DNA from: Psammoneis japonica
Lineage: Eukaryota
DNA: 64,000 nucleotides
Direction of reading: 5' to 3'
NCBI GenBank assembly: GCA_008632985.1
Contig: QPGO01000029.1
Location: 322,874 to 386,873 of the forward strand
Shown here: piece by piece, positions 1 through 64,000 of the stretch
How the letters are laid out: the number at the start of each line of letters is the position of its first letter
How positions within the stretch are numbered: the first letter of the stretch is position 1
Translations under genes and position numbers: made by a program
Notes under the pieces: generated by a model
The model's database searches: none
The model's input: the letters and a program-made list of their open reading frames with translations, nothing else
Told to the model about the DNA's origin: nothing

Positions 1-1369
1 TGTCCAGCCCCAGTAGTTTTCTCATCTGGGAACCGCGTCCTTCATGCTCGGAATCAGAATCTTCATCGCTTGACACATCTGATGCCAGATATGCCCTCAA
101 ATCTTCACTGTCTGCTAGGTCACCCCAAGCACCCGTTGTCCTATTGCCGTAGCCGGTTAGTTTTCGTTCTCGCTCCAAGTCTCCTTCCTCCCACGTGCAC
201 TGAACAGAAGTTTGTTGAAGAGCCGAGACAACGAATTCAGGCGGCTCGTAGTTGCTGGGTAAAGCCGTTGCCTCATCCCTTACAGTCCGTCCTTTAATAA
301 CATTTTCCAACTCTTTTGGCGGAATAGAACGCATATCCATTGCGGCACTTGAGTGTTCTAGTTCTAGGCCGTCCACTTCTCGGTAGGCAACGTCGGCATG
401 CTCAGGACTGGCAAACTCAACAACAGCGAAATAATACTTGAGCTTCGAAGCTTCGTAAGCTCTAAGCTTCTCCGGATCAAAATCCGAATCGATTGAATTT
501 GGATTTACATCAACTTCTTGTTCATCCTGTTCGTCCTCGCTACCACTGATGTCGCCGCCGTCTTCGAGATCATTCGAATTCTCATTCGACTTACTTTCGT
601 TGTTGCTTTGTTCTTCTTTCCACAAGTCAGATGGACCTAGAGCTTCTTCTTTCTTCATTCGTTCCATCCCAAAGTCACTAGGAAAGACCTGGACTTTCCG
701 CACGGATCCAGGAGGCGTGAAACTGCACAAAATCGAAAACAAGTCCACCGCTCTCACGTGAGTCCATTCCATATTCATGACTGCCAAAAATTGAGATGGC
801 TCTTCCGTCAACGGCACAGGCTCCTCTTCTTTTGTAGAAGGATCCAAGATACCAGCCACAGAGTCATCGTCTTCTCTATCCGAACCATCAGACTCTTCTT
901 CGGAGGAGTCTGATTCATCATCAGATGAAGATGAAACAGAGAGCTCGCCTCGAGACAACGAAGTGAGATAGGCAATTCGCGAAGCTGGGTCCTCCGGTGT
1001 TTCCGTTTTCTCGTTGTCTGAAGAGACTGAAGACGTCGACGATTCATCAGATTGCTCAGCTTCTGGTTCTTTCTGGGGCTTTGGTTGATCCGTCGCTTCG
1101 CTTTCAACCTTGTAGAATTCGCTCAGTTCAGCCTTCTGCTGCTCTTTCCGTTCCTTTTCCTTTTTCTTCTTTTTAGATCGGCCATATTTGTCCCGTTGCT
1201 CAACACCAAAGCGCGGATCAGTCAAGACAGAGGCAAACCGGTCATCCAGCACGACTTTTGACTGCTGTTCACGCGGTTTTCGAAATTGCGGTCGGGTGGT
1301 TGCCGCAGCAAACCGCTCGTCAAGCGGCTCGGCGCCAATATCACTCGGATTTGTTTTGTTTTTGCCCAT
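1..1369 (-). CDS. ESF1: Pre-rRNA-processing protein ESF1 (5' part; runs off the window start)
   Basis: Manual translation from ATG 1369: MGKNKTNP...LDERF...KVVLDDRFASVLTDPRF...LAVMNMEWTHVRAVDLFSILCSF...VQVFPSDFGMERM...KLRAYEASKLKYYFAVVEF...YREVDGLELE, matching ESF1 motifs; absent from the ORF track because there is no stop inside the window. Confidence 0.9.
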   Translation of the reverse strand, partial: MGKNKTNPSDIGAEPLDERFAAATTRPQFRKPREQQSKVVLDDRFASVLTDPRFGVEQRDKYGRSKKKKKEKERKEQQKAELSEFYKVESEATDQPKPQKEPEAEQSDESSTSSVSSDNEKTETPEDPASRIAYLTSLSRGELSVSSSSDDESDSSEEESDGSDREDDDSVAGILDPSTKEEEPVPLTEEPSQFLAVMNMEWTHVRAVDLFSILCSFTPPGSVRKVQVFPSDFGMERMKKEEALGPSDLWKEEQSNNESKSNENSNDLEDGGDISGSEDEQDEQEVDVNPNSIDSDFDPEKLRAYEASKLKYYFAVVEFASPEHADVAYREVDGLELEHSSAAMDMRSIPPKELENVIKGRTVRDEATALPSNYEPPEFVVSALQQTSVQCTWEEGDLERERKLTGYGNRTTGAWGDLADSEDLRAYLASDVSSDEDSDSEHEGRGSQMRKLLGLD

Positions 1370-1561
1370 GAAACTCAACTAAGTTTTATTGTTACCTTGA
1401 CACGATGTACCTGATAGAATAGCAATCTCCCGTCAAAGTTTAGTTCTTGTCTTCACTTTTGTCACCTTTCTCATCTTGAATAATCTTGAAGAATCTCGCT
1501 CCGATATTTTTCGGTGGTTCTCAAAGCTACTGACTGGTGACGGACAGAGCAACTGCATTAA

Positions 1562-2061
1562 GGATGGATCTACGTGCTGCGTTCAGTTTTTTGGGAGCTC
1601 GTAATTTTTATAAAAATAACCCGGATGCATCGTAGTAAATGCGCGCGCGTTCGCAAAAAAAAGTTTCAGCGATCGGTCGAACTTTGTCCGTTCGCCAGAC
1701 ACCCTAGAATGCTTGAACGACAGGTGTGACTATGCGCGACTTTTACCTTAACGACTGTAGATATGTCAATGGCCAGTCAAATGCCACTTGTCGGCATTTC
1801 CCGGAAAGTTGCCGCCAACCTCCCACAAGAAGCCCGACCCCAGCGAAAATTGGCAGTTTTTTCGACCTGACAACAGGGCACAGGTCAACAAGTGGCATTT
1901 GAAGTGCTGAGTGTGCAGCTCTTGTGGCCGTCCAACAGCACCTGTGAGGGTTTGACGAACGCACAAGTGTTCGGGGGTGTTCCGAGGCAGGTCAAAATGA
2001 CACGGTGAAGTGCGGGAAATGCGAGCCATTTTAAATTAGACTGCAGCACGTAGATCCATCC
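1562..2061. mobile_element. Non-autonomous TIR element (MITE) copy 1, Kolobok-like termini
   Basis: TIR GGATGGATCTACGTGCTGC ... GCAGCACGTAGATCCATCC; flanked by TTAA (1558-1561) and TCAA (2062-2065); GG..CC termini with a TTAA TSD fit Kolobok rather than piggyBac (CC..GG). Confidence 0.8.
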
Positions 2062-2086
2062 TCAAAATCCCACCATGACAGCTTGA

Positions 2087-2584
2087 GGATGGATCAGCGT
2101 GCTGCGGTCTGTTTTTTGGGAGCTCGCAATTTTCACAAAAATGACCCGGGTGCATCGCAGCAAATGCGCGCGCGTTCGCAAAAAAAATTTCAGCGATGGG
2201 TCGAACTTTGTCCATTCATCAGACACCCTAGAATCCTCAAACGACAGGTGTGGCCATGCGCGACTTTTACCTCAACCACTGCAGACATGTCAACAGCCAG
2301 TCAAATGCCACTCATCGGCATTTCCCGGAGAGCCACCGCCAATCTCCCCTGAGAAGCCCGACTTTGGTGAAAATCAGCGGTTTTTTCGACCTGACAACAG
2401 GGCACAGGTCGACAAGCGGCATTTGAAGCGCCAAATGTGCAGCTCTCATAGCCGTCCAACAGCCCCCATGAGGGTTTGACGAACGCACAAGCATTCGGGG
2501 GTGTTCCGAGGCATGTCAAAATGATGCAGTGAAGTGTGGGAAATGCGAGCTGTTTCAAATTAGACAAAGCATGCAGATCCATCC
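2087..2584. mobile_element. MITE copy 2 (same family, same orientation)
   Basis: Colinear with 1562-2061 over its whole length; TIRs GGATGGATC...GATCCATCC; flanks TTGA (2083-2086) and TCAA (2585-2588). Confidence 0.8.
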
Positions 2585-3249
2585 TCAAGGCGGGCCATCG
2601 GCTCATTTTTTTCGCACGTCTTTTCCGGGTTTTTATGCGTTTTTGATGGGTCGTGACAGAAAATGACACGACAAAAGCACGAGCGACAATGACGATGTTC
2701 GTGACGAGCGGCAAGCTGCAAAGTGTCGCCTCACGAGGGGTGCTCATTGGCTTTGTTGTCGTCACACAGTTCAGATTGATTTGTGTGCTTTCGTCCCTCG
2801 CGCCACTGGGCCAATTTTGAGAGATGGCGCAATTGCCGTCATCGTCGTGCTTTGATCGCGGTGCCTGATGTTCTCGTTTTTGTGGGCGATCGAACAACTC
2901 TTGCATTTGAAGCTGACAATTGCAAATGAGCGCATTCAAACACATTGCCAATTTTGGGACAAACGTGGAAAAAATGGGTCGGCAGTCCCCCTCAAGGGGG
3001 GTCATCCCCGCGTTTGTCCCAAAATTGCCGTTGCATTTGAACAAGGTTTTTTGCAGTGTTTGTTTTTGAGTGCAAGAATTGTTCACAGTCACACCCGATC
3101 GCACACGAAAACGAGAACCATCAGCACCGCGACCGAAGCACGACGATGATGACAGTCATTGACGTTTCTCAAAAATGCAGTTTGCCGTCCACCAACTTTG
3201 TTGTTGCTGTCATCACTGTTTTGTTTTTGAGCTTTTTTGAAGACATGCT

Positions 3250-4900
3250 TTGACACTTTACAGCCAGCCATGCTGTGGAGGTGTGTTTGATGTGCAGCTC
3301 CTTTTCGCTGCAATGCTCTTTGTCAGCTTGCATTGAGAGTCTTCTTGGTTGGTTGCCAAGTCATTGTTGCGCATTTGTGCTGGTCTCTCAGCTCTGGCTG
3401 CTCAAGCCTCCTTTGAGGCAGGCTGTTGGGAAACAGTGTCATGGCATCTTGGCCTCCAGCTTGCAGCTGCTGATGGTGCCACCCATTGTTGGCCACATGG
3501 AGCAATGCATGTTCACACTGCGCTTGCCAACAACTTTTGTGGAGCATCTTTCCATCTTCACCTGCATCCAATGTCAAATGTTCAAAACACTGGCAAGTTG
3601 CAAAGGATTCTGTTGTGCGTGTTTCTGTGAAGACAACTCTTCCAGTTGTTTGAGCTCCCAGGGTGTGTGGCCTGAGCGCACCTCAGATTGTTTTCAAGAG
3701 AATGAGTTTTGGCTTGGTGATTTAACACCAGCTCTGGATGGTGCTCATTTTGTGATTGTTTTTGTGTCTTCTGTGGGAATCTGTTTGTTTGCATTGTCAA
3801 AGTCCCTGACAGTGTTGCCATGCACTGAGTTGCATGTCACATTGAATTTTGCCCATCCTGTTTCACAGGGCTTGTTTTCAATGATGCAATTTGTCTCTTC
3901 CCAAACAGCACCATGCTTCAAGTTTGCTGTTTTCCATTCCTTCCTGAACAGCACCATGCTTCAGGTTTGCTGTTTTCCAGTCCAGCAGCAAAACATTTGA
4001 TTTCATGTTCAGGGTCATCCTGGAGTGTGTGAGAGTGACAAACTCTGCTTGCTCAATTTTTTGTCTGTTTTTCAGGGAGAGTTAAAATTGGGGGAACACC
4101 ATGAAACACAATTGAGCAACACATTTTCTAGCACCAATTTGCTGATGATCACTGCTGATGTTGACAAGATCAAAATGCTGCAAGTTGTGTCACTGTGCAC
4201 TGCACTGGCACACTGCATCTGACTCTGATGAATGTTGTTGCTTTGTTTTGTTGCAAGGAGCGCCATCAAGGGCTTGCTTGCCATGCTTGAAATCTGACTG
4301 AGTCATCTTTGGCAAATGATTGTGAGTCATGCTGCTCAAAAGAAATCTTGGATCCTTGTGAGCCATTTCTTGCATGACACACAGAGGTGAGCACATTGCA
4401 TCAAGTTTGCAATTGCGCTGTCTGTCAAAAAGGAATTGGCTCAATGAGAAGTTCATTTTGAAAGAAGAGTCTTTTTGTCATTGTCAGTCATGCAACAAGG
4501 AACACATTGGATTGAGGGGTGCACCACTGTCGTGAGACACAGCAGATTGATGGCTGAGTTGTTGTTTGGTGTGTGGTGCCCCACACAACAATGAGACATG
4601 TGCGGCAGACACACTGGAAAAAGCAATGAGCAACTGAGCTGAAGCTCTTTTAAATGAACAAATCAACTCTGAACAAGATGCTGGGCTGCAAAACAAAGCA
4701 CGAATTGATGGCCATTGGAAAAATTGGCTGTCAACCTCAAACAATGACAAGGCGGCACCAGATTTGTGAGACTGACAATGAAGATCCAGCATCAGAACTT
4801 TGTCTGGAATCCAGTTGCAGGGGCCACCTTGGCTGAACTTTGAAAACTTGTGACACCTGTGAAGAGTGCTGTCACAGGTGTGAAAATTTTTGATTTTTGT
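3250..4900 (-). pseudogene. Degenerate coding-like sequence of unknown family inside repeat island 1
   Basis: Chain of broken minus-strand ORFs (e.g. FRKEWKTANLKHGAVWEETNCIIENKPCETGWAKFNV), no Tyr, strongly TpA- and CpG-depleted. Confidence 0.3.
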
Positions 4901-5302
4901 CAATGGATCTTCTCATTGCAAGAGTGAAAAGAACATGTTGCACACAGGGGTCTCCAAAGGTTTTTCTTCCATGTTAAATTGTCTGAGCCAACTGGCAATG
5001 GCAAACTGTGGCATTGTCATCAATGTTGTCAGCAATCAGTTGACCAGTGCTTGGCACCACCAAAAGTCATCGGCCACTCCTGCATGTGGACATTCGAGAG
5101 CCAGGTGTGGGAGCGATGCTGCTCCAATCAAAATGCTCTGTGACCCACATGTTCAAGTCAGACAACTTTGTGATTTTAAGCACAAGCTTGCAGCTGGCCA
5201 ATGGGGGGGGGGGGGCTGGGCAGAAGCACGTGAAAGCCCCAGAAGTTCAGCATGTTTTTCATGCGCGTGCAATCTTTGACACACAACAAACATGAAATGA
5301 AT

Positions 5303-5547
5303 GAGAGTTGGCAGACAGACCACCTCCGTCACAGACTTGTGGCTTGTTGTTTTCACCGCGGTGAAGCACGGTGAAATTCAGGAAAAATCATGCAAAACAC
5401 AAGCCATTCGGCCGAATTCGAGCAATGAGAGTTGGCAGACGGACCATCTCCATCACAGACTCATGGCTTGTTGTTTTCACCATGGTGAAGCACAGTGAAA
5501 TTCAGGAAAAATCATGCAAAACACGAGCTGTTCGGCCAAATTCGAGC
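5303..5547 (+). repeat. Tandem duplication of a ~125 bp unit
   Basis: GAGAGTTGGCAGAC...TTCAGGAAAAATCATGCAAAACAC...AATTCGAGC at ~5303 and ~5428. Confidence 0.85.
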
Positions 5548-5567
5548 TGAAAAAGCAGCAACCTCGG

Positions 5568-5929
5568 CATTGTTGATTGATGGGCTTGTGTTGTTCAAGT
5601 GCACAAAGCAGACATCAGGACGGCCCTCCTTGTTTGTTTTGGACCAAGCACTTTGATTGTTTGCGAAATGGGTGAATGCGGAATGGACTGGCACTGGTCT
5701 CATGCACTGGGCATCCAGTCTGATGCGTCAAGATGTTTTGTCTGAGATGCCAGGATTGCCACCCAAGATCTTCAGCCTGACTTTGAATCTTTTCATTGTT
5801 GACTGACGGGCTTGTGTTGTTCAAGTGCACAAAGCAGACATCAGGACGGCCCTCCTTGTTTGTTTCGGACCAAGCACTTTGATTGTTTGCGAAATGGGTG
5901 AGTGTGGAATGGACTGGCACTGGTCTCAT
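5568..5929 (+). repeat. Direct repeat of ~135 bp (5568-5703 and 5794-5929)
   Basis: CATTGTTGA..GGGCTTGTGTTGTTCAAGTGCACAAAGCAGACATCAGGACGGCCCTCC...GGCACTGGTCTCAT present twice; two ORFs share MRPVPVHS...FVHLNNTSPS. Confidence 0.85.
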
Positions 5930-6487
5930 TCATGATCTCTTGCATTGATTTCATCCAAACTCCAAAAGGTCCCATCCGACAGTGCCACTTGAATGTTTGG
6001 TGCCTTTGACCACATGCGAGTCGATTCGGCCTTGTTCAATCCCAGAGTTTGCTCCCACGTGTCGTGGTCTGGTGCAAACAGGATGCTCTTGCATGTGCCT
6101 TGAATGACAATGATGTGCATGTTGCCGATTCTCTCATGGTCATGATGCAGAGCACCAGAACACTCTGCAGACACATGTTGACCTGGAGCAAGTCTGGGCA
6201 CTTTTGTGTTGTCATCTTGGTTTGGGAATGGGGTGAGGTGAGAAAGGTTTCAACTGTTTGGCCCAGCGCCAAGCCAACACATCCAAAGCAGCCACATGCA
6301 CTTGTCGCAAGATGTGCACCATGACAATTCACAATGTCCTTTCAAAACTGACCCAATCCATGCACGAGCCCCAAATGCAAGTGGGTGGTGCAGAGAGACT
6401 GAACATTTTAAGGCAGCTGCTGGAGATCTGGGTTGGACTCCAATGCACGTGCTTCATGCCGTTGAGCCCAAGAGTGGCCTCTGGAGC

Positions 6488-6958
6488 CGCAAAATCACAA
6501 AGGGCGCAAAATGACCAAGGGCTTGAGATGGCCAAGGGTGCAAAATCACAAAGGGTGCAAAATGGCCAAGGGCGCAAAATCACAAAGGGCGCAAAAACAC
6601 AAAGGGCGCAAAATGGCGGCAAAGGGTGCAAAATCACAAATGGCGCAAAATGGCCAAGGGCACAAAATGACCAAGGGCGCAAGACAGCCAAGGGCTCAAA
6701 ATCACAAATGGCACAAAATGAAGGCAAAGTGTGCAAAATCACAAAGGGTGCAAAATTGCAAAGGGCGCAAAATGACCAAGGGCACAAGACAGCCAAGGGC
6801 TCAAAATCACAAAGGGCACAAAATGGCGGCAAAGGGTGCAAAATCACAAAGGGCACAAAGTGGCCAAGGGCACAAAAACACAAAGGGTGCAAAATGGTGG
6901 CAAAGGGTGCAAAATCACAAATGGCACAAAATGGCCAAGGGTGCAAAATCACAAATGA
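6488..6958 (+). repeat. Complex modular minisatellite, block 1
   Basis: 17-20 bp units AAGGGYRCAAAAT + CACA / GGCC / GACC / GGCGGCA. Confidence 0.95.
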
Positions 6959-7250
6959 GGCTGGCCACACGAAAAGGTGCTGATGGAGCTCGAAACAGCT
7001 CGAACGGTCAATTTTCAGGTGTGGACACCAACAGAAAGCTCTTGTCGCACATGTGTTGTTTGTCAATTCCCATTTCCTGATGAATGGAGGCTGATTGAAC
7101 ATTTCAACAGTCAAAATGGTTTGTTGCAAAACACATTTGCACATGAAACATGGTTGTTTGTCATGCGACTGCGCTCTGCGCGCTTTTTCTCAACAAATGT
7201 TTTGGGAGCTCGAGAGCACCCGTTGGCACCTTTTCATGTGGCCAGTCTTA

Positions 7251-9925
7251 AATGGCACAAAATGACCAAGGGCGCAAGACAGCCAAGGGCTCAAAATCAC
7301 AAATGGTGCAAAATGGCAGCAAAGTGTGCAAAATCACAAAGGGTGCAAAATGACAAAGGGCGCAAAATGGCCAAGGGCACAAAATCACAAAGGGCGCAAA
7401 TGGCCAAGGGGCAAAAATCACAAAGGGCTCAAAACCACAAAGGGTGCAAAATCACAAAGGGTGCAAAATTGCAAAGGGCGCAAAATCACAAAGGGCGCAA
7501 AATGACCAAGGGCACAAAATGACAAAGGGCACAAAATGGCCAAGGGCGCAAAATCACAAAGAGTGCAAAATGGCGGCAAAGGGTGCAAAATCACAAAGAG
7601 CACAAAATCACAAAGGGCGCAAAATGGCGGCAAAGGGTGCAAAGTCACAAAGGGCACAAAACAAACAAGGGCACAAGATGGCCAAGGGCGCAAAATCACA
7701 AAGGGCGCAAAATGGCAGCAGAGGGTGCACAAGACAGCCAAGGGCTCAAAATCACAAAGGGCGCAAAGTGGTGGCAAAGGGTGCAAAATCACAAAGGGCG
7801 CAAAATGGCCAAGGGCGCAAAATCACAAAAAGGGCGCAAAAACACAAAGGGCGCAAAATGGCGGCAAAGGGTGCAAAATCACAAAGGGCGCAAAATCACA
7901 AAGGGTGCAAAATGGTGGCAAAGGGCTCAAAATCACAAAGGGCGCAAAATGACCAAGGGCTTGAGATGGCCAAGGGCGCAAAATCACAAAGGGTGCAAAA
8001 TGGCGGCAAAGGGTGCAAAATCACAAAGGGCACAAAATGACCAAGAGCTTGAGGTGGCAAAGGGCGCAAAAACACAAAGGGTGCAGGGTGGTGGCAAAGG
8101 GTGCGAAATCACAAAGGGTGCAAAGTTGCAAAGGGCGCAAAATCACAAAGGGCACAAAATCGCCAAGGGCACAAAATGGCCAAGGGCACAAAATGGCCAA
8201 GGGTGCAAAATCACAAAGGGCACAAAATGACCAAGGGCACAAAATGGCCAAGGGTGCAAAATCACAAAGGGTGCAAAATGGTGACAAAGGGTGCAAAATC
8301 ACAAAGGGCGCAAAAAGACCAAGGGCACAAAATGACCAAGGGCACAAAATGGCCAAGGGCGCAAAATCACAAAGGGTGCAAAATGGCGGCAAAGGGCAGA
8401 AAATCACAAAGGGTGCAAAATGGCAGCAAAGGGCGCAAAATCACAAAGAGTGCAAAAACACCAAGGGCACAAAATGGCCAAGGGCGCAAAATGGCCAAGG
8501 GCACAAAATCACAAAGGGCAAAAAATGACCAAGGGCACAAAATGGCCAAGGGCACAAAATCACAAAGGGTGCAAAATGGTGGCAAAGGGTGCAAAATCAC
8601 AAAGGGTGCAAAGTGGCAGCAAAGGGTGCAAAATTGCAAAGGGCGCAAAATGGCCAAGGGCGCAAAATCAAAAAAAGGCGCAAAATCAAAAAGGGTGCAA
8701 AATCACCAAGGGCTTTGGATGGCCAAGGGAGCAAAATGACAAAGGGTGCAAAATGTCGGCAAAGGGTGCAAAATGACAAAGGGCACAAAATGGCCAAGAG
8801 CTTGAGGTGGCAAAGGGCGCAAAAACACAAAGGGTGCAGGGTGGTGGCAAAGGGTGCGAAATCACAAAGGGTGCAAAATCACAAAGGGCACAAAATGGCC
8901 AAGGGCGGAAAATCACAAAGGGTGCAAAATGACCAAGGGCACAAAATGGCCAAGGGCACAAAATCACAAAGGGCGCAAAATCACAAAGGGCGCAAAATGG
9001 CAGCAAAGGGTGCAAAATTTCAAAGGGCGCAAAATGGCCAAGGGCACAAAATCAAAAAAAGGCACAAAATGACCAAGGGCTTGAGACTGCCAAGGGCGCA
9101 AAGTCACAAAGGGTGCAAAATGGCGGCAAAGGGTGCAAAACCACAAAGGGCACAAAATCACAAAGGGTGCAAAATGACCAAGGGCTTGAGATGGCCAAGG
9201 GAGCAAAATCACAAAGGGTGCAAAATGTCGGCAAAGGGTGCAAAATTACAAAGGGTGCAAAATGGCGGCAAAGGGTGCAAAATCACAAAGGGCGCAAAAT
9301 CACAAAGGGTGCAAAATGACCAAGAGCTTGAGATGGCAAAGGGCGCAAAATCACAAAGGGTGCAAAATGGCGGCAAAGGGTGCAAAATCACAAATGGTGC
9401 AAAATCACAAAGGGCGCAAAATCACAAAGGGTGCAAAATGACCAAGGGCTGCACAAAATGGCCAAGGGTGCAAAATCACAAAGGGTGCAAAATGGCGGCA
9501 AAGGGTGCAAAATCACAAAGGGTGCAAAATGGCTGCAATGGGCGCAAAATCACAAAGGGAGCAAAATGGCGGCAAAGGGTGCAAAATGGCCAAGGGCGCA
9601 AATCACAAAGGGTGCAAAATGGCGGCAAAGGGTGCAAAATCACAAAGGGCGCAAAATCACAAAGAGTGCAAAATGGCGGCAAAGGGCGCAAAATCACAAA
9701 GGGCACAAAATGGCCAAGGGCACAAAATGACCAAGGGCTTGAGATGGCCAAGGGTGCAAAATCACAAAGGGTGCAAAATGGCAGCAAAGGGTGCAAAATC
9801 ACAAAGGGCGCAAAATGACCAAGGGCGCAAAATCACAAAGGGCTTGAGATGGCCAAGGGCACAAAATCACAAAGGGTGCAAAATGGCCAAGGGTGCAAAA
9901 TCACAAAGGGCGCAAAATGACCAAG
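7251..9925 (+). repeat. Complex modular minisatellite, block 2 (~2.7 kb)
   Basis: Same 17-20 bp units in shuffled order; the source of the many repetitive ORFs in the track. Confidence 0.95.
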
Positions 9926-10099
9926 GAGTTGCTGTTTCAGCAGGTGCATGACATTCACAGCTCCTGAAATTGACAGTCACAAGCTTTCCAGGGATCTCTT
10001 CCGGTGCCTCACTTGCATCCAAGCACGCGTTGACATCATTCCGCGACAAGCTCCGGTGCTGTGAAGTCAGCATTTGCAGGTCCATCTTGCATTGTCTTG

Positions 10100-12520
10100 G
10101 CAAGTTGCTGGGCTGGCCATGATCCCATCACAACAAATGTGCACCGATGTGTCACACTCAATTGCGCTGACTTGTCCATGACGTCTTGCACCCAACCAGT
10201 GCATTGTGATTTAATCTGTTGCGCAGCAGACTCGTGCCGGCTTCGTGTTGTGGATGGAAAAGAGTGCTTCCTTCCATTCCAACCAGCGGTGTAGGAGCTT
10301 GGGGTGGCTTGAGCTTCTTGGGAGAAGGTCGTCCTTCTCTGTGCTCATGCTGGTCCTCTGGGTCCCATTTCAAGGTCTCAATTGGTGAGTCACCTTGGAT
10401 CTTGTGGTGCTGAATCATCACCTTGTAGTCATCTGACATCCACTTGTCTCTTGGCTTTTGCTTGATTGCCTGTGCCCTCTCCCAAAGTGTGTTTTGGTCA
10501 TTTGTCCTGTTGTTGTCCTTAATTGCTTCCTGAGCATTGTTGTGTTTGACACAGAATGCTTCCTGCTCAAGGACATCCCCGTTCAAATGAACTCACCCAG
10601 CAGCGTAAAGTTTCCCACTTGTCAGTTTCTTTGTCCTGTCATGCATTGCAAGTGACCTCTCACCTGCCTTCCTCTTCTGCTGCCATTTGGCCTTGGCCCC
10701 TTCCGTGTTGGCACGAGCGAGAACAACCACCATCTCCTCTGCTGCTGAGCTGTCCAACACGTTCAAGTCTTGCAGCATCTCCCATTTTTCTCAGGAGCAA
10801 GGGCTGGAGACAAGGGTTGATGTTGGCTCTTGTTGTTGGGTCTTGTCCTTCGTTTTGAGGATTTCTGGGTGGCTGAGGCACTTGCAGTTGGGTGGATTCC
10901 AGCCGCATTTGGCAGTGGCATCTTTGCTCCCATCTTCATTGGCAAAGCTTCCATTCCAGCCTGCGTTTGTGGTGGGTGTGATGTCCAACTTGCGGCCATC
11001 AATGGGCAGGTTTGTGGCTCTCTTCAAAGCAACTTGATTGGCTGCATGCACCCAACAGCCAATCTTGAATTGGCCATTCTGCTGGCTGCTGTCCCCCAGT
11101 TGCCAAATGTGAGCACCACACGGAAGGCCAAGACACATGCACCACTTGGTGAGTTCATCATTGATGCACCTGAGAAGCTCCAGATCAAACCTTGTGCCAT
11201 GGCCATCGATCATTGCATGAGGAACGGGGCCTCCCTCAACTCGTGGAAGGATCTCCAACTCGTCAAGGTGTCGAAGAATGTCTGCGAGCATCTCTCCCAT
11301 TGTGCCTGCATGTGGAGACACGGTTGCACAGCAAGGCACACGCTTTTCTCAAAAGATGCACTCAGGTCCACCTGGCATGAGCTTTCCTTTCCCAGCATTT
11401 GCACGCAGCCAATCACTGGCCAAACCATTGTGATCAGAAACATCATCGCAGTCGGCAAACAAATCACATCCTTGACTGTGCAACAGAGGAAGATCTCTCT
11501 TTTCACCCTTCACAATGACAACGCAAAGAACTGGTTGCCCATTTGCTGCAGTGAAGCCCATGGTGGTCCATGGAATGTTGGTTGTGGCGGCGGTCTTGGT
11601 GGCCTTCGATCCCTTTTCCGTCATGACTTTCTCGGTGGAGCGATTGCTGCCAACACGCTGATTTGTGTCATTCCCCACCTCATCTGCCATGAGCAAGCAC
11701 TCAGGATGCTTCATCTTGCATTTCGCAGCATGCCCGTGTGCTTTTTTCTCTGTTGACACTTCATCACCCTGCTTGTCAAGGAATGCGGCCTCCTCAACTT
11801 TGTCCAAAATTCTTGCTTCTTCTTGAAGGCACTCGCAAATTGAGTCGTGCATGAATTTGATGTTGTCGTACATCGCCCACTCCTGCCGATCCACGGAGAA
11901 GCCTTTGGGGCATTTTGCATTGACTCTGTCCCCACGCCAATTCATGAAGCCTTTGCAGTGCTTGATGCCGAGTTCAGCATGTGGATTCTGTGGGTCGGAA
12001 GGCTCGAATCCACGGCGAACCTTTTTCCATTCAACGACTCGCTTCTCGACTGCAGTGCCTTCAATTGGAGAGTTTGCCATTTCCAAAAATTTTTTTGCTT
12101 TGCTGGAGCATTCAGTTGTGCCATTGAATGACAATGTCCAAGAAGCATGCTCTCGACGTCTTGCACCGGTGATGTGCGATGCCCAGTCGTGAGCCGTTGT
12201 GGTGCCTGCTGGGTTGCTTGCATGCAGCTCGATTTAAGATGGATCTCTCCGGCATTTGGGCTGACTCGTCAATCCCATGCTTTACTTTTGCTTCTCCAAT
12301 TGTCTCCTTCAATGTGCCTTTGGGCAATCTCTCTTCTTCGCCATCCTTGAGGAGCTCGCGACATCGAATGAGTTCCTCAGTGGCCCAAACCTTCGCCTCT
12401 TCCAAGTCACTGTCCCTTTGCGTCATTGCTTCTGCTGTGGCTCCTTTGGGTCTTCCTCCTTTGCTTTGGTTTTCAAGTGGTGGAGGGTTGTTGTCATTTT
12501 TGGGTCCTTCCTTTGCTCGG
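10100..12520 (-). pseudogene. Pogo/Tc1-mariner-like DDE transposase, frameshifted and hypermutated
   Basis: Fragments HPECLLMADEVG, WTTMGFTAANGQPVLCVVI, PGGPEC, AMIDGHGTR, LGLPCGAHIWQLGDSSQQNGQFK resemble the DDE_1 catalytic core; candidate terminus near 13195-13245 (two TAAGGACTCARTTC repeats, then TTTTTTACTGG-TA); partner TIR not found. Confidence 0.8.
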
Positions 12521-13491
12521 GTGTCTTCGTCAGAGACAAGTGCGGCTTGCTCTCTTTTCCCACAATTTTTGATCCATGGTTGAATTCGTCACACGTTCCA
12601 AGTTGTGCCCAGAGAGCAATCCCTGCACAAACCCACGTGGAAGGCAATTGGATCCATTCTTGGATTGTTCTTCCAATGCAAGCGACACAGCCTTTTCCAG
12701 GTTTTCTTTGTGGATTTGGTCGGTGATGTTGACAAAGTGACAAGAAGGGCCGACCGACGTTTGTTGCTGTTGATGCGAGGAGAAGGCACTGGCGACACAA
12801 CACTGATGGTTGAAATAGATGAGGAAAGTGGGAGACTTGGACGTCGCAGTCTCTGACTTCTCCTTGTGGGAAGCAACGACGAAACGAGCGCCATGGTGAC
12901 AGTGTCGATTTGTGGTTGGAACGTTGGCGTCAAATTCAAAAGTTTCAAAATCAACGAAGCAGTGCGAGGAGTGATGGCATATGATGTACGTGTCTTAACT
13001 TTGTTGAATCTCGTTTTCGCGTTCAAAAACACAAACGACCATGTTCGACGGCAACGGGCAGCCGGAGAAAACTGAAACACCCAAATCCAAACACATGGTC
13101 AGAAGCAGCAGCAATCGAAGATTGTCTCAGCAACTAAAAAACTTTGATTACTTGGTTTTTTCATCATTTTATGGATCGATTCAACATGTGGGTCGGATAA
13201 GGACTCAGTTCAGTCATAAGGACTCAATTCGGTTTTTTACTGGTAAATCTCCTGCCAACTTCAACTTTTCCCGCCTCGATTTGAATTTCGATTGGCGCAG
13301 ATGGAGGTAAACAGCCACTCTAATGTAACAAACTAAAACTAGAACATGTGAAAATGCTTAGTAGCTCTCTCTAGCTCTAGCTAGAGGGTGCTTTTACTCT
13401 ACGAGATTAGTCTGCTGACGCTTCGACAAACGTGAAAGGAAGGAGGTGAAGCCCGCAACAAATGCTTCGAAAGTGTGCTAATACTTACTCT

Positions 13492-16400
13492 TCATGTGGA
13501 ATCCGCAGATGCAGGATAAGCAGTGTCAGGTTCCAGACGGTCAAGAAGCAAGGACTTGAGCTTTGTCAATTTCAGAGGGAGATCCGGGGTGGGCAAGGTC
13601 TCAAGCACGTTGTCCCGCAAGTCTAATACTTCCAGAAGGACGCAATCGACGATACTTGGCGGTAGGGTCTTGATCCGATTTTGTGACGCATACAAACATT
13701 TCAAATGTTTGAGCCGACCGATTGTTGACGGAAGCCTCGAAAGCTTGTTGCTGGATATGTCAAGGACCTGGCACGCATGACAGCGGCAATGTGAGCACGT
13801 GATTCCCCCCTTTCACAACAACAACAAAGATGAAATGCAAGTAGGAAAGAAGAAAAGAAGACATTGCGTAACGACTGCCGCTTGAAGGGAAACTAGAACC
13901 GGCCACAACTCGACCGAACAAATTACCTGCAAGTTTTCAAAATACAGCCCGATTGTTTCTGGTAACTGAGTCAGAGAGCAATGCTTCAAGCATAGGCTCT
14001 TGATATTGTTTCCGGCGAGAACGATACTCATCGGAAAGGTCGACCTGTCGCAGGCGACCATCTCGTTACGAGGGCGGCCAGCCAACGGAATACTCTGCAG
14101 ATTCACCACGGCAAGTTGGTCTGCAGTTCCGCGACTGATATTATCTACCGATTCATCGCCAAACGTTGACGACACAATGGAATGGCAGGTTTGTCGAGTA
14201 GCACTTGACGTTGAGATCGCATTGTCGTGTCTGTCTTGTTTGAGCGCCGCGACCAAGTTCCAATCCCCGTGCAGAGTAATGTGATTCAAATGCAATCCAT
14301 AATTCGTCACGTGGGAGGCGATTTGCATATGCGTATGGGATATGTCATCTGGCAGTCCAAAACTCACTGGAGATTTCGAGGAGGAATCGTCACTCGAAAT
14401 AGCAGGAAGAGTAGATCTGAGTGCAACGAGCTGAGACCAAAGTAATTCTGAGAACTGAACAACACTTCCATCACGTGGACGAACCATGTTCTGGTCGCGA
14501 CTAAACGGAAACAGAGCATACTCCAATCGACGCTGAGTTTTACCATAGAGACCGATGCACGCGGACAGTGATACACTGATAGCCTGAAGCGGCGCAACTG
14601 CTAGACCACTCAACTCCATGCCAACTTGAGACCCATGGCTATTCTGACGTGCTAGGAACATTGTGATTCGCTTGATACCAGAGTCTAGCTCCGCCAGAGT
14701 TGCTGTTCTACTGACATCATGAAAAGGTCCTCCCCGTTCGGTGAAACTCGTCGTCACCGTATGGACAATGCCAATAACCAAGTATCCCAAAACTATCGCG
14801 TTCTTCAGCAACTGACGTCTCTTGTGCAATGAGGAAGAATGGAGCGTACTTCTTTTGGCACACGCTAAAAACGATGCGAGGGTTCGTTGCAATGATAAAC
14901 CAATCTCGTCTTGAGTTAGAAAAGATGACAGCACGGACTTGCTTGCCCGCACATTTGCAAGCAGTTCCCTAAAAGCCGAAATCTCGTCGCCCTCTTTCTC
15001 CGTTTCACCACGAAGCAAGGCATCTGAAGACGTAACTCCAAGGAGCTTTTCCATTGTCAAACGTAAGGCATCGCTCAAAACGCGCTCCCTGTCTGCTTTG
15101 GAGTTGGTATTTTGAGTTCTCTCCTTCGCAGGACCTAGGAACATCGTCGATATCTCCTCCAGCATGGTCTTCCATTCACTCCCGAGCGTCGCTCCCATCG
15201 AAGGACGCGTCTGGCAAACATAAAGCAACCGCATATACTCAGATAGCATTGCAAATGCGACTTGCGTGTCAAATGCACAGTAGAATATCCCTTGTCTTTC
15301 AGAGTTGTGATCGAATGAATCCCACACCGTTCGTGTTAATAGCTCTGAAAAGAGCTGAAGAACACCTTGTATATTATTCTGGATTGCATTCTCACCTTGT
15401 AGAATTGACTCGAACGAACTGCTTGTGACTTGCTGTAAAAGAGACTGAAGAGCGCGAGCAAGATCAAACCTTCCGGCATGAACGACGACACGAATGCAGT
15501 CCACCACCTTACCAAAGAAAGCAATAAGCTCTGGCACTTTCACTGGAACGTTGAGCTCGTAGAGCAGTTCCAGTCGAGCCCTGGATTTGGCGGCGTTTTC
15601 GAGTCGTCGCCTTTTCGTCATTGGTTCACCTGTCAAACGCTGTCTTGAGCCCCTGCGTACAACTTGAAAACCGCCCCATCGGTATAGCCACTCAATTAGT
15701 GAGCATGAGTCGTCAACACGGTGACGATCCCGTTCGCCATTTCGTTCCAAATCTTCATTCAGCATCCACCAAAAGGTCTTAGCCTCAGTGCGCGTATCTG
15801 AGTAGAAAGTAACCGATTGCTCGTCAGAGTCCTCGTCACTGTCTCGTCCGTACAAGCTTTTTATCCCGACTGCATCAGGATCTTGGTGCTCTTCCGAGCT
15901 CCTTGGTAGAGAAATGAAATCCGATTCGTTGATCCAAGCACACTCCACCGCTTTGAGCACCTCAATGCTTCTCTCTTGAGTTATGTCGTCAGAACTCGCG
16001 GTGCGATTCAATGTTGATGCCCTTGAAGGGCTTTCAACATCTTGGGGGGTGCCGACCGATGCATCTTCTTGAGAGTCTTCTGCAGCTGGAAGCTTTAGCG
16101 GTGGAAGCGGTATTCTTTCTCGCGCAATCATGAGTGCTTTTGAAACCCCCGCTCGTTCTTGAAGATGTTGGTATGGACAACTTGTATCAGCACAGACACC
16201 AGCGAGCTCATATGGGCATAACGCAACATCAGGGTCAACCTCTCCGGTCTGTTTGTTGCGAGGCGTAACAGTACATTCGTCTCTGTCGGTATTTCTTTTT
16301 GCTTCACCTGTATGGTCATATCGTTTAGGAGCAATGGACGAAAAGATGTCCAAGCATGTGTTCTTCAAGGATTCGGCTCGGTGCTGAGAACTTTCGGGCT

Positions 16401-17070
16401 TGATAGTGTCAAGCGCAATAGTTTCGAGAGCATTCACATCCATGGCCTTTCGGATAACTTCGAGGGAATCAAGACACGGGAGGAATGCAAACAAGCCGTT
16501 TTCAGAGCCGCTGCAATTCCAAAAGCTATCGAGTAGCGATTTGTCACAATGTATTGAAGGAACAGGTACCCCCGAGGCCCCGACGCTCTGATCAACCGAA
16601 GAACGCTTCAGAGGTGACTCGTCTTCGCTTTGATTCTGTACGTTGTCCTCACCTGCATCAACCATATTGTGCGGCGAAGATTCTACGGGCATGCCGTTTT
16701 CAGATTTTGAAGATTCTAAATGGAGAGTGGGTGCCATTTTCTCTAGTCGTTCCTGATAAGCTTCCACCGCCTTACGCATTTCTAGCAGCGGCTGCTCCTG
16801 TGCTTTTGCTTCCATCGTCAAACGCTCCTTCTTCTCCATCAGTGTTATGAGCCTCTCATTTTGAAACTTTTGTTTCGAGCTATCCCAACGACATGTTTAT
16901 GGTTAGAGGGAAATCGACACCGTAGGCGCTTCGGATTACATTGCAACTTACCGCTCCAGGTCCAGCTGCAGTGTCAGAAGGTCCCTCTTTTCGCTCAAGA
17001 ATTGCAGCTTCGTTTCGTGAGAGAGTACTTCTTGCTCCAGTCTATGGATATCCTCGTCATTGACACTCAT
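13492..17070 (-). CDS. Large protein with coiled coil, zf-C3H1-type zinc finger and C-terminal leucine-rich repeats; 5' end uncertain
   Basis: 1008-aa ORF with LCPYELAGVCADTSCPYQH; predicted introns 16880-16951 and 13768-13926; last exon VLDISSNKLSRLPSTIGRLKHLKCLYASQNRIKTLP (LRR). Confidence 0.75.
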
Positions 17071-17345
17071 CGTGTTGGTATTTCATTAGCCTCATTGTTT
17101 GTTGAACTGCAAAGCAACTGTGAGCGGTGTGAGGAGTCGAGTCTGCGGCGGCGGCGCAATCGCTCGGATCATTGCCGCTCGAGCTCGTCCCTGTGACTTC
17201 ATTCGAAAGAGCTCGAAGCTCGCAGTGTTGATGGCGGATTCTAACACGACTGATTGATCTGAGGGCCACAATGGCGGGCAATGACGACACGCCCTGTGCT
17301 TCTTGCGTCTCTTGTTACTTTCATCGAGCATCAAGCATCCCCATC

Positions 17346-18179
17346 ATGTGCAAAGCACCATTGTCGGGATACCTCAGTCTTGAAACCGTGGAGGTATCAT
17401 TGGATGAAGAATTAGAGTTAGTGGAAGACGATCTTGAACAGATGGAATTATCCGATGACGAGTTGTCGTCATACGCGCTGCCAACGCGTTCCATCAAACT
17501 TCTGTGTGAGGATTTGAAAAGCGACGACTTCGACAAACTAGCAAAGGCTACAGAAGATCTTTATTACTTGATTGAAGGTGACAGTGACGAAGCAATTGCC
17601 AATTGCGAGCAAATTATCGACGCAGGAGGGCACAGCCTCTTGTTGCTACAAATCGAAAAGTTTCTTCTTGAGGAGAATCAGAAGCATTCAGGTCATTTAT
17701 ACTTTATCTTAGGCGCTCTGAATGTGCTCTTCATCATTTCAGGGGATGCAATTCCTTCCAGGAAGATGGTTTTTGAGCACCCATCTTTCGTTGTTACCGT
17801 TTTGGATGCCATGGCCATTGAACACGAGTATCCCGGAATGGACGTATTTGTCTCCGCTTGCTGTCTCTTGGTGAATCTAGTATCTGACGGCGGCTTTTTT
17901 ACCGGAAATTTCTCCTCGGTGACGGTGATTCGTGTTGTTGTAGAGAAGATGAAAATTCATGACAACAACGAAATCGCGCAGAGCATAGGCATAGGTTTTC
18001 TTGATAGCCTCATTCAATTGTGCCGGACGGAAACTGAAAGGATTGTTGAAGAGGCCAGAGCTGTCGATGCTTTTTCGGTGCTTGTCAGTGCCGTAGGGAA
18101 CTTCCCTCTCAATGAAGAAATCAGCTGTAGAGCCTACAGATGCTACATGGCTTTTATCGAGCACGGGTACTTTCATTGA
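17346..18179 (+). CDS. Hypothetical helical (ARM-like) protein
   Basis: 302-aa ORF with an acidic N-terminus and amphipathic helical repeats (IIDAGGHSLLL, SACCLLVNL); start could be 17271. Confidence 0.65.
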   Translation: MCKAPLSGYLSLETVEVSLDEELELVEDDLEQMELSDDELSSYALPTRSIKLLCEDLKSDDFDKLAKATEDLYYLIEGDSDEAIANCEQIIDAGGHSLLLLQIEKFLLEENQKHSGHLYFILGALNVLFIISGDAIPSRKMVFEHPSFVVTVLDAMAIEHEYPGMDVFVSACCLLVNLVSDGGFFTGNFSSVTVIRVVVEKMKIHDNNEIAQSIGIGFLDSLIQLCRTETERIVEEARAVDAFSVLVSAVGNFPLNEEISCRAYRCYMAFIEHGYFH

Positions 18180-18953
18180 ATGGCTGCCCTTTTGAACTAT
18201 CTTGGCATTGAGCTGTTCTGACGCAACAAAAGCACGTACTACGGACTAGACTTGAAAATGCACGAATTTCCATAGAGATGCAATCTTGTCGTTCTCATTG
18301 TTTGGCAACGAGGAAGGGGTTGCAGTGTCGTTTCTTTTGGTCTAGCTACACCTACTGTATTTTTCTGCTATTTGCAGACCGTTGTTGCATAATTAGTAGT
18401 CGAACACCACGGAGTTGAACCTAGCTCGCGTCATATTGTGTCTATACTACTTCGTGCTGAGATTCGAACGACATTCGATGGCGATCTTCGCTTATGCCAT
18501 GTGTACCACGCTTCCATGGGACTCTATTCCGCTATGCTCCAGCTCTTCTGACAAGGCAGCGCATTAAACCGCATTCGATGGTGCCACCAGCATTACTCTA
18601 TATGGCGAAAGCAGCCAGAGCAATTTCACTGTGAATATAACGAATCGAAACAAAGACAAACGTGGATTTGAAGGTTATGAAGTTGGAGTTGTTTGCTATG
18701 GTAGTTGCTCTTCTTTGGCTAGACAGCTCTAGTAGTTAGAGCTAGCAGTAGTGACCTATCGGTATGAATGCACACAACCACACAGTCGGGCAACAAAGCA
18801 TCACCTGCAATATATCGTATGGAGACGAGAAGTCAATCAATAATGTGTTGAAGTCTTAATAAGGGCTTTCACTATAAATACTATATGCTTTCTTGTCCAT
18901 ACACAAACGACCAAGCAACGAGAACAAGATGAAGCAAGTGCTATTTCGACTCT

Positions 18954-19670
18954 TTACTCGTAGCCCTCCACCGGCTCGATCCATTTGCCAGGGGATGGAC
19001 GTCGGTTCCGCCAAACAGAAGCGAACTCGTCATCCTCGTATTCACTGTCAGACGCATCTTCGACCACGATTGTCACGCGTTTACGTCGAGGTCTAGATGA
19101 CTTCTTTGGTGTTGCAACTGTCATCTCCTCGTCACCGATAGTAACAGACGATGTTGCTTTTGTCTCGATAGGTACGCTAGTTGGTTGCAGTCTCGTTTTC
19201 TTCGGGTGAACACAGGTTTCAACTTCCATTTCATCCGTCTCGGGACTTTCAGGAGCGTTCAATACATCGCTGTAATCGTAAGGATCATATTCGTTAGGTA
19301 CAACGCGATAAAGCTGGCCGTCGGCGCCTCTGACAATTGGGAATCGATCACGCTTCGAGCGTCGCAGCTTCTGGGCTCGTGATGCAGAGGCCTCTTTTCG
19401 TCTGATTTCCTCTTCTTGTCTCTTTTTCTGCAAGTAGATTTCTCGGCGTCTTTCTTCTTCCTCACGTTGTTGTAATTCGGCTTGTCGCTGTAGCTCTCTG
19501 AGACGCCTTTGTTTGGCCAGTTGCTCCTTCTCGAGTTGCATTTGATACTGCCTCCGCTCCAATTCAGCCTGTCGTCGCGCCTCCAGCTCTCTTTCTCGTC
19601 TCAAACGCCGAAAACTCAAGTCATAGGGAGAGGCATAATTGTCCTCATAGAATGGGAAACGATTAAACAT
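18954..19670 (-). CDS. Hypothetical coiled-coil protein
   Basis: 238-aa ATG-started ORF, E/R/Q-rich coil, C-terminal VVEDASDSE...WRNRRPSPGKWIEPV. Confidence 0.75.
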   Translation of the reverse strand: MFNRFPFYEDNYASPYDLSFRRLRRERELEARRQAELERRQYQMQLEKEQLAKQRRLRELQRQAELQQREEEERRREIYLQKKRQEEEIRRKEASASRAQKLRRSKRDRFPIVRGADGQLYRVVPNEYDPYDYSDVLNAPESPETDEMEVETCVHPKKTRLQPTSVPIETKATSSVTIGDEEMTVATPKKSSRPRRKRVTIVVEDASDSEYEDDEFASVWRNRRPSPGKWIEPVEGYE

Positions 19671-19974
19671 TGTTGTCGCTTTTTGTTGTGTCGTGCAAAG
19701 AATGCGTTTCAGAAAAATTGTGAGCAGATGCAGGTCGCCTTCAAGACGATTTCGATTCTCGCCGAAGAATTCGTTTCTGATCTTTTTCTGACGTCAGCAG
19801 ACGTCATATGTAGAAACCATATGGATATCTACGTAATCGTACTGTATCAAACAGCGAAAAGATGAAAAAAGTTCGAAGGTGAAGAGGAAAAAGGGAAAAG
19901 GGGGCAAGGAATGGCCTCTATTCATAGGAGATAGGAACTCCTGACAAACAGCTGAAGGCAAAACAACTTCTACT

Positions 19975-20514
19975 ATGCTCTCTCGTTTGGGTCAGCAATC
20001 ACTGCCGAGGACGCTGCAAATTACCCGTGTTGCCTATAGAAACACGCAATGTGCCCCTGCAGCCTCTCAACTCAGCAATAGCGTGCTTTTGAATGCGGGC
20101 ATGTGTCCTCCAGTCAAGACCGCATCACTCTCGACTGCAGCTGCTGCCGAGATGCCGCCTCCACGGCGAAGGACCCGATCGCTTGATCCAATTGTTGTAA
20201 CAGAAAGTGCCGCGGAGCGTATCAAAGAATTGCTCGCTGGAGAAAGCGCAGAAGGTGCCATTGGAATTCGCCTCGGAGTAAAACGTAGAGGCTGCAACGG
20301 ATTATCGTACACGTTAAATTATGCTTTTGAAAAGCCCGAGAAAGACGAGGAAATGACTGCTCACGGTGTTCGAGTATTTATTGAGCCAATGGCCCTGTTC
20401 AACGTGGTGGGAACAACAATGGATTGGGAAGAAACCGAGTTATCGAGTGAATTCACATTCAAGAATCCCAACTCAAAAGGAGAATGTGGCTGCGGCGAAT
20501 CGTTCAATGTATAG
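19975..20514 (+). CDS. ISA1: Mitochondrial iron-sulfur cluster assembly protein IscA/ISA1
   Basis: GVKRRGCNGLSY, FKNPNSKGECGCGESF; N-terminal presequence-like extension. Confidence 0.95.
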   Translation: MLSRLGQQSLPRTLQITRVAYRNTQCAPAASQLSNSVLLNAGMCPPVKTASLSTAAAAEMPPPRRRTRSLDPIVVTESAAERIKELLAGESAEGAIGIRLGVKRRGCNGLSYTLNYAFEKPEKDEEMTAHGVRVFIEPMALFNVVGTTMDWEETELSSEFTFKNPNSKGECGCGESFNV

Positions 20515-20636
20515 AGAGATTGATTTCATATTTGGTGAGGATCGCTCAACTCCAATAATAATTTTGTAAGATCATAGTTTACCCTTAATATTTCTTCGCA
20601 ATAGTACTCGGAAGATATCTGAAAGGAGCGCTTAGT

Positions 20637-22265
20637 CTAAATTCGCTCAAGAAGAAAGAGTTCTTGTCCAGCCGAAATCCCTGCATCCTCCAAAGTCTGA
20701 ACGTCATTGTCTTTGTCCAAACAATACTCTTTTCGAGGAAAGCGTGTGACTAACCGGAAGGCTGAAAGGTCCTCTTCTGAACTCAGGGTTGCAGCAAAGG
20801 AAAACAAGTCACTCAGTTTTGCGCGCGTCACATCGAATCGATGCCGACCAGTTGCTCCATTAGGCGCTCTAATTTGTACGGTACAAACTCCCTCTTTCTG
20901 ATCGATTGGTGGCTCTGGTAAGACCTCCGCACGAGTATGGTGAGGCGTCGGTTTCGCTGCTGGTGCTCGGCTAGTCGACGACGAGGAAAGGACACGTCCA
21001 GGTCCGGGTACAAAGGACGAATCTACCTGTTTGTGATCCGTGTCCATTGACTTAACCTGATCATCCAGCTCGTCACTAATATCGGCCCGCCCAAAGTCAA
21101 CTTCGATGTCGGTGTTTATGCAACTGACAACATGGTAGTCCGGGGGAGACACGGAGGAAACTACCAAATCATATTTGAAGCCACGATGCCAAGTATGAAC
21201 CAAATCGCCCACTGATAGTGTGGCGCGGGTTCGGATCAGAGACTGTGATAAACCAAAAGGAAAAGGGTGTCAGGTATCAGCATTGGTCGGAGCAGAGGAC
21301 CAAGCAGTGAAACCACCGGCTGCCGCAAACACACAAGCTCCACTCACCTGCTCCAAAACTAATTTAATATCCTTTAGACCATAAAAGCCATTCCTTATTG
21401 CTGCTTCTGTGGGCACCAACGTGCACGCCTTGCCCTTTGGTACTTTGATCAGCGACACCTCGACTTGCGTATCAGGAATGTCAAAAACTCCCCATGCTGT
21501 ATGCCCAGGAGTTTTCTCCTCATCCACGTCAATGGCACCTTCGATGGATGCTTCCTTGTCCTCAATAGATGCCGCTGCTGCTGGATCGACAGTTCGAGTT
21601 GTCGGGATTTCCGTACTCGCGTCATCCTGCCTCCATCTGTTGCGATCGAGGAGAGCCGACGCTATGGATGCAGGGAGGCCTATGAAACCTTCATCCTGCG
21701 TAAACTCTACCACGGTTCCATGAGTGTATGATATGTATTTATGAGACAGTTCTTCCAAATAGGCGGCGCTTGCTTCTGCAGTATTTTCTTCGTCGTCGTC
21801 AGAGTCCTCCATCGCGTCGTCCTCGGAAGGCAGTGGCATTTCATTCAGTGCTCGAGAAGCCGGAAACGAATACCCTGGTCGAGGCACCCCGATGCGAAAT
21901 ATCCAAGGAGAAGAGCTACCCGCAACGCCACTTTGATCACGTTCCGTTAAATGCTGAAGAACTGAAGGCGGGAGAGCGATTTTGTCGCCGTCACCATGAA
22001 TCGACGTGGGAGTCAAACAGAGGGGGCTTTCGTGGCTATCTCCTAGTGATGCCACCCCCAGAGCCCGTTCACATGATGTCATATAATGCTTGGCAAGCTG
22101 CAACTGCAATTTCTTCTTCTCGCGCTCAGCCCTCAGTTTTTCTTGCTGCTTTTTTCTATATTCTGCTTCTCGCTTGGCTTTTGCCGAAACGGGAGGCGGG
22201 CCTCGACGGCCTCGCATCTGCGACTGGTCCTTTTCCAAACGACGTGCTGCTGCTTCAAAATCCAT
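20637..22265 (-). CDS. UFD1-like domain plus C-terminal UBX domain protein
   Basis: GDKIALPPSVL, THGTVVEFTQDEGFIGLP (UFD1-like); VQIR...RLVTRFPRKEY...TLEDAGI (UBX); predicted intron 21243-21347. Confidence 0.85.
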
Positions 22266-23271
22266 TTTGTTTTTCTTTGGACTACTTGTAGAAAGCAAGA
22301 TAATATGGAAACTCAACGACAGCGACAACAATAACAACAACTTCTTCGGAGGTCGTCGGGGTTCTTGAGTCTTGCGTGCGTCGTGCCTCGAAACAGTTCG
22401 CGGGCTTTCAGTGAAATCAGTAGTAGTCTCGTGTGCTTGCTTTCAGGATAGGCAGGGAGGCGGGAATGATGACGTGCGTGGTCCGTCCGTCACTCGTTGT
22501 CGGCCGTTCCTCTGATCCCGCCCTCCCATAGTAGAGGGCCCTACGTACTCTATAGCTAGCTACAGTAGAGAGTAGCTAACTACTACTAGAGGTATCCTCC
22601 GAACCGGTACTTGTAGTGTGAAGACACCTGGTTACTCAATACGTATGTATGGCATACTTAACTCTACTACACAGTAGTTGCCATTTGTTATTGGCTATGA
22701 ATTGAAAGATTGAAGTCCCTCGTGGCATGATCAACGGACCCAGTCGAGTTCAAATGATCAAAACGCTCGGATTGCTTCAGGCAGCGTTTCGTGATTGAGT
22801 CGCGTGAGGAGACACGGGCGGATGACAACCCGAAACCCCCTAACATACACGTGCGGGTTGGCAAGAACTCCCCAGCTAGCTACCAGGGCAGCTGCTTTAG
22901 AGCCAGCTAGCTAGAGAGTGTCTCACTCATCTCAAACCATCTGCGCGACTCGCTTGGCCAGTGGGATCTAAGTAGTCGTAGGCCCTAGAGTCAAATTAGG
23001 CCCTAGAGTAGAGTCGACTAATTCTCGATTGGTCCTCTTCCCAAAGGATGTGCGGGGTGCGGCTGCTTAACGGTTAAGGGAGCCTACTATTGGATGCGTG
23101 CACTGCACGTCACCAGGGCGAACATTTTGTAGAAAACAGAAGTGTCCGTCGTTTCAGTCGAATGAATGATGATTCTAGTCCATTTTGACAACAATACAAA
23201 CAAGGTACACCCCAGACGAGAAGATGACGAGCGACAAAGATTTTTCAGACAACCAAGAAGTGTGATTTTGT

Positions 23272-23865
23272 TTATGTAGAGGAGTCCGATCCTGATTGAG
23301 AGCATTGTCGAGCTAGCTCTTCATGTTCCGAAATATCTCTTCCATAGGCAGCAGCATCCCACGGATAGCAGTTCCAGTGATCGGGTACGTCCGCGCCAGA
23401 AAAATACTCAACATTTGCTGGTAACACCCCGCGCTTTTCTTTCAGCTTGTTATGAACCACGACGACACCTACTTTCGCTGGTTGACTTTTCATGACTTCT
23501 TCCACACAGTATTGCAACGTTGTCCTCGTATCATCCACTTCATCCACAATCAGTACATTGCCTCCTTTCACTAGATTCCCTGGAAACGTATTGGAGTCAA
23601 ACCACTGCAAACATTTCACGCCGTTTTCACTCATGGAATTCGTAGCATCATCATAAAGTTCCAATCCGACAGCTAGAATGGGTCTTTTTATTACCGTTCG
23701 TAAAATTCGGGCAGGTATAAAGCCTCCCCCACCAATCGCGATCAACACAGTTGGGTCGAACTCTTTGAGACGCGGATACAGCGCAGTGACTGTCGCATGC
23801 ACGTCGGCGTAGCTGTAATAGACCTTTCCATCCGAACTGGGTGCTTTGACAACTTGTTGAGACAT
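23272..23865 (-). CDS. Purine (xanthine/hypoxanthine) phosphoribosyltransferase, XPT1/HPT1-like
   Basis: IAIGGGGFIPARILRT, VLIVDEVDDTRTTL PRPP-binding motif, WNCYPWD. Confidence 0.92.
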   Translation of the reverse strand: MSQQVVKAPSSDGKVYYSYADVHATVTALYPRLKEFDPTVLIAIGGGGFIPARILRTVIKRPILAVGLELYDDATNSMSENGVKCLQWFDSNTFPGNLVKGGNVLIVDEVDDTRTTLQYCVEEVMKSQPAKVGVVVVHNKLKEKRGVLPANVEYFSGADVPDHWNCYPWDAAAYGRDISEHEELARQCSQSGSDSST

Positions 23866-24285
23866 TTAAATGACAATGTGATAGAAGTGGGGGAAGGGGT
23901 TATAGATGGACTTGATATTCGCGGAAAGCAACAACAAGAAGCCAACAGCAACAGCCAACAGAGCACAAAAAATCGGAAATCGCCGTGGCTGGTCGGTGGG
24001 AGTTTTGTGCGCGAGAGCGAGAGCGATAACGTGCGCGCTGGTTCTCTGTCCGCATCGTTTTCCAGCTTGCATCAAGCTTGCATTGCTGAGTTACAAGTCT
24101 CCCCTTCCATCGATGCTAACTAATGCACACTGAAACGCACACACTGTAAAGAAGAGAAGTAAATCTTCCAGAGAAAGTAAAGAGCTAAGATATTTTCTTA
24201 CTATTTGCAGGTACTAAAAGGCAGTAAAACACATGCATTGCCATCCACTTTGGCAACATGCTAGTCTATAATATGTGACCTCTTT

Positions 24286-25260
24286 TTATGTTGTTTTTCC
24301 ATCATTGTTGGCGCGAAGGTAGACGCCCTCTTCTCCTGATGCGTCGCTACGAGATGAATGCCACAGTCTAATGGCAGCAAATGCAATCAAGGCCGAAATC
24401 AAAGCACTAGAGGCACATGCACCAGTGCGGACAAGCTTGATGGTACCCTCTTCAAAGGTTCCGACAATGAGAGCCTTTGGATTACCTAGCTCAGCCCAAA
24501 TTGCAGCCTGTCAATAGGAAATTCAACGGTTATAAGAAACAGGGCAACAAAAGGACCGGCTCGGTTCACGATCATAAGCAGGAGTGTACTATCTACTTAC
24601 CGTTGCCCAAACAAATACGCAAGGCAGTACAAACTCCGGCGAAGATGGCACAAACAATGAAATGCATGCCGCGATAAGAATCACCATAAGCGAGGCAATG
24701 GCCATATATACCTGAACGGTTGCTGATACACCAAGATACACAAGTACCACGTTGATGTTCACCAAGGACGCCGCGACAATCCATCCAGCGTGAATGGCAA
24801 AGGGGAACTTGAGCCACCAATACTCTTTCTTACTAACGTTGCCTTCAAGCTTGTTTTGATGAACCACAATCCCAAGCAAGAACCCCAGGATGGTCAACAT
24901 GGCAACCCCAGAAAAGATAATGTACTCGAACGAGAAACAGATTGTCCACAAACATTGTGCCGCGCAAACAAACACGTAATAACTTTTCACTCCCTCTTGT
25001 ACAAGTGCCGACGCACGCCATTGAGGCAACATTTGAACAATAGTAAAGATCAATTGGGATACAAAGATGACGGCCCAAATGCTAAAGGCCCACCCAGCGG
25101 GAGTTACCAAGGTCTGGTACTTTTCGGATAGCTCGGCGTTGTTGGCAGCGCCTCCAACACCAATGGCGCCGATTGCATAAGTGACAACGACATTGGCGAC
25201 ATAGGCAATGACGTTGAGGTAGTTGAGAGCGTTGAGCGCTGGTGCAGACGAATTACTCAT
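24286..25260 (-). CDS. Multi-pass membrane protein (tryptophan-rich sensory/TspO-like)
   Basis: LSEKYQTLVTPAGWAFSIWAVIF, PFAIHAGWIVAASLVN; predicted intron 24508-24600; second exon ends TAA at 24286. Confidence 0.8.
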
Positions 25261-25845
25261 GATGGACTTTGTTTTTTGTGTCGTGTCGATGCGAACGCAA
25301 ACGAGGAGTCGGGTTCAACAAGACTGTAGACTGTCACGTGTTGATTTTGATTTCTTTTCTTCGAAAAATGTGAGGGCAATAGATCTACTTTCATTACGTC
25401 AGTTGGCGCCAGAAAAGGTCCTGATCCCTGAAATGGGTTATGAGGGACTTATAAGGTTCGCTTAGCGTACAACTTCGTAGACCTACCATACATTTTCTAC
25501 GGTGTGCACGTTGGATTCTTCGAGTTGACAACCTTACGACGCTCCTTATTTTTTGTGACCACTCTGTTGTGATGGCGATATCACTCAGCTCCTGACATCC
25601 TACTCAATGCAGAGGCAAGGCCTTTGACCGTAACATCACATACTCGCTAGCATTCTGTTGGTGTGAAGCACCCCGTGCCTATTAGGGTGAACCCATTCGG
25701 TTTTCACCATGATTTTATGCAGATCCTTTAGCCGGACTTCGAAGGTACGTTTCACGTATTTTTTGGATACTCTCCAATATGATACTGTGATGCCTCCTTC
25801 TTCCACCTGGTGGACACTGATTATAACCTACGATATCGCCTTTAG

Positions 25846-27335
25846 GTGATTCCTTTGAGGTTGGCGACTTTAGTTCGATCATCGAACAGCCTCGTCGCTT
25901 CACACATGAAACGAAATTCATGGAGAAATGGTGCGGCTGTGCTTGGATCTCTAAGCGTTGGGCTCGGAGCCGTCACCGTTGCTGCTTGCGACTGGCGCCA
26001 GTCAAACGCAAGAGACCCAAAGACTGTTTATGGTAAGATGTGTGAAGATGCCGAGCGAGAAGAAGACGAGAACGGCAACAACATTGAGGCTCGAGATCCC
26101 ATGACGACATACGTCACGAGAAGGCTCAGCCGCGAGGTGGAGAAAGAAGAACCTGAACCACAAGCAGCCTCACCGCAGGCCACAAGTCCTTTGTTGGGTC
26201 CTGGTGATATCAGTGAAATCACAGGAGCAATGACCGCAGAAGAGGAAAATTTCGAAGCAAAAGCACGGCAGGCTAAGAAGCATTCCGGAGGGCTGAAGCT
26301 CTTTAGTGGAAATGGTAACATGGCGCTAGCCTTGGAGATTGCACAGCATCTCGGAATAAATATAGGAAAGGCTACGGTGGGACGCTTTGCGGATGGTGAA
26401 GTGAATGTGATGATTCACGAAAACGTCCGAGGCAAGGATGTGTTTGTTCTTCAACCTACTTGTCCACCAGTGAATGACAACATTATGGAGTTGCTACTCA
26501 TGATCTCCACTCTGAATCGAGCCAGTGCGAGGCGCATTACGGTTGTTATTCCCTACTATGGCTATGCAAGACAAGACCGGAAGATGCAGGTGCGTTCAAG
26601 AACATAATAGTATCTGTACCTTCGAGTTGCACCTGGTAACACATGCGGCTTTTCATTCTCTGCTGCCGATTACAGGCACGTGTCCCAATTTCTGCAGCGG
26701 ACATTGCTCGCCTGATGGAGGCGATGGGGATCGACCGCGTCGTTGCTATCGATCTTCATTGTGCTCAGATACAAGGTTTCTTTGGTCCTCGAGTTCCCGT
26801 GGATAACATTGACGGTGGGATTGTTGGGCTGGACTACTTTGGATCAAAAGACCTTCACAATCCTGTTATAGTCAGTCCTGATGCCGGTGGGGTGTATCGT
26901 GCAAAGAAGTTCAAGGAGGGCCTTGCTTACAAGTACGAAATGAACGACATTGGTCTTGCCATGATTATCAAACAACGTGCGAGGGCCGGCACAGTGGACA
27001 AGATGGATTTAGTTGGCGACGTGATGGATTGCGATTGCATTATTGTAGATGACATGATCGACACTGCGGGCACCTTGTGCAAGGCCGCGGATGTGCTGGT
27101 AGCTAAGGGTGCTCGACGCGTCTTCGCGTTCGCCAGTCACGGCCTTTTGAGTGGACCCGGAAACGACAGGATTGCACAGTCAAAGCTAGAAGAATGTGTC
27201 ATCCTCAACACGATTCCATCTTCACCGCAGAGGAAGGCAAACGAAAAGCTAACTGAGCTCAGTGTCGCCCCTCTACTGGCTCAGACAATCTTCAACATCC
27301 ACGCAAAGAAGAGCCTTTCTGCTTTGTTCAAGTAA
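25846..27335 (+). CDS. PRPS: Ribose-phosphate pyrophosphokinase (PRPP synthetase)
   Basis: [38 protein letters not shown]; intron 26590-26675; first ATG at 25906. Confidence 0.95.
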
Positions 27336-27539
27336 ACCACAAGGACGGGAACACTTTCACTTTGCATTGTATTGTCGGGCCTATATCAAATTCAATAAGA
27401 AACATATGAATACAGCATAATCAATTTAGTGAAACCTAAAATTAGCCTCTCGCTATGATTGGACAGCATTAGTTGATGCGCGAGCAAGTGGCGGAAAAAT
27501 TGGGCTAGCATCGCGGATGCTGCTCTGGTGTTTATGTTC

Positions 27540-29030
27540 AAACCTCTCGTCTTTCATCCAAGCGCATCATTGCCCAAAGAAATGATGGCACACACAGGTT
27601 GGACAGAAGCAAATGTGTCAAGAAGAGGGAGCTGGGTGAATGGCAAACATTGTTTGATGCAAGCTTTGTGGTGGAAGCATGCCAGTTAAAATGCACTGCA
27701 TGCAGCCATGGTCAATTTTGTTCCACCAACACTGCTCATTGACCAAACCAAGGATTTGGAGACTGAGCTCTCTTTCTCACTCACTGACATGGCACAGGTG
27801 CTGATTGCACCCATCTCGGGGGGGGGGGGGGCAGCAGAGTTGCATGAGTGAGGTGTTCAGTGATCTCCTCATTGTGACAAGCCAACCACCAATGTGTTCA
27901 CAGTGTTGAGCGAGGCTCAAGATGCTGAAGGGCTTGTTGAGGCAGCTGAGAAGCCACTGGTGACACCATGAGTTATGGGAGGCATGGTGCAGAGGAGCAC
28001 AAGGTGACAAAGATGAGTGGAGGATGCGGCTGCAAGCAAAAACTCACTCTTGAACTCATCAACATGTTGCAGCACAACATTGATGAAAGAAAGGAATGAG
28101 CTTGCTGCAGCTTGTGTGGCAATCACAGGCTTGCGTGCTGCTTCTGTGTCAGCCATCTGATGCAGAAGCAGATTGCGGAAGATGACACCCCCCATTTGCA
28201 CAGGGGGAGGCACAGACCACCATCTCTCATTGGTCTCCAATCTGTGCCAAACAACCAACGGGTCAGTTGCCCTCTGTTGCTCTTGACTCTCCTTTCCTCT
28301 GGTGACTGATGTGCTCTTGGACAAGTTCCACATCAAGAGCTGTCTTGCACTGTGTTGATGTGAAGTGGCTCCAGCAGCGTGCCCAACAATCAAGCAACAA
28401 CTGGGGCAAGACTGCGTGCAACTTTGATCCCCAACTGTGTGAGAACGTGTCACCCCAAATGAGTCAAATGTACAACAGCAGTCCACAATTGCAACACACA
28501 AATTATTCCAGGTGCTTTTTGTTGAGTGTCAAGTCAACCCATCATTGTGCATGATGTGAAACATGCAAAACAACCAACTGCAAGGATGAGAGATGAGACT
28601 GGAGATTGACTTTCCCAGCTGCTGCAAGGGTGCATCACCAAACAAGCCAAAAGCACAATGATGGTCAAGAATTGTTGTGTGCAAGTCATTTCAGGTGCTT
28701 TTGTTGGCTGTCAAGTTGATCTGCCGTGTGCAAACAATGTGAAGTGGTGCCAGCAGAGTTCGCAAATGACCAGAGCAAAGCACTGGCTCATGTCGCCCCC
28801 ACAGCACAATCCATGCTCCTGGCTCAGTCCACATCACTCACAAAGTTTCAACACAGTGAATGACAGAACGTCAACACCTTGCTTTTAGAACATGATGCAA
28901 AACAAATGGCTGTGAGAAAGACAAGGGCAGACAACACCCTCCAAAACATCAAAGCACGACGCTGCACCACAAGACGCACAACTGCAACTCGTCAACACAC
29001 TGACTGTTTTCACCACAACACCACATGTTG
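27540..29030. repeat. TpA/CpG-depleted repeat island 2 (unidentified decayed element)
   Basis: Almost no TA dinucleotides, Tyr-free fragmentary ORFs, internal diverged repeats (CAGGTGCTTTT..GTCAAGT at ~28510 and ~28692). Confidence 0.6.
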
Positions 29031-29253
29031 TACATGTCAGTCATAGGGTGGGGATTGTCAGTGGCATGGAGCCGATCGTCTTTGAAATGAGCATCGCAGA
29101 GATGAACGCCATTTTCACCTTGATGGTACAGAAGCTACGCAGCGCGATCGGGCAGCGATTGATTTTGGGCGGATGCGCCCAAGCAAAAGTCAAAGAAAAT
29201 GAATGAAAGCAAGCAAGAAGTAGGTACCGGTAGCCCTAACAGTTGTACTTGTA

Positions 29254-31407
29254 ATGATATCTTCTTCTTTGTCGTCGTGGCGTCTGAGTAGTGCAGCGGT
29301 TGTTCTTCTATTCGTCCTGTTGATCCAATCGGCAACAACATCTGACTATGCAAGCACAACAGGAACAACGACTGGTTCCACCACTTCTAGCACTAGAAGA
29401 AGGAGGCCACATATTGTGTTGATTGTTGCTGATGATTTTGGCTACAATGATGTTGGTTTTCATCAGAATGTTAAAACAAGAGCCAATCCACTGGGTTTAC
29501 CAACCACCAATGATGCAGCTGGGATAATGAGAACGCCAACACTTGACAAACTTGCATCAGAAGGTGTACATTTAGACAATTATTATGTACAACCACTATG
29601 TTCCCCAACACGGTCTGCTTTGATGACGGGACGTTATCCATCGCATACAGGGATGGGTCCAGATGTTGATCGCATTGATTGGCCAATAGGTGTACCATCG
29701 AAAGAAATCTTTTTTCCGCAATATCTACAAAAGTTGGGTTATAAGACGCATATGGTCGGGAAGTGGCATTTGGGGGCTTGTGATCAACGATATACGCCAA
29801 CTTATAGAGGATTCGATTCCTTTGCTGGATTTTTAGCTGGTGGACAAGGATATTACGATCAAAGGAATGATCGAAAATCGTCATCTCCAAACACCTTGGG
29901 GGAATGTTTATCAGGAGATGAATACAAATACAATTACAGCAGTATCTTTTTTGCTGACGAATGTACAAGGATTATCGAAGAACATGATGAGGACTGTGGA
30001 AAAGAAGAAGAACCGTCGCCTCTCTTTTTGTATCTGGCTTTCCAATCCGTACATAATCCATTCGATAAGCCACCGATTGACGTTGATGAATTGTTTCCTG
30101 AAATTGTAAATCCAACGCGACGGATATATGCAGGTATGGTCAAAATGATGGACGATGCCATCGCTCGAGTCGTCAAATCCTTGAAGGAACAAAAGCTGTG
30201 GGATGATACAGTGTTGATATTTACATCTGACAATGGTGGTATTGGGCCGGGAAGCAACTATCCGCTTAGGGGAACGAAAGTACGGCATTGGGAAGGTGGT
30301 ATCAAAGCAGTTGGGTTCATAAGAGGTACCAACAATCGCAGATTGAAACCGCTCCCTCCGGGAACGACCTGTAATGAGCTCTTTCATGTCACAGATTGGT
30401 TCTCAACGATTGTTGAAGGAATTGCTGTGGATGACATCAAGAACAAAGATCTAGAAAGTGTACAAAGTCAACAATTGCCTTTAGATGGCTACAACCAATG
30501 GACAGTCTTACATGGTGGCAGCTATATTCGTACGAATCGTACGACGATCTTCCACAACGTCCCGGTTGGCGCAAAACCAGTTCTAATTGGTAAGGATGAG
30601 ACAGGTCGTCCACTTTATTCCAATTCCATGTGCATGCACTACGTTGACAATCGAACTGGACCCTGCGCTACTTTTGGTCTAACGGGCGGAGCTATGAGGC
30701 ATCATCAATGGAAACTATTGATAACAGCAGGATCCAATGCACCATGGGGCGACAGTTCCAAATTGCAAGATCAAGTACCTCCTGGTGGAAGATATCCAAA
30801 CAAGACTAGAGTCTTCCAACCTTCATCGAATGATACAATGCCAAAAGCATTCCAGGGGACATACTACCTTTTTGATATAGACAACGATCCAACAGAAACA
30901 CACAACTTGGCTGAATCCAAGCCAGTAGTTTTGAAGTCAATGTTAAAACTTTACAACGATTATGCAGCCACGGCTGTTCCAGCTTGGACTTGGAGATGGG
31001 GATTCACAGATCCAAGTCACGCTGACAATCCTGGTACTCAGGGAATGATTCAGCGACATGTCCAAGAAGAAGACGTTCAAAAAGAGAATGAAACCGATCT
31101 TCCATTCCGAAACGAAGAGCTGCTACAATCTTGTATAGGTCCTTTCCTTGGTTCTCAATACTGTAGCTACGGGCACGAGTATGAATGCTATGTTATGGGT
31201 TCTTATTGGTCCGGACATGATTGCAAAAACTCTACCAAAAGTTCAGACACAAATAGTACTACCATTGAATGCCAAAAATTCTGTGCAGCTACACTGGACT
31301 GTCAGCATTGGGTGCTTCACAATGCGATTTGTCATCTCAAGTCCGGAAAAGGCGAACTACATCCGTGCAATAATTGCATGTTTGGTCCCAAGCATTGTCC
31401 AGAATAA
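29254..31407 (+). CDS. Secreted arylsulfatase (arylsulfatase B-like) with a Cys-rich PAN/apple-like C-terminus
   Basis: Signal peptide; PHIVLIVADDFGYND, CSPTRSALMTGRY (formylglycine motif), VGKWHLG, FTSDNGG. Confidence 0.93.
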   Translation: MISSSLSSWRLSSAAVVLLFVLLIQSATTSDYASTTGTTTGSTTSSTRRRRPHIVLIVADDFGYNDVGFHQNVKTRANPLGLPTTNDAAGIMRTPTLDKLASEGVHLDNYYVQPLCSPTRSALMTGRYPSHTGMGPDVDRIDWPIGVPSKEIFFPQYLQKLGYKTHMVGKWHLGACDQRYTPTYRGFDSFAGFLAGGQGYYDQRNDRKSSSPNTLGECLSGDEYKYNYSSIFFADECTRIIEEHDEDCGKEEEPSPLFLYLAFQSVHNPFDKPPIDVDELFPEIVNPTRRIYAGMVKMMDDAIARVVKSLKEQKLWDDTVLIFTSDNGGIGPGSNYPLRGTKVRHWEGGIKAVGFIRGTNNRRLKPLPPGTTCNELFHVTDWFSTIVEGIAVDDIKNKDLESVQSQQLPLDGYNQWTVLHGGSYIRTNRTTIFHNVPVGAKPVLIGKDETGRPLYSNSMCMHYVDNRTGPCATFGLTGGAMRHHQWKLLITAGSNAPWGDSSKLQDQVPPGGRYPNKTRVFQPSSNDTMPKAFQGTYYLFDIDNDPTETHNLAESKPVVLKSMLKLYNDYAATAVPAWTWRWGFTDPSHADNPGTQGMIQRHVQEEDVQKENETDLPFRNEELLQSCIGPFLGSQYCSYGHEYECYVMGSYWSGHDCKNSTKSSDTNSTTIECQKFCAATLDCQHWVLHNAICHLKSGKGELHPCNNCMFGPKHCPE

Positions 31408-31756
31408 GCTCTGTAACATCTTTCAATCATGGGGATTAGCCCTTCGGTGTAAACATGGTGCATGTCCTTCTAGAAGCTGTCATCCGGCATTTCCTAGCCA
31501 CAGAAGATGGCTCGCAGCATCTGAGCGATAGTCCTACAATCGTACCACGTCGCATTCGACAACGTCGTAGCGCAATGTCAAGTGGATTGAACATTTTGAA
31601 CCATTGTCCAAAACCCATAGACCAAACTCGCAGAAGAATCAATTGAAAGGGCCAAGGAACCGCTCTGGATTGGACAAGGATGATTGTTTGCATTCCCAGC
31701 AGGTGGATTGCAATTTGAAAGCTCAACCACCCTTGTTTTCAGTGTGGCATTGTGTG

Positions 31757-34700
31757 CACACATGTTGAAGTGATGCAAACAGCAAAAGGAGTGCCCCCTG
31801 CGTTGCCTCATTTTGCAGCTGCAAAAGCCACTCCTGAAGCACCTTTGCTGAGCTTTGTCTGACTCCTTAGGGTGTGGGGTGACAAACTGTCTCCAGATCA
31901 AGAACAGCTGCTCTTGAGCTTGTCCAGCATGCAGCAGCAGTTGTGCAAAATGGCAGCAAATGGAGAGAAGCAGTTGGTTGCATTTTGTGCATGCTGTTTT
32001 GTTCTCCACTTTTTTTCTGATGCTTGAGCCATTTGCAAGGACAAAACAATGCAAAGCAAACATCAACTTGCTGCAAAGCACAAAAGAGCAGCAGTGACTC
32101 CTGAGCTCCTGGCAAAGCTCTGGCTGACAGTGTGGCCAGTGCCTTTCTTGTGCTGCAGCCACTGCAGAAACCAAGTGACCCCGAGAGTTCACTGAGCTTG
32201 CATCTCTCCATTTGCAGGGAGCTGTGGAAAAACACAGAGAAAGCAAAGCTGGCTGAACATGGACATGATGTGCCTTGGCACCCTGCAAGTGAAATGTGCA
32301 GAGGTCACTCTGTGCTGTGACCATCCATCTGTTGAACGGTCTTGACAAGTTGTCCATGAATGCTTTCTAAAAATTGTGGGAAAAGCTGCGATTGACTGCA
32401 GCCACAGTGTTCAGGTTTCTGTCATAGAATTTCTTCAAGGTGTCAACAATCCCGGTCATTTGAATCTCCCAAATCTTGCTTCTAATGATGTGATTATGAT
32501 GCAGAAGTTTGCTTCACTCTTCCCTTCCACGATTCATGTGAATGCTTTGAATCGCAATCCACCCAATCATGCCGAAGTCAACATGGCAAAATGCACCAAA
32601 CATTGATCCTTTCAAACACATGAGGCACTCTTTGCATGGCGACATTCCCATTCACATGAATCTGTGTGATGGGAAAAGGACCAAAAGATCTTTCTTCCGA
32701 CTTGGTGGGATCATCTGTTTTGACCAAAACCTGTTGCCCGACACAACAGTCAAAAAAACAATTTTTTGAGATTTTGCCGATGCAAGTTGTCATCAATCAA
32801 CACTTGTTGACAATCCCAAATGGCAACCAGATCTGCAATGAGAGGCAAATCAAGAAACATGTCTCTCTGGCAGATGAGAGCTCCTGGTGAAATTCCCAAG
32901 ACTCTTGAGGCAGCACATCATAGACTGTGCATGGTTGTGGCCAATGCGTTGTCAACAATTTGCTGAGCTTCCATCACATTGTAAGGAGGATGTCCTCTGA
33001 CTGCAGAGTTTGAATGATGTTGCCAGCTGTCTGATGCATTCTTTTGCAAATGGCATTGGCTTGAGGATTTCTGGTGGTGGTTTCTGCATCCTTGATTCCA
33101 GCCCTTGCCAACAGAATCTGAAATGGTTCACCAACAAATTCACTGCCTTTGTCATGGATGCAACGGTTTGGTTTTGGACATCTTGCCAACCAACAATTAG
33201 CAAACTTCATCTGCACATGATCTGAAGTCTTGTTGTCAGTGCGAACCAATTCAACAAGGTTAGAAACACTGTCAATTGCAGTTGGCACATTGAACTCAAC
33301 TTTTTGTTCTTGCATTTGTGTTTTCCAAGGACCAATTGAATCAATGGCAACTTCATCCCAAGGAACCAAAGGGACTTCTCTTGGTGGCAAGCAACTGCAT
33401 CCCACTCCCCAGAGCTTGTTCCTTTGGCATGTGTTGCAATGACAATTCTTGACCAATCGGCACAATGATGGATGGTGACAATGCATGCAAATCGTGCAGC
33501 AGAGCTTCTGCATGCCACAGTGCCATAAAACTTGATGATGCCACCTGACAATGGGTGCCAACAAAGCTGTTGGCAAAGCAATTGCCAATCATTGTCTTGT
33601 GCGTTGACATCAGGTCTCCAACAAATCAATGGAACTCCACCGATGTGTCAAGTTGGAAAATGAAGCAGACTCCTTTGTCGCTCTTGACTCAGCTCACAAT
33701 CTTCAAACTGAAACAACCTTTGCATGTCAGGACAATTCATGGGGTGCTGCATCTCTTCTAGACTTGGACAATTCAAAAAGCAATCCACCAATTCTTGATC
33801 TTGAATGGTGCAGAGTGGGGTGCTCAATTCTGGACCCAAATTTTCTTCAAGCGATTTGTCTTCTGGAGCCATGGCAGTTGGGGAGGAACAGAAAAATCAA
33901 CAATGGTGCCTTTCGACTCCACATCAGAACTCTTCCCTTCCACGGTTGCTCTCCACATGAAGAAATTGTGAAAAGAAATCAGCTGGAAATCAGCTGGAAT
34001 GTTCTCCTTGCCCTTGATGCATGCAAACTTGGGTGCAAATTCTTCGAGAAAAAGGCGCCAACGAAGCACTCGTTGTGTGTTTAGCATCTTGAAAGTCAAA
34101 TTCTTATGATCCACAAACACTGCCATGTCAGCTTCCAAAGATCTGCAGCAAGCATTTCTTTTTCCATGGTGGAGCAGTTCTTCTGGGCTGCATTGAGTTT
34201 TCGGGACCAACACGAGATCAGCTTGCCATTCTGTGTGACAACAGCACCGAGCTGATGATCACTTGCATCTGTGTGAATCTGCCAAGGAAGGTTATGATCA
34301 GGGTGAGCAAGCGACACATCACCCACCACAATGGCCTTGATCTCCTCAAAGGCTTTCTGACAAGCTGGGGTTCATTCAAAATGTTGCTTTCTGGTCAAAT
34401 CCATTGGCGGCACCAAAGCATGAGATCGCTGAGGCCACATGTCACGACAGCAAGTGACGGCTCCAACAAAAGATCTGAGTTGTGTGTGGTTCTTGGGAGG
34501 AGCAAGTTTGAGCACTGCCTCTGCTTTCTTCTTCCAAGGCTTGACACCTTCCAGAGTCATCCAATGTCCCAAAAAATTGGTTTCTTGAACGGCCCATTTG
34601 CACTTGAGCAGATTCACTTTCAAGCCGTTTTGCTCTGGTCATTGCAATGTGGCACTCAACACAGCCAGATGCTCCAACCATGCCACCGAGAGGAGACCAA

Positions 34701-37700
34701 CATCATCAATGAAACAATCTGCATCAATCTCATTCATCACTTCTTCAATGATGGCTTGAGCAACATCTGTCACCGGCTTCAAACCCATTGTGAGTCGACA
34801 ATGTCGAAACTTGCCACAAGGAGCAACAACAGCACACAACTCCTTGGACTCTTCATCAAGCTCCAAAGCACAACAGAACATGGACAAATCCAACTTGGGG
34901 GAAATGCTTGCATCCTTTTCTCTTCTTGACAATGTCTTGAATTCTTGGCAAAGGACACATTGGCCCTTTTAGTGCCTTGTTGAGCATGCAAAAATTGGAC
35001 ACCCATCGCACTCGCTGATCCTTTTTGGGAATGATGAACAAAGGAGATGCCCAACAGGTGGGGCCACAAGGCCTTGATGCTTCCATCTGAACAAGATGCT
35101 GAAGCTCTCTCTTGAAAATCTCTTCATGAACCTTCGGGACTGAGTGCTGTCGAGCATGAACCGGAATTGCACTGGGATCAATTTCCAAGTGGACCAATTC
35201 ATGTGGATGCCAACCCAATTTTCCATCAAACACCTTCAGGAACCTGGCCAGTGCTTGCTGCAATTCCAGTTGCTGCTCTCTTGACAGACATGTTTGCCTC
35301 TTAGCTGCTTCTTCTAGAGATGCTGCTGACTCACATTTGGCACCCAGAATTTGCGTGGTGAGTGAATGAAACTTGATCTCGTTGATTTCTTCTTCTTCAA
35401 CTTCTGGACCTGCAAGAGCAAAGTGAGCATTTTCTGCATTGTCCCAAAAGGTAAGTTCCTTCATGGGTGTGGACTTGCCCAACCACTTGACTGTCCTTGA
35501 TGAAAAGTTCACATCAATTCCCATCTTGGTCAAAAAATCCGATCCAAGAATCACATCGTAACGGCACGGCATTTGAAATGTGAGAGCCCTTTGAAAATCA
35601 ATGCTTCTTGATCTGTTGAATTCAGGTGGCACAATCATCTCCAAACCAACTGCTCCATTGCTCTTCATTGGTCCTGCAGCTGTGTTGCATGCTGCTGTCT
35701 TCTTGAGCAGGCTTGGAGCAGCTCCACATGCCAAACATTGCTCGTGAACAAGAGCAGTTGCACTGCCTGAATCAAACAACATTCTTGATGAACGAGAACA
35801 GAGTGAGCTCCATTCACTTGTTTGCATGCAAGGACTGATGCAGGTGCCATGTCAGCATTCATGCTTTTTACATTGGGCACCGGCATGCCACCACAATTCA
35901 ATCCCATTGGCTCTTCTTGATTTTTCTCATTCTCCATGTTGCTTTCATGTGACAAACATGTGTCATGTGAAGGTTCATGTTCAATTGGTGCATTTGTGTC
36001 AATGGCAATGACATTGTCAACTTCAAAGCTGACACCAGGACTGGAGCAGCACTCCAAGCTGGATCACAATCCAGGTCCTCTTAGACATGGACCTCATCTG
36101 ACATCCACTCCTCCTGACGTCTTGTCAGGACCTCCTGGCAGACCACAGCCTGCCATGTCAAAGTGGCGCACATCTGCACCCCACTCTTGTGACTGCGCAT
36201 CAGTCAGAGAAGCTTGTCAAGCTGGGTGAGCATTTGGTTCTTCTGAACTGCTCTGCACCTGACATTGGTTTGCACAAAAATTCTGAGGCAAATTCTGCTG
36301 ACCGCATCCTCGGCCCACACTGTTCTGGTTGTAACCACGGCCATGTCCGCCTTGGCCACATCCAAAACTGTTGTTGGGGGTGTGTCCACCATCGCCACAT
36401 CCATGTCTCCAGCACAGTTGGCATTCTGAGGGCCACAAAATCAACCTCCATGGTTTCCTCGGCCTGGACATTGGTTGCAACCTCGCCCACAACCTGCATC
36501 TCAGCCTGCACTTGGCAAACCTTGGCCACCCCTCTGAAAATGAGGATTTGGATTGCAACTGGGACTCTTGAGATTCTCCCTGCAATTTCACCACAAAAGA
36601 GGTGCTGCAGAGTCCTTGTGCAATCAACAACAGGAGTCGGGACCAAACTTCTTCTTGTTCCCGGCAGAATCCACATCTCCAGCTCTGCACTTCTTGGGCT
36701 CCTCTTCAGACTTGCCAGAACTTTTCTGATCAGCAAATCCTTTCTCATTGGACACATGCTGAGTGACATCTTCTAAGGAATCAGTGCTGACATCCTTTCC
36801 AGCATGCACACAACTCTGCTTCCACATCATCGGCATTCCCATGAATGTGTTGTTCTTGATTTGTTGCTCATTGAGCAAAGGCTCAGTTCCTGGCAGCTTG
36901 TTGGCACAATGTGACATTTGAATCATCCTGTCAGCATGCTCATGAGGAGAATCACCAAAGGGTTTAGAGAAGTTTTTTTCAAAAATTCAAACATCGTGTC
37001 ACGTGCTTGATGATCGCAGTGTCACTGATGGAAGCACGCAATTTCCGCATCAAACCTGGCCATCATCCGATCTGCTCCTGTGGTGCCTGAAACCAAATTG
37101 CTCCATGCGTCTTGAGTGTTGTCATCCAGTGCTTCTTCACAATGGGTGAATTTTTCAGGCCCTTCATCACAATCCAAATGCTCGGCACAGTTTTCAAATC
37201 ACTCTGCAGTGCAGAGCAAGCACTCAATGCCACACTTGCCGGTGAACTGAGGGCACATCTTCTGTTTCTTAGCACCATCGTCACAGTTCTGCACAAGTTT
37301 CACTTTGTCCAAATCTCCGTGCTTGGTGAAGGTTGATTTGTGCACAAAGCACGGTGCTCTCAATGAGGCTCTCACCAAATGCGACATTGCGTTTGAGGCA
37401 AAGAATGCACAGCAAAGAAAAAAAAGGAAAGAACAAGACACAGTGTGATCACAGTGAATGGTCTTGACAAGCTGTCTACAAACACTTTCTAAAAATCATG
37501 GGAAAAGCTGCGATTGACTGTGCAGCCACAGTGCTCGGGTTTCTGTCACAGAATTTCTTCGAGGTGTCAACAATCCCGGTCATTCGAATCTCCCAAATCT
37601 TTCAGCTGATGACACAATCATGATGCAGAAGTTTGCTTCATCTGTCTCCGCTCCACAGCCACCCATGCTGCAGCACAGCAGCCTGTGCACCCAAACACTC

Positions 37701-38368
37701 CACCCTGTGGAAAACATGCACAGCTTGCAAGCTTGGGCTCTGTTGTGCAACAAAAAGAGGGCAAAGCTGCTTGCCCCAGCTTCTGCTTTGTGCCAGGCCA
37801 CATGCACCCCACCCCTGCCAGACCTTGTGGGAGCTCTCTGGCTGGCCAGCTGACAGCCCAGGTGAGCTGTGTGCCAATGGCGGCAAAGGCTCTGGCAAAG
37901 AAGGAGCTTCTTGTGACAGCATTGTGAGCAGAGGGGTGTGCAAAAAATGGCGACTCTGGTCTTCTCATGGCCAAAAGCTGGGCACTGCTGCATGACAGTC
38001 AAGTTGCTGTTTTTTGGCCATTGGCGGCTTTGCGCTTTGGCCTCTGTTTTGTCTCATTCAAGCAAAATCAGATGGCGGCCATCCAAGTGTTTGCTCCTCC
38101 TGTTTGTCTGGCTGCCAGATTGGCTTTTGTAAAAGCTCTCTCTTTTGCACCATCATCTTGTGAGCCATGGAGATTTTTCAGAGCTTTTGGTGGCTTCCAA
38201 TCTAGTTTCCAAGGGGTGTGCTGAGGCAGATGAGATCTGGGCATTTGAGATCGCTTTTGACTTTTCAACATGCAGTCAAGGGAATTGTGGAGCGCCGTCT
38301 CTCATTCGCCCAATGACGCTCGCTGTGCACAAGAACAGGCACAGCACACACGACTCACTGATTTTGCC
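31757..38368. repeat. ~1.3 kb dispersed repeat, copy A, split by the Gypsy insertion (31757-32332 + 37641-38368)
   Basis: Both halves align colinearly with the uninterrupted copy at 42464-43685. Confidence 0.8.
32333..37640 (-). mobile_element. Full-length, inactivated Ty3/Gypsy LTR retrotransposon
   Basis: LTRs 32333-32516 and 37455-37640 (TGAA...TTCA); 5-bp TSD TCTGT on both sides; polypurine tract GGAAGGGAAGAG next to the 3' LTR; order gag-like, protease (LFDSGS), RT (WASPLFIIPKKD, FIDDV), RNase H ([11 protein letters not shown]), integrase (VAIDSIGPW, IHDKGSEF, NPQANAIC, GPF). Confidence 0.95.
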
Positions 38369-38510
38369 TTTGAAACCAAACACCAAAAACCAACAATCAA
38401 AAACAGCCGCAGCCTCATCAACACATACTCGAATACTCTCGTGGAGACACGCTAGGAATACTCCTCCCGGAGGACCTTATGACCTCATTTATTTTCGTTG
38501 AAACAAGACC

Positions 38511-41500
38511 ATGGTGGGTGTTGTGCCACTACAGCCTTTGTTTCTTTGAGTGATACCCTCTTCGTTTTGCTCGTTTCTTATCTGACTCTGTTGTTTTCCC
38601 GAAATAACCACAGACTCCAACCACGACTGAAAACTTTCGAAATGCTTTCCGGTTCTTGTCCGCAACTCAGGTGTTGCAGATGAGGGCGTTGGCGGCTCGC
38701 CAGCTCCTTCCTACGCAGGAGCACCCCAGGAGTGTTGCGGACGATGAAGCTCTCATCTTTGTATTTGTTTCCCATCGATGGGACGAGAAGGCCAATCCGG
38801 ACAAGAACGGGAAGCAGCTAAAAGCCCTACAGACGGTATTGACTTGGTTGAAGGACTTACTCTCTGCCTCGTTTGGCGCGGCTCTTGCCTGGCCGCAAGA
38901 AATTGACCAGCTCCTCGAAGGTATGCCACAAGCAGCGTCGCTTGTTTCAAGAATACAAAAAGCTGTCAAGAACAACGAGTCCAAATCCGCCATGATGAAG
39001 AGCAATCCTCTCGATCATATTTGGTTATGGTACGACTGTTCTTGTTTGCCACAGCATCTTGATCATCGGAAAAAGACACCTGAGGAAAAAGTAGAGTTCC
39101 AGAACGCTCTTTTGCATCTCGACTGGCTGGTGAGCCAATCGGAGGTGCTCTGCTTGCGTTCCGACGATGACGACTACGAGGAACGAGCGTGGTGTTCCTT
39201 CGAGTGTTTCCAAAAGTCTGTGTCCCACTTTGAAGGCTACATGATGATGAATATCGACAAAGTGGAACGTGGCGAAAGGGTCGAGGAATGGTTTGTGAAG
39301 GACACCAATCCTGAGTGGTATAAGAAGACAATCCAACAGCCCCAGTCTTATCCCATGTTTCGCCAACTGGATGAACAGCTTGGAAAATCTCTTGAGAATT
39401 ACAACAAAATTATGTCAAATGCCTCCGGAGCTATTGCACAGTCCAGAGAAGCTACATATGAGAAGCTGAATACAACCTGGAAAGAACTGGTGGACAATAG
39501 CACAGGAGGAGCCGCGAGCGTTGACCTTACGGTACCCGATCTTTGTGAAAACATGCAAGCAATACGTCGAACGAATTTGAAAATTCCCAAGGACCTACCA
39601 TTCCAAATGGCGCTTGAAGCAACTGTCCGTGAACTGCAGTCTGCTGTTTTCTCCATGTCCTGCCGCGATGCGGCAGCACTTGCCGACATACCTATAGCCC
39701 CGGAACACAATTCTTGCATTGCCAACGTTGGGATTCAGTGCGGACTCCACGAGGGCCATGAATTGCGAACAGTTGAAGAGCAGAGGGCTATACTCGATCA
39801 AGCGGACGCTTCGCTTCGAGCTCCGTGTTTTGAACGAGAGTCCGACGAAACGCAGTTGCGTTGCAAGAACGGCCATTCCTTGGAACCAGATATTGCAGGT
39901 GAAAGTTTTCGCTGCGATGTTGATTCCTGCCAGCTTGATCAAAAGACAATACCCACCGAAAGCGTTGTCGCTTCCTGCAAAGAGTGCAACTACGATCAGT
40001 GCTTTGGCTGTTCTGTCTCCAGTGAAGAAGCCGAATCTTTGCCTTGGTCATCCGACGCGGCGCTAAATTTGATGATGACCAAATGTTGCGTCAAGTTCCC
40101 TCCGCCGCGGGATGTTGCCTCCAACATAGCTGACGCAATGTGTGAACGCCGTGTGACAATCGATCTTTACAGCCTCTTGAGATCGATGTTGCACAGATAC
40201 GGTCAAAAATGCACGAATGCTGCTGACACTGCATACGTCGGCTTGTTGGCACTGCGGCACTTGCTTTCCGGACCTGGGAGAAAGAAGAACTCGTATCAAA
40301 TTTATTGTGGACCGCTGAAATTCTTGTATCCCGCAATTGCAAAGGCCGTGGAACTAAGTACAGAACTCACAAGTCAAGACGAAGAGGTCGAATCACTTCA
40401 AGTCGAAATCGTCTTTAGAGTACCAAAGTGGGTGCTTCTGGACATGGCAAATGCCCAAATTACGTTTGCTGCAACGTTGTTGCACAGCGAAGGTCTTGTC
40501 ATTTCATCGGAAGCTGAGGCATACTTGCAAGAGAACCCGGGATCCATTTCATTCTCGTATGACGGCTCAATGTCGCAACCAATCCAACGGCGCGAAAGCT
40601 GTCGATTTCAACAAGCGTGCCCGTATTCGTGGACTACTTGTGAGCATGTCTACCAGGGGCAGGCCTACCAGTTACTAGCTAGTCTTCAATCTCCTTCCAG
40701 CCTCGACGCCTGGACAACAACTCGATGCCCCAGCCCGGTAGCGTTCTTTGCGAGCGTCGTCACAGAAGATCACGTCTTTATCATAGGAGGGCTTGAAGAA
40801 CATGACGAAATGTTGCAACCACCACCAGTTGCTACCGTGCGCCGCGCTACACTCCCATTTTCATGCAATACAGATGTCATGTGGACGAATCTGTCGTCGT
40901 TGTCACAAGCACGCCGGAGTCATGCCGCTTGTCTACGGAAGGACGAGAATGGCCTTCCGCTATCGATCTGGGTGAGTGGTGGAATTGGGCTCGATGATTC
41001 CGAAGATGACGAGCCACCACGGCTTGACACAGTGGAGGTTCTCAACCTTTCGGATCCTAAAGCTTCCTGGATCTCTGGTCCTTCCATACCTCGTACGAGG
41101 TCGAGCCATGGGATGGTGTGCGTAGACGGTTGCCTTTTTGTTTATTGTGGGCGCACCGGCGACGGCTTGAACATAGTTGATATATTCAACTTTCGGAACG
41201 ACTTATGGTTGGAAGGACCGGAGTTGCCGCTACCACTTCGGGGTAGTGGATCGGCCGTGATTCAAGACCGTTATTTACTTGTGCTTGGTGGAGTAGACGA
41301 TGAGGCTCCAGTGTTGCGATCATGGGTCCTAGACACGAAACCCTGGGCAGAGTGGAGTTCTAAAGGTGGAAATAGCCAAGAGCGACCAACTTCTTCATGG
41401 ATGGATGGTCCGCCACTGCCAGAAGCCAACGGATGGCCCAACATCTGTGCTGCGGAGAAATCTGAGACCAACCAACTATACGGTGACTGGGTTCTATCTG

Positions 41501-42105
41501 TGGCACCGTCTCTTCGCGGCAATCTGTGTTATGGGTTTTGCGTTGTTCTCCCAATCAAAGAGGATGATTCTTCTCACTGGTCAAGATTGCGATGGTTTCA
41601 GCTGGGCGCTACACCCGACGCGACGAGGGGTGGAAACTGTGTCGTCACCAACGATGGCACGCTTGCCATCATTGGTGGGAAAGGTTGCTCAGATGAAAAT
41701 ACCTGGTCCAATCGTATCCACTTCCGGCGCTTGATAGGGACGATGCCAATGCCACTGCCATTGAGCTACTCGTCTTCCGGGATGCCAGACGCAGAGAATC
41801 TACGTATTTGCCTCAATGACCATTACTTGCTTGGGCGCCTCGGGGTGCCAATCACGGAAGAAGCTCTCTTTTCTTTTGAAGGGACTAAGAGAATACGGCT
41901 GCTTCCTCCGAAGGGAGATACGAATGTTCATTGCCACCACTGCCTTGTCTCGAAGAAATCGCTGGATGGTTCTCGCAGCGGTGGTGCGACACGATTTGGT
42001 TTCCGTTCTTCCGCGCGATCGCGTTGCGTTCCTGTTTGCAGCCAATGCTTCTACTGTCTGTACCTTCAGAGCAGTTATGGCTCGACGGGTGATGAGGAAG
42101 GGTAA
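38511..42105 (+). CDS. HET-like domain / Cys-rich zinc finger / Kelch-repeat protein
   Basis: 1149-aa ORF: FVSHRW...NPD...QL, WLWYDCSCLPQ, YEERAWCSFE (HET-like); CKNGH..CDVDSC..CKECNYDQCFGC; Kelch-like GG repeats (FIIGG, WVSGG, LVLGG, IIGG); possible ATG 38511 plus intron 38514-38613. Confidence 0.8.
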
Positions 42106-42463
42106 CATGTGGCTCTTCATTTCCAATTGTGTACAATTGTGCGCCAAACTGCTTTTGCTCTATGATGTATCATCCCACGAGCTCAATTGCTGGTTCGAAA
42201 TTTTGGACTGCTTCACTGCCGTGTACGCACTGCCACAGTGGAGATCTAACACGAGATAACAAATCGTGGCGGTTTCATTCTACCACATCTTTGTTGGTTG
42301 TTGGGCACCATCAGTTTTTCTCTCTGATTCTTTGCATGGCTCCGACGTGTCATCTACATGGGCGCACCACAGCTGGCCACTTGTCTCTTGTTCACAAAAC
42401 TTTGGCGCCCTTCCTCTGCATGTGAGTGCCACAAGGCATTGCATCTGTTCTCTTCACTGTCCA

Positions 42464-43685
42464 CACACATGGCGAAGTGACGTAAACAGCCAAAGGAGTG
42501 CACCCTGCATTGCCTCATTTTGCAGTTGCTAAAGCCACTCCTGAAGCACCTTTGCTGAGCTTTGTCTGGCTCCATGGGGTGACAAACTGTCTCCAGTTCA
42601 AGAACAGCTGCTCTTGAGCTTGTCCAGCATGCAGTCATTGTGCAAAATGGCAGCAACAAATGGAGAGAAGCAGTTGGCTGCATTTGTGTGCGCTGTTTTG
42701 TTCTCCACTTTTTTCCCCTCAAGTTGAGCCAATGCAAAGCAAACGCCCACTTGCTGCAAAGCACAAAAAAGAGCAGAGGTGGCTCCTGAGCTCTTGCCAA
42801 AGCTCTGGCAGACAAAGCAGCATGCACCCATGCCAGAGGCGGCAATGAAGTGCCTTTCTTGTGTTGCAGCTGTTGCAAAAACAAAGTGACTTCAAGCCTG
42901 CGCTGAGCTTGCATCTCTCCAATTGCAGGGAGTTTTGGAAAAATGCAGAGAAAACAGAGCTGGCCAAAGATGAGTGTGAGCACTCGTGCCCTGCAAGCAC
43001 AGTGTGCAGAGGTTGCTCTGTGCTGCAACCATCTCCACATCCACCCATGCTGCAGCACAGCAGCCTGTGCACCCAAGCACTTCACCTCTGGGGAAAATGT
43101 GCGCAGTTTGCAAGCTTTGGCTGCGGCACGCAACAAAAAGCTTGCGAAGCTGCTCGCCACAGCTTCTGCTGCTTTGCCAGGCCACATGCACCCCACCCCC
43201 ACTCAGACCTTGTGGGAGCTCTCTGGCTGGCTGGCTGGCAGCCCAGGTGAGCTGTGTGTGCCAGCAGCAGCAGCAAAAAAGCTCTGATGAAGAAGGAGCT
43301 CATTCTTGTGACAGCTTTGCTGTGAGCAGAGGGGCACACAAAAAAAAAAGCTCTGGTCTCATCATGGCAAAAAGCTGGGTGCTGCTGCATGACAAACAAG
43401 TTGCTGTTTTTGGCCATTGGTGGCTTTGTGCTTTGGCCTCTGTTTTGTCTCTCATTTGAGCAAGTTGGACGACATCCAAATGTTTGCTCCTCCTCCTGTT
43501 TGTCTGGCTGCCTGCTTGGCTCCTGTGCACAAAAACTCTCTTTTGCACCATCATCTTGTGAGCCACGGAGATCTTTGAGAGACTTTGGGAGTCTCTGCTT
43601 CCCCTCTAGTTAGCCAGGGTGTGCTGGCTGAGCGAGCGAGATCGCAAGAACAGGCACAGCACACAAGACTAACACTGATTTCGCC
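42464..43685. repeat. ~1.2 kb dispersed repeat, copy B (uninterrupted), TpA-depleted island 4
   Basis: Shares e.g. AAAGCCACTCCTGAAGCACCTTTGCTGAGCTTTGTCTG and CAAGAACAGGCACAGCACAC with copy A, same orientation. Confidence 0.85.
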
Positions 43686-43838
43686 CAGTCCAAGAGCAGA
43701 GAGCGCTACCCCGCAAAATTCGCATTTCGCATCAGCATTCAGCATCCCTTTTGATGTCTTTTGTGTGTGCAATACCCAGTGCTTTCGGTATTGTTGCCTA
43801 CCTTTTCTATCAGCAACGCGAAAGGAAGAATTGATTCG

Positions 43839-45175
43839 ATGGACCAATCTGTTATCGCAACGGGCGACGATGCAGTGCTAGCCAAGCGAGCTGCAGTTGC
43901 TGCAGGCTATTACGAGGACCCTTTCCTTGAGCCATTGATCACGAACTGTCGCGGACTGGCAGCTGCCCCTGATTTTTCATCTGGTGCTCCCGCATCCCCA
44001 GCTCCAGAACAGCCTCCGTTTAATCCAACCCATGGGACTCGACTTGACCCACCTGCTGGAAACCAAACTAGTCGCAAAGATTTCTCGTCTGGCGGACCAA
44101 CGATAGCATCGTGTCCAAGGCTTCCCGTCGCTGATGCGAGAAAGATGAGGCATCAACAACCAATTATCAAAAGAGGTACACATGCTCGTGTTTGCTGTAT
44201 CGATCGAGCAGTCTCCGCTTTTATCTCCTTGCAGCATGAGCAGAAGAAGAGACAAGTAGTGGTGTTGGGAGCTGGAAAAGATACTTCTTACTTTCGCCAC
44301 CGGGCCGGTTTATCTGTATCAGGCAGAGCAACTTTAACAGAAGATTCGACACAGTGGTTCGAAGTAGATTACAATTCAGTGATTCACTCCAAAGCAGAAA
44401 CAATTCAGACATCGCCAGTACTTTCGTCTCAGGCGACTGTAAAGTCTGTTGGGGCCAATTCTTACCTATTGTCTCATCCTGACTCGCTATCTCGATGTTA
44501 CTTGCTTGGGCACGATTTGCGCTTGGAACCAAAGATATTGATGGACCAACTGCTGCTCTGCTCATTTGATCCAGAAGCTGTCACCTTATTTGTACTCGAA
44601 TGCGTTCAAATGTACTTGCCAGGTACGTAGCGTACCATACTTTGATTGTCCCCTAATGGACATTCTGTGAATACGGGAGACCAACCCAACTATTGCGTTT
44701 GTCCATTTCTTTTTTCATAGAGGATTCAAGTCGTGTCCTTCTCCAGTTTCTATCACAAAGCTGTCCCAAAGGATGTGTTGTGCTGTATGACCCAATACTG
44801 GGGTCCGACCCTTTTGGAAAAGTAATGGAACAGAATCTCCTACGAGCTGGCGTTGTTTCTGACGAATCGTGCCTCCTTCAAACGCGAACACTTTGTGATC
44901 AGCTGCAAAAGATGGCGGCTTGCGGTTTTGACCATGCAGTGGGATGCGACATGTGGAGTGCTTACGAAACAGTAGTGACACCGGAGCAACGCCGTCGTGC
45001 CAATCAATGCGAGTTTCTAGACGAAATAGAGGAATGGATGTTGATAATGAGGCATTACTGTCTGCTTCTCTGCTGCAAGTCAGACAACACTTTCGGACTT
45101 GCACTGGCAAAAGTCGGGTCTTCATCGCCTGTTGGTTTTGTTGACGGTCGGTGCCATCTGGCTACCAAGCGGTGA
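43839..45175 (+). CDS. LCMT1: Leucine carboxyl methyltransferase (LCMT1/PPM1)
   Basis: AKRAAVAAGYYEDPF, PIIKRGTHAR, QVVVLGAGKDT, ECVQMYL, DPFGKVM, EFLDEIEEW..IMRHY; intron 44623-44720. Confidence 0.92.
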
Positions 45176-45240
45176 CCGATTTGAGGACTCGAGTGAAAAC
45201 ATGCAACGCAGAAGTAGATTTCGTCCTCGCGATAAATTAT

Positions 45241-47028
45241 TCATATGCCTGTATCATTGCACTTTTCTTTCTTCCCAGAAAGCTTGTAACCTAGCCTTCT
45301 CTGATGTTTTAGTTGTTGCGTTGTCGTACGTTCCTCTCGCTCGTACCAAGGTGAAGGTGCAGAAGAGTTGGGAGACGGAAGGAAAAGTCGGTATAGATCC
45401 ATGTTGTTTGCCACAAACGATGGCTCCAGACCATGAAGTACGCACCAGCGACGCATTGATACATCAACCTGCTGCTCCATGGTATAGCTTGGAACAGATA
45501 AGAGACTTTCAAGCACGGATTCTGACACGTTGACTTCCCGATGAGACGCAGCACTTCGAATCATATCGTGATTGATTACAGAGGCTGGATACGCAGAAGG
45601 CAAGCCAACCACACCTTCTGTTAGGGTAAATTCTCCGGGGGGCGGCATAGTAGAATCTCGAAGAACTTTGTGCAAAGCCTCTGCAGGAGGCAATGTCCAT
45701 TCGTGAAAGGGGTCTTCGTCGTGGGATCGTCGTAGCTGTTCAGATGATATGATATCTTCATTTCCCTCAGATCCTTCGTGGTGAATTCGATTCTTTGCTT
45801 CCAATTTAAGGCATCGAGTAACATGTGACCTTGCTAGAGGGAGTAACGAGGCTGTCAAAGATTCTTCGACTACCATACCTAAAGCAACCAGAGCAGATTG
45901 ATCAAACGATCGAAACAATGAGTGGTCGTGATTCGCGGCGACGCCTTCAACATTGGATTCTGTTGGACATGGCGCTTCCCCGCGAGACTCAGGAACAGAC
46001 AGTTCCACCTCTTTTGTCCGTCTGAAGTTGTCAAAAAGGCGATACGTTTCGTCGTCACTTCCGTAAGTCCACTTGCCCTCTTGCCACGGAAGCCGTTTGG
46101 GCTTACTAGTTTTGGGTGGACTCTCGTCATCCGACACATCACTGTTGGCCAAGAAACGATGCTTCACCCAAGTGCAGTTGCTTTGATCTTGTAGGCGAGG
46201 TATTCGAATGGATGACCAGACCTGCTCTTCTGCACGTTGCGAGATGAACTTGAGGTGCGATGGCGGCAGCGGCGAGTCGGATAAACAAAGAAGTGGATTT
46301 GAATCATTAATATTTGTGGTTTCGGCAACCGGCATTGATTCTGCCTGCTCAGAAGGGTCGTTCGTTGGATTACTATTGCTTTCTCCACAGTGTGTGCAGT
46401 GAGTGGCCCACCCAACAAGGGAGCTGATCTCCTTTACTGGCATCGCCTGAAAGACACAATCCCTACCCGCCCAGGAAGAATCAGCCAATTCGTTCCAATC
46501 TACATAGTCTCTCTTCCTATCGCTGAGTTTTTCTTCCTCATCCACACTATTTTCTTCAGAAGAAGATCCTAGAGCTTCGTCTTTCTCATCTGATTGCTCG
46601 TCCAAAAGAGAGGCGATCCGTTGTTGTTTCGTTCGATGCTCCTTTATTGCAATGCGTCCTCTCTTCTCGAGTTGTCGGCTGTGGGAAGTTCGCGATTGCG
46701 ACCATTTTCTTTTCAAACCTTTCCCTGGTAGTCGACTACGGGAACCTGACGACATAGGTATAGGACCAGCATTTATGCGTCCTTGAGGATGAGAAGCAGC
46801 AGACTTCGAATCTCTGTCATCTTTGTTCTGAACAGCTGAAGAAGATGATAATTCGGCTCGACTTGCCTCGTCGACATCATCACCGGAGGAGGAAGAACTT
46901 GAAGAGCTGCTCGATTGACTAGATAGCTCATTTTTAAAGGAGACGTTCGTTGGTTCGTCCGTATTAAGAAGATCAACGCTCTCGTTGTAGCTGCTATCAT
47001 CGTCGCTACGATTCATCTTGCTCATCAT
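45241..47028 (-). CDS. Hypothetical protein, Ser/acidic-rich N-terminus
   Basis: ~595-aa intact ORF with normal Tyr/TpA usage; no recognised domain. Confidence 0.7.
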   Translation of the reverse strand: MMSKMNRSDDDSSYNESVDLLNTDEPTNVSFKNELSSQSSSSSSSSSSGDDVDEASRAELSSSSAVQNKDDRDSKSAASHPQGRINAGPIPMSSGSRSRLPGKGLKRKWSQSRTSHSRQLEKRGRIAIKEHRTKQQRIASLLDEQSDEKDEALGSSSEENSVDEEEKLSDRKRDYVDWNELADSSWAGRDCVFQAMPVKEISSLVGWATHCTHCGESNSNPTNDPSEQAESMPVAETTNINDSNPLLCLSDSPLPPSHLKFISQRAEEQVWSSIRIPRLQDQSNCTWVKHRFLANSDVSDDESPPKTSKPKRLPWQEGKWTYGSDDETYRLFDNFRRTKEVELSVPESRGEAPCPTESNVEGVAANHDHSLFRSFDQSALVALGMVVEESLTASLLPLARSHVTRCLKLEAKNRIHHEGSEGNEDIISSEQLRRSHDEDPFHEWTLPPAEALHKVLRDSTMPPPGEFTLTEGVVGLPSAYPASVINHDMIRSAASHREVNVSESVLESLLSVPSYTMEQQVDVSMRRWCVLHGLEPSFVANNMDLYRLFLPSPNSSAPSPWYEREERTTTQQLKHQRRLGYKLSGKKEKCNDTGI

Positions 47029-47099
47029 TCCATCAATTTGGGCGTTGTGAACAGCAAACAGCAAACTGGAAACGCCCTTTCAAGAATGGCCTTATGTGC

Positions 47100-48500
47100 T
47101 GTCACGCTCCAAGATTTGGCCGGCCACGCCAGCCCGCCCGGCGCCGTCCGGCAAGCACGGCACGCACGTGCACCTTCTCCTCGCTCAAGGTGGCTCAGGA
47201 GCTCTATGATGCAACCATTCACTCTGTCATGTCCTGCTGTTTGGCACAGCCGGTTGGCCTCCCAAAGCAGAACTCTTACCATCATGGTGCCACACTGGCT
47301 GGCAGCAGAGGAGAGTTGCCACTGTCTTTGAGCTGCAGGTTCCTCTTGAGTGACAAGGAGGAAGGAACTGAGAAAACTGGCTCTCTGGCTGCTGGCTGTT
47401 GATTGTGAGCATGAGATTGGGAAAGTGAGGGGATGTGAGAAGGGGTCTCTTGGTTGACACTGTCTCTCTGGAGAGTGTGCCTCTGGCTCCAGAGCAGACA
47501 ACTGCCAGAGGGTCTGAGCAGAGAGGTCAACGTGCAACCTTCCGCATGCCATGGTCCGTGGCTGACATGAAAGACTCTCATGGTGGCATTTTTCAACCCG
47601 CGCTGCAACACCCTGTTGTCAAGTGATGGGGGTTGTCTCCTGTTGCATTTCTTCTCAAATCAACCTGTCAATCCAACCACTCTCTTTGTTTGCCATGAGG
47701 GTAGAAACAACAACGGCGGCAGAACACAGCACATGTGCAGCGCTGCTTGCCTTGGAACTTTCAACACTTCTTCTTGATGATGGCACTGCCAGGGGCATTT
47801 GTGGCATTGATTTTGTTGATGGCTTCTTGAAATGATTCACCATGTCAACTTGGCAGTTGCTTCTTTTGTTTGGCTTTCACGAGGGTGATGGAGATGCACA
47901 AACTTTTGCTGCTGCAAAACAACTTGGCTGGACATCTGTGTGTGTTGCCATCCATGCTGCTGCATCTTCATCCATCACCATCCTTCATCACATGGACCCA
48001 AGACAAGGGGATGATCATTTGAAAATTGCCCATGGCCCAGCAATGGCTTTTGCTCTTCTTTGGGCAGAGTGGCAAATGTGCGGGTTGAGCCCTCCACAAA
48101 AACAAGTTTCTCAGCGTTGTGCCAGGCAGGTTTGAGAAGAGCCACATTGTCCACAGAATGATGCTCAAGTCTTTCTCAAGGCAACATTGACATGAGACAG
48201 ATTTCTTTGCCACCAAGACACTGGCCAAAGCACAAAAAGGACAAATGTTGTCATTTGTGTTGGCCATGCTGTTGGAGTCTCATCATGGCAGGCAGATGAT
48301 GGACACCCCAAGATCGCCGTCATGTGGGGTTCTTCTTGGCAGGTGGTCAGCAAGAACATGGGGCAAGTTTTGGCAACCCAAGGTGGTGACTTCCAATGTT
48401 AAAATGTTTTGTGTGTTCAGCTGCTCTGCTTCACACAATCAATCTTGTGACTGGAGTTGGGAAGTCGTGCTGTGATTTGTGAGAGAAAATACACATTTCA
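47100..48500. repeat. TpA/CpG-depleted repeat island 5 (decayed element)
   Basis: Very few TA dinucleotides, almost Tyr-free overlapping ORFs on both strands. Confidence 0.6.
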
Positions 48501-48730
48501 TCATAGCAATCCTGTCTCATCTCAACGATCATTTGTCCATTTTGAGGGAACGTACTAGTGACGTGGACTTAAGTGTGAAGCAAATGGTGTAACAGCCATG
48601 TGCCGCGACTGCGATGTATGTGTGACTTCAAAGTATCAAAAAGACAAGTCATGCCTCTATTATCAATGACAACGTATCCCAACGGTATTTGTAGCAACCG
48701 CCTTTCCACGCTCTTCATTTCAGGGTGCAC

Positions 48731-50378
<1,648 letters not shown>

Positions 50379-51454
50379 CTATGGATTGCTTTTAGCACTG
50401 ACGAAGAATCACGATCTTGAACTCAGCGGGAAGATCGCGACGGATTGGGTTTCCGCCAAACCAACACAAGAATGAATGGAAAGCTTTCAAGCCCTGAACG
50501 GTCCAATCAAGCGTTGTAGATGCAAACAAACGGTTGCAACGGTACCGAAAGGTAGGTTGTTGTTGCTTGTTGCTGCGTGTTTGGTGTTGTGGAGATCTTG
50601 GTGAGAATAAGGGGTTGAGGCAAGTTGAGGTTGGGTTTCAGGTTTTGAATATTTTCAATTTTCAATTTTCAATTTTTTTGATATTTGGAAATCTTGGAAA
50701 AAAAAGACGATTTGAAAGCGAAACTCTTATCTACTCTATCTACTTTATCTATCTACTCTCTACTCTCTCTCTACTCTAGAGACAGTAACTTGCTAGTAGA
50801 AGCAGCTAGCTTGGTACACCCCGAAACGGGAGCAGAAAGCCTTGAGACAGGCCAAAGGAGCTTGAACGAAGAACCTAACGAAGTTTGGATCGCACCCAAT
50901 ACAGCGGAGCAGAGACCAAGATAATTTGGATAAAACTACTCTCTAGAGTAGACGCCTGTTGTCACATTGTACCGGTAGCATAGCATACCGGTAGCTACCG
51001 TTACCGGTAGTAGCAGTGATCAGTCCTTGCTGCCTGGCCATCGACCGTCCCTCGTCTTCGTAACTTCCATCACACTCGTTTTGAGTTCGATGTGCTGATC
51101 CACTCCAACTTGGCATACCTTGAAATTCAATCCAGCCTGCTAGAGTCCATTCCTGAGGGCATCCGTGCGGTAAATATATTGTATTGTGATGGCGTCTGTC
51201 ATTGCCGATTGATCTGCACACCGCATTCTTGCAAAGCAAGCCACTCAATTCCTCAAAACAAAGAGCTGATAGTTGATATAGTGAAGGCTTTTCGTCACTT
51301 TTAGAGTAGTTAGTAGGCCTCACTATAATATCGATATAGGAACTAAACAATCTCAGTTTCGTCAGATTCACAATAAACCTGCTACCAAAACTGTATAGCA
51401 AATAGAAATAGAAGATCGCTTGTAGGATGGAGAATCATGGATACTGTACTGAAA

Positions 51455-52036
51455 TCAGGTGCATGAATATCCCGTGTTTTCGTCTCCAACACAAACCTGC
51501 CCTTCCGGACATCCCACGTTGGCATCCCTAAAGCACTGGCATGTGCCTTCGAAGCACTGAGTTGTACTACAGTCAAAGACAACGTCAGGATCACACGTTG
51601 AACCAATAGGCAAACCACAAAAGGGGGGCAAATCTGTCAAAAAAAAATCTGGGTTGGTACAGGTACGGTCACTGGTGCATCCGGCGTTGGTGGCTATGTT
51701 GCATCGGCAGCTTCCTGGTGTACCAGGAGGTACCAAGCCAAAAAAGCAATTTTTGCTTTCGCAAACAGCATCTTCGCGGCACTCGGAACCAACTGGTAAG
51801 CCTTGTGCTGGAGGAGGTGATGGAGACATTGTGACAAGACTGGATATTTGAAGGATCCTCTCCCAGTATTGGCTTTCTTCATCGTCCAACAAGGCAGATT
51901 CAAATGTTAACGAGTTTTTGGAATGGCTTTCGCTGCTACCCCTGTCGGCCTCGGTGACGACTCCATCAGAAGCAACTCCGCGAAAAGAAACCAAAAGGCA
52001 GGCTGCAGCCAGTGCCGTGGCAGATGACAGTCTCAT
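51455..52036 (-). CDS. Small secreted cysteine-rich protein
   Basis: Signal peptide MRLSSATALAAACLLV; two Cys-rich repeats (GLPVGSEC.../GLPIGSTC...). Confidence 0.75.
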   Translation of the reverse strand: MRLSSATALAAACLLVSFRGVASDGVVTEADRGSSESHSKNSLTFESALLDDEESQYWERILQISSLVTMSPSPPPAQGLPVGSECREDAVCESKNCFFGLVPPGTPGSCRCNIATNAGCTSDRTCTNPDFFLTDLPPFCGLPIGSTCDPDVVFDCSTTQCFEGTCQCFRDANVGCPEGQVCVGDENTGYSCT

Positions 52037-52389
52037 TGTTTGCGGTCCCTCACTGGCTCGAGAAATTGTGAGACAAAGCAAGGCGATAACGAACTCATTC
52101 GCAGTATCGTCTTTACTGAAGCATCTTGTTATATATATATTGTAATATTTATTAATGTTAGGAAGATGAGTTTACGACGGGGATATAACGATCTTATTAT
52201 TCGATCTTCGCATCAATAACAAATGTTTACCGGCAATTAACGCCAAAATGAATTACACTTTTGCATACAATTCATAAACAAGTACATCATGGATGCGCCA
52301 TGGCGTTCATTCTCTGGTTGCGCTCCCTTAAATGATTCTCAATACCATCTAATCATCTCGCAGCACGTACACGGACGGTGAACGTTTGC

Positions 52390-53538
52390 ATGCCCTTGTT
52401 ATTTTTGCAGACCGTTGTTGTTTTGGTATCTACGTTTTACGCAAAAGCCATGGGATTCTCTGCAGTTAAATCAGCGGCCGAGGCAAGGTCCTTTACGGAC
52501 GGCATCAAACTTGCGCATGGCAATGTCGTTTTGCCGTGCGTGGGCTATGGCACGTATCGTTTGGGGAAATCCAATGCTTACGATTCAACCTTGAAGGCGC
52601 TTGAATGCGGTTATCGCTGTATTGATACAGCTTTTATCTACGGAAATCAGTCCACTGAACAAGCAGTAGGGAAAGCCATACAGACCGCGATGAAGCGTAA
52701 AATCATCAAGAAGAGAGAAGATATCTTTGTGATTACAAAGACGTGGCGAGCTTATCACGGTTACGAACCGACAAAGAAATGCCTGGAACAAAGTTTGAAG
52801 CAATTGCAGCTGGATTATGTTGATATGTGGCTAATTCACTGGCCAGGTCCTGCATACAATACGATGAACCGGAAACGAAAAGTTATTGAAGAAGAAGGGC
52901 CTTGGCACTACGCCAAGACGAGCCAAGAGGATATGGCGCACGTTCGTTCGGAAACGTGGCGGGCAATGGAAGACATTTACAAGGAGGGAAAGAAGGTCCG
53001 CGCTATTGGCGTTTCCAACTTTACAACTAAGCACCTGCAGACCTTGAAGGGAACAGCAACTGTATGGCCGCCGTTTGTCAACCAAATAGAATGCCACCCC
53101 CTCTACCCCCAAGACGAGCTTGTGGAGTACTGCAGAGCTGAAAACATTGCTGTTCAAGCGTACGCCTCGCTTGGTGGACAAGACACTTCTAAAAAGGCTT
53201 GGCAAGCTCTGATGAACAAAGATCAAACTGAGGAGGGAAAGAAATCAACAAAACAAATAGTCAAGCATCTCCTCGAAGCTCCCATTGTGAATGAAATCGC
53301 GGCCGAGTTGCAAAAGACACCAGCTCAAGTACTACTTCGATGGGCACTGGAACGAAACATGGTTATCATACCAAAGGCCACTTCGACGGAGCGCATGACG
53401 GAAAACTCTCTAGTTTTTGATTTTCAACTGACCAAAGCGCATTGTGATTCCATCCAACAAGAGCTTGCGCCCGAGACAGAAGATGATGGACGCCTATGTT
53501 GGAGGAGAGATCCTCTTCGATTTCTCGACTTTGACTGA
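52390..53538 (+). CDS. Aldo/keto reductase
   Basis: VGYGTY, GYRCIDTAFIYGN, DYVDMWLIHWP, RAIGVSNF, NQIECHP, AQVLLRW, IPK. Confidence 0.95.
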   Translation: MPLLFLQTVVVLVSTFYAKAMGFSAVKSAAEARSFTDGIKLAHGNVVLPCVGYGTYRLGKSNAYDSTLKALECGYRCIDTAFIYGNQSTEQAVGKAIQTAMKRKIIKKREDIFVITKTWRAYHGYEPTKKCLEQSLKQLQLDYVDMWLIHWPGPAYNTMNRKRKVIEEEGPWHYAKTSQEDMAHVRSETWRAMEDIYKEGKKVRAIGVSNFTTKHLQTLKGTATVWPPFVNQIECHPLYPQDELVEYCRAENIAVQAYASLGGQDTSKKAWQALMNKDQTEEGKKSTKQIVKHLLEAPIVNEIAAELQKTPAQVLLRWALERNMVIIPKATSTERMTENSLVFDFQLTKAHCDSIQQELAPETEDDGRLCWRRDPLRFLDFD

Positions 53539-53796
53539 TGTGCGTGTAGCAGAATGCCCTATCATCATAATATTGCCTCGTTTCTGAATAAGTAGGACTA
53601 GAACACTTTATTTTCAACTACTACTCTCGAAATCGCGTTGTTCCGTTGCACTCCTCAGAAAGGAGCATAGCATTGATAAATCCATGCTGACTTTGTGCAT
53701 GAGTTTTCGTCGCCGTCAAATCACCAAGAAATAATGATTCCCCTTCTAGCATAATGAAGAGATTTGACGGGGTTTCGAATCCAACACTTTCCCTCC

Positions 53797-55217
53797 CTAT
53801 TCAAGCTTAGCTCGTTTCGCATCCGGCTCGGACGAGGCCCCGGTATACCATGTCAGTGGTGGCAACGGCTGCTCATTCAACTTAATACTCGTAGGTTTAT
53901 CCTCTTCCACGTCGAGTCCTTCTAATGCCATTGCATCTAGCAAAAGTTCTTTTCGCTTCTTGAGAAGCTCATCGGTTTCGTCCAGCTTGTAAAAAGCTTC
54001 TGCAGCCTCATCGGCTCCAAAGTGGCATCGCGATCGAATTAGCAAGTATATGAGCCGCTTACGAGCAGCGCTCTGTTTCTCCACAATCTCACTAAATGTC
54101 TGAATGTTTTGAAGAGACTCGTCCAGGTCGAGCTCCAGCACCTCATCGTTGAAGTGCTTACAGAGCTCATGCATGTCCTTTTCTGAAATCTCTGCTTCTT
54201 CACCGGTCTTTTCCGCCTCCTCCTTAGCAAATCTACAAATGTTCATGGCAGACTCCGGTATGGATGAAAACAGAGATGATAACTGCACTGCATTGTCGCT
54301 TCTCAAATCTCGAGCAATCTGCAAGGTTGCAATCGCCCTGCAGGGTTCCAAGAACTCACGCGATTCCACCTTTCCTTGGGGAATGTCCTTTTTAGAAAAC
54401 GAGTTGATAAATCGAAAAATGTAAGAAACACATGTCATATATGATATCGCTCGTCCCAAAAAGCACAAAAAGATGGATTTTTCTCACTCACCTCTTTCTC
54501 GAAATCAAACTTTATTGTAGCCGGAGAGGTTGGCGTGGCGGTGCGCTCCGCTGAGTCTTGTTCTGGCTTGTCCTTGGGTGCAGGTGTCGCTACCACCTCC
54601 GAAGTGTCAGCTTTGCTCTCTTCAGGATCTGGTACGACTTGTTCTTCTTTTTTGATTTCTTCCTTTGGCACTTCTGTTGAACTCGGAGTAACAGGAGCTT
54701 CTCCCTCTTTCTCCTCTTGAAGTGTTTCGGTTGGTTTTGACTCCTCCACTGACTCAGTTTCTGCCTTCGACGAGGGCTCGTTCACTGCCGGTTCTACATC
54801 ATTTGTTGTGGATGGAGATGAATACGCTTGTTGAATCTGTGCAAGAAGCGTCGGACTGCCCAAAACGCCCTTCTCCTCCCATTGATTCAAGAGGTCTCCG
54901 AGACGCTCATCCCCATGCAAAGCTCCTACCGATGGCAACAATACAGTTTCTCCGAGGGTCGTTCTCAAGTCGGCAAGGCGATCCCATTTCTTGGGATCAT
55001 CCATGTTGAGCAGGAGGACTTCATGTACCAATTGAAGATACAGCCATTTCCGTGCCGGTCCGGCCTTTTGAATGGCTTCAGCCAATGCGTTAGACAAGGC
55101 ACTTGCGTGCTTGCGATTAAAGCCCATCCATTTTGCCAGCGTCTGAAGAGATTCTTTGCTGGCGCTATCTGCCAAGGCTGAAAGCTTTGTCTCTAACTTG
55201 CTTGACCATGACGACAT
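53797..55217 (-). CDS. RNA Pol II CTD-interacting (CID) domain protein, RPRD1/Rtt103-like
   Basis: LETKLSAL..SKESLQTLAKW..FNRKHA, LYLQLVHEVL, LLNQWEEKGV; predicted intron 54388-54491. Confidence 0.8.
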
Positions 55218-55798
55218 GGTGATAGAGGTTGGAACAACTATGATACAATGATGATGCGTCGGCAGTGTTGTTGTTTCAGTGCAGTTGTTTATGGCTCGTC
55301 GCTCGTCGCCGCCAATTCGGTGGCACTGCGGCTTTCCCGCGTTTTTTTGTTTTTTTTTTCCAATTTTCCGAAATTTTTCGAAATTTTTCGCAGAGAATCT
55401 TCCAATATGACATTTTTATAGCTTTCATTCGATATTGAAGAAGTCTATTGAACGGATTTTGAATTTTGACACTTCTCTGTCTGTTCGTCTGTCTATCCGT
55501 GCTTTTCGTTGTCGTTGTGCGTGAGTGTCCGTTGCCTTTGCGTTGTGTGGCGTTGCGTTGTCTCATTTTGAATCAATCATCAAGCCGATCCCGCTTCCCG
55601 CTTCACTGTTTCACTGTTTCGTTTCGGCGAAGGAAAGAGGAACGACGACGACGCCGTTGTTGCTGTTGTTGTCCCCGATACGACCAGCGTCAATAAAGAC
55701 AAGGGAATCTCGCCGACAGTAGCGACGTCGAAGTGCTTTTGATTTGGAATTTTGAGAGGAAGAATCATCGCTAAAGTTGCTGTCGCCCATTTATAGCC

Positions 55799-58700
55799 AT
55801 GACACCGTTTTTCTCAGAGACGCCCGGTGCTACGGTTGTTGATCAAACACCCGATGACTCGCCTCTAGCCATTGCGAACTTGGCTCTGTCAAACATCTCG
55901 AAGGTAGCAACCCGTCATTTGGAAGAAGAGGAAGAACCAATACCACCGGATGATGGCGAAGTCCTTCGGACCACCATGATGATTTATGGATCCCTATATG
56001 TGGTGTTGGTCTTTATTTTTTGTTGCTTGAGAACCAGATACAAATGCTACAACGTCCGGAGCTGGTCCGATAAGGTCAGATGTGATCTCGCTGATCGCCA
56101 GTATGGATTCATCAACTGGATGTGGCGGGTTTATGCTGTTTCCGAAGACGAAATCATGGAGGCTGCGGGGATGGACGCGCTTTGCTTCTTGCGGGGATTG
56201 GAGTTTGGCTTCAAAGTTTCACTTATGGGGATATTCAACTCGATATGGCTCATGCCAATATACGCTACAAGTCCAGAATCAGACGAAACGTCCTATATTA
56301 CCGATAGGATTGTTCAAGTATCGGTGTCGTACGTGCCGAGTTCGAATCCGAGGTTGATTGCAACAGCCGTTGCAGCCTGGATAATCTTCCTCTTCACCAT
56401 GTACCTTATTCTCCAGGTACGTAAGAGGTTAAAGGCCATCCACCATATTGTTGCGTTTCTCGCCCTTACTGATACTTGTGCTTCTACTTGCTTTCCAGGA
56501 GTTTGCATGGTTTACTAGCAGGCGGCACATGTTCCTTTCAAAGCCCATGCCGAGAAACTACACCGTATACATTATGCATCTCCCATTGGAGCAGCAAACG
56601 AACTCGGGGCTTCTTACCTTCTTTCGCGATTCTTTTGGGCAGAATGCTATACTGGAGGCCCAAGTAGCCCTCGAAATCCCCAGGTTGGAAAAGAAGGTGG
56701 CTCGGCGTGAAACCGTCATTGCGAAACTGGAGCACGCCATTGCCTTTGAAAAGATAAAGGGTAAAAAACCGACTCACCTCGCCAGTGTAACTGGCGAAAA
56801 GGTCAACTCGATCGATGCATACACAGAAGAGCTGGTGGCTTTGAACGATGAAATCGCCGAGGCCATTGAAACTATCAACATTTCAAACTTGGATTCGACG
56901 TATCGACAAGACCTGGAAGTTGCAATGATAAAGAATGATGTTCCTCTTTCCACCATTCACTCTGTTCTTGGGGACCGAACAGATGATTCTGTCGTTTCTG
57001 GTATGACAACGCCGGCTGAGATGTACGAGCCTCCTACCGAGGCTCCAGAAGAGTCTGCCAGGTTTGAGAGCATTGCCGAAGAGCAAGAAGAGTCTTCCAA
57101 AAAGAGTTTGGTTTTTGAAGAGTCAAGATCTTCAAACGAATTCGAGAGTGTGTCGTCGACCGAAAAAGTTGTTAGCTCTTCAAGTAAGCTCAAAGCTTCG
57201 ACCAGCAGGTTGACTGATTCAACCAAGAAAGTTGGATCGAAGGTTCCAAAAGAATTGGCAAGGGTGTAAAAGAGAGCGTCAAGGCCACTGTGAATGTCGC
57301 AGATGTCATTGTGAATGGAGCTGAAGATGGTACTCCACGAGAATCAGGCTTTGTCACTTTCAATCCCTTCGGGCAACACACATGGCTCTTCAAATGGTTC
57401 ACCACCCGAAGCCCTTCAAGATGCTCATCTCGGAAGCACCCGATCCTGAAGATATCTTCTGGAAGAACGTAGGGAAGGATCACAAGAAGCTTCAGAGTGG
57501 CAAGCTTATTGGTCTCACATTGACCATATTGCTCTGTTTCTTTTGGACTATTCCCGTTGCGTTTGTTGCTTCCCTTTCGTCGGTGGATGGACTCAAAGAG
57601 CGCCTCCCATTCTTGGAGGACTGGATTGAAAGCTTTCCAGCTCTGGAACCCATTCTGGCTCAGCTGGCCCCTCTGTTCCTTGTCGGGCTCCAACTGCTTC
57701 TTCCTTACATCGTTATCGAGTTTTGCAAGTTGGAGGGTCCTGTCTCTAACTCGGTGTTGGAAGCCTCGTTGTTTGTGAAGCTCGCAGCGTTTATGGTATG
57801 TGATAATGCATCGTGTGTTGATGGTGAACAAACCTTTTATCCAACAGCTTCTCACTTGAACTTTCGGTGCGACTTTAGATTATCCAAACATTCTTCGTTG
57901 GTTCCATCTCTGGAAGTATTTCTAAATCGATATCCGATAGCATCAACGACCCGTCAATTATAATCGATCTCCTGGCCAACTCGCTGCCAACGCAAGCAAT
58001 CTTTTATGTTCAGATTCTACTGGTTTCAACATTCTTGGGGCAAGGACTTGAGCTAAATAGAGTACTGGCTTTGATTATTGCTTTCATCCGAGCAAGAGTT
58101 GGACCTAACCTTACAGAGAAGGAACGCGAGTCCACCTGGATGGGATTGTCTCCGATTGCGGATCCATGGGAGTTTGAATATGCGGAGGTACTTGCTGAGG
58201 GAATTCTTTATTTCATGGTGACCTTTGTCTATTCCTGCTTGTCACCCATCACAAACTATTTCCTGCACTGTGCTACCTGTTGTTGGGGAGTGGATATCGC
58301 TACGTATTCTTTCACATCTATCCTCCTACACCTGACTCGGGAGGGAAATTGTGGACGGGGTTCATCGGAATTGTTCAAACTTGCATGCTGATTGCGCAAA
58401 TCACTCTCTTTGGCTATTTTGGTCTCAAGAAGGCTCCAGGTAAGCCCGTCTCGGTGAATGAGATGTCTCGTCTTGGAATTCCCGTCTAACCTCTCTTGCA
58501 TTATCCACAGTGGCGGCTGGCCTTATGGTTCCTCTGATCATAACGACCATACTTTTCAACATCTACATTCGACAAGAGCATTACCGAGCTGCTTCCCATT
58601 TGCCACGAGTGATTGTCAAGAGCTGGATATCAGGAACAACCGATACGGTCCGATGGACTTTAGCTTTGTCAAGGGCGGGTACATACAACCTGCAATGCAG

Positions 58701-58856
58701 GTGAAACGTGCTTGGCCAGACAACTTTGGCACTGCAAGAGAAGTTGCCCATGAACCCTTACCATTCCTCAACGCCCGTAGCGAGGTTGAAGACTATGATG
58801 ACGAGTTGGAAAACCTGACGACTAGCATGGCTGCGCAGTCCGTGTCCTACCGGTAG
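55799..58856 (+). CDS. OSCA/CSC1/TMEM63 calcium-permeable channel (several apparent frameshifts)
   Basis: GMDALCFLR, SGFVTF, EAPDPEDIFWKN, FFWTIPVAFV, IYPPTPDSGGKLW; introns near 56417-56498, 57796-57879 and 58440-58510. Confidence 0.88.
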
Positions 58857-59166
58857 AGGTAGTTAGTTTCCATGATATCTCTAGAGTATTAGTACACACA
58901 TTGCTGAGACTCTCCACTGTACAGTAAACATAGCATACCTCTGGTATCCACAGGGCCCTACCGAACTAGCTGTCTCGGCTTTGGCCGTCTCCCACACCTT
59001 TTGGGGAGCTTGGCTAAAGGCAATCTTAACATCTTTCCCATCATTGTCCACTTTCCATTTTGGACGGTCCTTTGACTGCTCGGTTCTATCATACTTATCC
59101 ATCAAGCTGTCCTCAATCAAGTGGAGATCCTCGTCGCAAAAATTCAAGTCCTCTGTTGGATTGAAA

Positions 59167-59529
59167 NNNNNNNNNNNNNNNNNNNNNNNNNNNNNNNNNN
59201 NNNNNNNNNNNNNNNNNNNNNNNNNNNNNNNNNNNNNNNNNNNNNNNNNNNNNNNNNNNNNNNNNNNNNNNNNNNNNNNNNNNNNNNNNNNNNNNNNNNN
59301 NNNNNNNNNNNNNNNNNNNNNNNNNNNNNNNNNNNNNNNNNNNNNNNNNNNNNNNNNNNNNNNNNNNNNNNNNNNNNNNNNNNNNNNNNNNNNNNNNNNN
59401 NNNNNNNNNNNNNNNNNNNNNNNNNNNNNNNNNNNNNNNNNNNNNNNNNNNNNNNNNNNNNNNNNNNNNNNNNNNNNNNNNNNNNNNNNNNNNNNNNNNN
59501 NNNNNNNNNNNNNNNNNNNNNNNNNNNNN
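59167..59529. other. Assembly gap (N run)
   Basis: Run of n characters. Confidence 1.
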
Positions 59530-59816
59530 AAAATTCATATATCATAATTGGAAGCGTGCGCATAGATATTTTAGTTATTCTGTTAGATTGTTTATATAAC
59601 TCAATTTTTAATATATTAAGAATTGTTGAATTTCATCATAATAAATAAAACTGTTAAAGTATGGAGCGTTATAACATCCGTTATGCTTATTGGTCTCACA
59701 CACGAAACAGAAATCGAGTGCCACACAACACACAACGCGACACACGACACGCAAAGACGTTCGAAGTTCGAAGCTTCTCAACAAGCGGCACGCGGCAGTC
59801 ACGTTGCGTGTGGTCC

Positions 59817-61415
59817 ATGAACACTTTGAACTCGGTGATCATGTGGGGGTTGTTCCATCGGGAAGAACACGAGCCATCTGATGCTTCCTCTACAGTTGAT
59901 TCGTCTACAGAGCGAAAGTCCGTAACGCCGAGAGGAAAAGAAAGAAAGAGATTGGGCTTTGGACGACGGCATTTGCATTCGAAGCGTACATCTGACGATG
60001 ACATTGCGTTGAATATTGCGGTGAACGATGAAGCTATGAACGTGGATGAAGCTCATTGTGGAATTGAAGTGTCGTTAGACTGGAAAGCTTCTCACAAGTC
60101 TGAGCAGATGGACGAATCGAACCACAGCGAGGCTCAGTCCCGTTCTTTTGTGTCGCTGTCGCATCAACTCAAGCACTGCAGAAAAGTCCATAAATCCCAG
60201 TTCTCGACCAATTTTCCTGCGCTGGAACAAATTTCATGCTTTCCCGGTGACGACTCACAAAAGACCTATCGACGAAACCACCGTGTTCCTATTTTAGATG
60301 TTGCTCCGGGGTATGTTCAATCGCCAGAAGAAATGCTGGCGTTGTTGGAGAGCTTTGAGCCTCAGGACGAAGTATCAGCTGTGCGACAAGAACTGAACAA
60401 TCTCAATGCTGAGTTAGAAGCAATCGAGGATGACCGATATGAGTTAGATAAGTCGTTTGTAGAATTACCACCGACTACTCCCGAAAAGAAAGCAGCCTCG
60501 GAAGAATCTGACGAAGATGTTCCAAAGTGGGACGTTCACTATTTGCTTGGGGGGAGAAACGACCTTACACCTTTGGAAAGGGCTCAACTGCAGCAGAACC
60601 GAGGCTTGTGTCTTACACTAAATATGCAGAATCCCCGAGCACGAGAAGCCTTCTCATCCAAATGCGGTTCCAAGGTTGGAATCGCGAAAGGCAAATTTGC
60701 GTCGGAAACTTATGGTGCCTCTTTGTCTCTTGGTCCCCACAATTGCAAAAGCGGCGGAGCTGGTGCCACTATCAGGTACTTTTCAATTATGAATGGGGGT
60801 GATTCGGGATCGTCCTTTTTTGTGAGTCGGGACAGTGGAAAGTCTTTTTCCTGGGGACCCTTTCCGCCGAGATTGCATCGGCGCATGAAGAAAGCGGGGA
60901 TTGTCCCGCAGAATGGAGAAGGGGGGTTGACGTATCTGACGACGGGTCCGCGTGGATGCTATTTTTGTCAGTTTGATTCAGGGGAATGCTGGTGGGGAAA
61001 TGCGCTCGGGGACGACCACGACTTTGATTCTATAGTCACCGCTTGGGATGTTTTCCGTGTTGCCTTTGGACCGATGAAGACTTTTGCAGACAAGAATGGC
61101 GAGACCATTCTTACCAACTCCTGGATTATTCTTAGCCGTGATGGGCGAGTCGCTTGGAAGAATTTGCCCTTGAGACTTCACAACCGACTGTATGATCGTT
61201 TAGCAGATTGGGCGGCACCCGTTGCAGTGTCGCTTGGCTTTGCGGACTCCTACTTTATCCGCTTTCTCGACGGGTCGGTTGACTACTGCCTCCCTGCTGC
61301 AGCTGCAAGTGCTTGTGAAGATATTGAAAGACGAGGAGGAATAATAACAGACATGGTGCTTCATCCTGAAGTTGCGCAAGAGTACATCATTCGCCACACC
61401 GAACTATCCACATGA
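59817..61415 (+). CDS. Hypothetical protein
   Basis: Intact ORF over 500 aa; C-terminal globular region with repeated GP-YF / G-W-LP motifs. Confidence 0.75.
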   Translation: MNTLNSVIMWGLFHREEHEPSDASSTVDSSTERKSVTPRGKERKRLGFGRRHLHSKRTSDDDIALNIAVNDEAMNVDEAHCGIEVSLDWKASHKSEQMDESNHSEAQSRSFVSLSHQLKHCRKVHKSQFSTNFPALEQISCFPGDDSQKTYRRNHRVPILDVAPGYVQSPEEMLALLESFEPQDEVSAVRQELNNLNAELEAIEDDRYELDKSFVELPPTTPEKKAASEESDEDVPKWDVHYLLGGRNDLTPLERAQLQQNRGLCLTLNMQNPRAREAFSSKCGSKVGIAKGKFASETYGASLSLGPHNCKSGGAGATIRYFSIMNGGDSGSSFFVSRDSGKSFSWGPFPPRLHRRMKKAGIVPQNGEGGLTYLTTGPRGCYFCQFDSGECWWGNALGDDHDFDSIVTAWDVFRVAFGPMKTFADKNGETILTNSWIILSRDGRVAWKNLPLRLHNRLYDRLADWAAPVAVSLGFADSYFIRFLDGSVDYCLPAAAASACEDIERRGGIITDMVLHPEVAQEYIIRHTELST

Positions 61416-61618
61416 AAACGTGCATGACCCATTATTTCAAGCACTGCACTCACGATCGGTTTCGCAGCTGCTCTCCCCAAGCCTCTCAAATTGATGATAG
61501 ACGGTAGAAGTAGGGCCTACTCATAACTCCGCCCAAGTAAAACAGAAAATCTCGCATCTTCTCAGTCTACTTATATTACATTGAAGAAAAGCTACTGTGT
61601 TCAATTGAGCATCGGCAA

Positions 61619-63966
61619 CTAGTCTGAAGCCAATGCCTGCAAAAGCCGTTTGCGTTTGTCGCTGTCGTCAAAGGTCGCCACAATGAGCCTCGAGAGCTCC
61701 GCTCCAGTGACATCTCGAAACACGCCGTCCGCCAAGGCTGATTCAATCTGCGCAATCCCCATATCCATGAATTTTCCAATCGCTTCAAAGCGATTCCAAA
61801 GTCGTGACGTTGAAATCAAACTGGACATTTTTCGTGTCGCGTGGCAAAAGAGTCCACTCACATAATGACAAGCCGACTCACTAATGTCGGTCGCTTCCAA
61901 GACGCGATCCACGTACAGAGCATAAACCGTATCGACCAGAATACCAACAGCTCCAGCATACACTTCACTTGAAAGAATAGGCTTCCACTGTACAGACAAG
62001 TGGCGCAAGTGGTTCACGCCCGACACAAGAGCTGTCTCTGCGTCTGTCCATTCCGCAAGGCTTTCGTTGGACGAGAGGGCGTCGCCAAGCAGAGTGATTT
62101 TGGACCCCACCATATCGATAATCATTTGCTGATGCTTCTCAATCATATCTCCCATGCATCGATTGGCTAATTCACGAAAGGGTGGTACCATGTCGACAAA
62201 CATGCAAGATTGCTGCAGCATTTGTCCGCGGACATCGTCCGCGTTGCTCTTGAGACGAAACTTCTCCTTGTACTCTAGCCCCAGTGTCAGGCACTCATGG
62301 GCCAAAAAGACGCAATCATTGTGAAAGACGGCGGCGGTACGAGGACTGCTTTCAATGTCGCTTCCTTGTGTAGCGGGGATGAGTGCTCGAAACAGATCCA
62401 GTAATTCTCGTGCCGTGCGTACAGAGTAGGAGCAAAATGCCAGCCGGCGAGTCCACGGCTTCGTCCATGGCGCCACGACACATGCCGAAGAGCCTAGACG
62501 TTGGTTTGGAAATGGAGCACTTGTGCAACTTAAAAATGGCCAAGCCATCGTCTGGTTCGAAATCCTCCTTGGTTTTTTCATTGACGTCTTCTCCAACCTC
62601 AATGGTGTTGTGATAGTCATTGTTTAGCAGCACGTCTCGCGCGTCTCCGAGAATTTCGGCCTTCGTTTCTCGGCATACTTCTTGTCAAAGTCTTTGCAGA
62701 ATTCTGTGATTGGCGAGGGCGGATTGAGCAAGTGACGCTCCGCCATTTCCGTTTCAAACGACTGGCAAAACCGTGTAGCTTCTCAGCCATGGCTGGCAGC
62801 TTGGCGATTTGGTCCTCGTCCAAGCGTTCACAGGGGATGCACTTATCCATTATGAGTTTTGTAATGGATCGAGTCAGTGCTCCGCCGTTGGAACCAAGCA
62901 AGGCGCTTTCGAGACCAAAAGCCTTGAGATTGATTCCGTTGGGATCATCATCCGGTCCACCAAACAAACGGAGGCCCACAATCTCACAAAGCTCGGGTCG
63001 TTCGAGTAAGACGTGTTTCTCGAGAAACGTCATGACCTTTTGAATGAGCTTGAGAGTATCGCCCCAAGCAGCAACTTGATTCTCTTCGGTATCTTCCAGT
63101 GGCTTGGAGGACGAGTCTCGACGATTCGTCCAATTCAACATGTAAAGGACTCTCTGCCCGTTTGCTTCGCTACGAGTGTCTTCACGAAAGATCCAAGAGC
63201 CCGTAAAGGTTCCCTTGCGGTGATTTTCCAAGAGCGGTTCGAACACCACCTCCTGAAGCTCGTCTGCAATACGTTGCACCGCATCAAGAGGCGCTCCCAA
63301 GGCTTGCAGTACAGTAAGTGCTTCCCCCGGCGACCTGCCTCGATGGAATTGGGCCCAAATACACAGCAGTCACCAACAATAGACTCTGCACGATCCAATA
63401 AGTCGACACGCTTTCGTCTTAGCGGAATGCGAATCGAGTCCAACACAGAGTTTGCAGCCTCTAACCGCTTACGGTCCTCCTTTAGGCCTTCATTTTGTCG
63501 GTTGCCTTATCGAGAGCCGTTTGCACCTTGGCAACAAGTTTTGCCGATTCCACCCAATCCTCGTGTGTTGTAGCTTGATCTAGATACGTTCTCGCCAAAC
63601 TGCACTCCTTAAGAAAGGCAATTGCAATGTAAGTTCCTCTGCTTGGGCCTTGAGCATTTCTGGATCTGTTTCTTCTGTTTCATCATTTTTCATTGTGAGC
63701 TCCTTTAGTTCAGCCTCCATATCATTTAATTTTTCACGAGTCTCCTGCTCGACAAGAGCCGCGTCTTGCTCAAAGATCGCAAAGGCCTTGTCGTACGAAG
63801 CCTTGGGGCTGTCATTTTCTGACGCTGTCGGTGCCGTAAGAATGGGTTGCTCGTTTTGTGCTGTTGCCAAGGCTTCGCCTGCCGCCTTTTGTATCTTACG
63901 CTTCACTGCCGCGAGTCTCTTGTTCAAGTCATTTTCAGAAGCGGTATTTGACGGAACTTCCATCAT
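61619..63966 (-). CDS. ZW10: Centromere/kinetochore protein ZW10 homolog (frameshifted in this assembly)
   Basis: AAVFHNDCVFLAH, DISESAC, ELSRLIVATFDDSDKRKRLL; split over four ORFs. Confidence 0.8.
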
Positions 63967-64000
63967 TTTCAACTGGGGTCAATCTCAAATGGGTAGGAGT

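Follow-up and report, generated by a model that had tools for sequence, protein, structure and literature searches.

Paired MITEs at the edge of a TpA-free domain point to directional loss of TpA from selfish DNA in a stramenopile near diatoms

The window (the whole 64,000-nt stretch of Psammoneis japonica DNA that was analysed) contains five islands that occupy gaps between genes and consist of clusters of selfish DNA enriched for CpA and TpG. The islands total ~22 kb (22.4 kb) and differ substantially from the rest of the window in their content of TA, which occurs at 4.3 per kb inside the islands but at 38.7 per kb elsewhere; the loss of TA is restricted to the islands. The observed/expected (o/e) ratios within islands are 0.065 for TA, 0.375 for CG, 1.72 for CA and 1.69 for TG, and the CG ratio ranges from 0.13 to 0.5 in island cores. 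The islands and the repeat next to the elements studied here are as follows, with strand given where one is assigned:

1763..12750: island 1, the TA-free domain, with 0–4 TA per 250 bp; CpG is depleted from ~3250; includes a purine-rich satellite
2589..3200: neighbouring multi-copy repeat, TA-free and CpG-normal, with a long imperfect palindrome at 2815–3174
27450..28950: island 2, TA- and CpG-depleted, intergenic, between the ribose-phosphate pyrophosphokinase (PRPP synthetase) and sulfatase genes
31450..38250, reverse strand: island 3, a degraded Ty3/gypsy-type retroelement with reverse transcriptase (RT), RNase H and integrase
42150..43700: island 4, a further copy of the retroelement's flanking repeat (42455–43597 matches 31748–32326 and 37613–38199)
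47100..48650: island 5, TA- and CpG-depleted, intergenic

The TAs that survive within islands show a two-sided pattern, in which Y-TA-R is spared and ATAT is erased, and TTAA accounts for 14 of the 96 survivors compared to 42 of 1595 TAs outside islands. A one-sided rule for the choice between CA and TG (target TA followed by a pyrimidine) fit 6 of 12 events and was dropped. The layout of the retroelement's flanking repeat relative to its copy at 42455–43597 is puzzling. In an attempt to date the retroelement from integration by its two LTRs, the shared repeat spanned only 186–195 bp (32333–32525, 37455–37649), and it is not claimed to represent true LTRs.

Two copies of a MITE, ~500 bp each, are found at 1558–2065 and 2083–2588 (flanks included), in the following arrangement:

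1558..1561: left flank of copy 1, intact TTAA, the only one of the four flanks outside the TA-free domain
1562..2061, forward strand: MITE copy 1, 500 bp, putatively non-coding, with terminal inverted repeats at 1562–1580 and 2043–2061
2062..2065: right flank of copy 1, TCAA, read as TTAA with T to C
2066..2082: spacer between the insertions, 17 bp with 0 TA
2083..2086: left flank of copy 2, TTGA, read as TTAA with A to G
2087..2584, forward strand: MITE copy 2, 498 bp, with 4 TA (o/e 0.14) and 30 CpG kept (o/e 0.90)
2585..2588: right flank of copy 2, TCAA, common to the next repeat, which starts at 2589

The terminal inverted repeats extend over 23 nt (96% identity) in copy 1 and 22 nt (91%) in copy 2, and similarity between the copies ends exactly at the 4-bp flanks. 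The MITEs belong to a multi-copy family, based on a summed depth of 2000–5700 in contigs from a sequencing run, compared to 65 in the unique flank (30–90x); in the neighbouring repeat, the summed depth is ~2100 at 2592–2675. There is no third MITE copy in the window, by either blastn with word size 7 or a search for the end motifs, and an internal 26-mer of the MITE has no match in metagenome contigs. The end 20-mer yielded a single metagenome match, of 24 nt, to a contig that is unrelated and otherwise dissimilar; we treated this match as chance. A scan of 1300–3400 for RNA families (Rfam) found none inside the MITEs at E ≤0.1 and gave just weak, sub-threshold hairpin matches at 2948–3028.

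The two copies differ at 71 of 506 aligned sites, and these differences (61 transitions and 10 transversions) are concentrated at particular dinucleotides: 61 fall in the 260 TA, CA, TG or CG sites, but only 10 in the other 246 sites (Fisher p 8e-11). When letters are collapsed to purine and pyrimidine, the identity of the copies is 97.7% over 511 columns, compared to 86% with full letters. At 13 dinucleotides copy 1 has TA and copy 2 has CA or TG, while the opposite is found once (binomial p 0.002); in another 13 cases the copies form reciprocal CA/TG pairs. CpG is intact in both copies at 26 sites, and at 11 sites CG in one copy corresponds to CA or TG in the other. Copy 1 may seem to favor TG, but this follows from the way in which reciprocal sites are counted (an ascertainment effect), and we claim no such bias. 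All strings quoted in the initial annotation were found in the window, paired as it proposed: GTAATTTTTATAAAAATAAC (1601–1620, copy 1) aligns with GCAATTTTCACAAAAATGAC (2126–2145, copy 2), CGTAGTAAAT (1631–1640, copy 1) with CGCAGCAAAT (2156–2165, copy 2) and ACTGTAGATATGT (1755–1767, copy 1) with ACTGCAGACATGT (2279–2291, copy 2). The reciprocal TG/CA pairs that it listed, CTTGTCGG/CTCATCGG (1787/2311) and AGTGTTCG/AGCATTCG (1966/2490), are likewise present, and the four flanks have the letters that it gave.

The TA-free domain begins at 1763, within copy 1, and the relationship between the copies changes at this position. Of the 16 TAs in copy 1, 13 are in 1562–1762, none in 1763–2031 and 3 in 2032–2051. 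To the left of 1763, where copy 1 keeps TA and copy 2 has CA or TG, there are 11 sites with TA in one copy and 1 reciprocal pair; to the right, where both copies are without TA and differ by reciprocal TG/CA, the numbers are 2 and 12 (Fisher p 2e-4). This split between left and right is the prediction of saturating loss of TA, with 26 CpGs left intact in both copies. Since one half of a repeat copy was spared, repetition alone seems not to be the trigger.

All four flanks fit T[TC][AG]A, for which the chance is ~6e-8 with four random 4-mers, although only one of the four is TTAA itself. Among contigs from the sequencing run, one match starts exactly at 1558. At least five contigs stop matching at 2062, where the consensus that follows begins with TAA, which yields TTAA at the right end, but at least four others match on through 2065 (TCAA). 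At least six contigs start their match at 2083 and at least eight at 2587, and in the latter the preceding consensus ends in TT, such that other copies read TTAA-GG. However, TTGA...TCAA also extends the inverted repeat without a mismatch, and three of the four ends read TTGA inward; thus, these termini could belong to the element instead of being target sites. It also counts against the explanation favored below that TTAA resists loss better than any other context in the islands, yet three of the four MITE flanks are changed.

Because a comparison of two copies alone gives no direction and cannot polarise their differences, we used outside evidence, obtained from other family copies (648 contig pieces from the sequencing run, at ≥80% identity) and from protein homologues. 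The sequencing run may share the sample of the assembly and is thus not independent of it. Among the 40 of 189 entries listed, the family depth is mostly TA at 7 of the 8 informative TA-class sites. Four of the 14 sites with TA in one copy and CA or TG in the other are informative among these 40 entries, and three of these are mostly TA in the family (59% at 2134, 63% at 2273 and 63% at 1926). All four informative reciprocal sites (1771, 1826, 1841 with 2366, and 2447, among the entries listed) also point to TA. The TA shares at the supporting sites listed are just 56–63%, except at 2366 (4 contigs), indicating that the family is polymorphic there. Both copies share states unlike the family majority at 1663, 1768, 1838 and 1933 (among the entries listed), and therefore belong to a sublineage. 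Some of the differences between the copies may predate insertion. Moreover, A:T to G:C changes outside TpA were polarised in the MITE pair at 1819, 1839, 1840, 2150 and 2253 (among the entries listed); such transitions and the decay of CpG also contribute to the differences between copies.

The retroelement in island 3 provides a protein outgroup, which we compared to 50 homologues at 20 columns with conserved Tyr. None of the 20 Tyr residues is retained; 9 are replaced by Cys (TGY), 6 by His (CAY) and 5 by other residues, while conservation of the other residues holds at 244 of 422 columns (p 6e-8). By comparison, conserved Tyr is retained at 14 of 18 positions in the host sulfatase (p 3e-7) and at 3 of 3 in the PRPP synthetase exon. 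Leu in the retroelement gave way to Ser (TCA) in three cases and to Pro (CCA) in three others. No Pfam family was recognised in read-through translations from the remaining four islands; the Tyr test therefore draws on one retroelement. The replacement of Tyr by Cys or His in this retroelement supports the same direction as the MITEs, that is, loss of TA. Family copies, domain edge, flanks and protein outgroup agree in supporting a change of TA to CA or TG, as was originally claimed. The accompanying claim that the change acts on chromosomal DNA also holds, as the MITE (a cut-and-paste element), its putative host-DNA flanks and the satellite are all affected.

The explanation we favor, and consider probable, is that TTAA-duplicating MITEs inserted in an island where the genome converts TpA to TpG or CpA in chromosomal DNA. 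The pair would represent two separate insertions of one multi-copy element at the left boundary of a transposon and satellite block of 11 kb, and in such blocks TpA would be converted directly on the chromosome, near to completion. With the affected domain starting at ~1763, ancestral TAs would survive in the leftmost 200 bp of copy 1 and in the TTAA on that side, but would be gone from the remainder of copy 1, from the whole of copy 2 and from the other three TTAA flanks. Where both copies were hit, each ancestral TA would have become TG or CA independently, giving rise to reciprocal pairs. A separate and slower decay of CpG to TpG or CpA, of the 5-methylcytosine type, would act in island cores. 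The agent may be an enzyme aimed at silent, transposon-rich chromatin, and the likeliest mechanism, which we put forward tentatively, is deamination of adenine in TpA to inosine, which is read as G.

A somewhat less likely mechanism is that the thymine of TpA is the base mutated, for instance by hydroxylation to 5-hydroxymethyluracil or to a base-J-like base that mispairs with G. T to C and A to G at a palindromic TpA are indistinguishable from sequence, and thymine modifications prefer TpA in some protists. At the TAs kept by copy 1, copy 2 has CA 11 times and TG twice (p 0.02), a strand bias that either model allows. In the work on Bigelowiella natans, the authors favor an ADAT2-like adenine deaminase, although solely from sequence and predicted-structure comparison as given in the text available (bioRxiv 10.64898/2026.01.13.699255).

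If instead the source copies were already divergent and passed on most of the differences, the pair would record the history of two sublineages and not local mutation. The states shared by both copies against the family majority and the polymorphism of the family at many of the sites listed are consistent with such a history. We consider it unlikely, since the 4-bp flanks, as putative host DNA, would have changed on the spot, TA loss tracks position on the chromosome (with its edge inside copy 1) and not copy identity, and the unrelated neighbouring repeats and satellite are equally depleted.

We find even less room for the idea that the reciprocal TG/CA pairs derive from ancestral CpG by deamination of 5-methylcytosine on opposite strands, with TA loss as a minor side effect. 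CpG decay did occur, as island cores have low CG ratios and the family state, among the entries listed, is CG at three MITE positions that are CA or TG in one of the two copies (1855, 2218, 2368) and at three positions of the neighbouring repeat (2636, 2647, 2654). However, the family restores TA and not CG at all four informative reciprocal sites listed, and with 26 intact CpGs and 11 single decays, independent double decay is expected at ~1 site, but 13 are observed. Furthermore, the region 1763–3200 is TA-free but CpG-normal.

The reversed direction, in which a RIP-like process would have converted CpA and TpG to TpA in copy 1 and left copy 2 unmutated, is strongly disfavored. The two copies alone permit either direction, fungal RIP is strong on closely linked duplicates, and at one contrary site, 1731 (among the entries listed), 91% of the family depth is C where copy 1 has the T of TA. 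However, seven of the eight informative sites listed are opposite to this expectation, the repeat-rich islands are TA-free, not TA-rich, and Tyr of the homologues corresponds to Cys or His in the retroelement; moreover, the reciprocal pairs in the TA-free right half would be left unexplained. A technical artefact in which modified bases were miscalled in sequencing or assembly is just as improbable, even though the islands are probably methylated, since identity to the stretch is ≥99% in 107 of the 648 contig pieces, a contig of 7958 nt shows 0 differences across the flank and start of copy 1 (1458–1615), every site is a clean CA or TG, and the same signature is described in Illumina mutation-accumulation data of B. 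natans (bioRxiv 10.64898/2026.01.13.699255).

The favored reading, conversion of TpA on the chromosome, draws on the MITE pair as a built-in before/after comparison in which the edge of the affected domain is resolved to a few bases. The best-known systems that direct mutations at selfish DNA are RIP in fungi and the APOBEC and ADAR systems of animals. A process that erases TpA by A:T to G:C change was, according to the text available, first reported in 2026, in one chlorarachniophyte and mainly in two viral inserts (bioRxiv 10.64898/2026.01.13.699255). We found no further report of TpA-erasing mutation beyond this B. natans preprint, within an incomplete coverage of the literature. Thus, a stramenopile near diatoms appears to be a second lineage with TpA-erasing hypermutation, and in this diatom relative the B. 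natans signature is found near completion on ordinary transposons and a satellite. The spread of the system can now be tested, as can its target mark (chromatin state rather than repetition) and its sequence rule, which would narrow the search for the enzyme. There is also a warning for annotation, in that transposon proteins in such genomes are expected to be without tyrosine and to escape profile searches. As a speculation that we hold with less than even confidence, the process may be an old genome defence common to stramenopiles and rhizarians, a chromatin-targeted mutator that removes TpA from integrated viruses as well as from transposons and satellites, as a mirror image of fungal RIP; the Y-TA-R/ATAT rule would then be the fingerprint of the enzyme, and borders of silent chromatin would set its reach, cutting through a 500-bp element.

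The elements resemble piggyBac-type MITEs: they are short, putatively non-coding and present in multiple copies, their ends carry inverted repeats, and the adjoining 4 bp are compatible with TTAA. However, piggyBac termini are CCC...GGG, but those found here are GGATGG...CCATCC, and three of the four flanks are degenerate; no piggyBac transposase partner was seen among the ORFs of the window. The mutational pattern is similar to ADAR hyper-editing of double-stranded RNA in its clustered A to G changes with a preferred 5′ U/T, but ADAR acts on RNA and reaches the genome only via retro-copies, while here a cut-and-paste element, putative host-DNA flanks and a satellite are affected. As in RIP, the changes are transition-only and dinucleotide-specific, ruin genomic transposons and leave sharply bounded blocks of odd composition; RIP, however, makes TpA from CpA and TpG, whereas here TpA is destroyed and repeats are TpA-free. 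The decay of CpG to TpG or CpA in island cores and at several MITE sites is like 5-methylcytosine deamination, but CpG decay does not explain the loss of TA, and the footprints of the two differ, as seen in 1763–3200.

The closest similarity is to B. natans, in which, according to the text available, 230 of 231 new mutations in two viral inserts during mutation accumulation were A to G or T to C, all at TpA (Mettrop et al., 2026, bioRxiv 10.64898/2026.01.13.699255). As described there, both systems convert TpA to TpG or CpA in foreign or selfish DNA, in clusters enriched for CpA and TpG, on DNA and against the usual bias from GC to AT. In the window, A:T to G:C change at TpA is found at 7 of 8 MITE sites (among the entries listed) and in 15 of 20 Tyr columns (Cys or His), but change is not exclusive to TpA as in B. 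natans, given the CpG decay and the 5 A:T to G:C changes outside TpA. CpG depletion in island cores also differs from B. natans as described in that text, and our evidence is read from existing sequence, not from new mutations. The host here is a stramenopile near diatoms, compared to a rhizarian, and the targets are MITEs, an LTR retroelement and a satellite, compared to the giant-virus and virophage inserts described in B. natans. Depletion is near-complete here, with a TA o/e of 0.065 over 22 kb compared to a Rho of 0.45 given for the NCLDV insert of B. natans.

The two MITEs reported in the initial annotation are confirmed as twin elements, and all of the strings quoted for them are found in the window.

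MITE copy 1: 1562-2061, ~500 bp, apparently non-coding, in direct orientation relative to copy 2
MITE copy 2: 2087-2584, ~500 bp, apparently non-coding, in direct orientation relative to copy 1

Terminal inverted repeats bound both copies (copy 1: 23 nt, 96%; copy 2: 22 nt, 91%), and the similarity between the copies stops precisely at the 4-bp flanks, which are TTAA and TCAA for copy 1 and TTGA and TCAA for copy 2, with a spacer of 17 bp between the copies. Similarity and motif searches found no further copy within the window. The copies differ at 71 of 506 aligned sites, and 61 of these differences are transitions; indeed, identity rises from 86% to 97.7% (511 columns) when purines and pyrimidines are collapsed. 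The differences are concentrated in TA, CA, TG and CG dinucleotides, which account for 260 of the sites and 61 of the 71 differences (P = 8e-11). TA in copy 1 faces CA or TG in copy 2 at 13 sites, with the opposite arrangement at 1, and in 13 reciprocal pairs CA in one copy faces TG in the other. CG is common to both copies at 26 places and present in a single copy at 11. The single-step TA losses in copy 2 (2087-2584), where copy 1 keeps TA, are strand-biased (11 CA versus 2 TG, P = 0.02).

The window is a mosaic of TA-depleted islands and the remainder, with copies 1 and 2 at the left edge of the first of five islands. The island borders are crude, some surviving TAs sitting at edges, and the total is 22.4 kb:

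~1763-12750, island 1
27450-28950, island
31450-38250, island
42150-43700, island
47100-48650, island

The observed/expected ratio of TA within islands is 0.065 (96 TAs, 4.3 per kb), with CG at 0.375, CA at 1.72 and TG at 1.69; outside the islands, TA occurs at 38.7 per kb and CG is near 1. The islands occupy the intergenic stretches of a eukaryotic sequence whose exons are long and whose introns are few and short; its genes include ESF1, a sulfatase, an aldo-keto reductase, a PRPP synthetase and a ZW10-like gene. Among named relatives, those from Nitzschia (87%) and Triparma (86%) come closest to the PRPP synthetase exon, followed by Ectocarpus (70%) and Phytophthora (65%), and thus the host is a stramenopile close to diatoms; protein searches returned no identical match to the window's proteins. 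An assembly gap of 363 N lies within 59001-60000, and GC is 0.37 in the 2-kb bin 58001-60000, a value that the Ns may have lowered.

Island content consists of repeats: a purine-rich satellite, a Ty3/gypsy-type retroelement, a repeat common to two islands, and a multi-copy repeat from 2589. The satellite (~6300-9950, shown for 7900-9100) has an AT skew of 0.4-0.6 on the plus strand and units of ~21-24 nt, in which one position varies as GGG[TG/CG/CA]CAAAAT, a pattern that resembles CpG decay captured across many satellite copies. Small tandem and dispersed repeats of island 1 (5300-5547 and 5568-5932) differ by transitions only (12 of 124 and 5 of 136 sites), with 0 transversions. The multi-copy repeat adjoining copy 2 contains a long, imperfect palindrome (2815-3174) with arms of 59-77 nt at 70-81%, or 81% over 384 columns without transitions; its only RNA-family matches were sub-threshold microRNA hairpins at 2948-3028. 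The repeat at 42455-43597 matches 31748-32326 and 37613-38199, both flanking the retroelement, with an overlap of ~43 bp on 42455-43597, and a direct repeat of 186-195 bp (32333-32525 and 37455-37649) lies just inside these stretches. These flanking repeats may represent LTRs, or the layout may stem from nested insertion or from rearrangement.

The process most likely at work is a near-complete, DNA-level conversion of TpA to TpG or CpA, aimed at transposon-rich, presumably silent chromatin; a narrower CpG decay, separate from this conversion, would act in island cores. The process acts on DNA, since a cut-and-paste element, host-DNA flanks and satellite are all affected. Adenine deamination at TpA would be the leading candidate mechanism, and its main rival is a mutagenic modification of thymine. 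The surviving island TAs are enriched in Y-TA-R (45 of 96, versus 259 of 1595 outside, P = 2e-11). The contexts favoured in islands are TTAA, TTAG/CTAA and CTAG, of which TTAA is the most enriched (14 of 96 versus 42 of 1595), while ATAT is found at 0 of 96 versus 137 of 1595. This pattern may reflect a sequence rule that the mutator follows.

The copy pair alone gives no direction, and therefore we used four outside sources to polarise the changes. First, contigs of one sequencing run, possibly from the assembly's own sample, were aligned to 1458-2690 at ≥80% identity (648 pieces). The MITE family is multi-copy, based on a summed depth of 2000-5700 over the MITEs versus 65 in unique flank. 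Family states at single sites come from 40 listed differences out of 189. Among these, 4 of the 14 sites with TA facing CA or TG are represented; three are mostly TA (59% at 2134, 63% at 2273 and 63% at 1926), and one, 1731, is contrary, the family being mostly CA (91% C). Four reciprocal sites are also among those listed, and each of them reverts to TA, not to CG:

1771, G>A, 56% of family depth
1826, C>T, 56% of family depth
2447, C>T, 61% of family depth
1841, C>T, 58% of family depth; also 2366, G>A, all 4 contigs

Thus, a TA ancestor is favoured at 7 of the 8 informative sites listed. CpG decay also contributes to the copy differences, as do a small number of non-TpA changes. Among the sites listed, CpG decay is seen in the window copies (1855, 2218, 2368) and in the neighbouring repeat (2636, 2647, 2654), and site 2417 is CG in copy 2 and TG in 93% of the family; non-TpA changes from A:T to G:C are listed at 1819, 1839, 1840, 2150 and 2253, and one C-to-T change at 2219. 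Across 187 listed places, the window has C/G and other copies T/A at 90, with the reverse at 53.

Second, a protein outgroup is available for the island at 31450-38250, whose minus strand encodes a degraded polyprotein with RT, RNase H and integrase. Pfam identifies RT_RNaseH_2 (1.7e-19) and RVT_1 (7e-7), with rve (0.012) under its cut-off, and there are 249 homologues at E ≤1e-5 (best 3.7e-196). In an alignment with the top 50 of these, none of the 20 columns with Tyr in ≥60% has Tyr in the window; 9 have Cys (TGY), 6 His (CAY) and 5 other residues, and thus TAY codons became TGY or CAY. Other conserved residues are kept in 244 of 422 columns (P = 6e-8 versus Tyr), and the host controls keep conserved Tyr at 14 of 18 (sulfatase, P = 3e-7) and 3 of 3 (PRPP synthetase exon). 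At conserved Leu positions, the window has Ser (TCA) in three cases and Pro (CCA) in another three.

Third, copy 1 has 13 TAs at 1571-1762, 3 at 2032-2051 and none between 1763 and 2031, and only 6 occur from 2052 to 3400; thus the island edge lies inside copy 1. If only copy 2 were hit, TA would face CA or TG, but if both were hit, each TA would independently become CA or TG. To the left of 1763 there are 11 sites with TA facing CA or TG and 1 reciprocal pair, but to the right 2 and 12 (P = 2e-4), which is what saturating TA loss predicts. Derivation of the reciprocal pairs from CpG would need saturated CpG decay, but the 26 shared CpGs are intact and CpG content is normal in 1763-3200. That stretch lacks TA but has 12-18 CpGs per 250 bp, and from ~3250 both are depleted; these different footprints mean that the two depletions are probably separate processes. 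Repetition alone is apparently not the trigger, because copy 1 is spared over its leftmost 200 bp although these belong to a multi-copy repeat. Within 1379-1762, this spared part lies upstream of ESF1 (minus strand, with the ORF ending at 1378), ~180 bp from its start codon, and the island edge may be fixed by promoter activity.

Fourth, the TTAA at 1558 is both the sole intact flank and the sole flank outside the TA-free domain; the flanks within that domain are TCAA, TTGA and TCAA. At least five other copies lose the match at 2062, where the consensus beyond begins TAA and so gives TTAA; at least four match TCAA through 2065, and at least one begins its match exactly at 1558. Similarly, TT+AA precedes the neighbouring repeat at 2589 in the other copies listed. 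Thus, apart from the one contrary site, all four sources support the direction initially proposed, TA to CA or TG, and the reading of the flanks as ancestral TTAA is supported. The element fits a TTAA-duplicating MITE, although some doubt about the duplication remains, since the inverted repeat can also be extended by TTGA...TCAA. Its termini are GG...CC, unlike those of piggyBac.

The process is the opposite of fungal RIP. A full-text literature search for matching hypermutation returned a single report, a 2026 preprint on Bigelowiella natans (10.64898/2026.01.13.699255). There, 231 of 302 nuclear mutations in a mutation accumulation experiment fall in two integrated viral regions, and 230 of these 231 are A-to-G or T-to-C, all at TpA; 124 clusters are TpA-poor and CpA+TpG-rich, and the authors propose an ADAT2-like deaminase. 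The TpA signature is common to both systems, but the window differs in host lineage, in its targets (MITEs, an LTR element and satellite), in the near-completeness of the depletion, and in the CpG decay that accompanies TpA loss. The window appears to represent a second lineage for this newly described kind of hypermutation, and the MITE pair preserves a natural record of it that is unusually clean.

Follow-up and report, generated by a model that had tools for sequence, protein, structure and literature searches.

How can stretches of DNA lose nearly every TpA step while the genes between them keep theirs? The question is raised by five TA-poor, CA/TG-rich islands that an earlier note had described in the 64,000-nucleotide stretch analysed here (hereafter the window), and attributed to a targeted and supposedly undescribed hypermutation of TpA.

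Five islands almost free of TpA

Sliding windows of 1 kb and pooled counts over the whole window concordantly recover the five islands (Table 1). Pooled TpA stands at 0.05 of expectation within the islands versus 0.57 outside, with 72 TA steps in 22,175 bp of islands and 1,619 in the remainder of the window (0.3% versus 3.9% of steps, the islands holding 9% of the outside level). Conversely, the islands are enriched in CA (observed/expected of 1.72 versus 1.15 outside) and TG (1.70 versus 1.14), at nearly equal G+C content (0.486 versus 0.475). The longest TA-free run measures 1,998 bp within islands and 203 bp outside, bar one run of 442 bp that spans a run of N (59167-59529). By our own arithmetic, a TA-free run of 1 kb at the outside TA density is essentially impossible. 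Island edges, refined from the flanking TA positions, are sharp to 50-100 bp in every island examined, and the genes between islands have TA observed/expected ratios of about 0.4-0.9.

Table 1 Features of the window and limits of the TpA-poor islands.
Feature	Positions	Strand	Details
Flanking gene	2..1378	-	459-aa open frame running off the window
Tandem duplication, ~525 bp	1552..2590	+	copies 1552-2077 and 2078-2590, 85.9% identical
Island limits, refined	~1763-12979; 27534-29000; 31619-38425; 42300/42531-43606; 47100-48500
Island 1	1763..12979	n/a	27 TA in 11.2 kb
Small element, ~118 bp	1777..1902		terminal inverted repeats; flanked by TCAA and TTGA
Satellite	6400..9900	+	17-bp unit and higher-order periods; TA-free; units vary at GCGC, GTGC and GCAC
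Island 2	27534..29000		unclassified repeat; 5 TA; CpG 0.21 of expectation
Island 3	31619..38425		copy of repeat R (31748-32330 and 37640-38400) split by an LTR retrotransposon
Repeat R, 1.15 kb	31748-32330 and 37640-38400; 42455-43640		one split and one whole copy
LTR retrotransposon	32333..37656	-	decayed, Ty3/gypsy order; RNase H and integrase hits
LTR	32333..32530	-	86.9% identical to its partner
Partner LTR	37455..37656	-
Integrase domain	32977-33588	-
RNase H domain	34099-34371	-
Protease-like region; reverse transcriptase		-
Island 4	42455..43643	+	second copy of repeat R, uninterrupted
Island 5	47100..48500		unclassified; TA-poor and CpG-poor; 5 TA; CpG 0.30 of expectation

The islands hold repeats of several kinds. 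The LTR retrotransposon of island 3, nested inside repeat R, belongs to a multi-copy family (word depth of 335-890 versus about 62 for single-copy DNA in the public run X1), and each of its frames contains 50-61 stops and 2-3 Tyr codons. Repeat R is present in about two copies, the uninterrupted one at near single-copy depth, and island 2 reaches 2-5 times the single-copy level. The claim that all repeat classes are affected alike stands for the satellite, the LTR element and the small inverted-repeat element; the DDE transposon listed with them was not verified, as Pfam detected no DDE transposase in 81 + 22 island open reading frames.

TpA gave way to CpA and TpG after insertion

The change runs from TA to CA or TG, the direction previously proposed, as both outgroup polarisation and the tandem duplication within the window demonstrate. 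To polarise changes in the decayed retrotransposon, 70 Tyr-normal homologues with a length of 250 aa or more were chosen among the 150 best cluster representatives, and HSPs at or above 38% identity yielded 222 conserved columns; these outgroups are different families, with a protein identity of about 40-60%. At the 14 conserved Tyr columns, the element carries Cys (TGY) seven times, His (CAY) five times, Trp and Phe once each, and Tyr never, so that the polarised spectrum is one of Tyr to His/Cys replacement at 12 of 14 columns. Other conserved residues are retained (Asp 13/14, Lys 11/11, Trp 9/10, Arg 9/10, His 6/6 and Gln 6/6).

The tandem duplication records the same direction at the very edge of island 1 (~1765), which runs through its first copy. 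In copy 1, the outermost 210 bp retain TA at places where copy 2 has CA 11 times, TG twice and TA three times; overall, the outer copy has 17 TA steps, of which 13 read CA or TG in its inner counterpart, with a single case in the reverse sense. The two flanks of the small element each lie one TA to CA/TG step from TTAA. Both strands were hit about equally, as the earlier note had held for an A:T to G:C process: Cys and His products number seven and five, and CA is enriched to the same degree as TG.

Insertion preceded the changes. LTRs are identical at insertion, and those of island 3 now differ by 21 transitions and 5 transversions, with 18 of the 21 transitions at Y-R steps, including CA-versus-TG discordances. 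The copies of repeat R, which are 84-87% identical, show 19 CA-versus-TG discordant sites, and copies of the LTR family in run X1 differ by 117 transitions and 15 transversions, including adjacent TG/CA double changes.

These observations bear on the alternative that TA poverty predated the spread of the elements, through TA-free master copies or selection against TA. In its favour, every family copy seen in run X1 appears TA-poor: among the 40 of 132 variant places listed, none of 31 events places TA opposite a CA or TG of the window, and an intact, TA-rich member of the LTR family was not seen. Small elements devoid of TA could also be moved in trans. Yet a TA-poor master would be non-autonomous, because its pol gene has lost the conserved Tyr residues, and related elements elsewhere have normal TA; since TA observed/expected ratios span 0.41-1.00 across all 79 related metagenome loci, low TA is not native to the element lineage. 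Unrelated repeat types and a satellite in the same state, LTRs that diverged mainly by Y-R transitions and a tandem duplication with TA on one side of an edge and CA/TG on the other all argue further against it. Inherited TA poverty is already largely refuted by the Tyr columns, the LTR pair and the tandem duplication, and we regard it as very improbable.

A separable loss of CpG in most of the same DNA

The islands are also depleted in CpG (observed/expected of 0.37 versus 0.96 outside), a feature absent from the earlier note. The two deficits together, 758 missing TA and 771 missing CG, approximate the surplus of 1,571 CA and TG. We infer that the CpG loss, with its gain of TpG and CpA, reflects ordinary 5-methylcytosine deamination as a second, co-located process. 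The CpG-type codon changes in the pol gene (Ala to Val GTG, Pro to Leu CTG and Thr to Met ATG) are consistent with such decay.

The loss of TpA is separable from this CpG decay, which covers most, not all, of the islands. The core of island 1 is CpG-depleted and 11500-12950 mildly so; at 1770-3000, CpG is normal, and TpA is already lost although CpG is intact. At 26 sites, both copies of the tandem duplication retain CpG. The CpG decay is also far less complete, CGN codons being kept at 7 of 10 conserved Arg columns versus none of 14 for Tyr. Deamination of 5-methylcytosine shares the TpG and CpA products and most of the islands, but it is incapable of removing TpA and is absent at 1770-3000; it is thereby ruled out as the source of the TpA loss.

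A process reported in an unrelated alga

The process is not undescribed, contrary to what had been supposed: so far, it has been reported once before, in Bigelowiella natans, where mutation-accumulation lines show A:T to G:C hypermutation at TpA only (bioRxiv 10.64898/2026.01.13.699255). In two viral regions, 230 of 231 mutations were A to G or T to C, and every GC-biased change fell at TpA; the rate was ~6e-7 per site per generation, and the target was single-copy (bioRxiv 10.64898/2026.01.13.699255). The same preprint describes 124 clusters that are poor in TpA and rich in CpA+TpG, with reverse-transcriptase and DDE domains over-represented; adenine deamination is its proposed chemistry, and an ADAT2-like enzyme is put forward as no more than a candidate. 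Its main text contains no occurrence of CpG, satellites or LTRs, and its abstract, Results and Discussion no analysis of the 3' neighbour.

The islands described here share with that report A:T to G:C transitions at TpA alone, the presence of both TpG and CpA products according to strand, the restriction to discrete foreign or silent regions with neighbouring genes spared, and the TpA-poor footprint. They differ in host (a stramenopile of the diatom/bolidophyte lineage rather than a rhizarian), in the TpA level outside the islands (3.9% of steps versus 6.0% reported in B. natans), and in targets: instead of integrated viral DNA, the process here struck an LTR element, a low-copy repeat and a satellite, and neither giant virus nor virophage could be recognised. 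Conversion is near-complete here (0.3% of steps), whereas 3.3% is left in the active viral region of B. natans. The rate was measured de novo in B. natans; all evidence from the present organism is historical, a sequence footprint. Our results suggest that the same kind of process produced both, the diatom/bolidophyte lineage being a second, distant lineage with TpA hypermutation. The core of the earlier reading, a both-strand A:T to G:C process at TpA confined to repeat or silent DNA, survives testing. New here are the preference for a 3' pyrimidine, the fit to independent strands (both below) and the TpA loss where CpG is intact.

Among better-known systems, fungal RIP is alike in being an in-place, both-strand hypermutation that disables repeats, with a dinucleotide preference and sharp limits. 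RIP converts C:G to T:A, mainly at CpA, creates TpA and AT-rich DNA, and needs duplicated sequence. Here the direction is the opposite: TpA is destroyed, to 0.05 of expectation, in favour of CA/TG and with G+C unchanged, so RIP was rejected. The need for duplication also sets RIP apart from the single-copy target reported in B. natans; in this window, a single case, in which an edge crosses a duplicated segment and 210 bp of one copy keep TA, may point the same way. The edge lies within duplicated sequence ~390 bp upstream of the flanking gene, and the interval 1379-1765 marks its protected side, with normal TA despite partial homology to mutated DNA.

Sequence context and candidate mechanisms

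Loss of TpA varies with the base that follows the adenine, and the strands act independently. If the islands started with the NTAN composition of the rest of the window, as this analysis presumes, the hit adenine favours a 3' pyrimidine (TAT > TAC > TAG > TAA). R-TA-Y steps number 3 within islands versus 485 outside, and Y-TA-R steps 38 versus 266 (Fisher p = 1e-13). A model of independent survival on each strand fits the data (chi-square 2.67, 6 df), and uniform TA survival is rejected (chi-square 117.4, 9 df). Part of the TTAA survival may stem not from a refractory context but from elements that insert at TTAA and duplicate it as their target site. No strand-coordinated clustering of changes was found at the 250-bp scale, and a processive single-strand deaminase therefore lacks specific support.

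A modified base could in principle act without any deaminase, if thymine oxidation by a TET/JBP-type enzyme, giving 5-hydroxymethyluracil, or N6-methylation of adenine caused mispairing at TpA in silent chromatin during replication, with T to C or A to G as the outcome. TpA is palindromic, as befits a two-strand mark set by one enzyme, the gains of CA and TG are symmetric, and dinoflagellate 5-hydroxymethyluracil is enriched at TpA. However, independent hits on each strand, governed by the base following the adenine, better suit an enzyme reading a single strand, and the rate given for B. natans is high for passive mispairing, leaving this alternative unlikely. Error-prone repair synthesis in heterochromatin by a Pol eta-like polymerase, placing G opposite T at TA, deserves far less credence still. 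Pol eta has an A:T to G:C bias at WA motifs, which overlap TA, but AA is enriched in the islands rather than depleted (observed/expected of 1.41), an objection already raised in the earlier note and upheld here; nor does a WA motif accord with the near-complete conversion or with the strict TpA restriction reported in B. natans.

Equally hard to credit is an origin outside the chromosomal DNA, be it a sequencing or assembly artefact or ADAR editing of RNA returned to DNA by retrotransposition. Modified bases do cause systematic miscalls on some platforms. Logan contigs of run X1, at a word depth of about 62, nevertheless agree with the islands to within 0-3 differences per piece, with none at TpA in single-copy island DNA. 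X1 may be the assembly's own source data, in which case the match excludes an assembler artefact and not a library-level one; Tyr-free relatives also occur in NCBI, ENA and JGI data. As for ADAR, it acts on double-stranded RNA and, like TadA/ADAT, on adenine preceded by U/T. ADAR also prefers a 3' G, TAG being its favoured triplet, yet TAG is among the better-surviving contexts here, where a 3' pyrimidine is favoured. Moreover, ADAR editing fixed by retrotransposition was rejected on the grounds that repeats other than retroelements, including the satellite, and both strands are affected, and that the LTRs diverged after insertion. The 5' U preference is the point in its favour (bioRxiv 10.64898/2026.01.13.699255).

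A proposed silent-chromatin model and its reach

We consider it likely that the islands are silent repeat DNA in which a local process, acting after arrival, turned almost every TpA into TpG or CpA. Under the proposed mechanism, the LTR retrotransposon, the low-copy 1.15-kb repeat, the satellite and the tandem and small inverted-repeat elements would arrive first. Chromatin state (silenced or methylated DNA) rather than sequence homology would then direct targeting, as the single edge crossing the duplication suggests. A putative deaminase preferring 5'-T-A-Y-3' would convert adenine to inosine in DNA, hitting the strands independently until almost every TpA had become TpG or CpA, and conversion would halt within 50-100 bp at domain edges. 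Mobile elements would thus be permanently disabled, with every Tyr codon and TAA/TAG stop lost at unchanged base composition.

Such an enzyme would join APOBEC3, which acts on retroelement DNA, ADAR, and TadA/ADAT2 with their DNA-active forms in base deamination against mobile or viral nucleic acid, although APOBEC differs in being strand-polarised and acting from C to U. TadA and ADAT2 are tRNA enzymes (tRNA A34), and we know of no established natural role for them in genome defence on chromosomal DNA.

More tentatively, the process may represent an old and widespread genome defence of the stramenopile-alveolate-rhizarian (SAR) supergroup or, more broadly, of marine algae, carried out by a dedicated single-strand DNA adenine deaminase that prefers 5'-TAY-3' and is directed to silent chromatin, a possibility that we rate as less likely than not. 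If so, it would stand alongside RIP and 5-methylcytosine-driven decay as a defence and, being composition-neutral, would therefore be invisible to scans based on GC or AT content. Two distant lineages, together with Tyr-free retroelement proteins elsewhere, would then permit discovery of the enzyme by phylogenetic profiling. Such proteins carry the signature in independent public data: among the nearest 150 cluster representatives, 12 are Tyr-free or nearly so, and across these 12 and the RNase H stretch of the window, the conserved Tyr columns comprise 70 cells, of which 52 hold His or Cys.

TpA loss confined to repeat islands

Five stretches of the window (approximately 1770–12950, 27540–29030, 31700–38420, 42300–43680 and 47100–48500), hereafter islands, show TpA at 0.00–0.14 of expectation and CpA+TpG at 1.6–1.95 in 1-kb sliding windows. 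Pooled over the island coordinates of an earlier note on this DNA, the islands hold 72 TA in 22,175 bp (observed/expected 0.05), as opposed to 1,619 TA in the 41.5 kb outside them (0.57), with CA and TG at 1.72 and 1.70 versus 1.15 and 1.14 and an approximately equal G+C content (0.486 versus 0.475). The exchange of TpA for CA/TG in repeat islands that the note had claimed is thus real, and stronger than its account conveyed. The longest TA-free run within the islands is 1,998 bp, and outside them such runs reach at most 203 bp, an N run at 59167–59529 excepted. This run is an assembly gap of 363 N, and the low G+C printed for the 58.5–60 kb windows is an effect of these N. At each island edge examined, the transition spans 50–100 bp (50-bp resolution). 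AA is at 1.41 of expectation in the islands, that is, without depletion. CpG is also depleted (0.37 within islands versus 0.96 outside), a feature absent from the earlier account. Assuming that the islands started with the dinucleotide make-up of the remaining window, the deficit of 758 TA and 771 CG balances the surplus of 1,571 CA+TG.

Contigs from public data support the assembled bases. A public sequencing run, X1, contains 87% of the words sampled from a 9.9-kb test stretch, and its Logan contigs (word depth ~62) differ from single-copy island DNA at 0–3 positions per piece (2 differences for 28203–31853, 0 for 37665–42560 and 0 for 42605–43070). None of the differences in single-copy island DNA, sought as a sign of ongoing activity, falls at TpA. 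X1 may be the source data of the assembly, so its contigs exclude an assembler artefact, yet their support is not fully independent. No RNA run occurs among the public runs listed as containing the test stretch.

Contents of the islands and flanking genes

Features of the islands and of the intervening DNA. Positions are those of the window.
Feature	Position	Strand	Remarks
Tandem duplication, ~525 bp	1552–2590		copies 1552–2077 and 2078–2590
Small element with bounding inverted repeats	1777–1902		flanks TCAA and TTGA
Inverted repeat	2892–2968 / 3008–3084		77 nt, 70% complementary, 39 nt between arms; in the TA-free, CpG-normal portion of island 1
Satellite, 17-bp unit	~6.4–9.9 kb		
Island open frame	8589–9818	+	
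Island open frame	10821–11753	+	
Island open frame	34859–35851	−	
Repeat R, second copy	31748–32330 + 37640–38400		island 3; split by LTR retrotransposon
Repeat R, intact copy, ~1.15 kb	42455–43643		island 4
Short LTR pair of retrotransposon	32333–32530 and 37455–37656		minus-strand element
Integrase of LTR element	32977–33588	−	Pfam, E = 4e-4
RNase H of LTR element	34099–34371	−	Pfam, E = 2e-21
PRPP synthetase, two open frames	25846–26607, 26643–27335	+	35 bp apart
OSCA/TMEM63-type channel	55799–57963		three frames
Surviving TTAA sites	4083, 4651, 4975, 5177, 6409, 7249, 10520, 12235, 27687, 48400 and others		

The LTR element of island 3 is a decayed retrotransposon with the protease–RT–RNase H–integrase order of the Ty3/gypsy type, as aligned with relatives by tblastn; its frames carry 50–61 stops apiece and only 2–3 Tyr codons each. 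The X1 depth of 335–890 across its interior indicates a multi-copy element, and that of 67–78 for repeat R a nearly single-copy one. The only domains that Pfam recovered in 81 island ORFs (E ≤ 0.01) and in 22 (E ≤ 5) were RNase H and integrase, both belonging to the LTR element. No DDE transposase appears among these ORFs, and the DDE transposon of the earlier note is not upheld. In a simple screen for small inverted-repeat elements with TTAA-derived flanks, the one at the start of island 1, together with its duplicate, was the sole convincing case. Rfam returned no match anywhere in the window.

The genes between the islands encode a sulfatase, a Kelch-repeat protein, PRPP synthetase, an IscA-type protein, a UBX/UFD1-like protein, LCM and TGS1-type methyltransferases, an aldo-keto reductase, ZW10 and an OSCA/TMEM63-type channel. 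PRPP synthetase, the two frames of which are probably separated by a very short intron, is 87% identical to that of Nitzschia (diatom), 86% to Triparma (bolidophyte), 70% to Ectocarpus and 65% to Phytophthora. The best named matches of the aldo-keto reductase are diatoms (49–53%; top match overall 58%), and the Kelch-repeat ORF has one distant match (36%). A protein atlas supplied no informative taxa, so the placement of the window near diatoms and bolidophytes, and not in B. natans, is based on PRPP synthetase and the aldo-keto reductase.

Direction of change

Searched by phmmer with the RNase H ORF as query, a set of 1.84 billion representatives yielded 4,777 matches. From the best 150 of these, the 70 with a length of at least 250 aa and at least 2.5% Tyr served as outgroups; they were aligned to the LTR element by tblastn (HSPs of at least 38% identity), and the 222 columns with at least four aligned homologues and at least 70% agreement were scored. 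Tyr is kept in 0 of the 14 conserved Tyr columns, being replaced by Cys (TGY, 7), His (CAY, 5), Trp (TGG, 1) and Phe (1). Retention of other residues is 13/14 for Asp, 11/11 for Lys, 9/10 for both Trp and Arg, 6/6 for His, Gln and Asn, 5/5 for Cys and 27/34 for Leu, and the lowest after Tyr are Phe (3/9), Thr (7/13) and Ile (5/9). Changes of Leu to Pro (CCA, 3) and Ser (TCA, 1) are consistent with CTA/TTA→CCA/TCA; CpG-type changes in pol comprise Ala→Val (GTG, 3), Pro→Leu (CTG, 3) and Thr→Met (ATG, 1).

The tandem duplication provides a second comparison, as the edge of island 1 (~1765) falls within its first copy. The two copies are 85.9% identical (61 transitions, 11 transversions) and have 26 CpG sites in common; TA sites of copy 1 read CA (11), TG (2) or TA (3) in copy 2, with one instance of the reverse pattern. 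The conserved Tyr columns and the tandem copies both bear out the TA→CA/TG direction proposed in the earlier note, the mechanistic reading of which was right in outline.

Since the LTRs of one element are identical at insertion, the changes between the present pair, now 86.9% identical (21 transitions, 5 transversions), arose after insertion; 18 of the 21 transitions lie in Y-R steps, including five CA-versus-TG discordant sites. The two R copies show 19 such discordances. Relative to other family copies in X1, the window copy of the LTR element differs by 117 transitions and 15 transversions; among the events listed in the element, 15 of 31 are Y-R interconversions, and at all three surviving window TA with listed events the other family copies carry CA or TG. 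The 79 metagenome loci kept from 439 confirmed relatives are all TA-normal (observed/expected 0.41–1.00), and none of them represents a mutated copy from the environment with its surrounding DNA. Low TA is thus not native to the lineage of the LTR element.

Separability from CpG decay

At 1770–3000, TpA is gone and CpG normal (1.0), and at 11.5–12.95 kb TpA is lost with CpG only mildly low (0.65–0.76). Most CGN codons for Arg survive in the pol gene, as opposed to Tyr codons, which are all lost. The retention of CpG at 1770–3000 and the contrast between Arg and Tyr codons show that TpA and CpG decay are two processes, not always co-located, with the TpA process much closer to completion. Decay of 5-methylcytosine co-occurs in the window, yet is unable to remove TpA. 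Several metagenome loci are strongly depleted in CpG (0.11–0.34) with normal TpA; CpG decay alone is therefore insufficient to yield the state of the window. Six such loci (L022, L035, L060, L074, L018 and L010), with CpG at 0.11–0.31 and TpA at 0.63–0.81, represent hosts with methylation-type decay only.

Sequence context and strand independence

The 72 surviving TA are non-random with respect to flanking class (Fisher p = 1e-13), with 3 R-TA-Y sites inside the islands versus 485 outside, 31 versus 867 mixed sites and 38 versus 266 Y-TA-R sites. A model with four parameters, one survival probability for each base 3' of the adenine and no dependence between the strands, agrees with the counts in the ten reverse-complement classes (chi-square 2.67, 6 df), and uniform survival is rejected (chi-square 117.4, 9 df). 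Taking ancestral NTAN usage as equal to that outside the islands, and with the caveat that TTAA may be replenished by target-site duplications, the fitted survival is 0.08 for TAT, 0.16 for TAC, 0.36 for TAG and 0.75 for TAA. TTAA accounts for 13 of the 72 surviving TA (18%) versus 2.7% of TA outside, and could represent either a refractory context or late target-site duplications of TTAA-inserting elements. Runs tests on the order of CA and TG detected no long-range strand coordination in the islands (z −2.45 to +1.18, excluding the satellite at +4.7; values outside are similar). Copy 2 of the tandem duplication has a local CA:TG excess of 20:6, only a hint.

ADAR prefers a 3' G, and the tRNA substrate context of TadA is U-A-C. 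The 3' pyrimidine preference in the window is unlike the former and akin to the latter. APOBEC, ADAR and TadA/ADAT resemble the present process in their chemistry alone. Its functional counterpart is RIP, which however runs in the opposite direction and requires homology.

A similar process in a distant lineage

The earlier note held the process to be undescribed. Full-text literature searches returned a single earlier description, a preprint on Bigelowiella natans (bioRxiv 10.64898/2026.01.13.699255), which makes that claim outdated. There, of the 302 nuclear single-nucleotide mutations in 15 mutation-accumulation lines, 231 lay in an integrated giant-virus region or a virophage region; 230 of these 231 were A→G or T→C, all GC-biased changes being on TpA according to the authors, at a rate of ~6e-7 per site per generation in a subset of lines (bioRxiv 10.64898/2026.01.13.699255). 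The same source describes 124 TpA-poor, CpA+TpG-rich clusters, TpA-poor coding sequences enriched in RT and DDE domains and a single-copy target, and its authors propose adenine deamination, naming an ADAT2-like candidate (bioRxiv 10.64898/2026.01.13.699255).

The same kind of process has probably acted in a lineage distant from B. natans. TpA makes up 3.9% of steps in the non-island DNA of the window versus 6.0% in B. natans (bioRxiv 10.64898/2026.01.13.699255), and whereas integrated viral regions are hit in the latter, transposons, a low-copy repeat and a satellite have been affected here, nearly to completion. Such a footprint in an alga of the diatom lineage implies that the process is peculiar neither to one chlorarachniophyte nor to integrated viruses, and that ordinary transposons and satellites are also among its targets. 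Natural editing of A:T to G:C at a set motif in chromosomes was not known before that one 2026 preprint. The present analysis adds a second host lineage far from the first, targets that are ordinary repeats, proof of direction polarised by outgroups, a TAY context in which the strands behave independently, a distinction between this process and CpG decay, and an island edge that takes no account of homology.

That edge, of island 1, lies inside duplicated sequence, ~390 bp upstream of where the minus-strand gene at 2..1378 starts. Together with the low copy number of R and the single-copy target in B. natans, it suggests targeting by chromatin domain rather than by homology. The TAY preference, strand independence, separability from CpG decay and gene-adjacent edge place concrete constraints on which enzyme acts and how it is directed. 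If a natural deaminase of adenine in DNA is indeed at work, it would be of interest for base editing.

Effects on annotation and spread in public proteins

Long overlapping open frames occupy several frames in the islands, reaching 409 aa across the satellite. Many such frames exist because TAA and TAG stops have been erased, and they are almost certainly not genes. Hypermutation also blinds profile searches: the RT region (34400–35300, minus strand) matches no Pfam model even at E ≤ 5, yet aligns with relatives by tblastn at 31–51% identity. Given their normal G+C, false open frames and missed profiles, such domains are easily mis-annotated, and hypermutated islands are a trap for gene callers.

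Among the best 150 representatives of the RNase H/RT protein clusters, nine lack Tyr altogether (two of them 424 and 699 aa long) and three more have <1% Tyr, the family norm being ~3–5% (P0127, P0225, P0132, P0253, P0264, P0144, P0193, P0182, P0217, P0249, P0250 and P0254). Twelve columns are unanimously Tyr in four or more Tyr-normal relatives. Of the 70 cells that these 12 proteins and the window fill there, 23 hold His, 29 hold Cys and 2 hold Tyr, with other unanimous residues 61–100% kept in the Tyr-poor set. His and Cys at conserved Tyr positions thus place the same hypermutation in other public records. The 12 proteins derive from NCBI, ENA and JGI records, and some could share their species with the window. 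P0225 (699 aa, no Tyr) is clearly recognisable as a mutated relative of the intact P0156, with, for example, HLDD in place of YLDD.

Follow-up and report, generated by a model that had tools for sequence, protein, structure and literature searches.

TpA erasure and tyrosine loss in repeat-filled domains of a probable diatom genome, likely by a DNA-level process acting after insertion

Why have transposon reading frames in this stretch of DNA (64,000 nucleotides, hereafter the window) lost nearly all of their tyrosines? An earlier note, made from the sequence alone, had quoted eight peptide strings in which Tyr appeared to be systematically replaced by His or Cys, and had traced the replacement to TpA becoming CpA or TpG. 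All eight (8/8) were found on the minus strand, five Gypsy strings at 34010-34884 and three 'DDE' strings at 11100-11708.

Fate of tyrosine in a dead Gypsy element and a DDE-like reading frame

The Gypsy strings lie in a dead Ty3/Gypsy LTR retrotransposon of 5308 bp (32333..37640, minus strand), identified from an LTR pair, a target-site duplication and pol homology, and carrying the hallmarks of its class: direct LTRs, TG...CA ends and a 5-bp duplication. On the element strand, the 3' LTR (32333..32516, minus strand, 184 bp, TG...CA termini) and the 5' LTR (37455..37640, minus strand, 186 bp) differ at 23 bases, and the junction sequences place the duplicated TCTGT at 32328..32332 on the left and 37641..37645 on the right. 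The pol region (protease, RT, RNase H, integrase; 32584..35851, minus strand) was recovered as tblastn segments in alternating frames, with at least three frame changes and at least two in-frame TGA codons, and tblastn shows full-length relatives to share its order of RT, then RNase H, then integrase. The RT/RNase H segment (P0001; 34099..34968, minus strand), which contains four of the five Gypsy motifs, has no Tyr among 290 residues and matched Pfam above cut-off (RT_RNaseH_2, 2.4e-21; RT_RNaseH, 2.2e-12; RVT_1, 6.2e-8). The integrase core segment (32977..33588, minus strand) was placed by tblastn to the integrase part of the relatives; its Pfam rve match, at E 4.2e-4, scored 21 bits and fell short of the cut-off of 32.6 bits.

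To follow individual tyrosines, we defined a consensus-Tyr column as one with Tyr in at least 50% of at least 8 of 30 full-length relatives, placed by tblastn. Twenty such columns were present in the Gypsy pol, of which one was kept while 12 read Cys, 5 His and 2 Phe, compared with 260 of 357 remaining consensus residues kept (Fisher exact versus Tyr, p 9.3e-10). Thus 17 of the 19 changed columns became Cys or His, rather than a random mix of residues. Intact relatives do not themselves carry His or Cys at the sites that the earlier note had named: among 11 intact relatives at 46-51% identity, the nearest compared, the majority or every one has Tyr at each site, in the contexts DASD-Y-QLG, A-Y/F-Y-SRKL, QRN-Y-TT, SMQ-YY-TF and xIxY-IKG. 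Since both outcomes, 12 Cys and 5 His, occur within one pol ORF, both strands were hit, as had been proposed. The reading of TAY to CAY or TGY as TpA to CpA or TpG is also supported; CpG decay, though present, cannot yield it. Among 31 single-step A>G changes inferred in pol, the preceding base was T in 27, C in 3, A in 1 and G in none, an excess of T with a binomial p of 6e-13 against 0.25.

A reversion check proposed in the earlier note gave no rise in the total: when every His and Cys was blindly scored as Tyr, the summed column score changed by -19 bits. Site by site, reversion improved 10 of 22 His/Cys sites, with 0-5 of 16-46 sites per residue class improving in controls. General decay beyond the TpA changes is also large in pol: the 116 changed columns include 30 transversions, 27 multi-step changes and 12 C>T changes outside CpG, and Arg codons have become Gln, His, Cys, Trp or stop, as in CpG decay.

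Related elements in public data provided a second view of the same columns. The Tyr-less relatives P0010, P0013 and P0014 likewise read His or Cys there, with choices that differ between copies, and from these alignments their Tyr losses appear to be independent events. At 32 Tyr positions of the intact P0006, P0013 reads His at 16, Cys at 12, Phe at 3 and Val at 1, and it keeps Arg at 41 of 46 positions. In related metagenome loci (the 80 best-scoring of 361, a choice that favours intact copies), TpA observed/expected (O/E) was 0.45-1.04 with a median of 0.72, and the hypermutation signature was absent from all 80, so the Gypsy family is not inherently TA-poor. At the median TpA density of those loci the element should hold about 283 TpA; it holds 26 (O/E 0.068).

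The second frame is a dead DDE-like transposase ORF (10794..12233, minus strand) interrupted by a single in-frame TGA; its 480 residues include 1 Tyr, and its 1440 bases 1 TpA. Four of its columns have Tyr in both available relatives (P0172 and P0173, the only two used, at 30-36% identity), and in the window three of these read Cys and one His. Cys stands opposite the relatives' Tyr in LLRCIN (2/2), GLPCGA (2/2) and HPEC (1/2), so the reported Tyr loss in these motifs is borne out on two relatives. The 'DDE_1' label given to this ORF was not confirmed, because Pfam was empty for the ORF at E<=10, including DDE_1 (PF03184), and for both relatives at E<=1; there was no PDB sequence match either. 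Atlas feature matches to DDE_1 clusters (0.80 and 0.88-0.89) are leads only, weakly pointing to a pogo/DDE_1-like ORF, and modelling P0172 with AlphaFold2 on an alignment of three sequences gave a mean pLDDT of 36.9.

TpA-poor tracts and the host genes between them

Both reading frames belong to a wider pattern in the window, where five sharp-edged TpA-poor tracts sum to 21,742 bases (~21.7 kb). Within them, 64 TpA were observed versus 1441 expected (O/E 0.044, compared with 0.564 outside), CpG O/E was 0.365 versus 0.958 outside, and CpA+TpG O/E was 1.71 versus 1.15. The number of YpR steps per base was nearly equal (0.2384 in tracts, 0.2360 outside), which means that the gain in CpA and TpG balances the loss of TpA and CpG.

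The first tract, T1 (2052..12979, 10.9 kb), has 24 TpA in 10,928 bases, with a TpA O/E of 0-0.21 in a 500-base profile, and contains a MITE-like copy, unclassified repeats, the DDE-like ORF and a satellite of 17-nt units. This satellite (6488..9926), detected by Tandem Repeats Finder as two arrays at 6488-6955 and 7250-9926, is free of TpA, and its units vary at CG/TG/CA. Over bases 2001-3000, CpG O/E was 0.94-1.11 alongside a TpA O/E of 0.06-0.21. T2 (27534..29030, 1.5 kb; 5 TpA in 1497 bases) lies between PRPP synthetase and sulfatase genes; its ORFs matched no Pfam family and the window holds no second copy of it. T3 (31619..38202, 6.6 kb; 28 TpA in 6584 bases) comprises the Gypsy element and the repeat copy into which it inserted, R1, a member of a 1.16-kb repeat family. 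R1 is split by the element into a left half (31757..32325) and a right half (37651..38223), with 77.6% and 80.7% blastn identity, respectively, to its uninterrupted counterpart R2 (42464..43626); 128 of 187 mismatches between R1 and R2 fall outside YpR steps. R2 lies in T4 (42356..43606; 2 TpA in 1251 bases). In T5 (47008..48489, 1.5 kb; 5 TpA in 1482 bases) no Pfam family was found.

Host genes are spared, and erasure is confined to mobile or repeat domains. TpA O/E is 0.56 in the host genes between tracts, with a range of 0.4-0.9 for host ORFs, and the sulfatase gene (29224-31404), flanked by two tracts, retains a TpA O/E of 0.54-0.71 and 31 Tyr. The nine host ORFs of the window contain 91 Tyr in 3390 residues (2.68%), compared with 2 in 1448 (0.14%) for the pol and DDE-like frames, in which His, Cys and Trp are raised.

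An erased dinucleotide could in principle reflect selection, with TpA or UpA avoided because, for example, a nuclease cuts TA or an RNase cleaves UpA, and the elements remaining functional with His or Cys. UpA is under-represented through selection in expressed RNAs and RNA viruses, as described in passages of PMC3829696, and we nonetheless regard recoding as extremely improbable here: the pol frame is broken, non-coding repeats and the satellite are TpA-erased to the same degree as coding parts, dead copies differ in their choice of His or Cys at the same column, and TpA is normal in the 80 best-scoring relatives.

Timing of the changes relative to insertion

Two pairs of repeat copies bear on when the changes arose. 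MITE-like copy A (1558..2066), ~508 bp with terminal inverted repeats, has an unmutated left 205 bp with 14 TpA and a right 300 bp without TpA until 2032; the left edge of T1 may thus lie at about 1763, within this copy. Copy B (2083..2590), defined by alignment to copy A, is inside T1. Of the 13 TpA aligned between them and kept in A, 11 were lost in B (9 to CA, 2 to TG), and B kept 15 of 17 CpG despite this loss; compared step by step, the two copies gave no reverse case of a TpA lost in A and kept in B. The two LTRs of the Gypsy element have 23 differences over 184 aligned bases, and YpR steps account for 18 of the 23, including 5 of CA versus TG, 4 of TA versus CA/TG and 4 of CG versus TG/CA. 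Where one copy has CA and the other TG, the direction of change is ambiguous, as the ancestor may have been TA or CG. Among other genomic copies of the family, the best-supported 40 of 132 differences yielded 17 of 36 events in YpR steps. Taken from these alignments, the LTR-LTR differences, the losses between copies A and B, and the coverage of non-retroelements by the tracts together place the changes in DNA, after insertion.

The same observations bear on RNA editing, in which ADAR- or ADAT-like A-to-I conversion at UpA would alter retrotransposon transcripts and be fixed by reverse transcription before insertion. ADAR-type enzymes favour U before the edited A, according to the Discussion of a preprint on Bigelowiella natans (Mettrop et al., bioRxiv 10.64898/2026.01.13.699255, 2026). 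The Gypsy family is multicopy (summed contig depth 230-1386 versus ~62 in the flanks), and most of the inter-copy differences listed are not TA versus CA/TG, so some loss could predate copying. Against this, the LTRs derive from one template at insertion and still differ mainly in YpR steps, both strands were hit, and the erased tract passes the target-site duplication into R1, with a satellite, a MITE-like copy and a DNA-transposon-like ORF erased as well. We therefore consider editing of transcripts very unlikely. ADAR hyperediting captured by retrotransposition was rejected as a candidate, as it predicts identical LTRs and edits in retroelements only, and neither was found.

At methylated motifs, some long-read assemblies are known to carry recurrent errors in the consensus. 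A base-calling or assembly artefact would require that modified bases, such as 5mC at CpG and, hypothetically, a modified A at TpA, were misread as transitions, and the confinement of the signature to probably methylated DNA is in keeping with this. Contigs of run X1 match the window exactly at 33209-33638, 34147-34342 and 35698-36009 with single-copy word depth (62-77), and the second interval holds three of the named motifs; X1 may be the data behind the window assembly and is in that case not an independent check. Four further public protein clusters, drawn from NCBI, ENA and Logan, also contain Tyr-less relatives, misreading would not yield opposite CA and TG at matched steps of two LTRs, and Illumina mutation-accumulation data from B. 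natans carry the same signature, according to the preprint. We give an artefact next to no credence.

Proposed mechanism and comparison with known systems

Collectively, these findings make it very probable that a DNA-level process converting TpA to TpG or CpA, likely a deaminase-based genome defence, acted across repeat domains after insertion and erased Tyr. After mobile elements inserted, the A of TpA would be converted to G on either strand, leaving TpG when one strand was hit and CpA when the other was, over whole repeat-filled domains with sharp edges and with intervening host genes untouched. No amino acid other than Tyr depends on TpA in every codon (TAY), so this would account for its near-complete replacement by Cys (TGY) or His (CAY), which extends to motifs with catalytic and structural roles in the Gypsy pol and the DDE-like transposase alike. 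A slower, separable CpG decay, presumably through 5-methylcytosine deamination, runs in the same domains. The agent could be a putative adenine deaminase acting on DNA, following the proposal of Mettrop et al. for Bigelowiella, perhaps guided by silent chromatin instead of sequence homology and with a probable role in genome defence.

A DNA-level signature might also arise passively, as TpA>TpG/CpA changes built up by a biased polymerase or repair pathway where chromatin is silent, replicates late or is repaired poorly, with no dedicated mutator or defence. Two observations fit: the tracts fall on DNA that has undergone CpG decay and is presumably methylated and silent, and T1 has its left edge within a repeat copy and not at a homology boundary, as for a chromatin domain. 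General repair bias would hardly produce near-total erasure with so strict a 5'-T (27/31). TpA was lost while CpG (copy B) or Arg (P0013 versus P0006) was kept, which implies that the process far outpaces ordinary decay. According to the preprint, the rate in B. natans is ~1000-fold above background in a subset of lines only, suggesting regulated activity. A passive origin thus seems unlikely, and we favour the targeted DNA-level process.

How does this process compare with known systems? RIP, the repeat-induced point mutation of Neurospora and other fungi, converts CpA to TpA (C>T) in repeated DNA and enriches TpA. Like RIP, the process described here kills transposons by dense transitions at one dinucleotide, on both strands and in sharp-edged blocks, but it runs in reverse, from TpA to CpA or TpG (A>G), so that TpA is erased. 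Fungal RIP was rejected as an explanation because TpA enrichment with CpA/TpG depletion is expected and the composition shift is opposite. T1 has an edge within copy A: the left 205 bp of that copy are unmutated though copy B contains the homologous part; this single case hints that, unlike in RIP, homology between copies is not the trigger. The comparison with RIP is also drawn in the Discussion of the preprint (bioRxiv 10.64898/2026.01.13.699255).

CpG decay by 5-methylcytosine deamination shares the same tracts (CpG O/E 0.37), removes Arg codons and feeds the CpA/TpG pool, whereas the TpA process changes TAY to CAY or TGY and is separable from it in copy B. ADAR, ADAT and APOBEC enzymes, according to the Discussion of the preprint, share with it deaminase-type transitions, a bias in the 5' neighbour, with U or T favoured before an edited A, and inactivation of mobile or viral sequences; they act on RNA, or on cDNA in replication, whereas the target here appears to be integrated double-stranded chromosomal DNA, non-retroelements included.

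The closest match is B. natans, and a TpA-targeted pattern seems otherwise to be reported only in that one 2026 preprint, on an unrelated alga. According to Mettrop et al. (bioRxiv 10.64898/2026.01.13.699255), de novo mutations in its mutation-accumulation lines occur only on TpA, giving TpG or CpA (A:T>G:C) in integrated giant-virus and virophage DNA, and among coding sequences those poor in TpA show an excess of reverse transcriptase and DDE endonuclease domains. A term search of the main text found no mention of diatoms, wider sequence context or tyrosine loss. Our host is probably a diatom (a stramenopile), in line with a weak Atlas taxon hint, and not a chlorarachniophyte, the sequences hit in it are transposons, a satellite and unclassified repeats, TpA loss is near-saturated (O/E 0.04-0.07, versus a Rho of 0.45 in their NCLDV region as given there), CpG decay runs alongside, and the process is known here from its historical footprint alone. 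Shared with B. natans are A>G/T>C changes on TpA only, with a strand-dependent outcome of TpG or CpA, a long-term footprint of TpA depletion with CpA and TpG enrichment, and confinement to foreign or mobile DNA.

Tyrosine loss in the Gypsy element

The earlier note had proposed that change of TpA to CpA or TpG turned tyrosines in transposon motifs into histidine or cysteine. All eight of the peptide strings it listed are present in the window on the minus strand, five assigned to a Gypsy element at 34010-34884 and three to a "DDE" element at 11100-11708. The Gypsy strings lie within a minus-strand element at 32333-37640. Its LTRs are 184 and 186 bp long with TG...CA termini, and a 5-bp target-site duplication, TCTGT, flanks it. 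The element is inserted into R1, one copy of a 1.16-kb repeat whose second copy, R2, is uninterrupted at 42464-43626. Its pol region, running from 35851 down to 32584 on the minus strand, is colinear with full-length relatives and contains at least three frame switches, with two in-frame TGA triplets within the RT/RNase H part. When this part was read through with X (segment P0001), it matched the Pfam families RT_RNaseH_2 (2.4e-21), RT_RNaseH (2.2e-12) and RVT_1 (6.2e-8), matches for which the read-through was needed; Pfam searches with single pol ORFs gave nothing beyond a weak rve match for the integrase (21 bits, against a cut-off of 32.6 bits).

When 1.84 billion representative proteins were searched in full with HMMER, 43,911 hits were obtained at E<=0.001, the closest intact ones being 46-51% identical to the Gypsy segment. 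This query has no tyrosine in 290 residues, and the matched segments of its relatives have a median of 4.0 per 100 residues. Each Gypsy site named in the earlier note aligns with tyrosine in most or all of 11 close intact relatives: in 10 of 11 at both the DASD-Y-QLGAV and QRN-Y-TT sites, and in most or all at Y/F-Y before SRKL, SMQ-YY-TF and VT-YY-RDMW. We then used tblastn to place 30 full-length relatives (900-1700 aa, tyrosine above 2.5%) on the window and defined consensus columns as those covered by at least eight relatives with at least half agreeing, which gave 377 columns. Only one of the 20 consensus-tyrosine columns is kept in the window pol, 12 being Cys, five His and two Phe, compared with 260 of 357 kept among other columns (Fisher exact p 9.3e-10). 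The excess of Cys (12) over His (5) is not a significant strand bias in pol (p 0.14). When the set was widened to 116 relatives of greater diversity, over the RT/RNase H segment alone, seven tyrosine columns correspond to five Cys and two Phe with none kept; this count left out five tyrosine-poor relatives, three of them in the alignment. Four public predicted proteins related to pol (P0010, P0013, P0014 and P0065) have zero or one tyrosine per matched segment, with His or Cys at consensus-tyrosine columns.

The earlier note had also suggested testing whether scores rise on reversion. With every His and Cys scored as Tyr, from column scores alone and without building a changed sequence, the total fell by 19 bits net, whereas individual sites did gain: 10 of 22 improved, compared with 0-5 of 16-46 sites in control residue classes. 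For the Gypsy element, both the tyrosine replacement and its reading as TpA mutation hold.

The 116 changed consensus columns of pol were sorted according to which single-base change accounts for each. A>G followed T in 27 columns, C in three, A in one and G in none, so that the inferred A>G class is almost confined to TpA. C>T preceded G in 12 columns, C in six, T in five and A in one, with 30 transversions, 27 columns requiring more than one step and four ambiguous. In these counts, CpG decay and ordinary divergence form the background on which the A>G class stands.

A DDE-like reading frame in the largest tract

The three "DDE" strings fall in a minus-strand element at 10794-12233, a single 480-codon frame with one internal TGA. 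It has no near-length homologue, no longer protein matched its C-terminal half, a first metagenome scan found none, and there was no PDB sequence match at E<=10. Searching the whole ORF among longer proteins yielded two relatives, P0172 (36% identity) and P0173 (30%). Four columns have Tyr in both of them; there the window carries three Cys and one His. In 31 columns Tyr is found in one or both, and the window carries eight Cys, three His and no Tyr; these samples are small. The Cys residues of LLRCIN and GLPCGA stand opposite Tyr in both relatives, while that of HPEC does so in one relative and not in the other.

The tyrosine reading extends to this ORF on thinner evidence, and the family label given to it was not secured. 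Pfam recognized no family in the ORF, P0172 or P0173; Atlas feature searches reached DDE_1 clusters at only 0.80 and 0.88-0.89, the best unnamed clusters (0.95-0.96) being listed as mostly Bacillariophyta; and a structure prediction for a relative was too poor for searching (pLDDT 36.9). DDE_1 membership should be treated as a lead only, suggested by sequence features.

Composition and timing of the TpA-erased tracts

A 500-base TpA profile resolved five sharp-edged tracts totaling 21,742 bases: T1 at about 2052-12979, T2 at 27534-29030, T3 at 31619-38202, T4 at 42356-43606 and T5 at 47008-48489. They hold 64 TpA steps against 1441 expected (observed/expected, O/E, 0.044), compared with 1622 against 2876 outside (0.564). 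CpG O/E is also lower inside (0.365 versus 0.958) and that of CpA plus TpG higher (1.71 versus 1.15), while all YpR steps (TpA, CpG, CpA and TpG) together occur at 0.2384 per base inside and 0.2360 outside. Because this total is unchanged, TpA and CpG were turned into CpA or TpG and did not disappear by another route.

Stop triplets are shifted accordingly, with 1049 TGA, 61 TAA and 33 TAG in the tracts (TGA 92%, 1049 of 1143 on both strands) and 1597, 649 and 756, respectively, outside. This shift leaves many long spurious ORFs, frames of at least 90 codons numbering 4.2 per kb inside versus 2.6 per kb outside (1.6-fold). At E<=0.01, Pfam found no family in 36 ORFs chosen from 104 listed tract ORFs.

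Several other features were observed along the window. T2 and T5, 1.5 kb each, are flanked by intact host genes and have neither a recognisable protein domain nor a second copy in the window. Within T1, a TpA-free 17-nt satellite of about 3.4 kb (6488-9926; consensus unit near AAAGGGCGCAAAATCAC) has a strong A-over-T skew, units that vary at CG/TG/CA, and a 429-codon spurious ORF at 8529-9818. T1 also contains a 124-bp sequence twice at 5300-5547 and a 139-bp duplication at 5568-5706 and 5794-5932, the tandem copies in 5300-5932 being 90-96% identical. At the tract margins, 2001-3000 and 12001-12979, TpA O/E is 0.06-0.21 and CpG O/E is near normal (0.68-1.11), indicating that no base-for-base coupling links the two processes. 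TpA exceeds expectation in a single 500-base bin, at 22501-23000 (O/E 1.30), which sits between a UBX-domain gene region and a phosphoribosyltransferase gene, and an assembly gap of 363 N occupies 59167-59529.

Two LTRs of one insertion start out identical. Those of the Gypsy element now differ at 23 of 184 aligned bases, 18 of them within YpR steps, including five CA-versus-TG, four TA-versus-CA/TG and four CG-versus-TG/CA differences. Two adjacent MITE-like copies of about 508 bp each, with terminal inverted repeats, lie at 1558-2590. Over their left 205 bp, 13 aligned TpA steps of copy A, outside T1, correspond in copy B, inside it, to nine CA, two TG and two TA; no step runs in the reverse direction, and 15 of 17 CpG are kept in both copies. 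Neither copy has any TpA in its right 300 bp, where 12 opposite CA/TG steps separate them. These patterns place the left edge of T1 inside copy A, near 1763, rather than at a homology boundary. Among public relatives, the tyrosine-less P0013 and intact P0006 are 69% identical over 689 residues, yet the 32 tyrosines became 16 His, 12 Cys, three Phe and one Val, with 41 of 46 Arg kept. As read from the MITE-like and protein pairs, TpA loss can outrun CpG loss by far. Three tyrosine-less public relatives differ from the window copy in their choice of His or Cys at the same columns, which marks the events as independent, and erasure also covers non-retroelement DNA, namely the 17-nt satellite and unclassified repeats.

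Collectively, these observations favor a process acting on integrated DNA. The LTR differences, the MITE-like pair and the erased non-retroelement DNA argue against RNA editing before insertion. The same timing and substrate evidence, including the differing His/Cys choices, argues against functional recoding of the proteins.

Of the TpA steps surviving in the tracts, 49 of 64 (77%), 12 of them TTAA, have T before or A after (TTA/TAA context), compared with 37% of 1627 outside (Fisher p 5e-10), where the baseline is mostly coding and avoids in-frame TAA, so that we take the bias as a hint rather than a result. Flanks of this type occur at 48-55% of CpA/TpG steps inside the tracts. Possible sources of the bias are a broader sequence preference on the mutator's part or recent C>T at TCA.

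Relatives, mechanism and known systems

Among the best 80 of 361 confirmed related metagenome loci, TpA O/E ranges from 0.45 to 1.04 (median 0.72), compared with 0.068 for the window element, which has 26 TpA; at the median density of the relatives it would have about 283. Low TpA is not inherent to this Gypsy family. None of the 80 is TpA-poor, so that the survey offers no evidence of the process among these environmental loci.

In sequencing run X1 (contigs of one sample), 81% of sampled words of 31000-38600 were found; among the runs listed as containing this region, none was of RNA. At single-copy depth (62-77), contigs are identical to the window across the flanks, 33209-33638, 34147-34342 and 35698-36009, and summed depth over the Gypsy element is 230-1386, which indicates a family with many copies of at least 90% likeness. 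From the 40 best-supported of 132 differing places we counted 36 events: other copies keep CG in eight, opposite CA/TG steps occur in four, a TpA that survives in the window reads CA or TG in other copies in three, another copy keeps TA in one, and one is CG>CA, with 16 other transitions and three transversions. Since the assembly may have been built from X1, this agreement should not be taken as independent support.

The best explanation is a mutator that acts at the DNA level after insertion, converting A to G specifically at TpA, with silent repeat domains as its probable field of action; its enzyme, guidance and role in defence are parts that we infer. Only tentatively, and with rather more doubt than confidence, we suggest a putative DNA adenine deaminase system common to diatoms and chlorarachniophytes. 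Such a system would mark silent chromatin domains derived from invaders, as opposed to homologous repeats, and would rewrite TpA of both strands to TpG/CpA until it had killed transposons, satellites and integrated viruses. It would outpace CpG methylation decay and be independent of it, might spare TTA/TAA, and would represent a second, RIP-like but chemically opposite genome defence that is old within SAR eukaryotes.

So far, one preprint, from 2026 and on one alga, is the only source for A-to-G hypermutation targeted to a single dinucleotide of chromosomal DNA. A footprint at saturation in the transposons of what is probably a diatom genome would extend the phenomenon to a second major, ecologically weighty lineage, and it adds transposons and satellites to integrated viruses as targets. 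Tyrosine codon loss, a TGA share of 92% among stop triplets and conserved YpR totals offer simple read-outs for screening genomes. In such tracts gene finders would over-call ORFs, producing many false long ones, profile searches overlook domains of transposons, and LTR divergence overestimates repeat ages several-fold.

Compared with fungal RIP, the process in the window is a chemical mirror image, and RIP's defining feature is absent. Within the literature our search covered, TpA-restricted hypermutation is described only by Mettrop et al. (bioRxiv 10.64898/2026.01.13.699255), with no description for diatoms found among titles and the openings of abstracts; the preprint's main text does not mention diatoms. 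In its mutation-accumulation lines of Bigelowiella natans, two integrated viral regions received 231 of the 302 mutations; with one exception, the viral-region mutations were A>G or T>C, each of those on a TpA. RT and DDE domains were enriched in TpA-poor coding sequences there, and an ADAT2-like deaminase was proposed, untried in that work (bioRxiv 10.64898/2026.01.13.699255). The host lineage, the targets, how far saturation has gone and the accompanying CpG decay set the window apart from B. natans, but the tracts match the defining signature of the B. natans TpA hypermutation.

Follow-up and report, generated by a model that had tools for sequence, protein, structure and literature searches.

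The LTRs of a degraded gypsy element in Psammoneis japonica differ mostly at YR dinucleotides

Background

Why should the two LTRs of a dead retrotransposon differ almost only at TA and CG dinucleotides rewritten to TG or CA? The question is raised by a locus in the genome of Psammoneis japonica (NCBI GenBank assembly GCA_008632985.1, contig QPGO01000029.1), within a window of 64,000 nucleotides (the whole stretch of DNA analysed, positions 322,874 to 386,873 of the forward strand; coordinates below are those of the window), and the answer that we favour would be a rare kind of targeted DNA mutation.

The element and its setting

The stretch 32328..37645 is a degraded Ty3/gypsy-order LTR retrotransposon on the minus strand; these coordinates, taken from the initial annotation, include a 5-bp TSD at each end. 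Its parts, and the repeat in which it sits, are as follows:

31757..32325, unstranded: left half of an older host repeat, the insertion target; 77.6% identical to 42464-43033
32328..32332, unstranded: left copy of the TSD, TCTGT; the same 5 bases abut the outer ends of both LTRs
32333..32516, minus strand: LTR A, 184 bp with TG...CA termini, the 3' LTR in element orientation; direct repeat with 37455-37640
32517..32528, minus strand: polypurine tract of 12 minus-strand purines adjoining the 3' LTR; read from the sequence, its orientation agreeing with the gene order
32974..33588, minus strand: integrase remnant (Pfam rve, E = 4.2e-4, 21 bits, under the curated cut-off of 32.6)
34096..34371, minus strand: RNase H domain of reverse transcriptase (Pfam RT_RNaseH_2, E = 2.3e-21)
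34372..35851, minus strand: protease and reverse-transcriptase region, split across several frames; homology to 16 proteins
37455..37640, minus strand: LTR B, 186 bp, the 5' LTR in element orientation; direct repeat with 32333-32516
37641..37645, unstranded: right copy of the TSD, the identical 5-bp motif beyond LTR B
37651..38223, unstranded: right half of the older host repeat; 80.7% identical to 43033-43626
42464..43626, unstranded: host-repeat paralog without the element; includes the TA-free block 42530-43607

The minus-strand gene order (RT, RNase H, integrase) is that of Ty3/gypsy elements, and the best of the 16 homologs of the protease and RT region is 52% identical to it, several of these homologs carrying PF00078. 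The RT fragments of the element gave no direct Pfam match, and no tRNA-complementary primer-binding site was recognised by eye beside the LTR. The outer ends of the LTRs are independently backed by contigs of other family copies, which diverge exactly before 32333 (3 contigs) or directly behind 37640 (6 contigs). The family comprises 942 contig pieces with at least 80% likeness to the element, and by depth about 35 LTR copies. The element's flanks, read as continuous over the insertion point, are collinear with the paralog at 42464-43626, in which the alignment opens a gap of 13 bp, and the element and its host repeat together sit between a sulfatase gene and a Kelch-repeat gene (Pfam).

Differences between the two LTRs

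Global alignment of LTR A with LTR B gives 184 aligned columns at 87.5% identity, with 23 substituted positions (20 transitions and 3 transversions) and one 2-bp indel, a TG present only in LTR B (37519-37520). The alignment contains both example strings quoted in the initial annotation and reproduces its counts exactly: four sites with TA against CA or TG (three CA/TA, one TA/TG), four with CG against TG or CA, five reciprocal sites with TG against CA, and five other substituted positions besides the indel. These last five comprise two transitions, both GTT in LTR A against GCT in LTR B, and the three transversions, which are clustered at 32478-32481. At the reciprocal sites LTR A always reads TG and LTR B always CA, an orientation (5/5) that is not significant (two-sided p = 0.06).

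Differing columns amount to 20 of the 86 that fall in a YR dinucleotide of either LTR, against 3 of 98 elsewhere (Fisher p = 3e-5), a divergence of 0.233 versus 0.031; counted as events, 13 of 15 transitions are YR-to-YR, whereas such positions make up a share of 0.46 (binomial p = 0.0014). By Jukes-Cantor the distance comes to 0.137 for the full alignment and to 0.031 for non-YR columns, and the earlier expectation that LTR dating would be inflated is borne out, at about 4.4-fold: the process makes LTR repeats look several times older than their actual age. There are 4 TA in the 184 bp of LTR A, a density about fourfold that of the element's internal region, and the LTRs share 2 CpGs, with a further 4 one-sided. 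Both LTRs have the same CA or TG at 25 places, for which the O/E is by our own arithmetic about 1.2, like the 1.15-1.17 found outside the depleted blocks described below and unlike the 1.7 of a pre-depleted element.

If the two LTRs were not sisters, owing to gene conversion from another copy or to recombination between two insertions, their differences would represent family polymorphism, and the family indeed has many diverged copies (the 942 pieces), with one contig fusing a B-like to an A-like LTR (joint 37476 to 32352). We nevertheless consider this very improbable: the TSD has survived unchanged at either end (chance 1 in 1024), the flanking sequence runs collinear with the paralog, and at several sites one LTR differs from every copy compared (37602, 19 contigs; 32480-32484), which fits mutation in place. 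Moreover, conversion would leave unchanged which dinucleotides differ.

Depleted blocks in the window

The element lies within a larger tract of altered composition:

31618..38426, unstranded: depleted block made up of host repeat and element, with sharp edges; one of seven in the 64-kb window

This block contains 28 TA over its 6.8 kb, whereas either flank has about 12 in every 250 bp. Its O/E is 0.02-0.05 for TA, 0.11-0.30 for CG and 1.66-1.98 for CA and TG; for the element the O/E is 0.07 for TA and 0.30 for CG, and its CA plus TG number 1,130. The seven blocks, which contain the gypsy element, a repeat pair and a satellite, total about 21 kb, with a TA O/E between 0.00 and 0.13 per block. 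Taken together, TA stands at 0.04 inside against 0.56 outside and CG at 0.36 against 0.95, whereas CA rises to 1.72 from 1.17 and TG to 1.71 from 1.15. For the other twelve dinucleotides the inside-versus-outside shift is at most 0.13 in ten, with AA at +0.25, GC at +0.26 and GA at -0.37, the last shrinking to -0.17 without the satellite; shifts of at least 0.5 are restricted to TA and CG, which fall, and to CA and TG, which rise. The mass balance closes (TA -724 and CG -721 against CA +761 and TG +708), and base composition is level (GC 0.484 inside, 0.477 outside).

Inside the blocks TA is thus lost more than CG, and in the young block at 1762-2449 TA is already down to 0.13 while CG is still at 0.84. 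The proposal that TpA is about as mutable as CpG therefore stands, and TpA is at least so, inside targeted blocks only (TA 0.04, CG 0.36); what does not stand is its derivation from four TA sites in the LTRs, as discussed below.

ORFs bearing host-type Pfam domains are almost entirely confined to TA-normal DNA, and those tested inside blocks have only element domains or no Pfam family, with the exception of 43761-44630 (LCM), which falls in the low-TA zone at 42-44 kb. The block at 42530-43607 is contained in the repeat copy 42464-43626, and that around the element extends about 140 and 200 bp past detected homology, while blocks 27533-28886 and 47277-48400 have no repeat partner inside the 64-kb window. 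The non-transposon host repeat flanking the element bears the same TA/CG signature, and the host repeat pair gives no strand clustering of sites (14 runs among 18 sites).

Direction of change

When the RT region is compared with distant homologs (tblastn, 577 codons), 1 of 11 conserved Tyr columns is kept, 4 having become TGY (Cys) and 4 CAY (His), whereas other conserved residues are retained at 156 of 226 columns. The reverse changes are absent from conserved columns of the same region (His to Tyr 0/6, Cys to Tyr 0/3), and in a 331-aa frame of the element Tyr makes up 0.3% of residues, against 2.0-4.7% in 12 of 13 homologs. In the coding region the change runs from TA to CA/TG, as read from fixed differences rather than from mutations observed occurring.

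A second line of evidence comes from a control within the window:

1558-2065 and 2083-2588, unstranded: tandem duplicate at the edge of another block

Over 1559-1762, copy 1 retains 13 TA, and copy 2 reads CA (11) or TG (2) in their place; 13 sites have TA in the first copy and CA/TG in the second, and 1 site shows the reverse. Over 1770-2027, copy 1 is without TA and the copies differ at 13 sites as TG-vs-CA or CA-vs-TG, all 13 reciprocal sites of the duplicate lying within the stretch where copy 1 has lost every TA. With 26 CpGs shared and 10 one-sided, independent CpG decay predicts about 0.5 visible reciprocal sites. Reciprocal TG-vs-CA sites can arise where both copies have lost a TA.

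Other copies of the element family offer a further means of polarisation, for which we used contigs from one sample; 40 of 1541 variable places were listed, and these favour positions that are uniform across the family, which hypermutable sites are not. In the LTRs, CA or TG is read at 32425 (3/3 contigs), 32484 (4/4) and 37477 (3/3) where this element has TA, one contig in each case probably being the sister LTR. On this thin support the three TAs look derived by CA/TG to TA change, probably through ordinary C>T, and consequently do not document TA loss, which removes them as a basis for TpA mutability and is, for these three sites, an outcome that the initial annotation itself named as refuting its reading; the fourth TA site (32495) is outside the 40 listed places. 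Internally, 33199, 35870 and 36774 likewise read CA or TG in other copies and TA here, so that among the listed 40 of 1541 places there are 6 such cases and none of the opposite kind, in which the family would have TA and this element CA/TG. For CpG decay the direction can be read directly, in the LTRs at 32413 (CG in 6/6 other-copy contigs) and 32437 (3/3), and internally at 34791, 35523, 35739, 36123 and 36590, where all other contigs read CG and this copy TG or CA; these seven sites are covered by 3 to 14 contigs each, four rows including this locus's own contig.

The six sites with apparently derived TA are what a RIP-like process, converting C to T at CpA to give TpA, with CA/TG as the hypermutable state, would leave behind. 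Such a reading is scarcely credible here, as RIP enriches TA, whereas TA is at 0.07 in the element and 0.04 in the blocks, with CA and TG raised, and Tyr codons have been lost rather than gained. Furthermore, private non-CpG C>T changes among the listed places number 6 at CA/TG and 7 in other contexts, out of an estimated 1,150-1,200 C/G positions per class, giving no CpA preference.

Timing is constrained by the LTRs themselves. Changes made before integration, on RNA (ADAR-like A-to-I editing with 5' U preference) or through error in reverse transcription, would be shared rather than different, since the same stretches of template give rise to both LTRs. The ADAR 5' neighbour preference does match TA, as noted in a recent preprint (bioRxiv 10.64898/2026.01.13.699255), yet the two strands are affected about equally and the same signature is borne by the non-transposon host repeat and the tandem duplicate, making this the least tenable of the explanations considered. 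The LTRs of a single insertion with intact TCTGT differ, so the changes are post-insertional; together with the like state of the flanking host repeat, this agrees with the earlier view that they are not RT or RNA-editing errors, and places them on DNA.

Proposed explanation

We propose, with a probability of roughly 0.7, that after a gypsy insertion TpA to TpG/CpA change on DNA, together with CpG decay, hit the two LTRs independently. A Ty3/gypsy-order element would have landed in an older repeat lying between two host genes, duplicating 5 bp of the target, and the block 31618-38426 would afterwards have been struck on DNA by two context-specific transition processes: a near-saturating change of TpA to TpG/CpA (A:T to G:C only at TA), removing about 90% of expected TA, and a decay of CpG to TpG/CpA, removing about 70% of CpG. 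Where the LTRs lost the same ancestral dinucleotide on opposite strands, one would now carry TG and its counterpart CA (5 sites), and loss of CG in one LTR only would leave CG against TG or CA (4 sites). Slow ordinary mutation would later have supplied new TAs through C>T change at CA/TG, which probably accounts for three of the four TA sites, as well as the clustered triple change in LTR A and the 2-bp insertion in LTR B.

A model in which internal-region loss (TA 0.90, CG 0.69) is applied independently to two LTRs, whose starting dinucleotide make-up is that of window DNA outside the blocks, predicts 5.4 reciprocal sites (3.5 from TA, 1.9 from CG; 5 seen), 3.3 one-sided CG sites (4 seen) and 1.6 one-sided TA sites (4 seen). 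The ancestry of the five reciprocal LTR sites, none of which is among the 40 listed places, would by this model and the tandem duplicate be TA or CG, in proportions of about two thirds and one third. We infer that the TA-loss signal of the LTR pair is carried by these five sites and not by the four TA sites.

An alternative history would have the element TA-poor on arrival, the source copies of its family having been depleted earlier, with only methyl-CpG decay and ordinary mutation after insertion and all five TG-vs-CA sites former CpGs. CpG decay is real (2 LTR and 5 internal sites polarised to family CG; element CG O/E 0.30), three of the TAs in the LTRs seem to be derived, and the 40 listed of 1541 places include none where the family has TA. 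This history is nonetheless distinctly unlikely: 2 shared and 4 one-sided CpGs predict about 1.5 doubly lost and 0.75 visible reciprocal sites, whereas 5 are seen; His or Cys has replaced conserved Tyr at 8 of 11 columns, some of them RT core positions, and a transposing source could hardly carry such changes; CA plus TG identical in both LTRs stand at about 1.2 rather than the 1.7 expected; and the tandem duplicate makes reciprocal sites with its CpGs intact.

Within the favoured account of TpA loss on DNA, the chemistry is a more tentative matter. The TA loss might be due to enzymatic deamination of adenine after T in silenced repeat DNA, the resulting hypoxanthine being read as G, while deamination of 5-methylcytosine would run alongside at CpG; we put the adenine-deaminase step, by analogy with what has been proposed for Bigelowiella natans, at somewhat less than even odds. 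Thymine modification in TpA contexts occurs in some protists, and the thymine of TpA could instead be modified (e.g. oxidised to a base of the 5-hydroxymethyl- or 5-formyl-uracil type, which mispairs with G). As TA is its own reverse complement, T>C before A equals A>G after T on the other strand, and sequence cannot separate the two. The equal gains of CA and TG (+761, +708) and of Tyr to His and Tyr to Cys (4 and 4) suit the thymine route, which we consider unlikely, though worth keeping in view: the only published proposal for the signature, that of the preprint, is an ADAT2-like adenosine deaminase, itself based on homology.

Comparison with known systems

RIP, in Neurospora and other ascomycetes, changes C to T mainly at CpA and raises TpA and AT content. 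The process described here resembles it in its sharp-edged tracts of dense context-specific transitions, limited to mobile or repeated sequence while adjacent genes are spared, and in its crippled transposon frames and inflated apparent LTR age, but its chemistry and direction are opposite, as here TpA is erased and GC stays level (0.484 inside, 0.477 outside). Methyl-CpG decay acts on silenced transposons, and cytosine methylation of diatom transposons has been the subject of published work. It is matched here by CG to TG/CA change in the same blocks, with family CG at 2 LTR and 5 internal sites; however, it can account for no more than about half of the dinucleotide loss (-721 CG versus -724 TA), and cannot explain the loss of Tyr codons or the reciprocal sites in the CpG-intact duplicate.

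The closest precedent is the TpA-restricted hypermutation of integrated giant-virus and virophage DNA in B. natans (Mettrop et al., 2026 preprint, bioRxiv 10.64898/2026.01.13.699255). As the preprint describes it, A:T to G:C transitions are there, as here, confined to TpA, which becomes TpG or CpA depending on the strand hit; loss of TpA goes with enrichment of CpA plus TpG, and the effect is limited to tracts of mobile or foreign DNA, the remaining genome being normal. RT- and transposon-type domains are enriched among TpA-depleted genes, and here likewise the blocks include element DNA. An ADAT2-like adenosine deaminase was proposed on homology alone (bioRxiv 10.64898/2026.01.13.699255). By the same account, the B. 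natans changes were seen as de novo mutations in mutation-accumulation lines, about 1000-fold over background and active in some lineages only, whereas ours are read from fixed differences; and the viral insert is single-copy and mildly depleted (rho TpA 0.45), whereas here depletion is near saturation (TA O/E 0.04), block edges are close to repeat copies and CpG is lost in the same blocks. B. natans is a rhizarian, whereas the genome studied here is that of a stramenopile (diatom-like).

Structure and setting of the element

The element is a degraded retrotransposon occupying 32333-37640 on the minus strand, and its recognisable parts are as follows.

32333-32516: LTR A, 184 bp, with TG start and CA end, direct-repeat partner of LTR B
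32974-33588, minus strand: weak integrase core (rve, E = 4.2e-4, under the Pfam cut-off)
34096-34371, minus strand: RNase H domain (RT_RNaseH_2, E = 2.3e-21)
34372-35851, minus strand: protease and reverse-transcriptase (RT) region (16 homologs, best 52% identity, several with PF00078)
37455-37640: LTR B, 186 bp, with TG start and CA end, direct-repeat partner of LTR A

The minus-strand succession of RT region, RNase H and integrase is the Ty3/gypsy gene order, which places LTR B at the 5' end and LTR A at the 3' end of the element; a tract of 12 purines (minus strand) adjoins LTR A, and the five bases TCTGT border the outer side of both LTRs. The LTR ends are confirmed by contigs of other family copies from a public sequencing run, whose alignment breaks off exactly at these boundaries, before 32333 and behind 37640. 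The reading frames are interrupted at many points, and Pfam scans of the RT and presumed gag fragments assigned no family. Two conserved LTR words, searched with up to 3 mismatches through the whole window, matched only the two LTRs, and conserved LTR patterns gave 0 matches among metagenome contigs.

The element lies within a host repeat that is older than the insertion: its two halves, 31757-32325 and 37651-38223, are 78-81% identical to 42464-43033 and 43033-43626, respectively, and the pair is collinear over the insertion point save for a 13-bp gap in the paralog. The paralogous 'empty site' (43020-43033 against 32320-32332 and 37641-37655) has these 13 bases fewer, and so offers no clean pre-insertion site. 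A sulfatase gene (ORF end 31407) and a Kelch-repeat gene (ORF start 38656) flank the region. Elsewhere in the window, the best named relatives of an aldo/keto reductase gene belong to raphid pennate diatoms (49-53% identity), and an assembly gap of 363 N lies at 59167-59529; one of the RT homologs carries a Ditylum label.

Loss of TA and CG in discrete blocks

Seven sharp-edged blocks depleted in TA and CG make up about 21 of the 64 kb, with GC content equal inside and outside them.

Table. Observed/expected (O/E) dinucleotide ratios in the window
TA: inside blocks 0.04; outside 0.56
CG: inside blocks 0.36; outside 0.95
CA: inside blocks 1.72; outside 1.17
TG: inside blocks 1.71; outside 1.15

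The remaining twelve dinucleotides shift much less: AA by 0.25, GC by 0.26, GA by 0.37 (falling to 0.17 without the satellite described below), and the other ten by no more than 0.13. Measured against the ratios outside, losses and gains balance, with 724 TA and 721 CG missing from the blocks and 761 CA and 708 TG in excess. The block containing the host repeat and the element (31618-38426) holds 28 TA in 6.8 kb, compared with about 12 per 250 bp on either side, and the paralogous host repeat forms a separate block (42530-43607). ORFs bearing host-type Pfam domains are situated almost entirely in normal DNA. In a small block at 1762-2449, TA has already fallen to 0.13 yet CG still stands at 0.84 (O/E), indicating that TA is lost faster than CG where the process is active.

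Two further blocks, 27533-28886 and 47277-48400, have TA O/E of 0.01-0.05 and CG O/E of 0.18-0.19; neither has a repeat partner in the window or an internal ORF of at least 200 residues. Another TA-free block includes a satellite (6400-10200) with a 17-bp period and higher-order spacings of 54 and 71, present as 62 and 85 copies in two repeat families. This satellite is strongly skewed towards purines (AT skew up to 0.60), and its units vary chiefly by CG, TG or CA at one same position.

Direction of the change at TA

Tyrosine codons (TAY) provide a direction. At 11 columns where Tyr is conserved in distant homologs, the element retains a single Tyr codon, with TGY (Cys) present at 4 columns and CAY (His) at another 4; for the remaining conserved residues taken together, retention is 156 of 226 columns. 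Changes in the opposite direction are absent (His to Tyr at 0 of 6 columns, Cys to Tyr at 0 of 3), and Tyr makes up 0.3% of the 331-residue frame. This loss of Tyr codons without reverse changes gives the direction as TA to CA/TG. The changes probably date from after insertion, since altered conserved RT positions are hard to square with a transposing copy. Pure CpG decay is incompatible with the dinucleotide profile together with the Tyr-codon test.

The same Tyr-to-His/Cys pattern is present in 3 of 13 homologs from other assemblies, and TA erasure is for this reason probably not restricted to the Psammoneis japonica genome. Of these three gypsy RT homologs, from environmental or other assemblies, P0014 keeps 1 of 12 Tyr columns and reads His/Cys at 8, with 0.2% Tyr overall; P0001 and P0005 read His/Cys at 5 and 4 of 12 columns, respectively. 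Protein relatives of near-equal length reach 52% identity at best (16 matches) and shorter ones 44-61% (4 matches), and a protein search for near-identical family copies found nothing close enough for site-by-site polarisation.

Differences between the LTRs

Across the 184 columns of the LTR alignment, 20 transitions and 3 transversions make up 23 substituted positions, and there is a single 2-bp indel, reproducing both the counts and the two quoted strings of the initial annotation.

Table. Differences between LTR A and LTR B by class
TA versus CA/TG: 4 sites
CG versus TG/CA: 4 sites
TG versus CA: 5 sites (in LTR A at 32357-8, 32361-2, 32375-6, 32489-90 and 32491-2)
Remaining transitions: 2, both GTT (A) versus GCT (B)
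Transversions: 3, clustered

Differing columns are concentrated in pyrimidine-purine (YR) steps of either LTR (20 of 86, against 3 of 98 others; Fisher p = 3e-5), and the Jukes-Cantor distance drops from 0.137 for all columns to 0.031 when only non-YR columns are counted. The expectation of the initial annotation that LTR dating would be inflated is thus borne out, by a factor of 4.4. Ages based on LTR divergence cannot serve as clocks in this genome, and after saturation at TA and CG, LTR distance no longer follows time; as a rough estimate, two independently saturated copies would be about 88-90% alike at any age. GCT versus GTT is the commonest non-YR transition; it accounts for both such changes between the LTRs (32350/37472 and 32410/37534) and for 5 of 35 between the host repeat copies (31757-38223 against 42464-43626).

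The reciprocal sites, at which one copy reads TG and the other CA, can be interpreted with the help of a tandem duplicate about 508 bp long (1558-2065 and 2083-2588) that spans the edge of another block. Over 1559-1762 the first copy retains 13 TA, where the second reads CA (11) or TG (2); over 1770-2027 the first copy is without TA, and 13 reciprocal sites appear (9 TG/CA, 4 CA/TG). CpGs are common to both copies in 26 cases and one-sided in 10, and independent CpG decay would be expected to produce only about half a visible reciprocal site. This control implies that reciprocal sites are places where both copies lost the same TA on opposite strands. The first copy also carries a 270-bp TA-free sub-patch (1763-2031) with intact CpGs in otherwise TA-normal sequence, suggesting that TA erasure can be confined to patches a few hundred bases long and comes before CpG loss.

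We then modelled the LTR pair by applying the losses of the internal region (0.90 of expected TA and 0.69 of expected CG) independently to two LTRs.

Table. LTR model, with starting composition assumed equal to the dinucleotide make-up of window DNA outside the blocks
Reciprocal TG versus CA: predicted 5.4 (3.5 from TA, 1.9 from CG); seen 5
One-sided CG: predicted 3.3; seen 4
One-sided TA: predicted 1.6; seen 4

Under this assumed starting composition, the fit of the model supports essentially the whole erasure having followed insertion. A further candidate, processive single-strand events, was set aside: the reciprocal LTR sites are uniform in orientation (A reads TG at 5 of 5), but with p = 0.06 this falls short of significance, the host repeat is opposite in strand coherence, its 18 sites forming 14 runs, p is 0.085 for the tandem duplicate, and CA/TG skew along the element shows no long runs in 250-bp windows.

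Polarisation by other family copies

Other copies of the family were sought in public sequencing runs. Logan contigs of run X1, which probably represents the sample behind the window assembly and so is not independent, contain 74% of the element's sampled words; in X2 and X3 no contigs aligned to the element. At 80% likeness, 942 contig pieces from X1 aligned, most of them 80-95% alike, and depth suggests about 6-36 family copies. Among the variable places the four kinds of transition occur with similar frequency (326 A>G, 349 C>T, 296 G>A and 304 T>C), and every kind of transversion accounts for 25-40. We polarised the best 40 of 1541 variable places, ranked by support, at which every other aligned contig opposes this copy; at 23 of the 40 the remaining depth is explained by this locus's own contig.

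Twenty-two of these best 40 of 1541 places fall in context classes bearing on TA and CG. Seven are CpG decays in this copy, including LTR sites 32413 and 32437, and six are new TAs where the family has CA/TG, three internal (33199, 35870 and 36774, backed by 10-15 contigs) and three in the LTRs (32425, 32484 and 37477, with 3-4 contigs each, one probably the sister LTR). The inference of the initial annotation that TpA is about as mutable as CpG draws no support from these three of its four TA sites, which read CA/TG in other copies and look like TAs gained through ordinary transitions (C>T or G>A). No place with TA in the family and CA/TG in this copy, and none of the reciprocal LTR sites, occurs among the best 40 of 1541, a list biased to family-uniform places, which hypermutable sites are not.

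Changes private to LTR B are 37602 (T), 37472 (C) and a TG insertion at 37519-20, and the transversions at 32480-81 are private to LTR A. At 37472 the family has T, and C was therefore gained by LTR B. LTR A differs from all aligned family contigs at 32480, 32481 and 32484, three changes in five bases that are a clustered multi-base event, which also created one TA. Private non-CpG C>T changes among the best 40 of 1541 number 6 at CA/TG and 7 elsewhere, with target positions estimated as about equal, giving no sign of a CpA-specific RIP-like process. A private TG to CA double change occurs at 34552-34553, against 5 contigs of other copies; given that TA and CG are short-lived, a single CA/TG transition can lead, via a transient TA or CG, to the reverse complement of the original dinucleotide.

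Mechanism, implications and comparison with known systems

Our analyses demonstrate two context-limited transition processes, TA to TG/CA and CG to TG/CA, which are restricted to repeat blocks and act on DNA, after insertion, affecting the strands about equally. Loss of CG would reflect deamination of 5-methylcytosine in silenced repeats, and loss of TA may reflect enzymatic deamination of T-preceded adenine, by analogy with the proposal for Bigelowiella natans. Like CpG, TA is a palindromic site, and a process altering the T would therefore leave a trace identical to one altering the A; we retain alteration of T as a rival to adenine deamination. With a probability of roughly one half, diatoms possess an active mutator that serves genome defence, is targeted through recognition of repeated or silenced DNA, and rewrites essentially every TpA to TpG/CpA soon after a transposon lands, an adenine (or thymine) 'reverse RIP' held in common with at least one rhizarian alga. 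In the boldest form of this reading, TpA in silent chromatin would bear a heritable base modification, the decay of which is the signature.

Several consequences follow for the study of such genomes. Homology-based transposon annotation worsens as TA-containing Tyr, Ile, Leu and Val codons are rewritten, and the dinucleotide profile offers a cheap detector of silenced DNA. In old pairs, TA versus CA/TG may represent new TAs, and TG versus CA the saturated trace of the mutator; the LTR pair described here records the process truly, though at a late stage and with some ambiguity. If the process is targeted in diatoms, they would be only the second lineage observed to have A:T to G:C, TpA-specific hypermutation of mobile DNA, hinting at a wider, unrecognised eukaryotic genome-defence chemistry beyond cytosine deamination.

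The finding belongs to a very recently described kind of process. A literature search for a diatom description of TpA erasure found none, the sole precedent found being a 2026 preprint. In that preprint, de novo mutations in integrated viral DNA of B. natans are almost all TpA to TpG/CpA, at a TpA mutation rate about 1000 times background, and an ADAT2-like candidate is named on homology alone (Mettrop et al., bioRxiv 10.64898/2026.01.13.699255). The change from TA to TG/CA is alike in the two systems, although in B. natans it was recorded as de novo mutation, whereas here we infer it from sequence differences.
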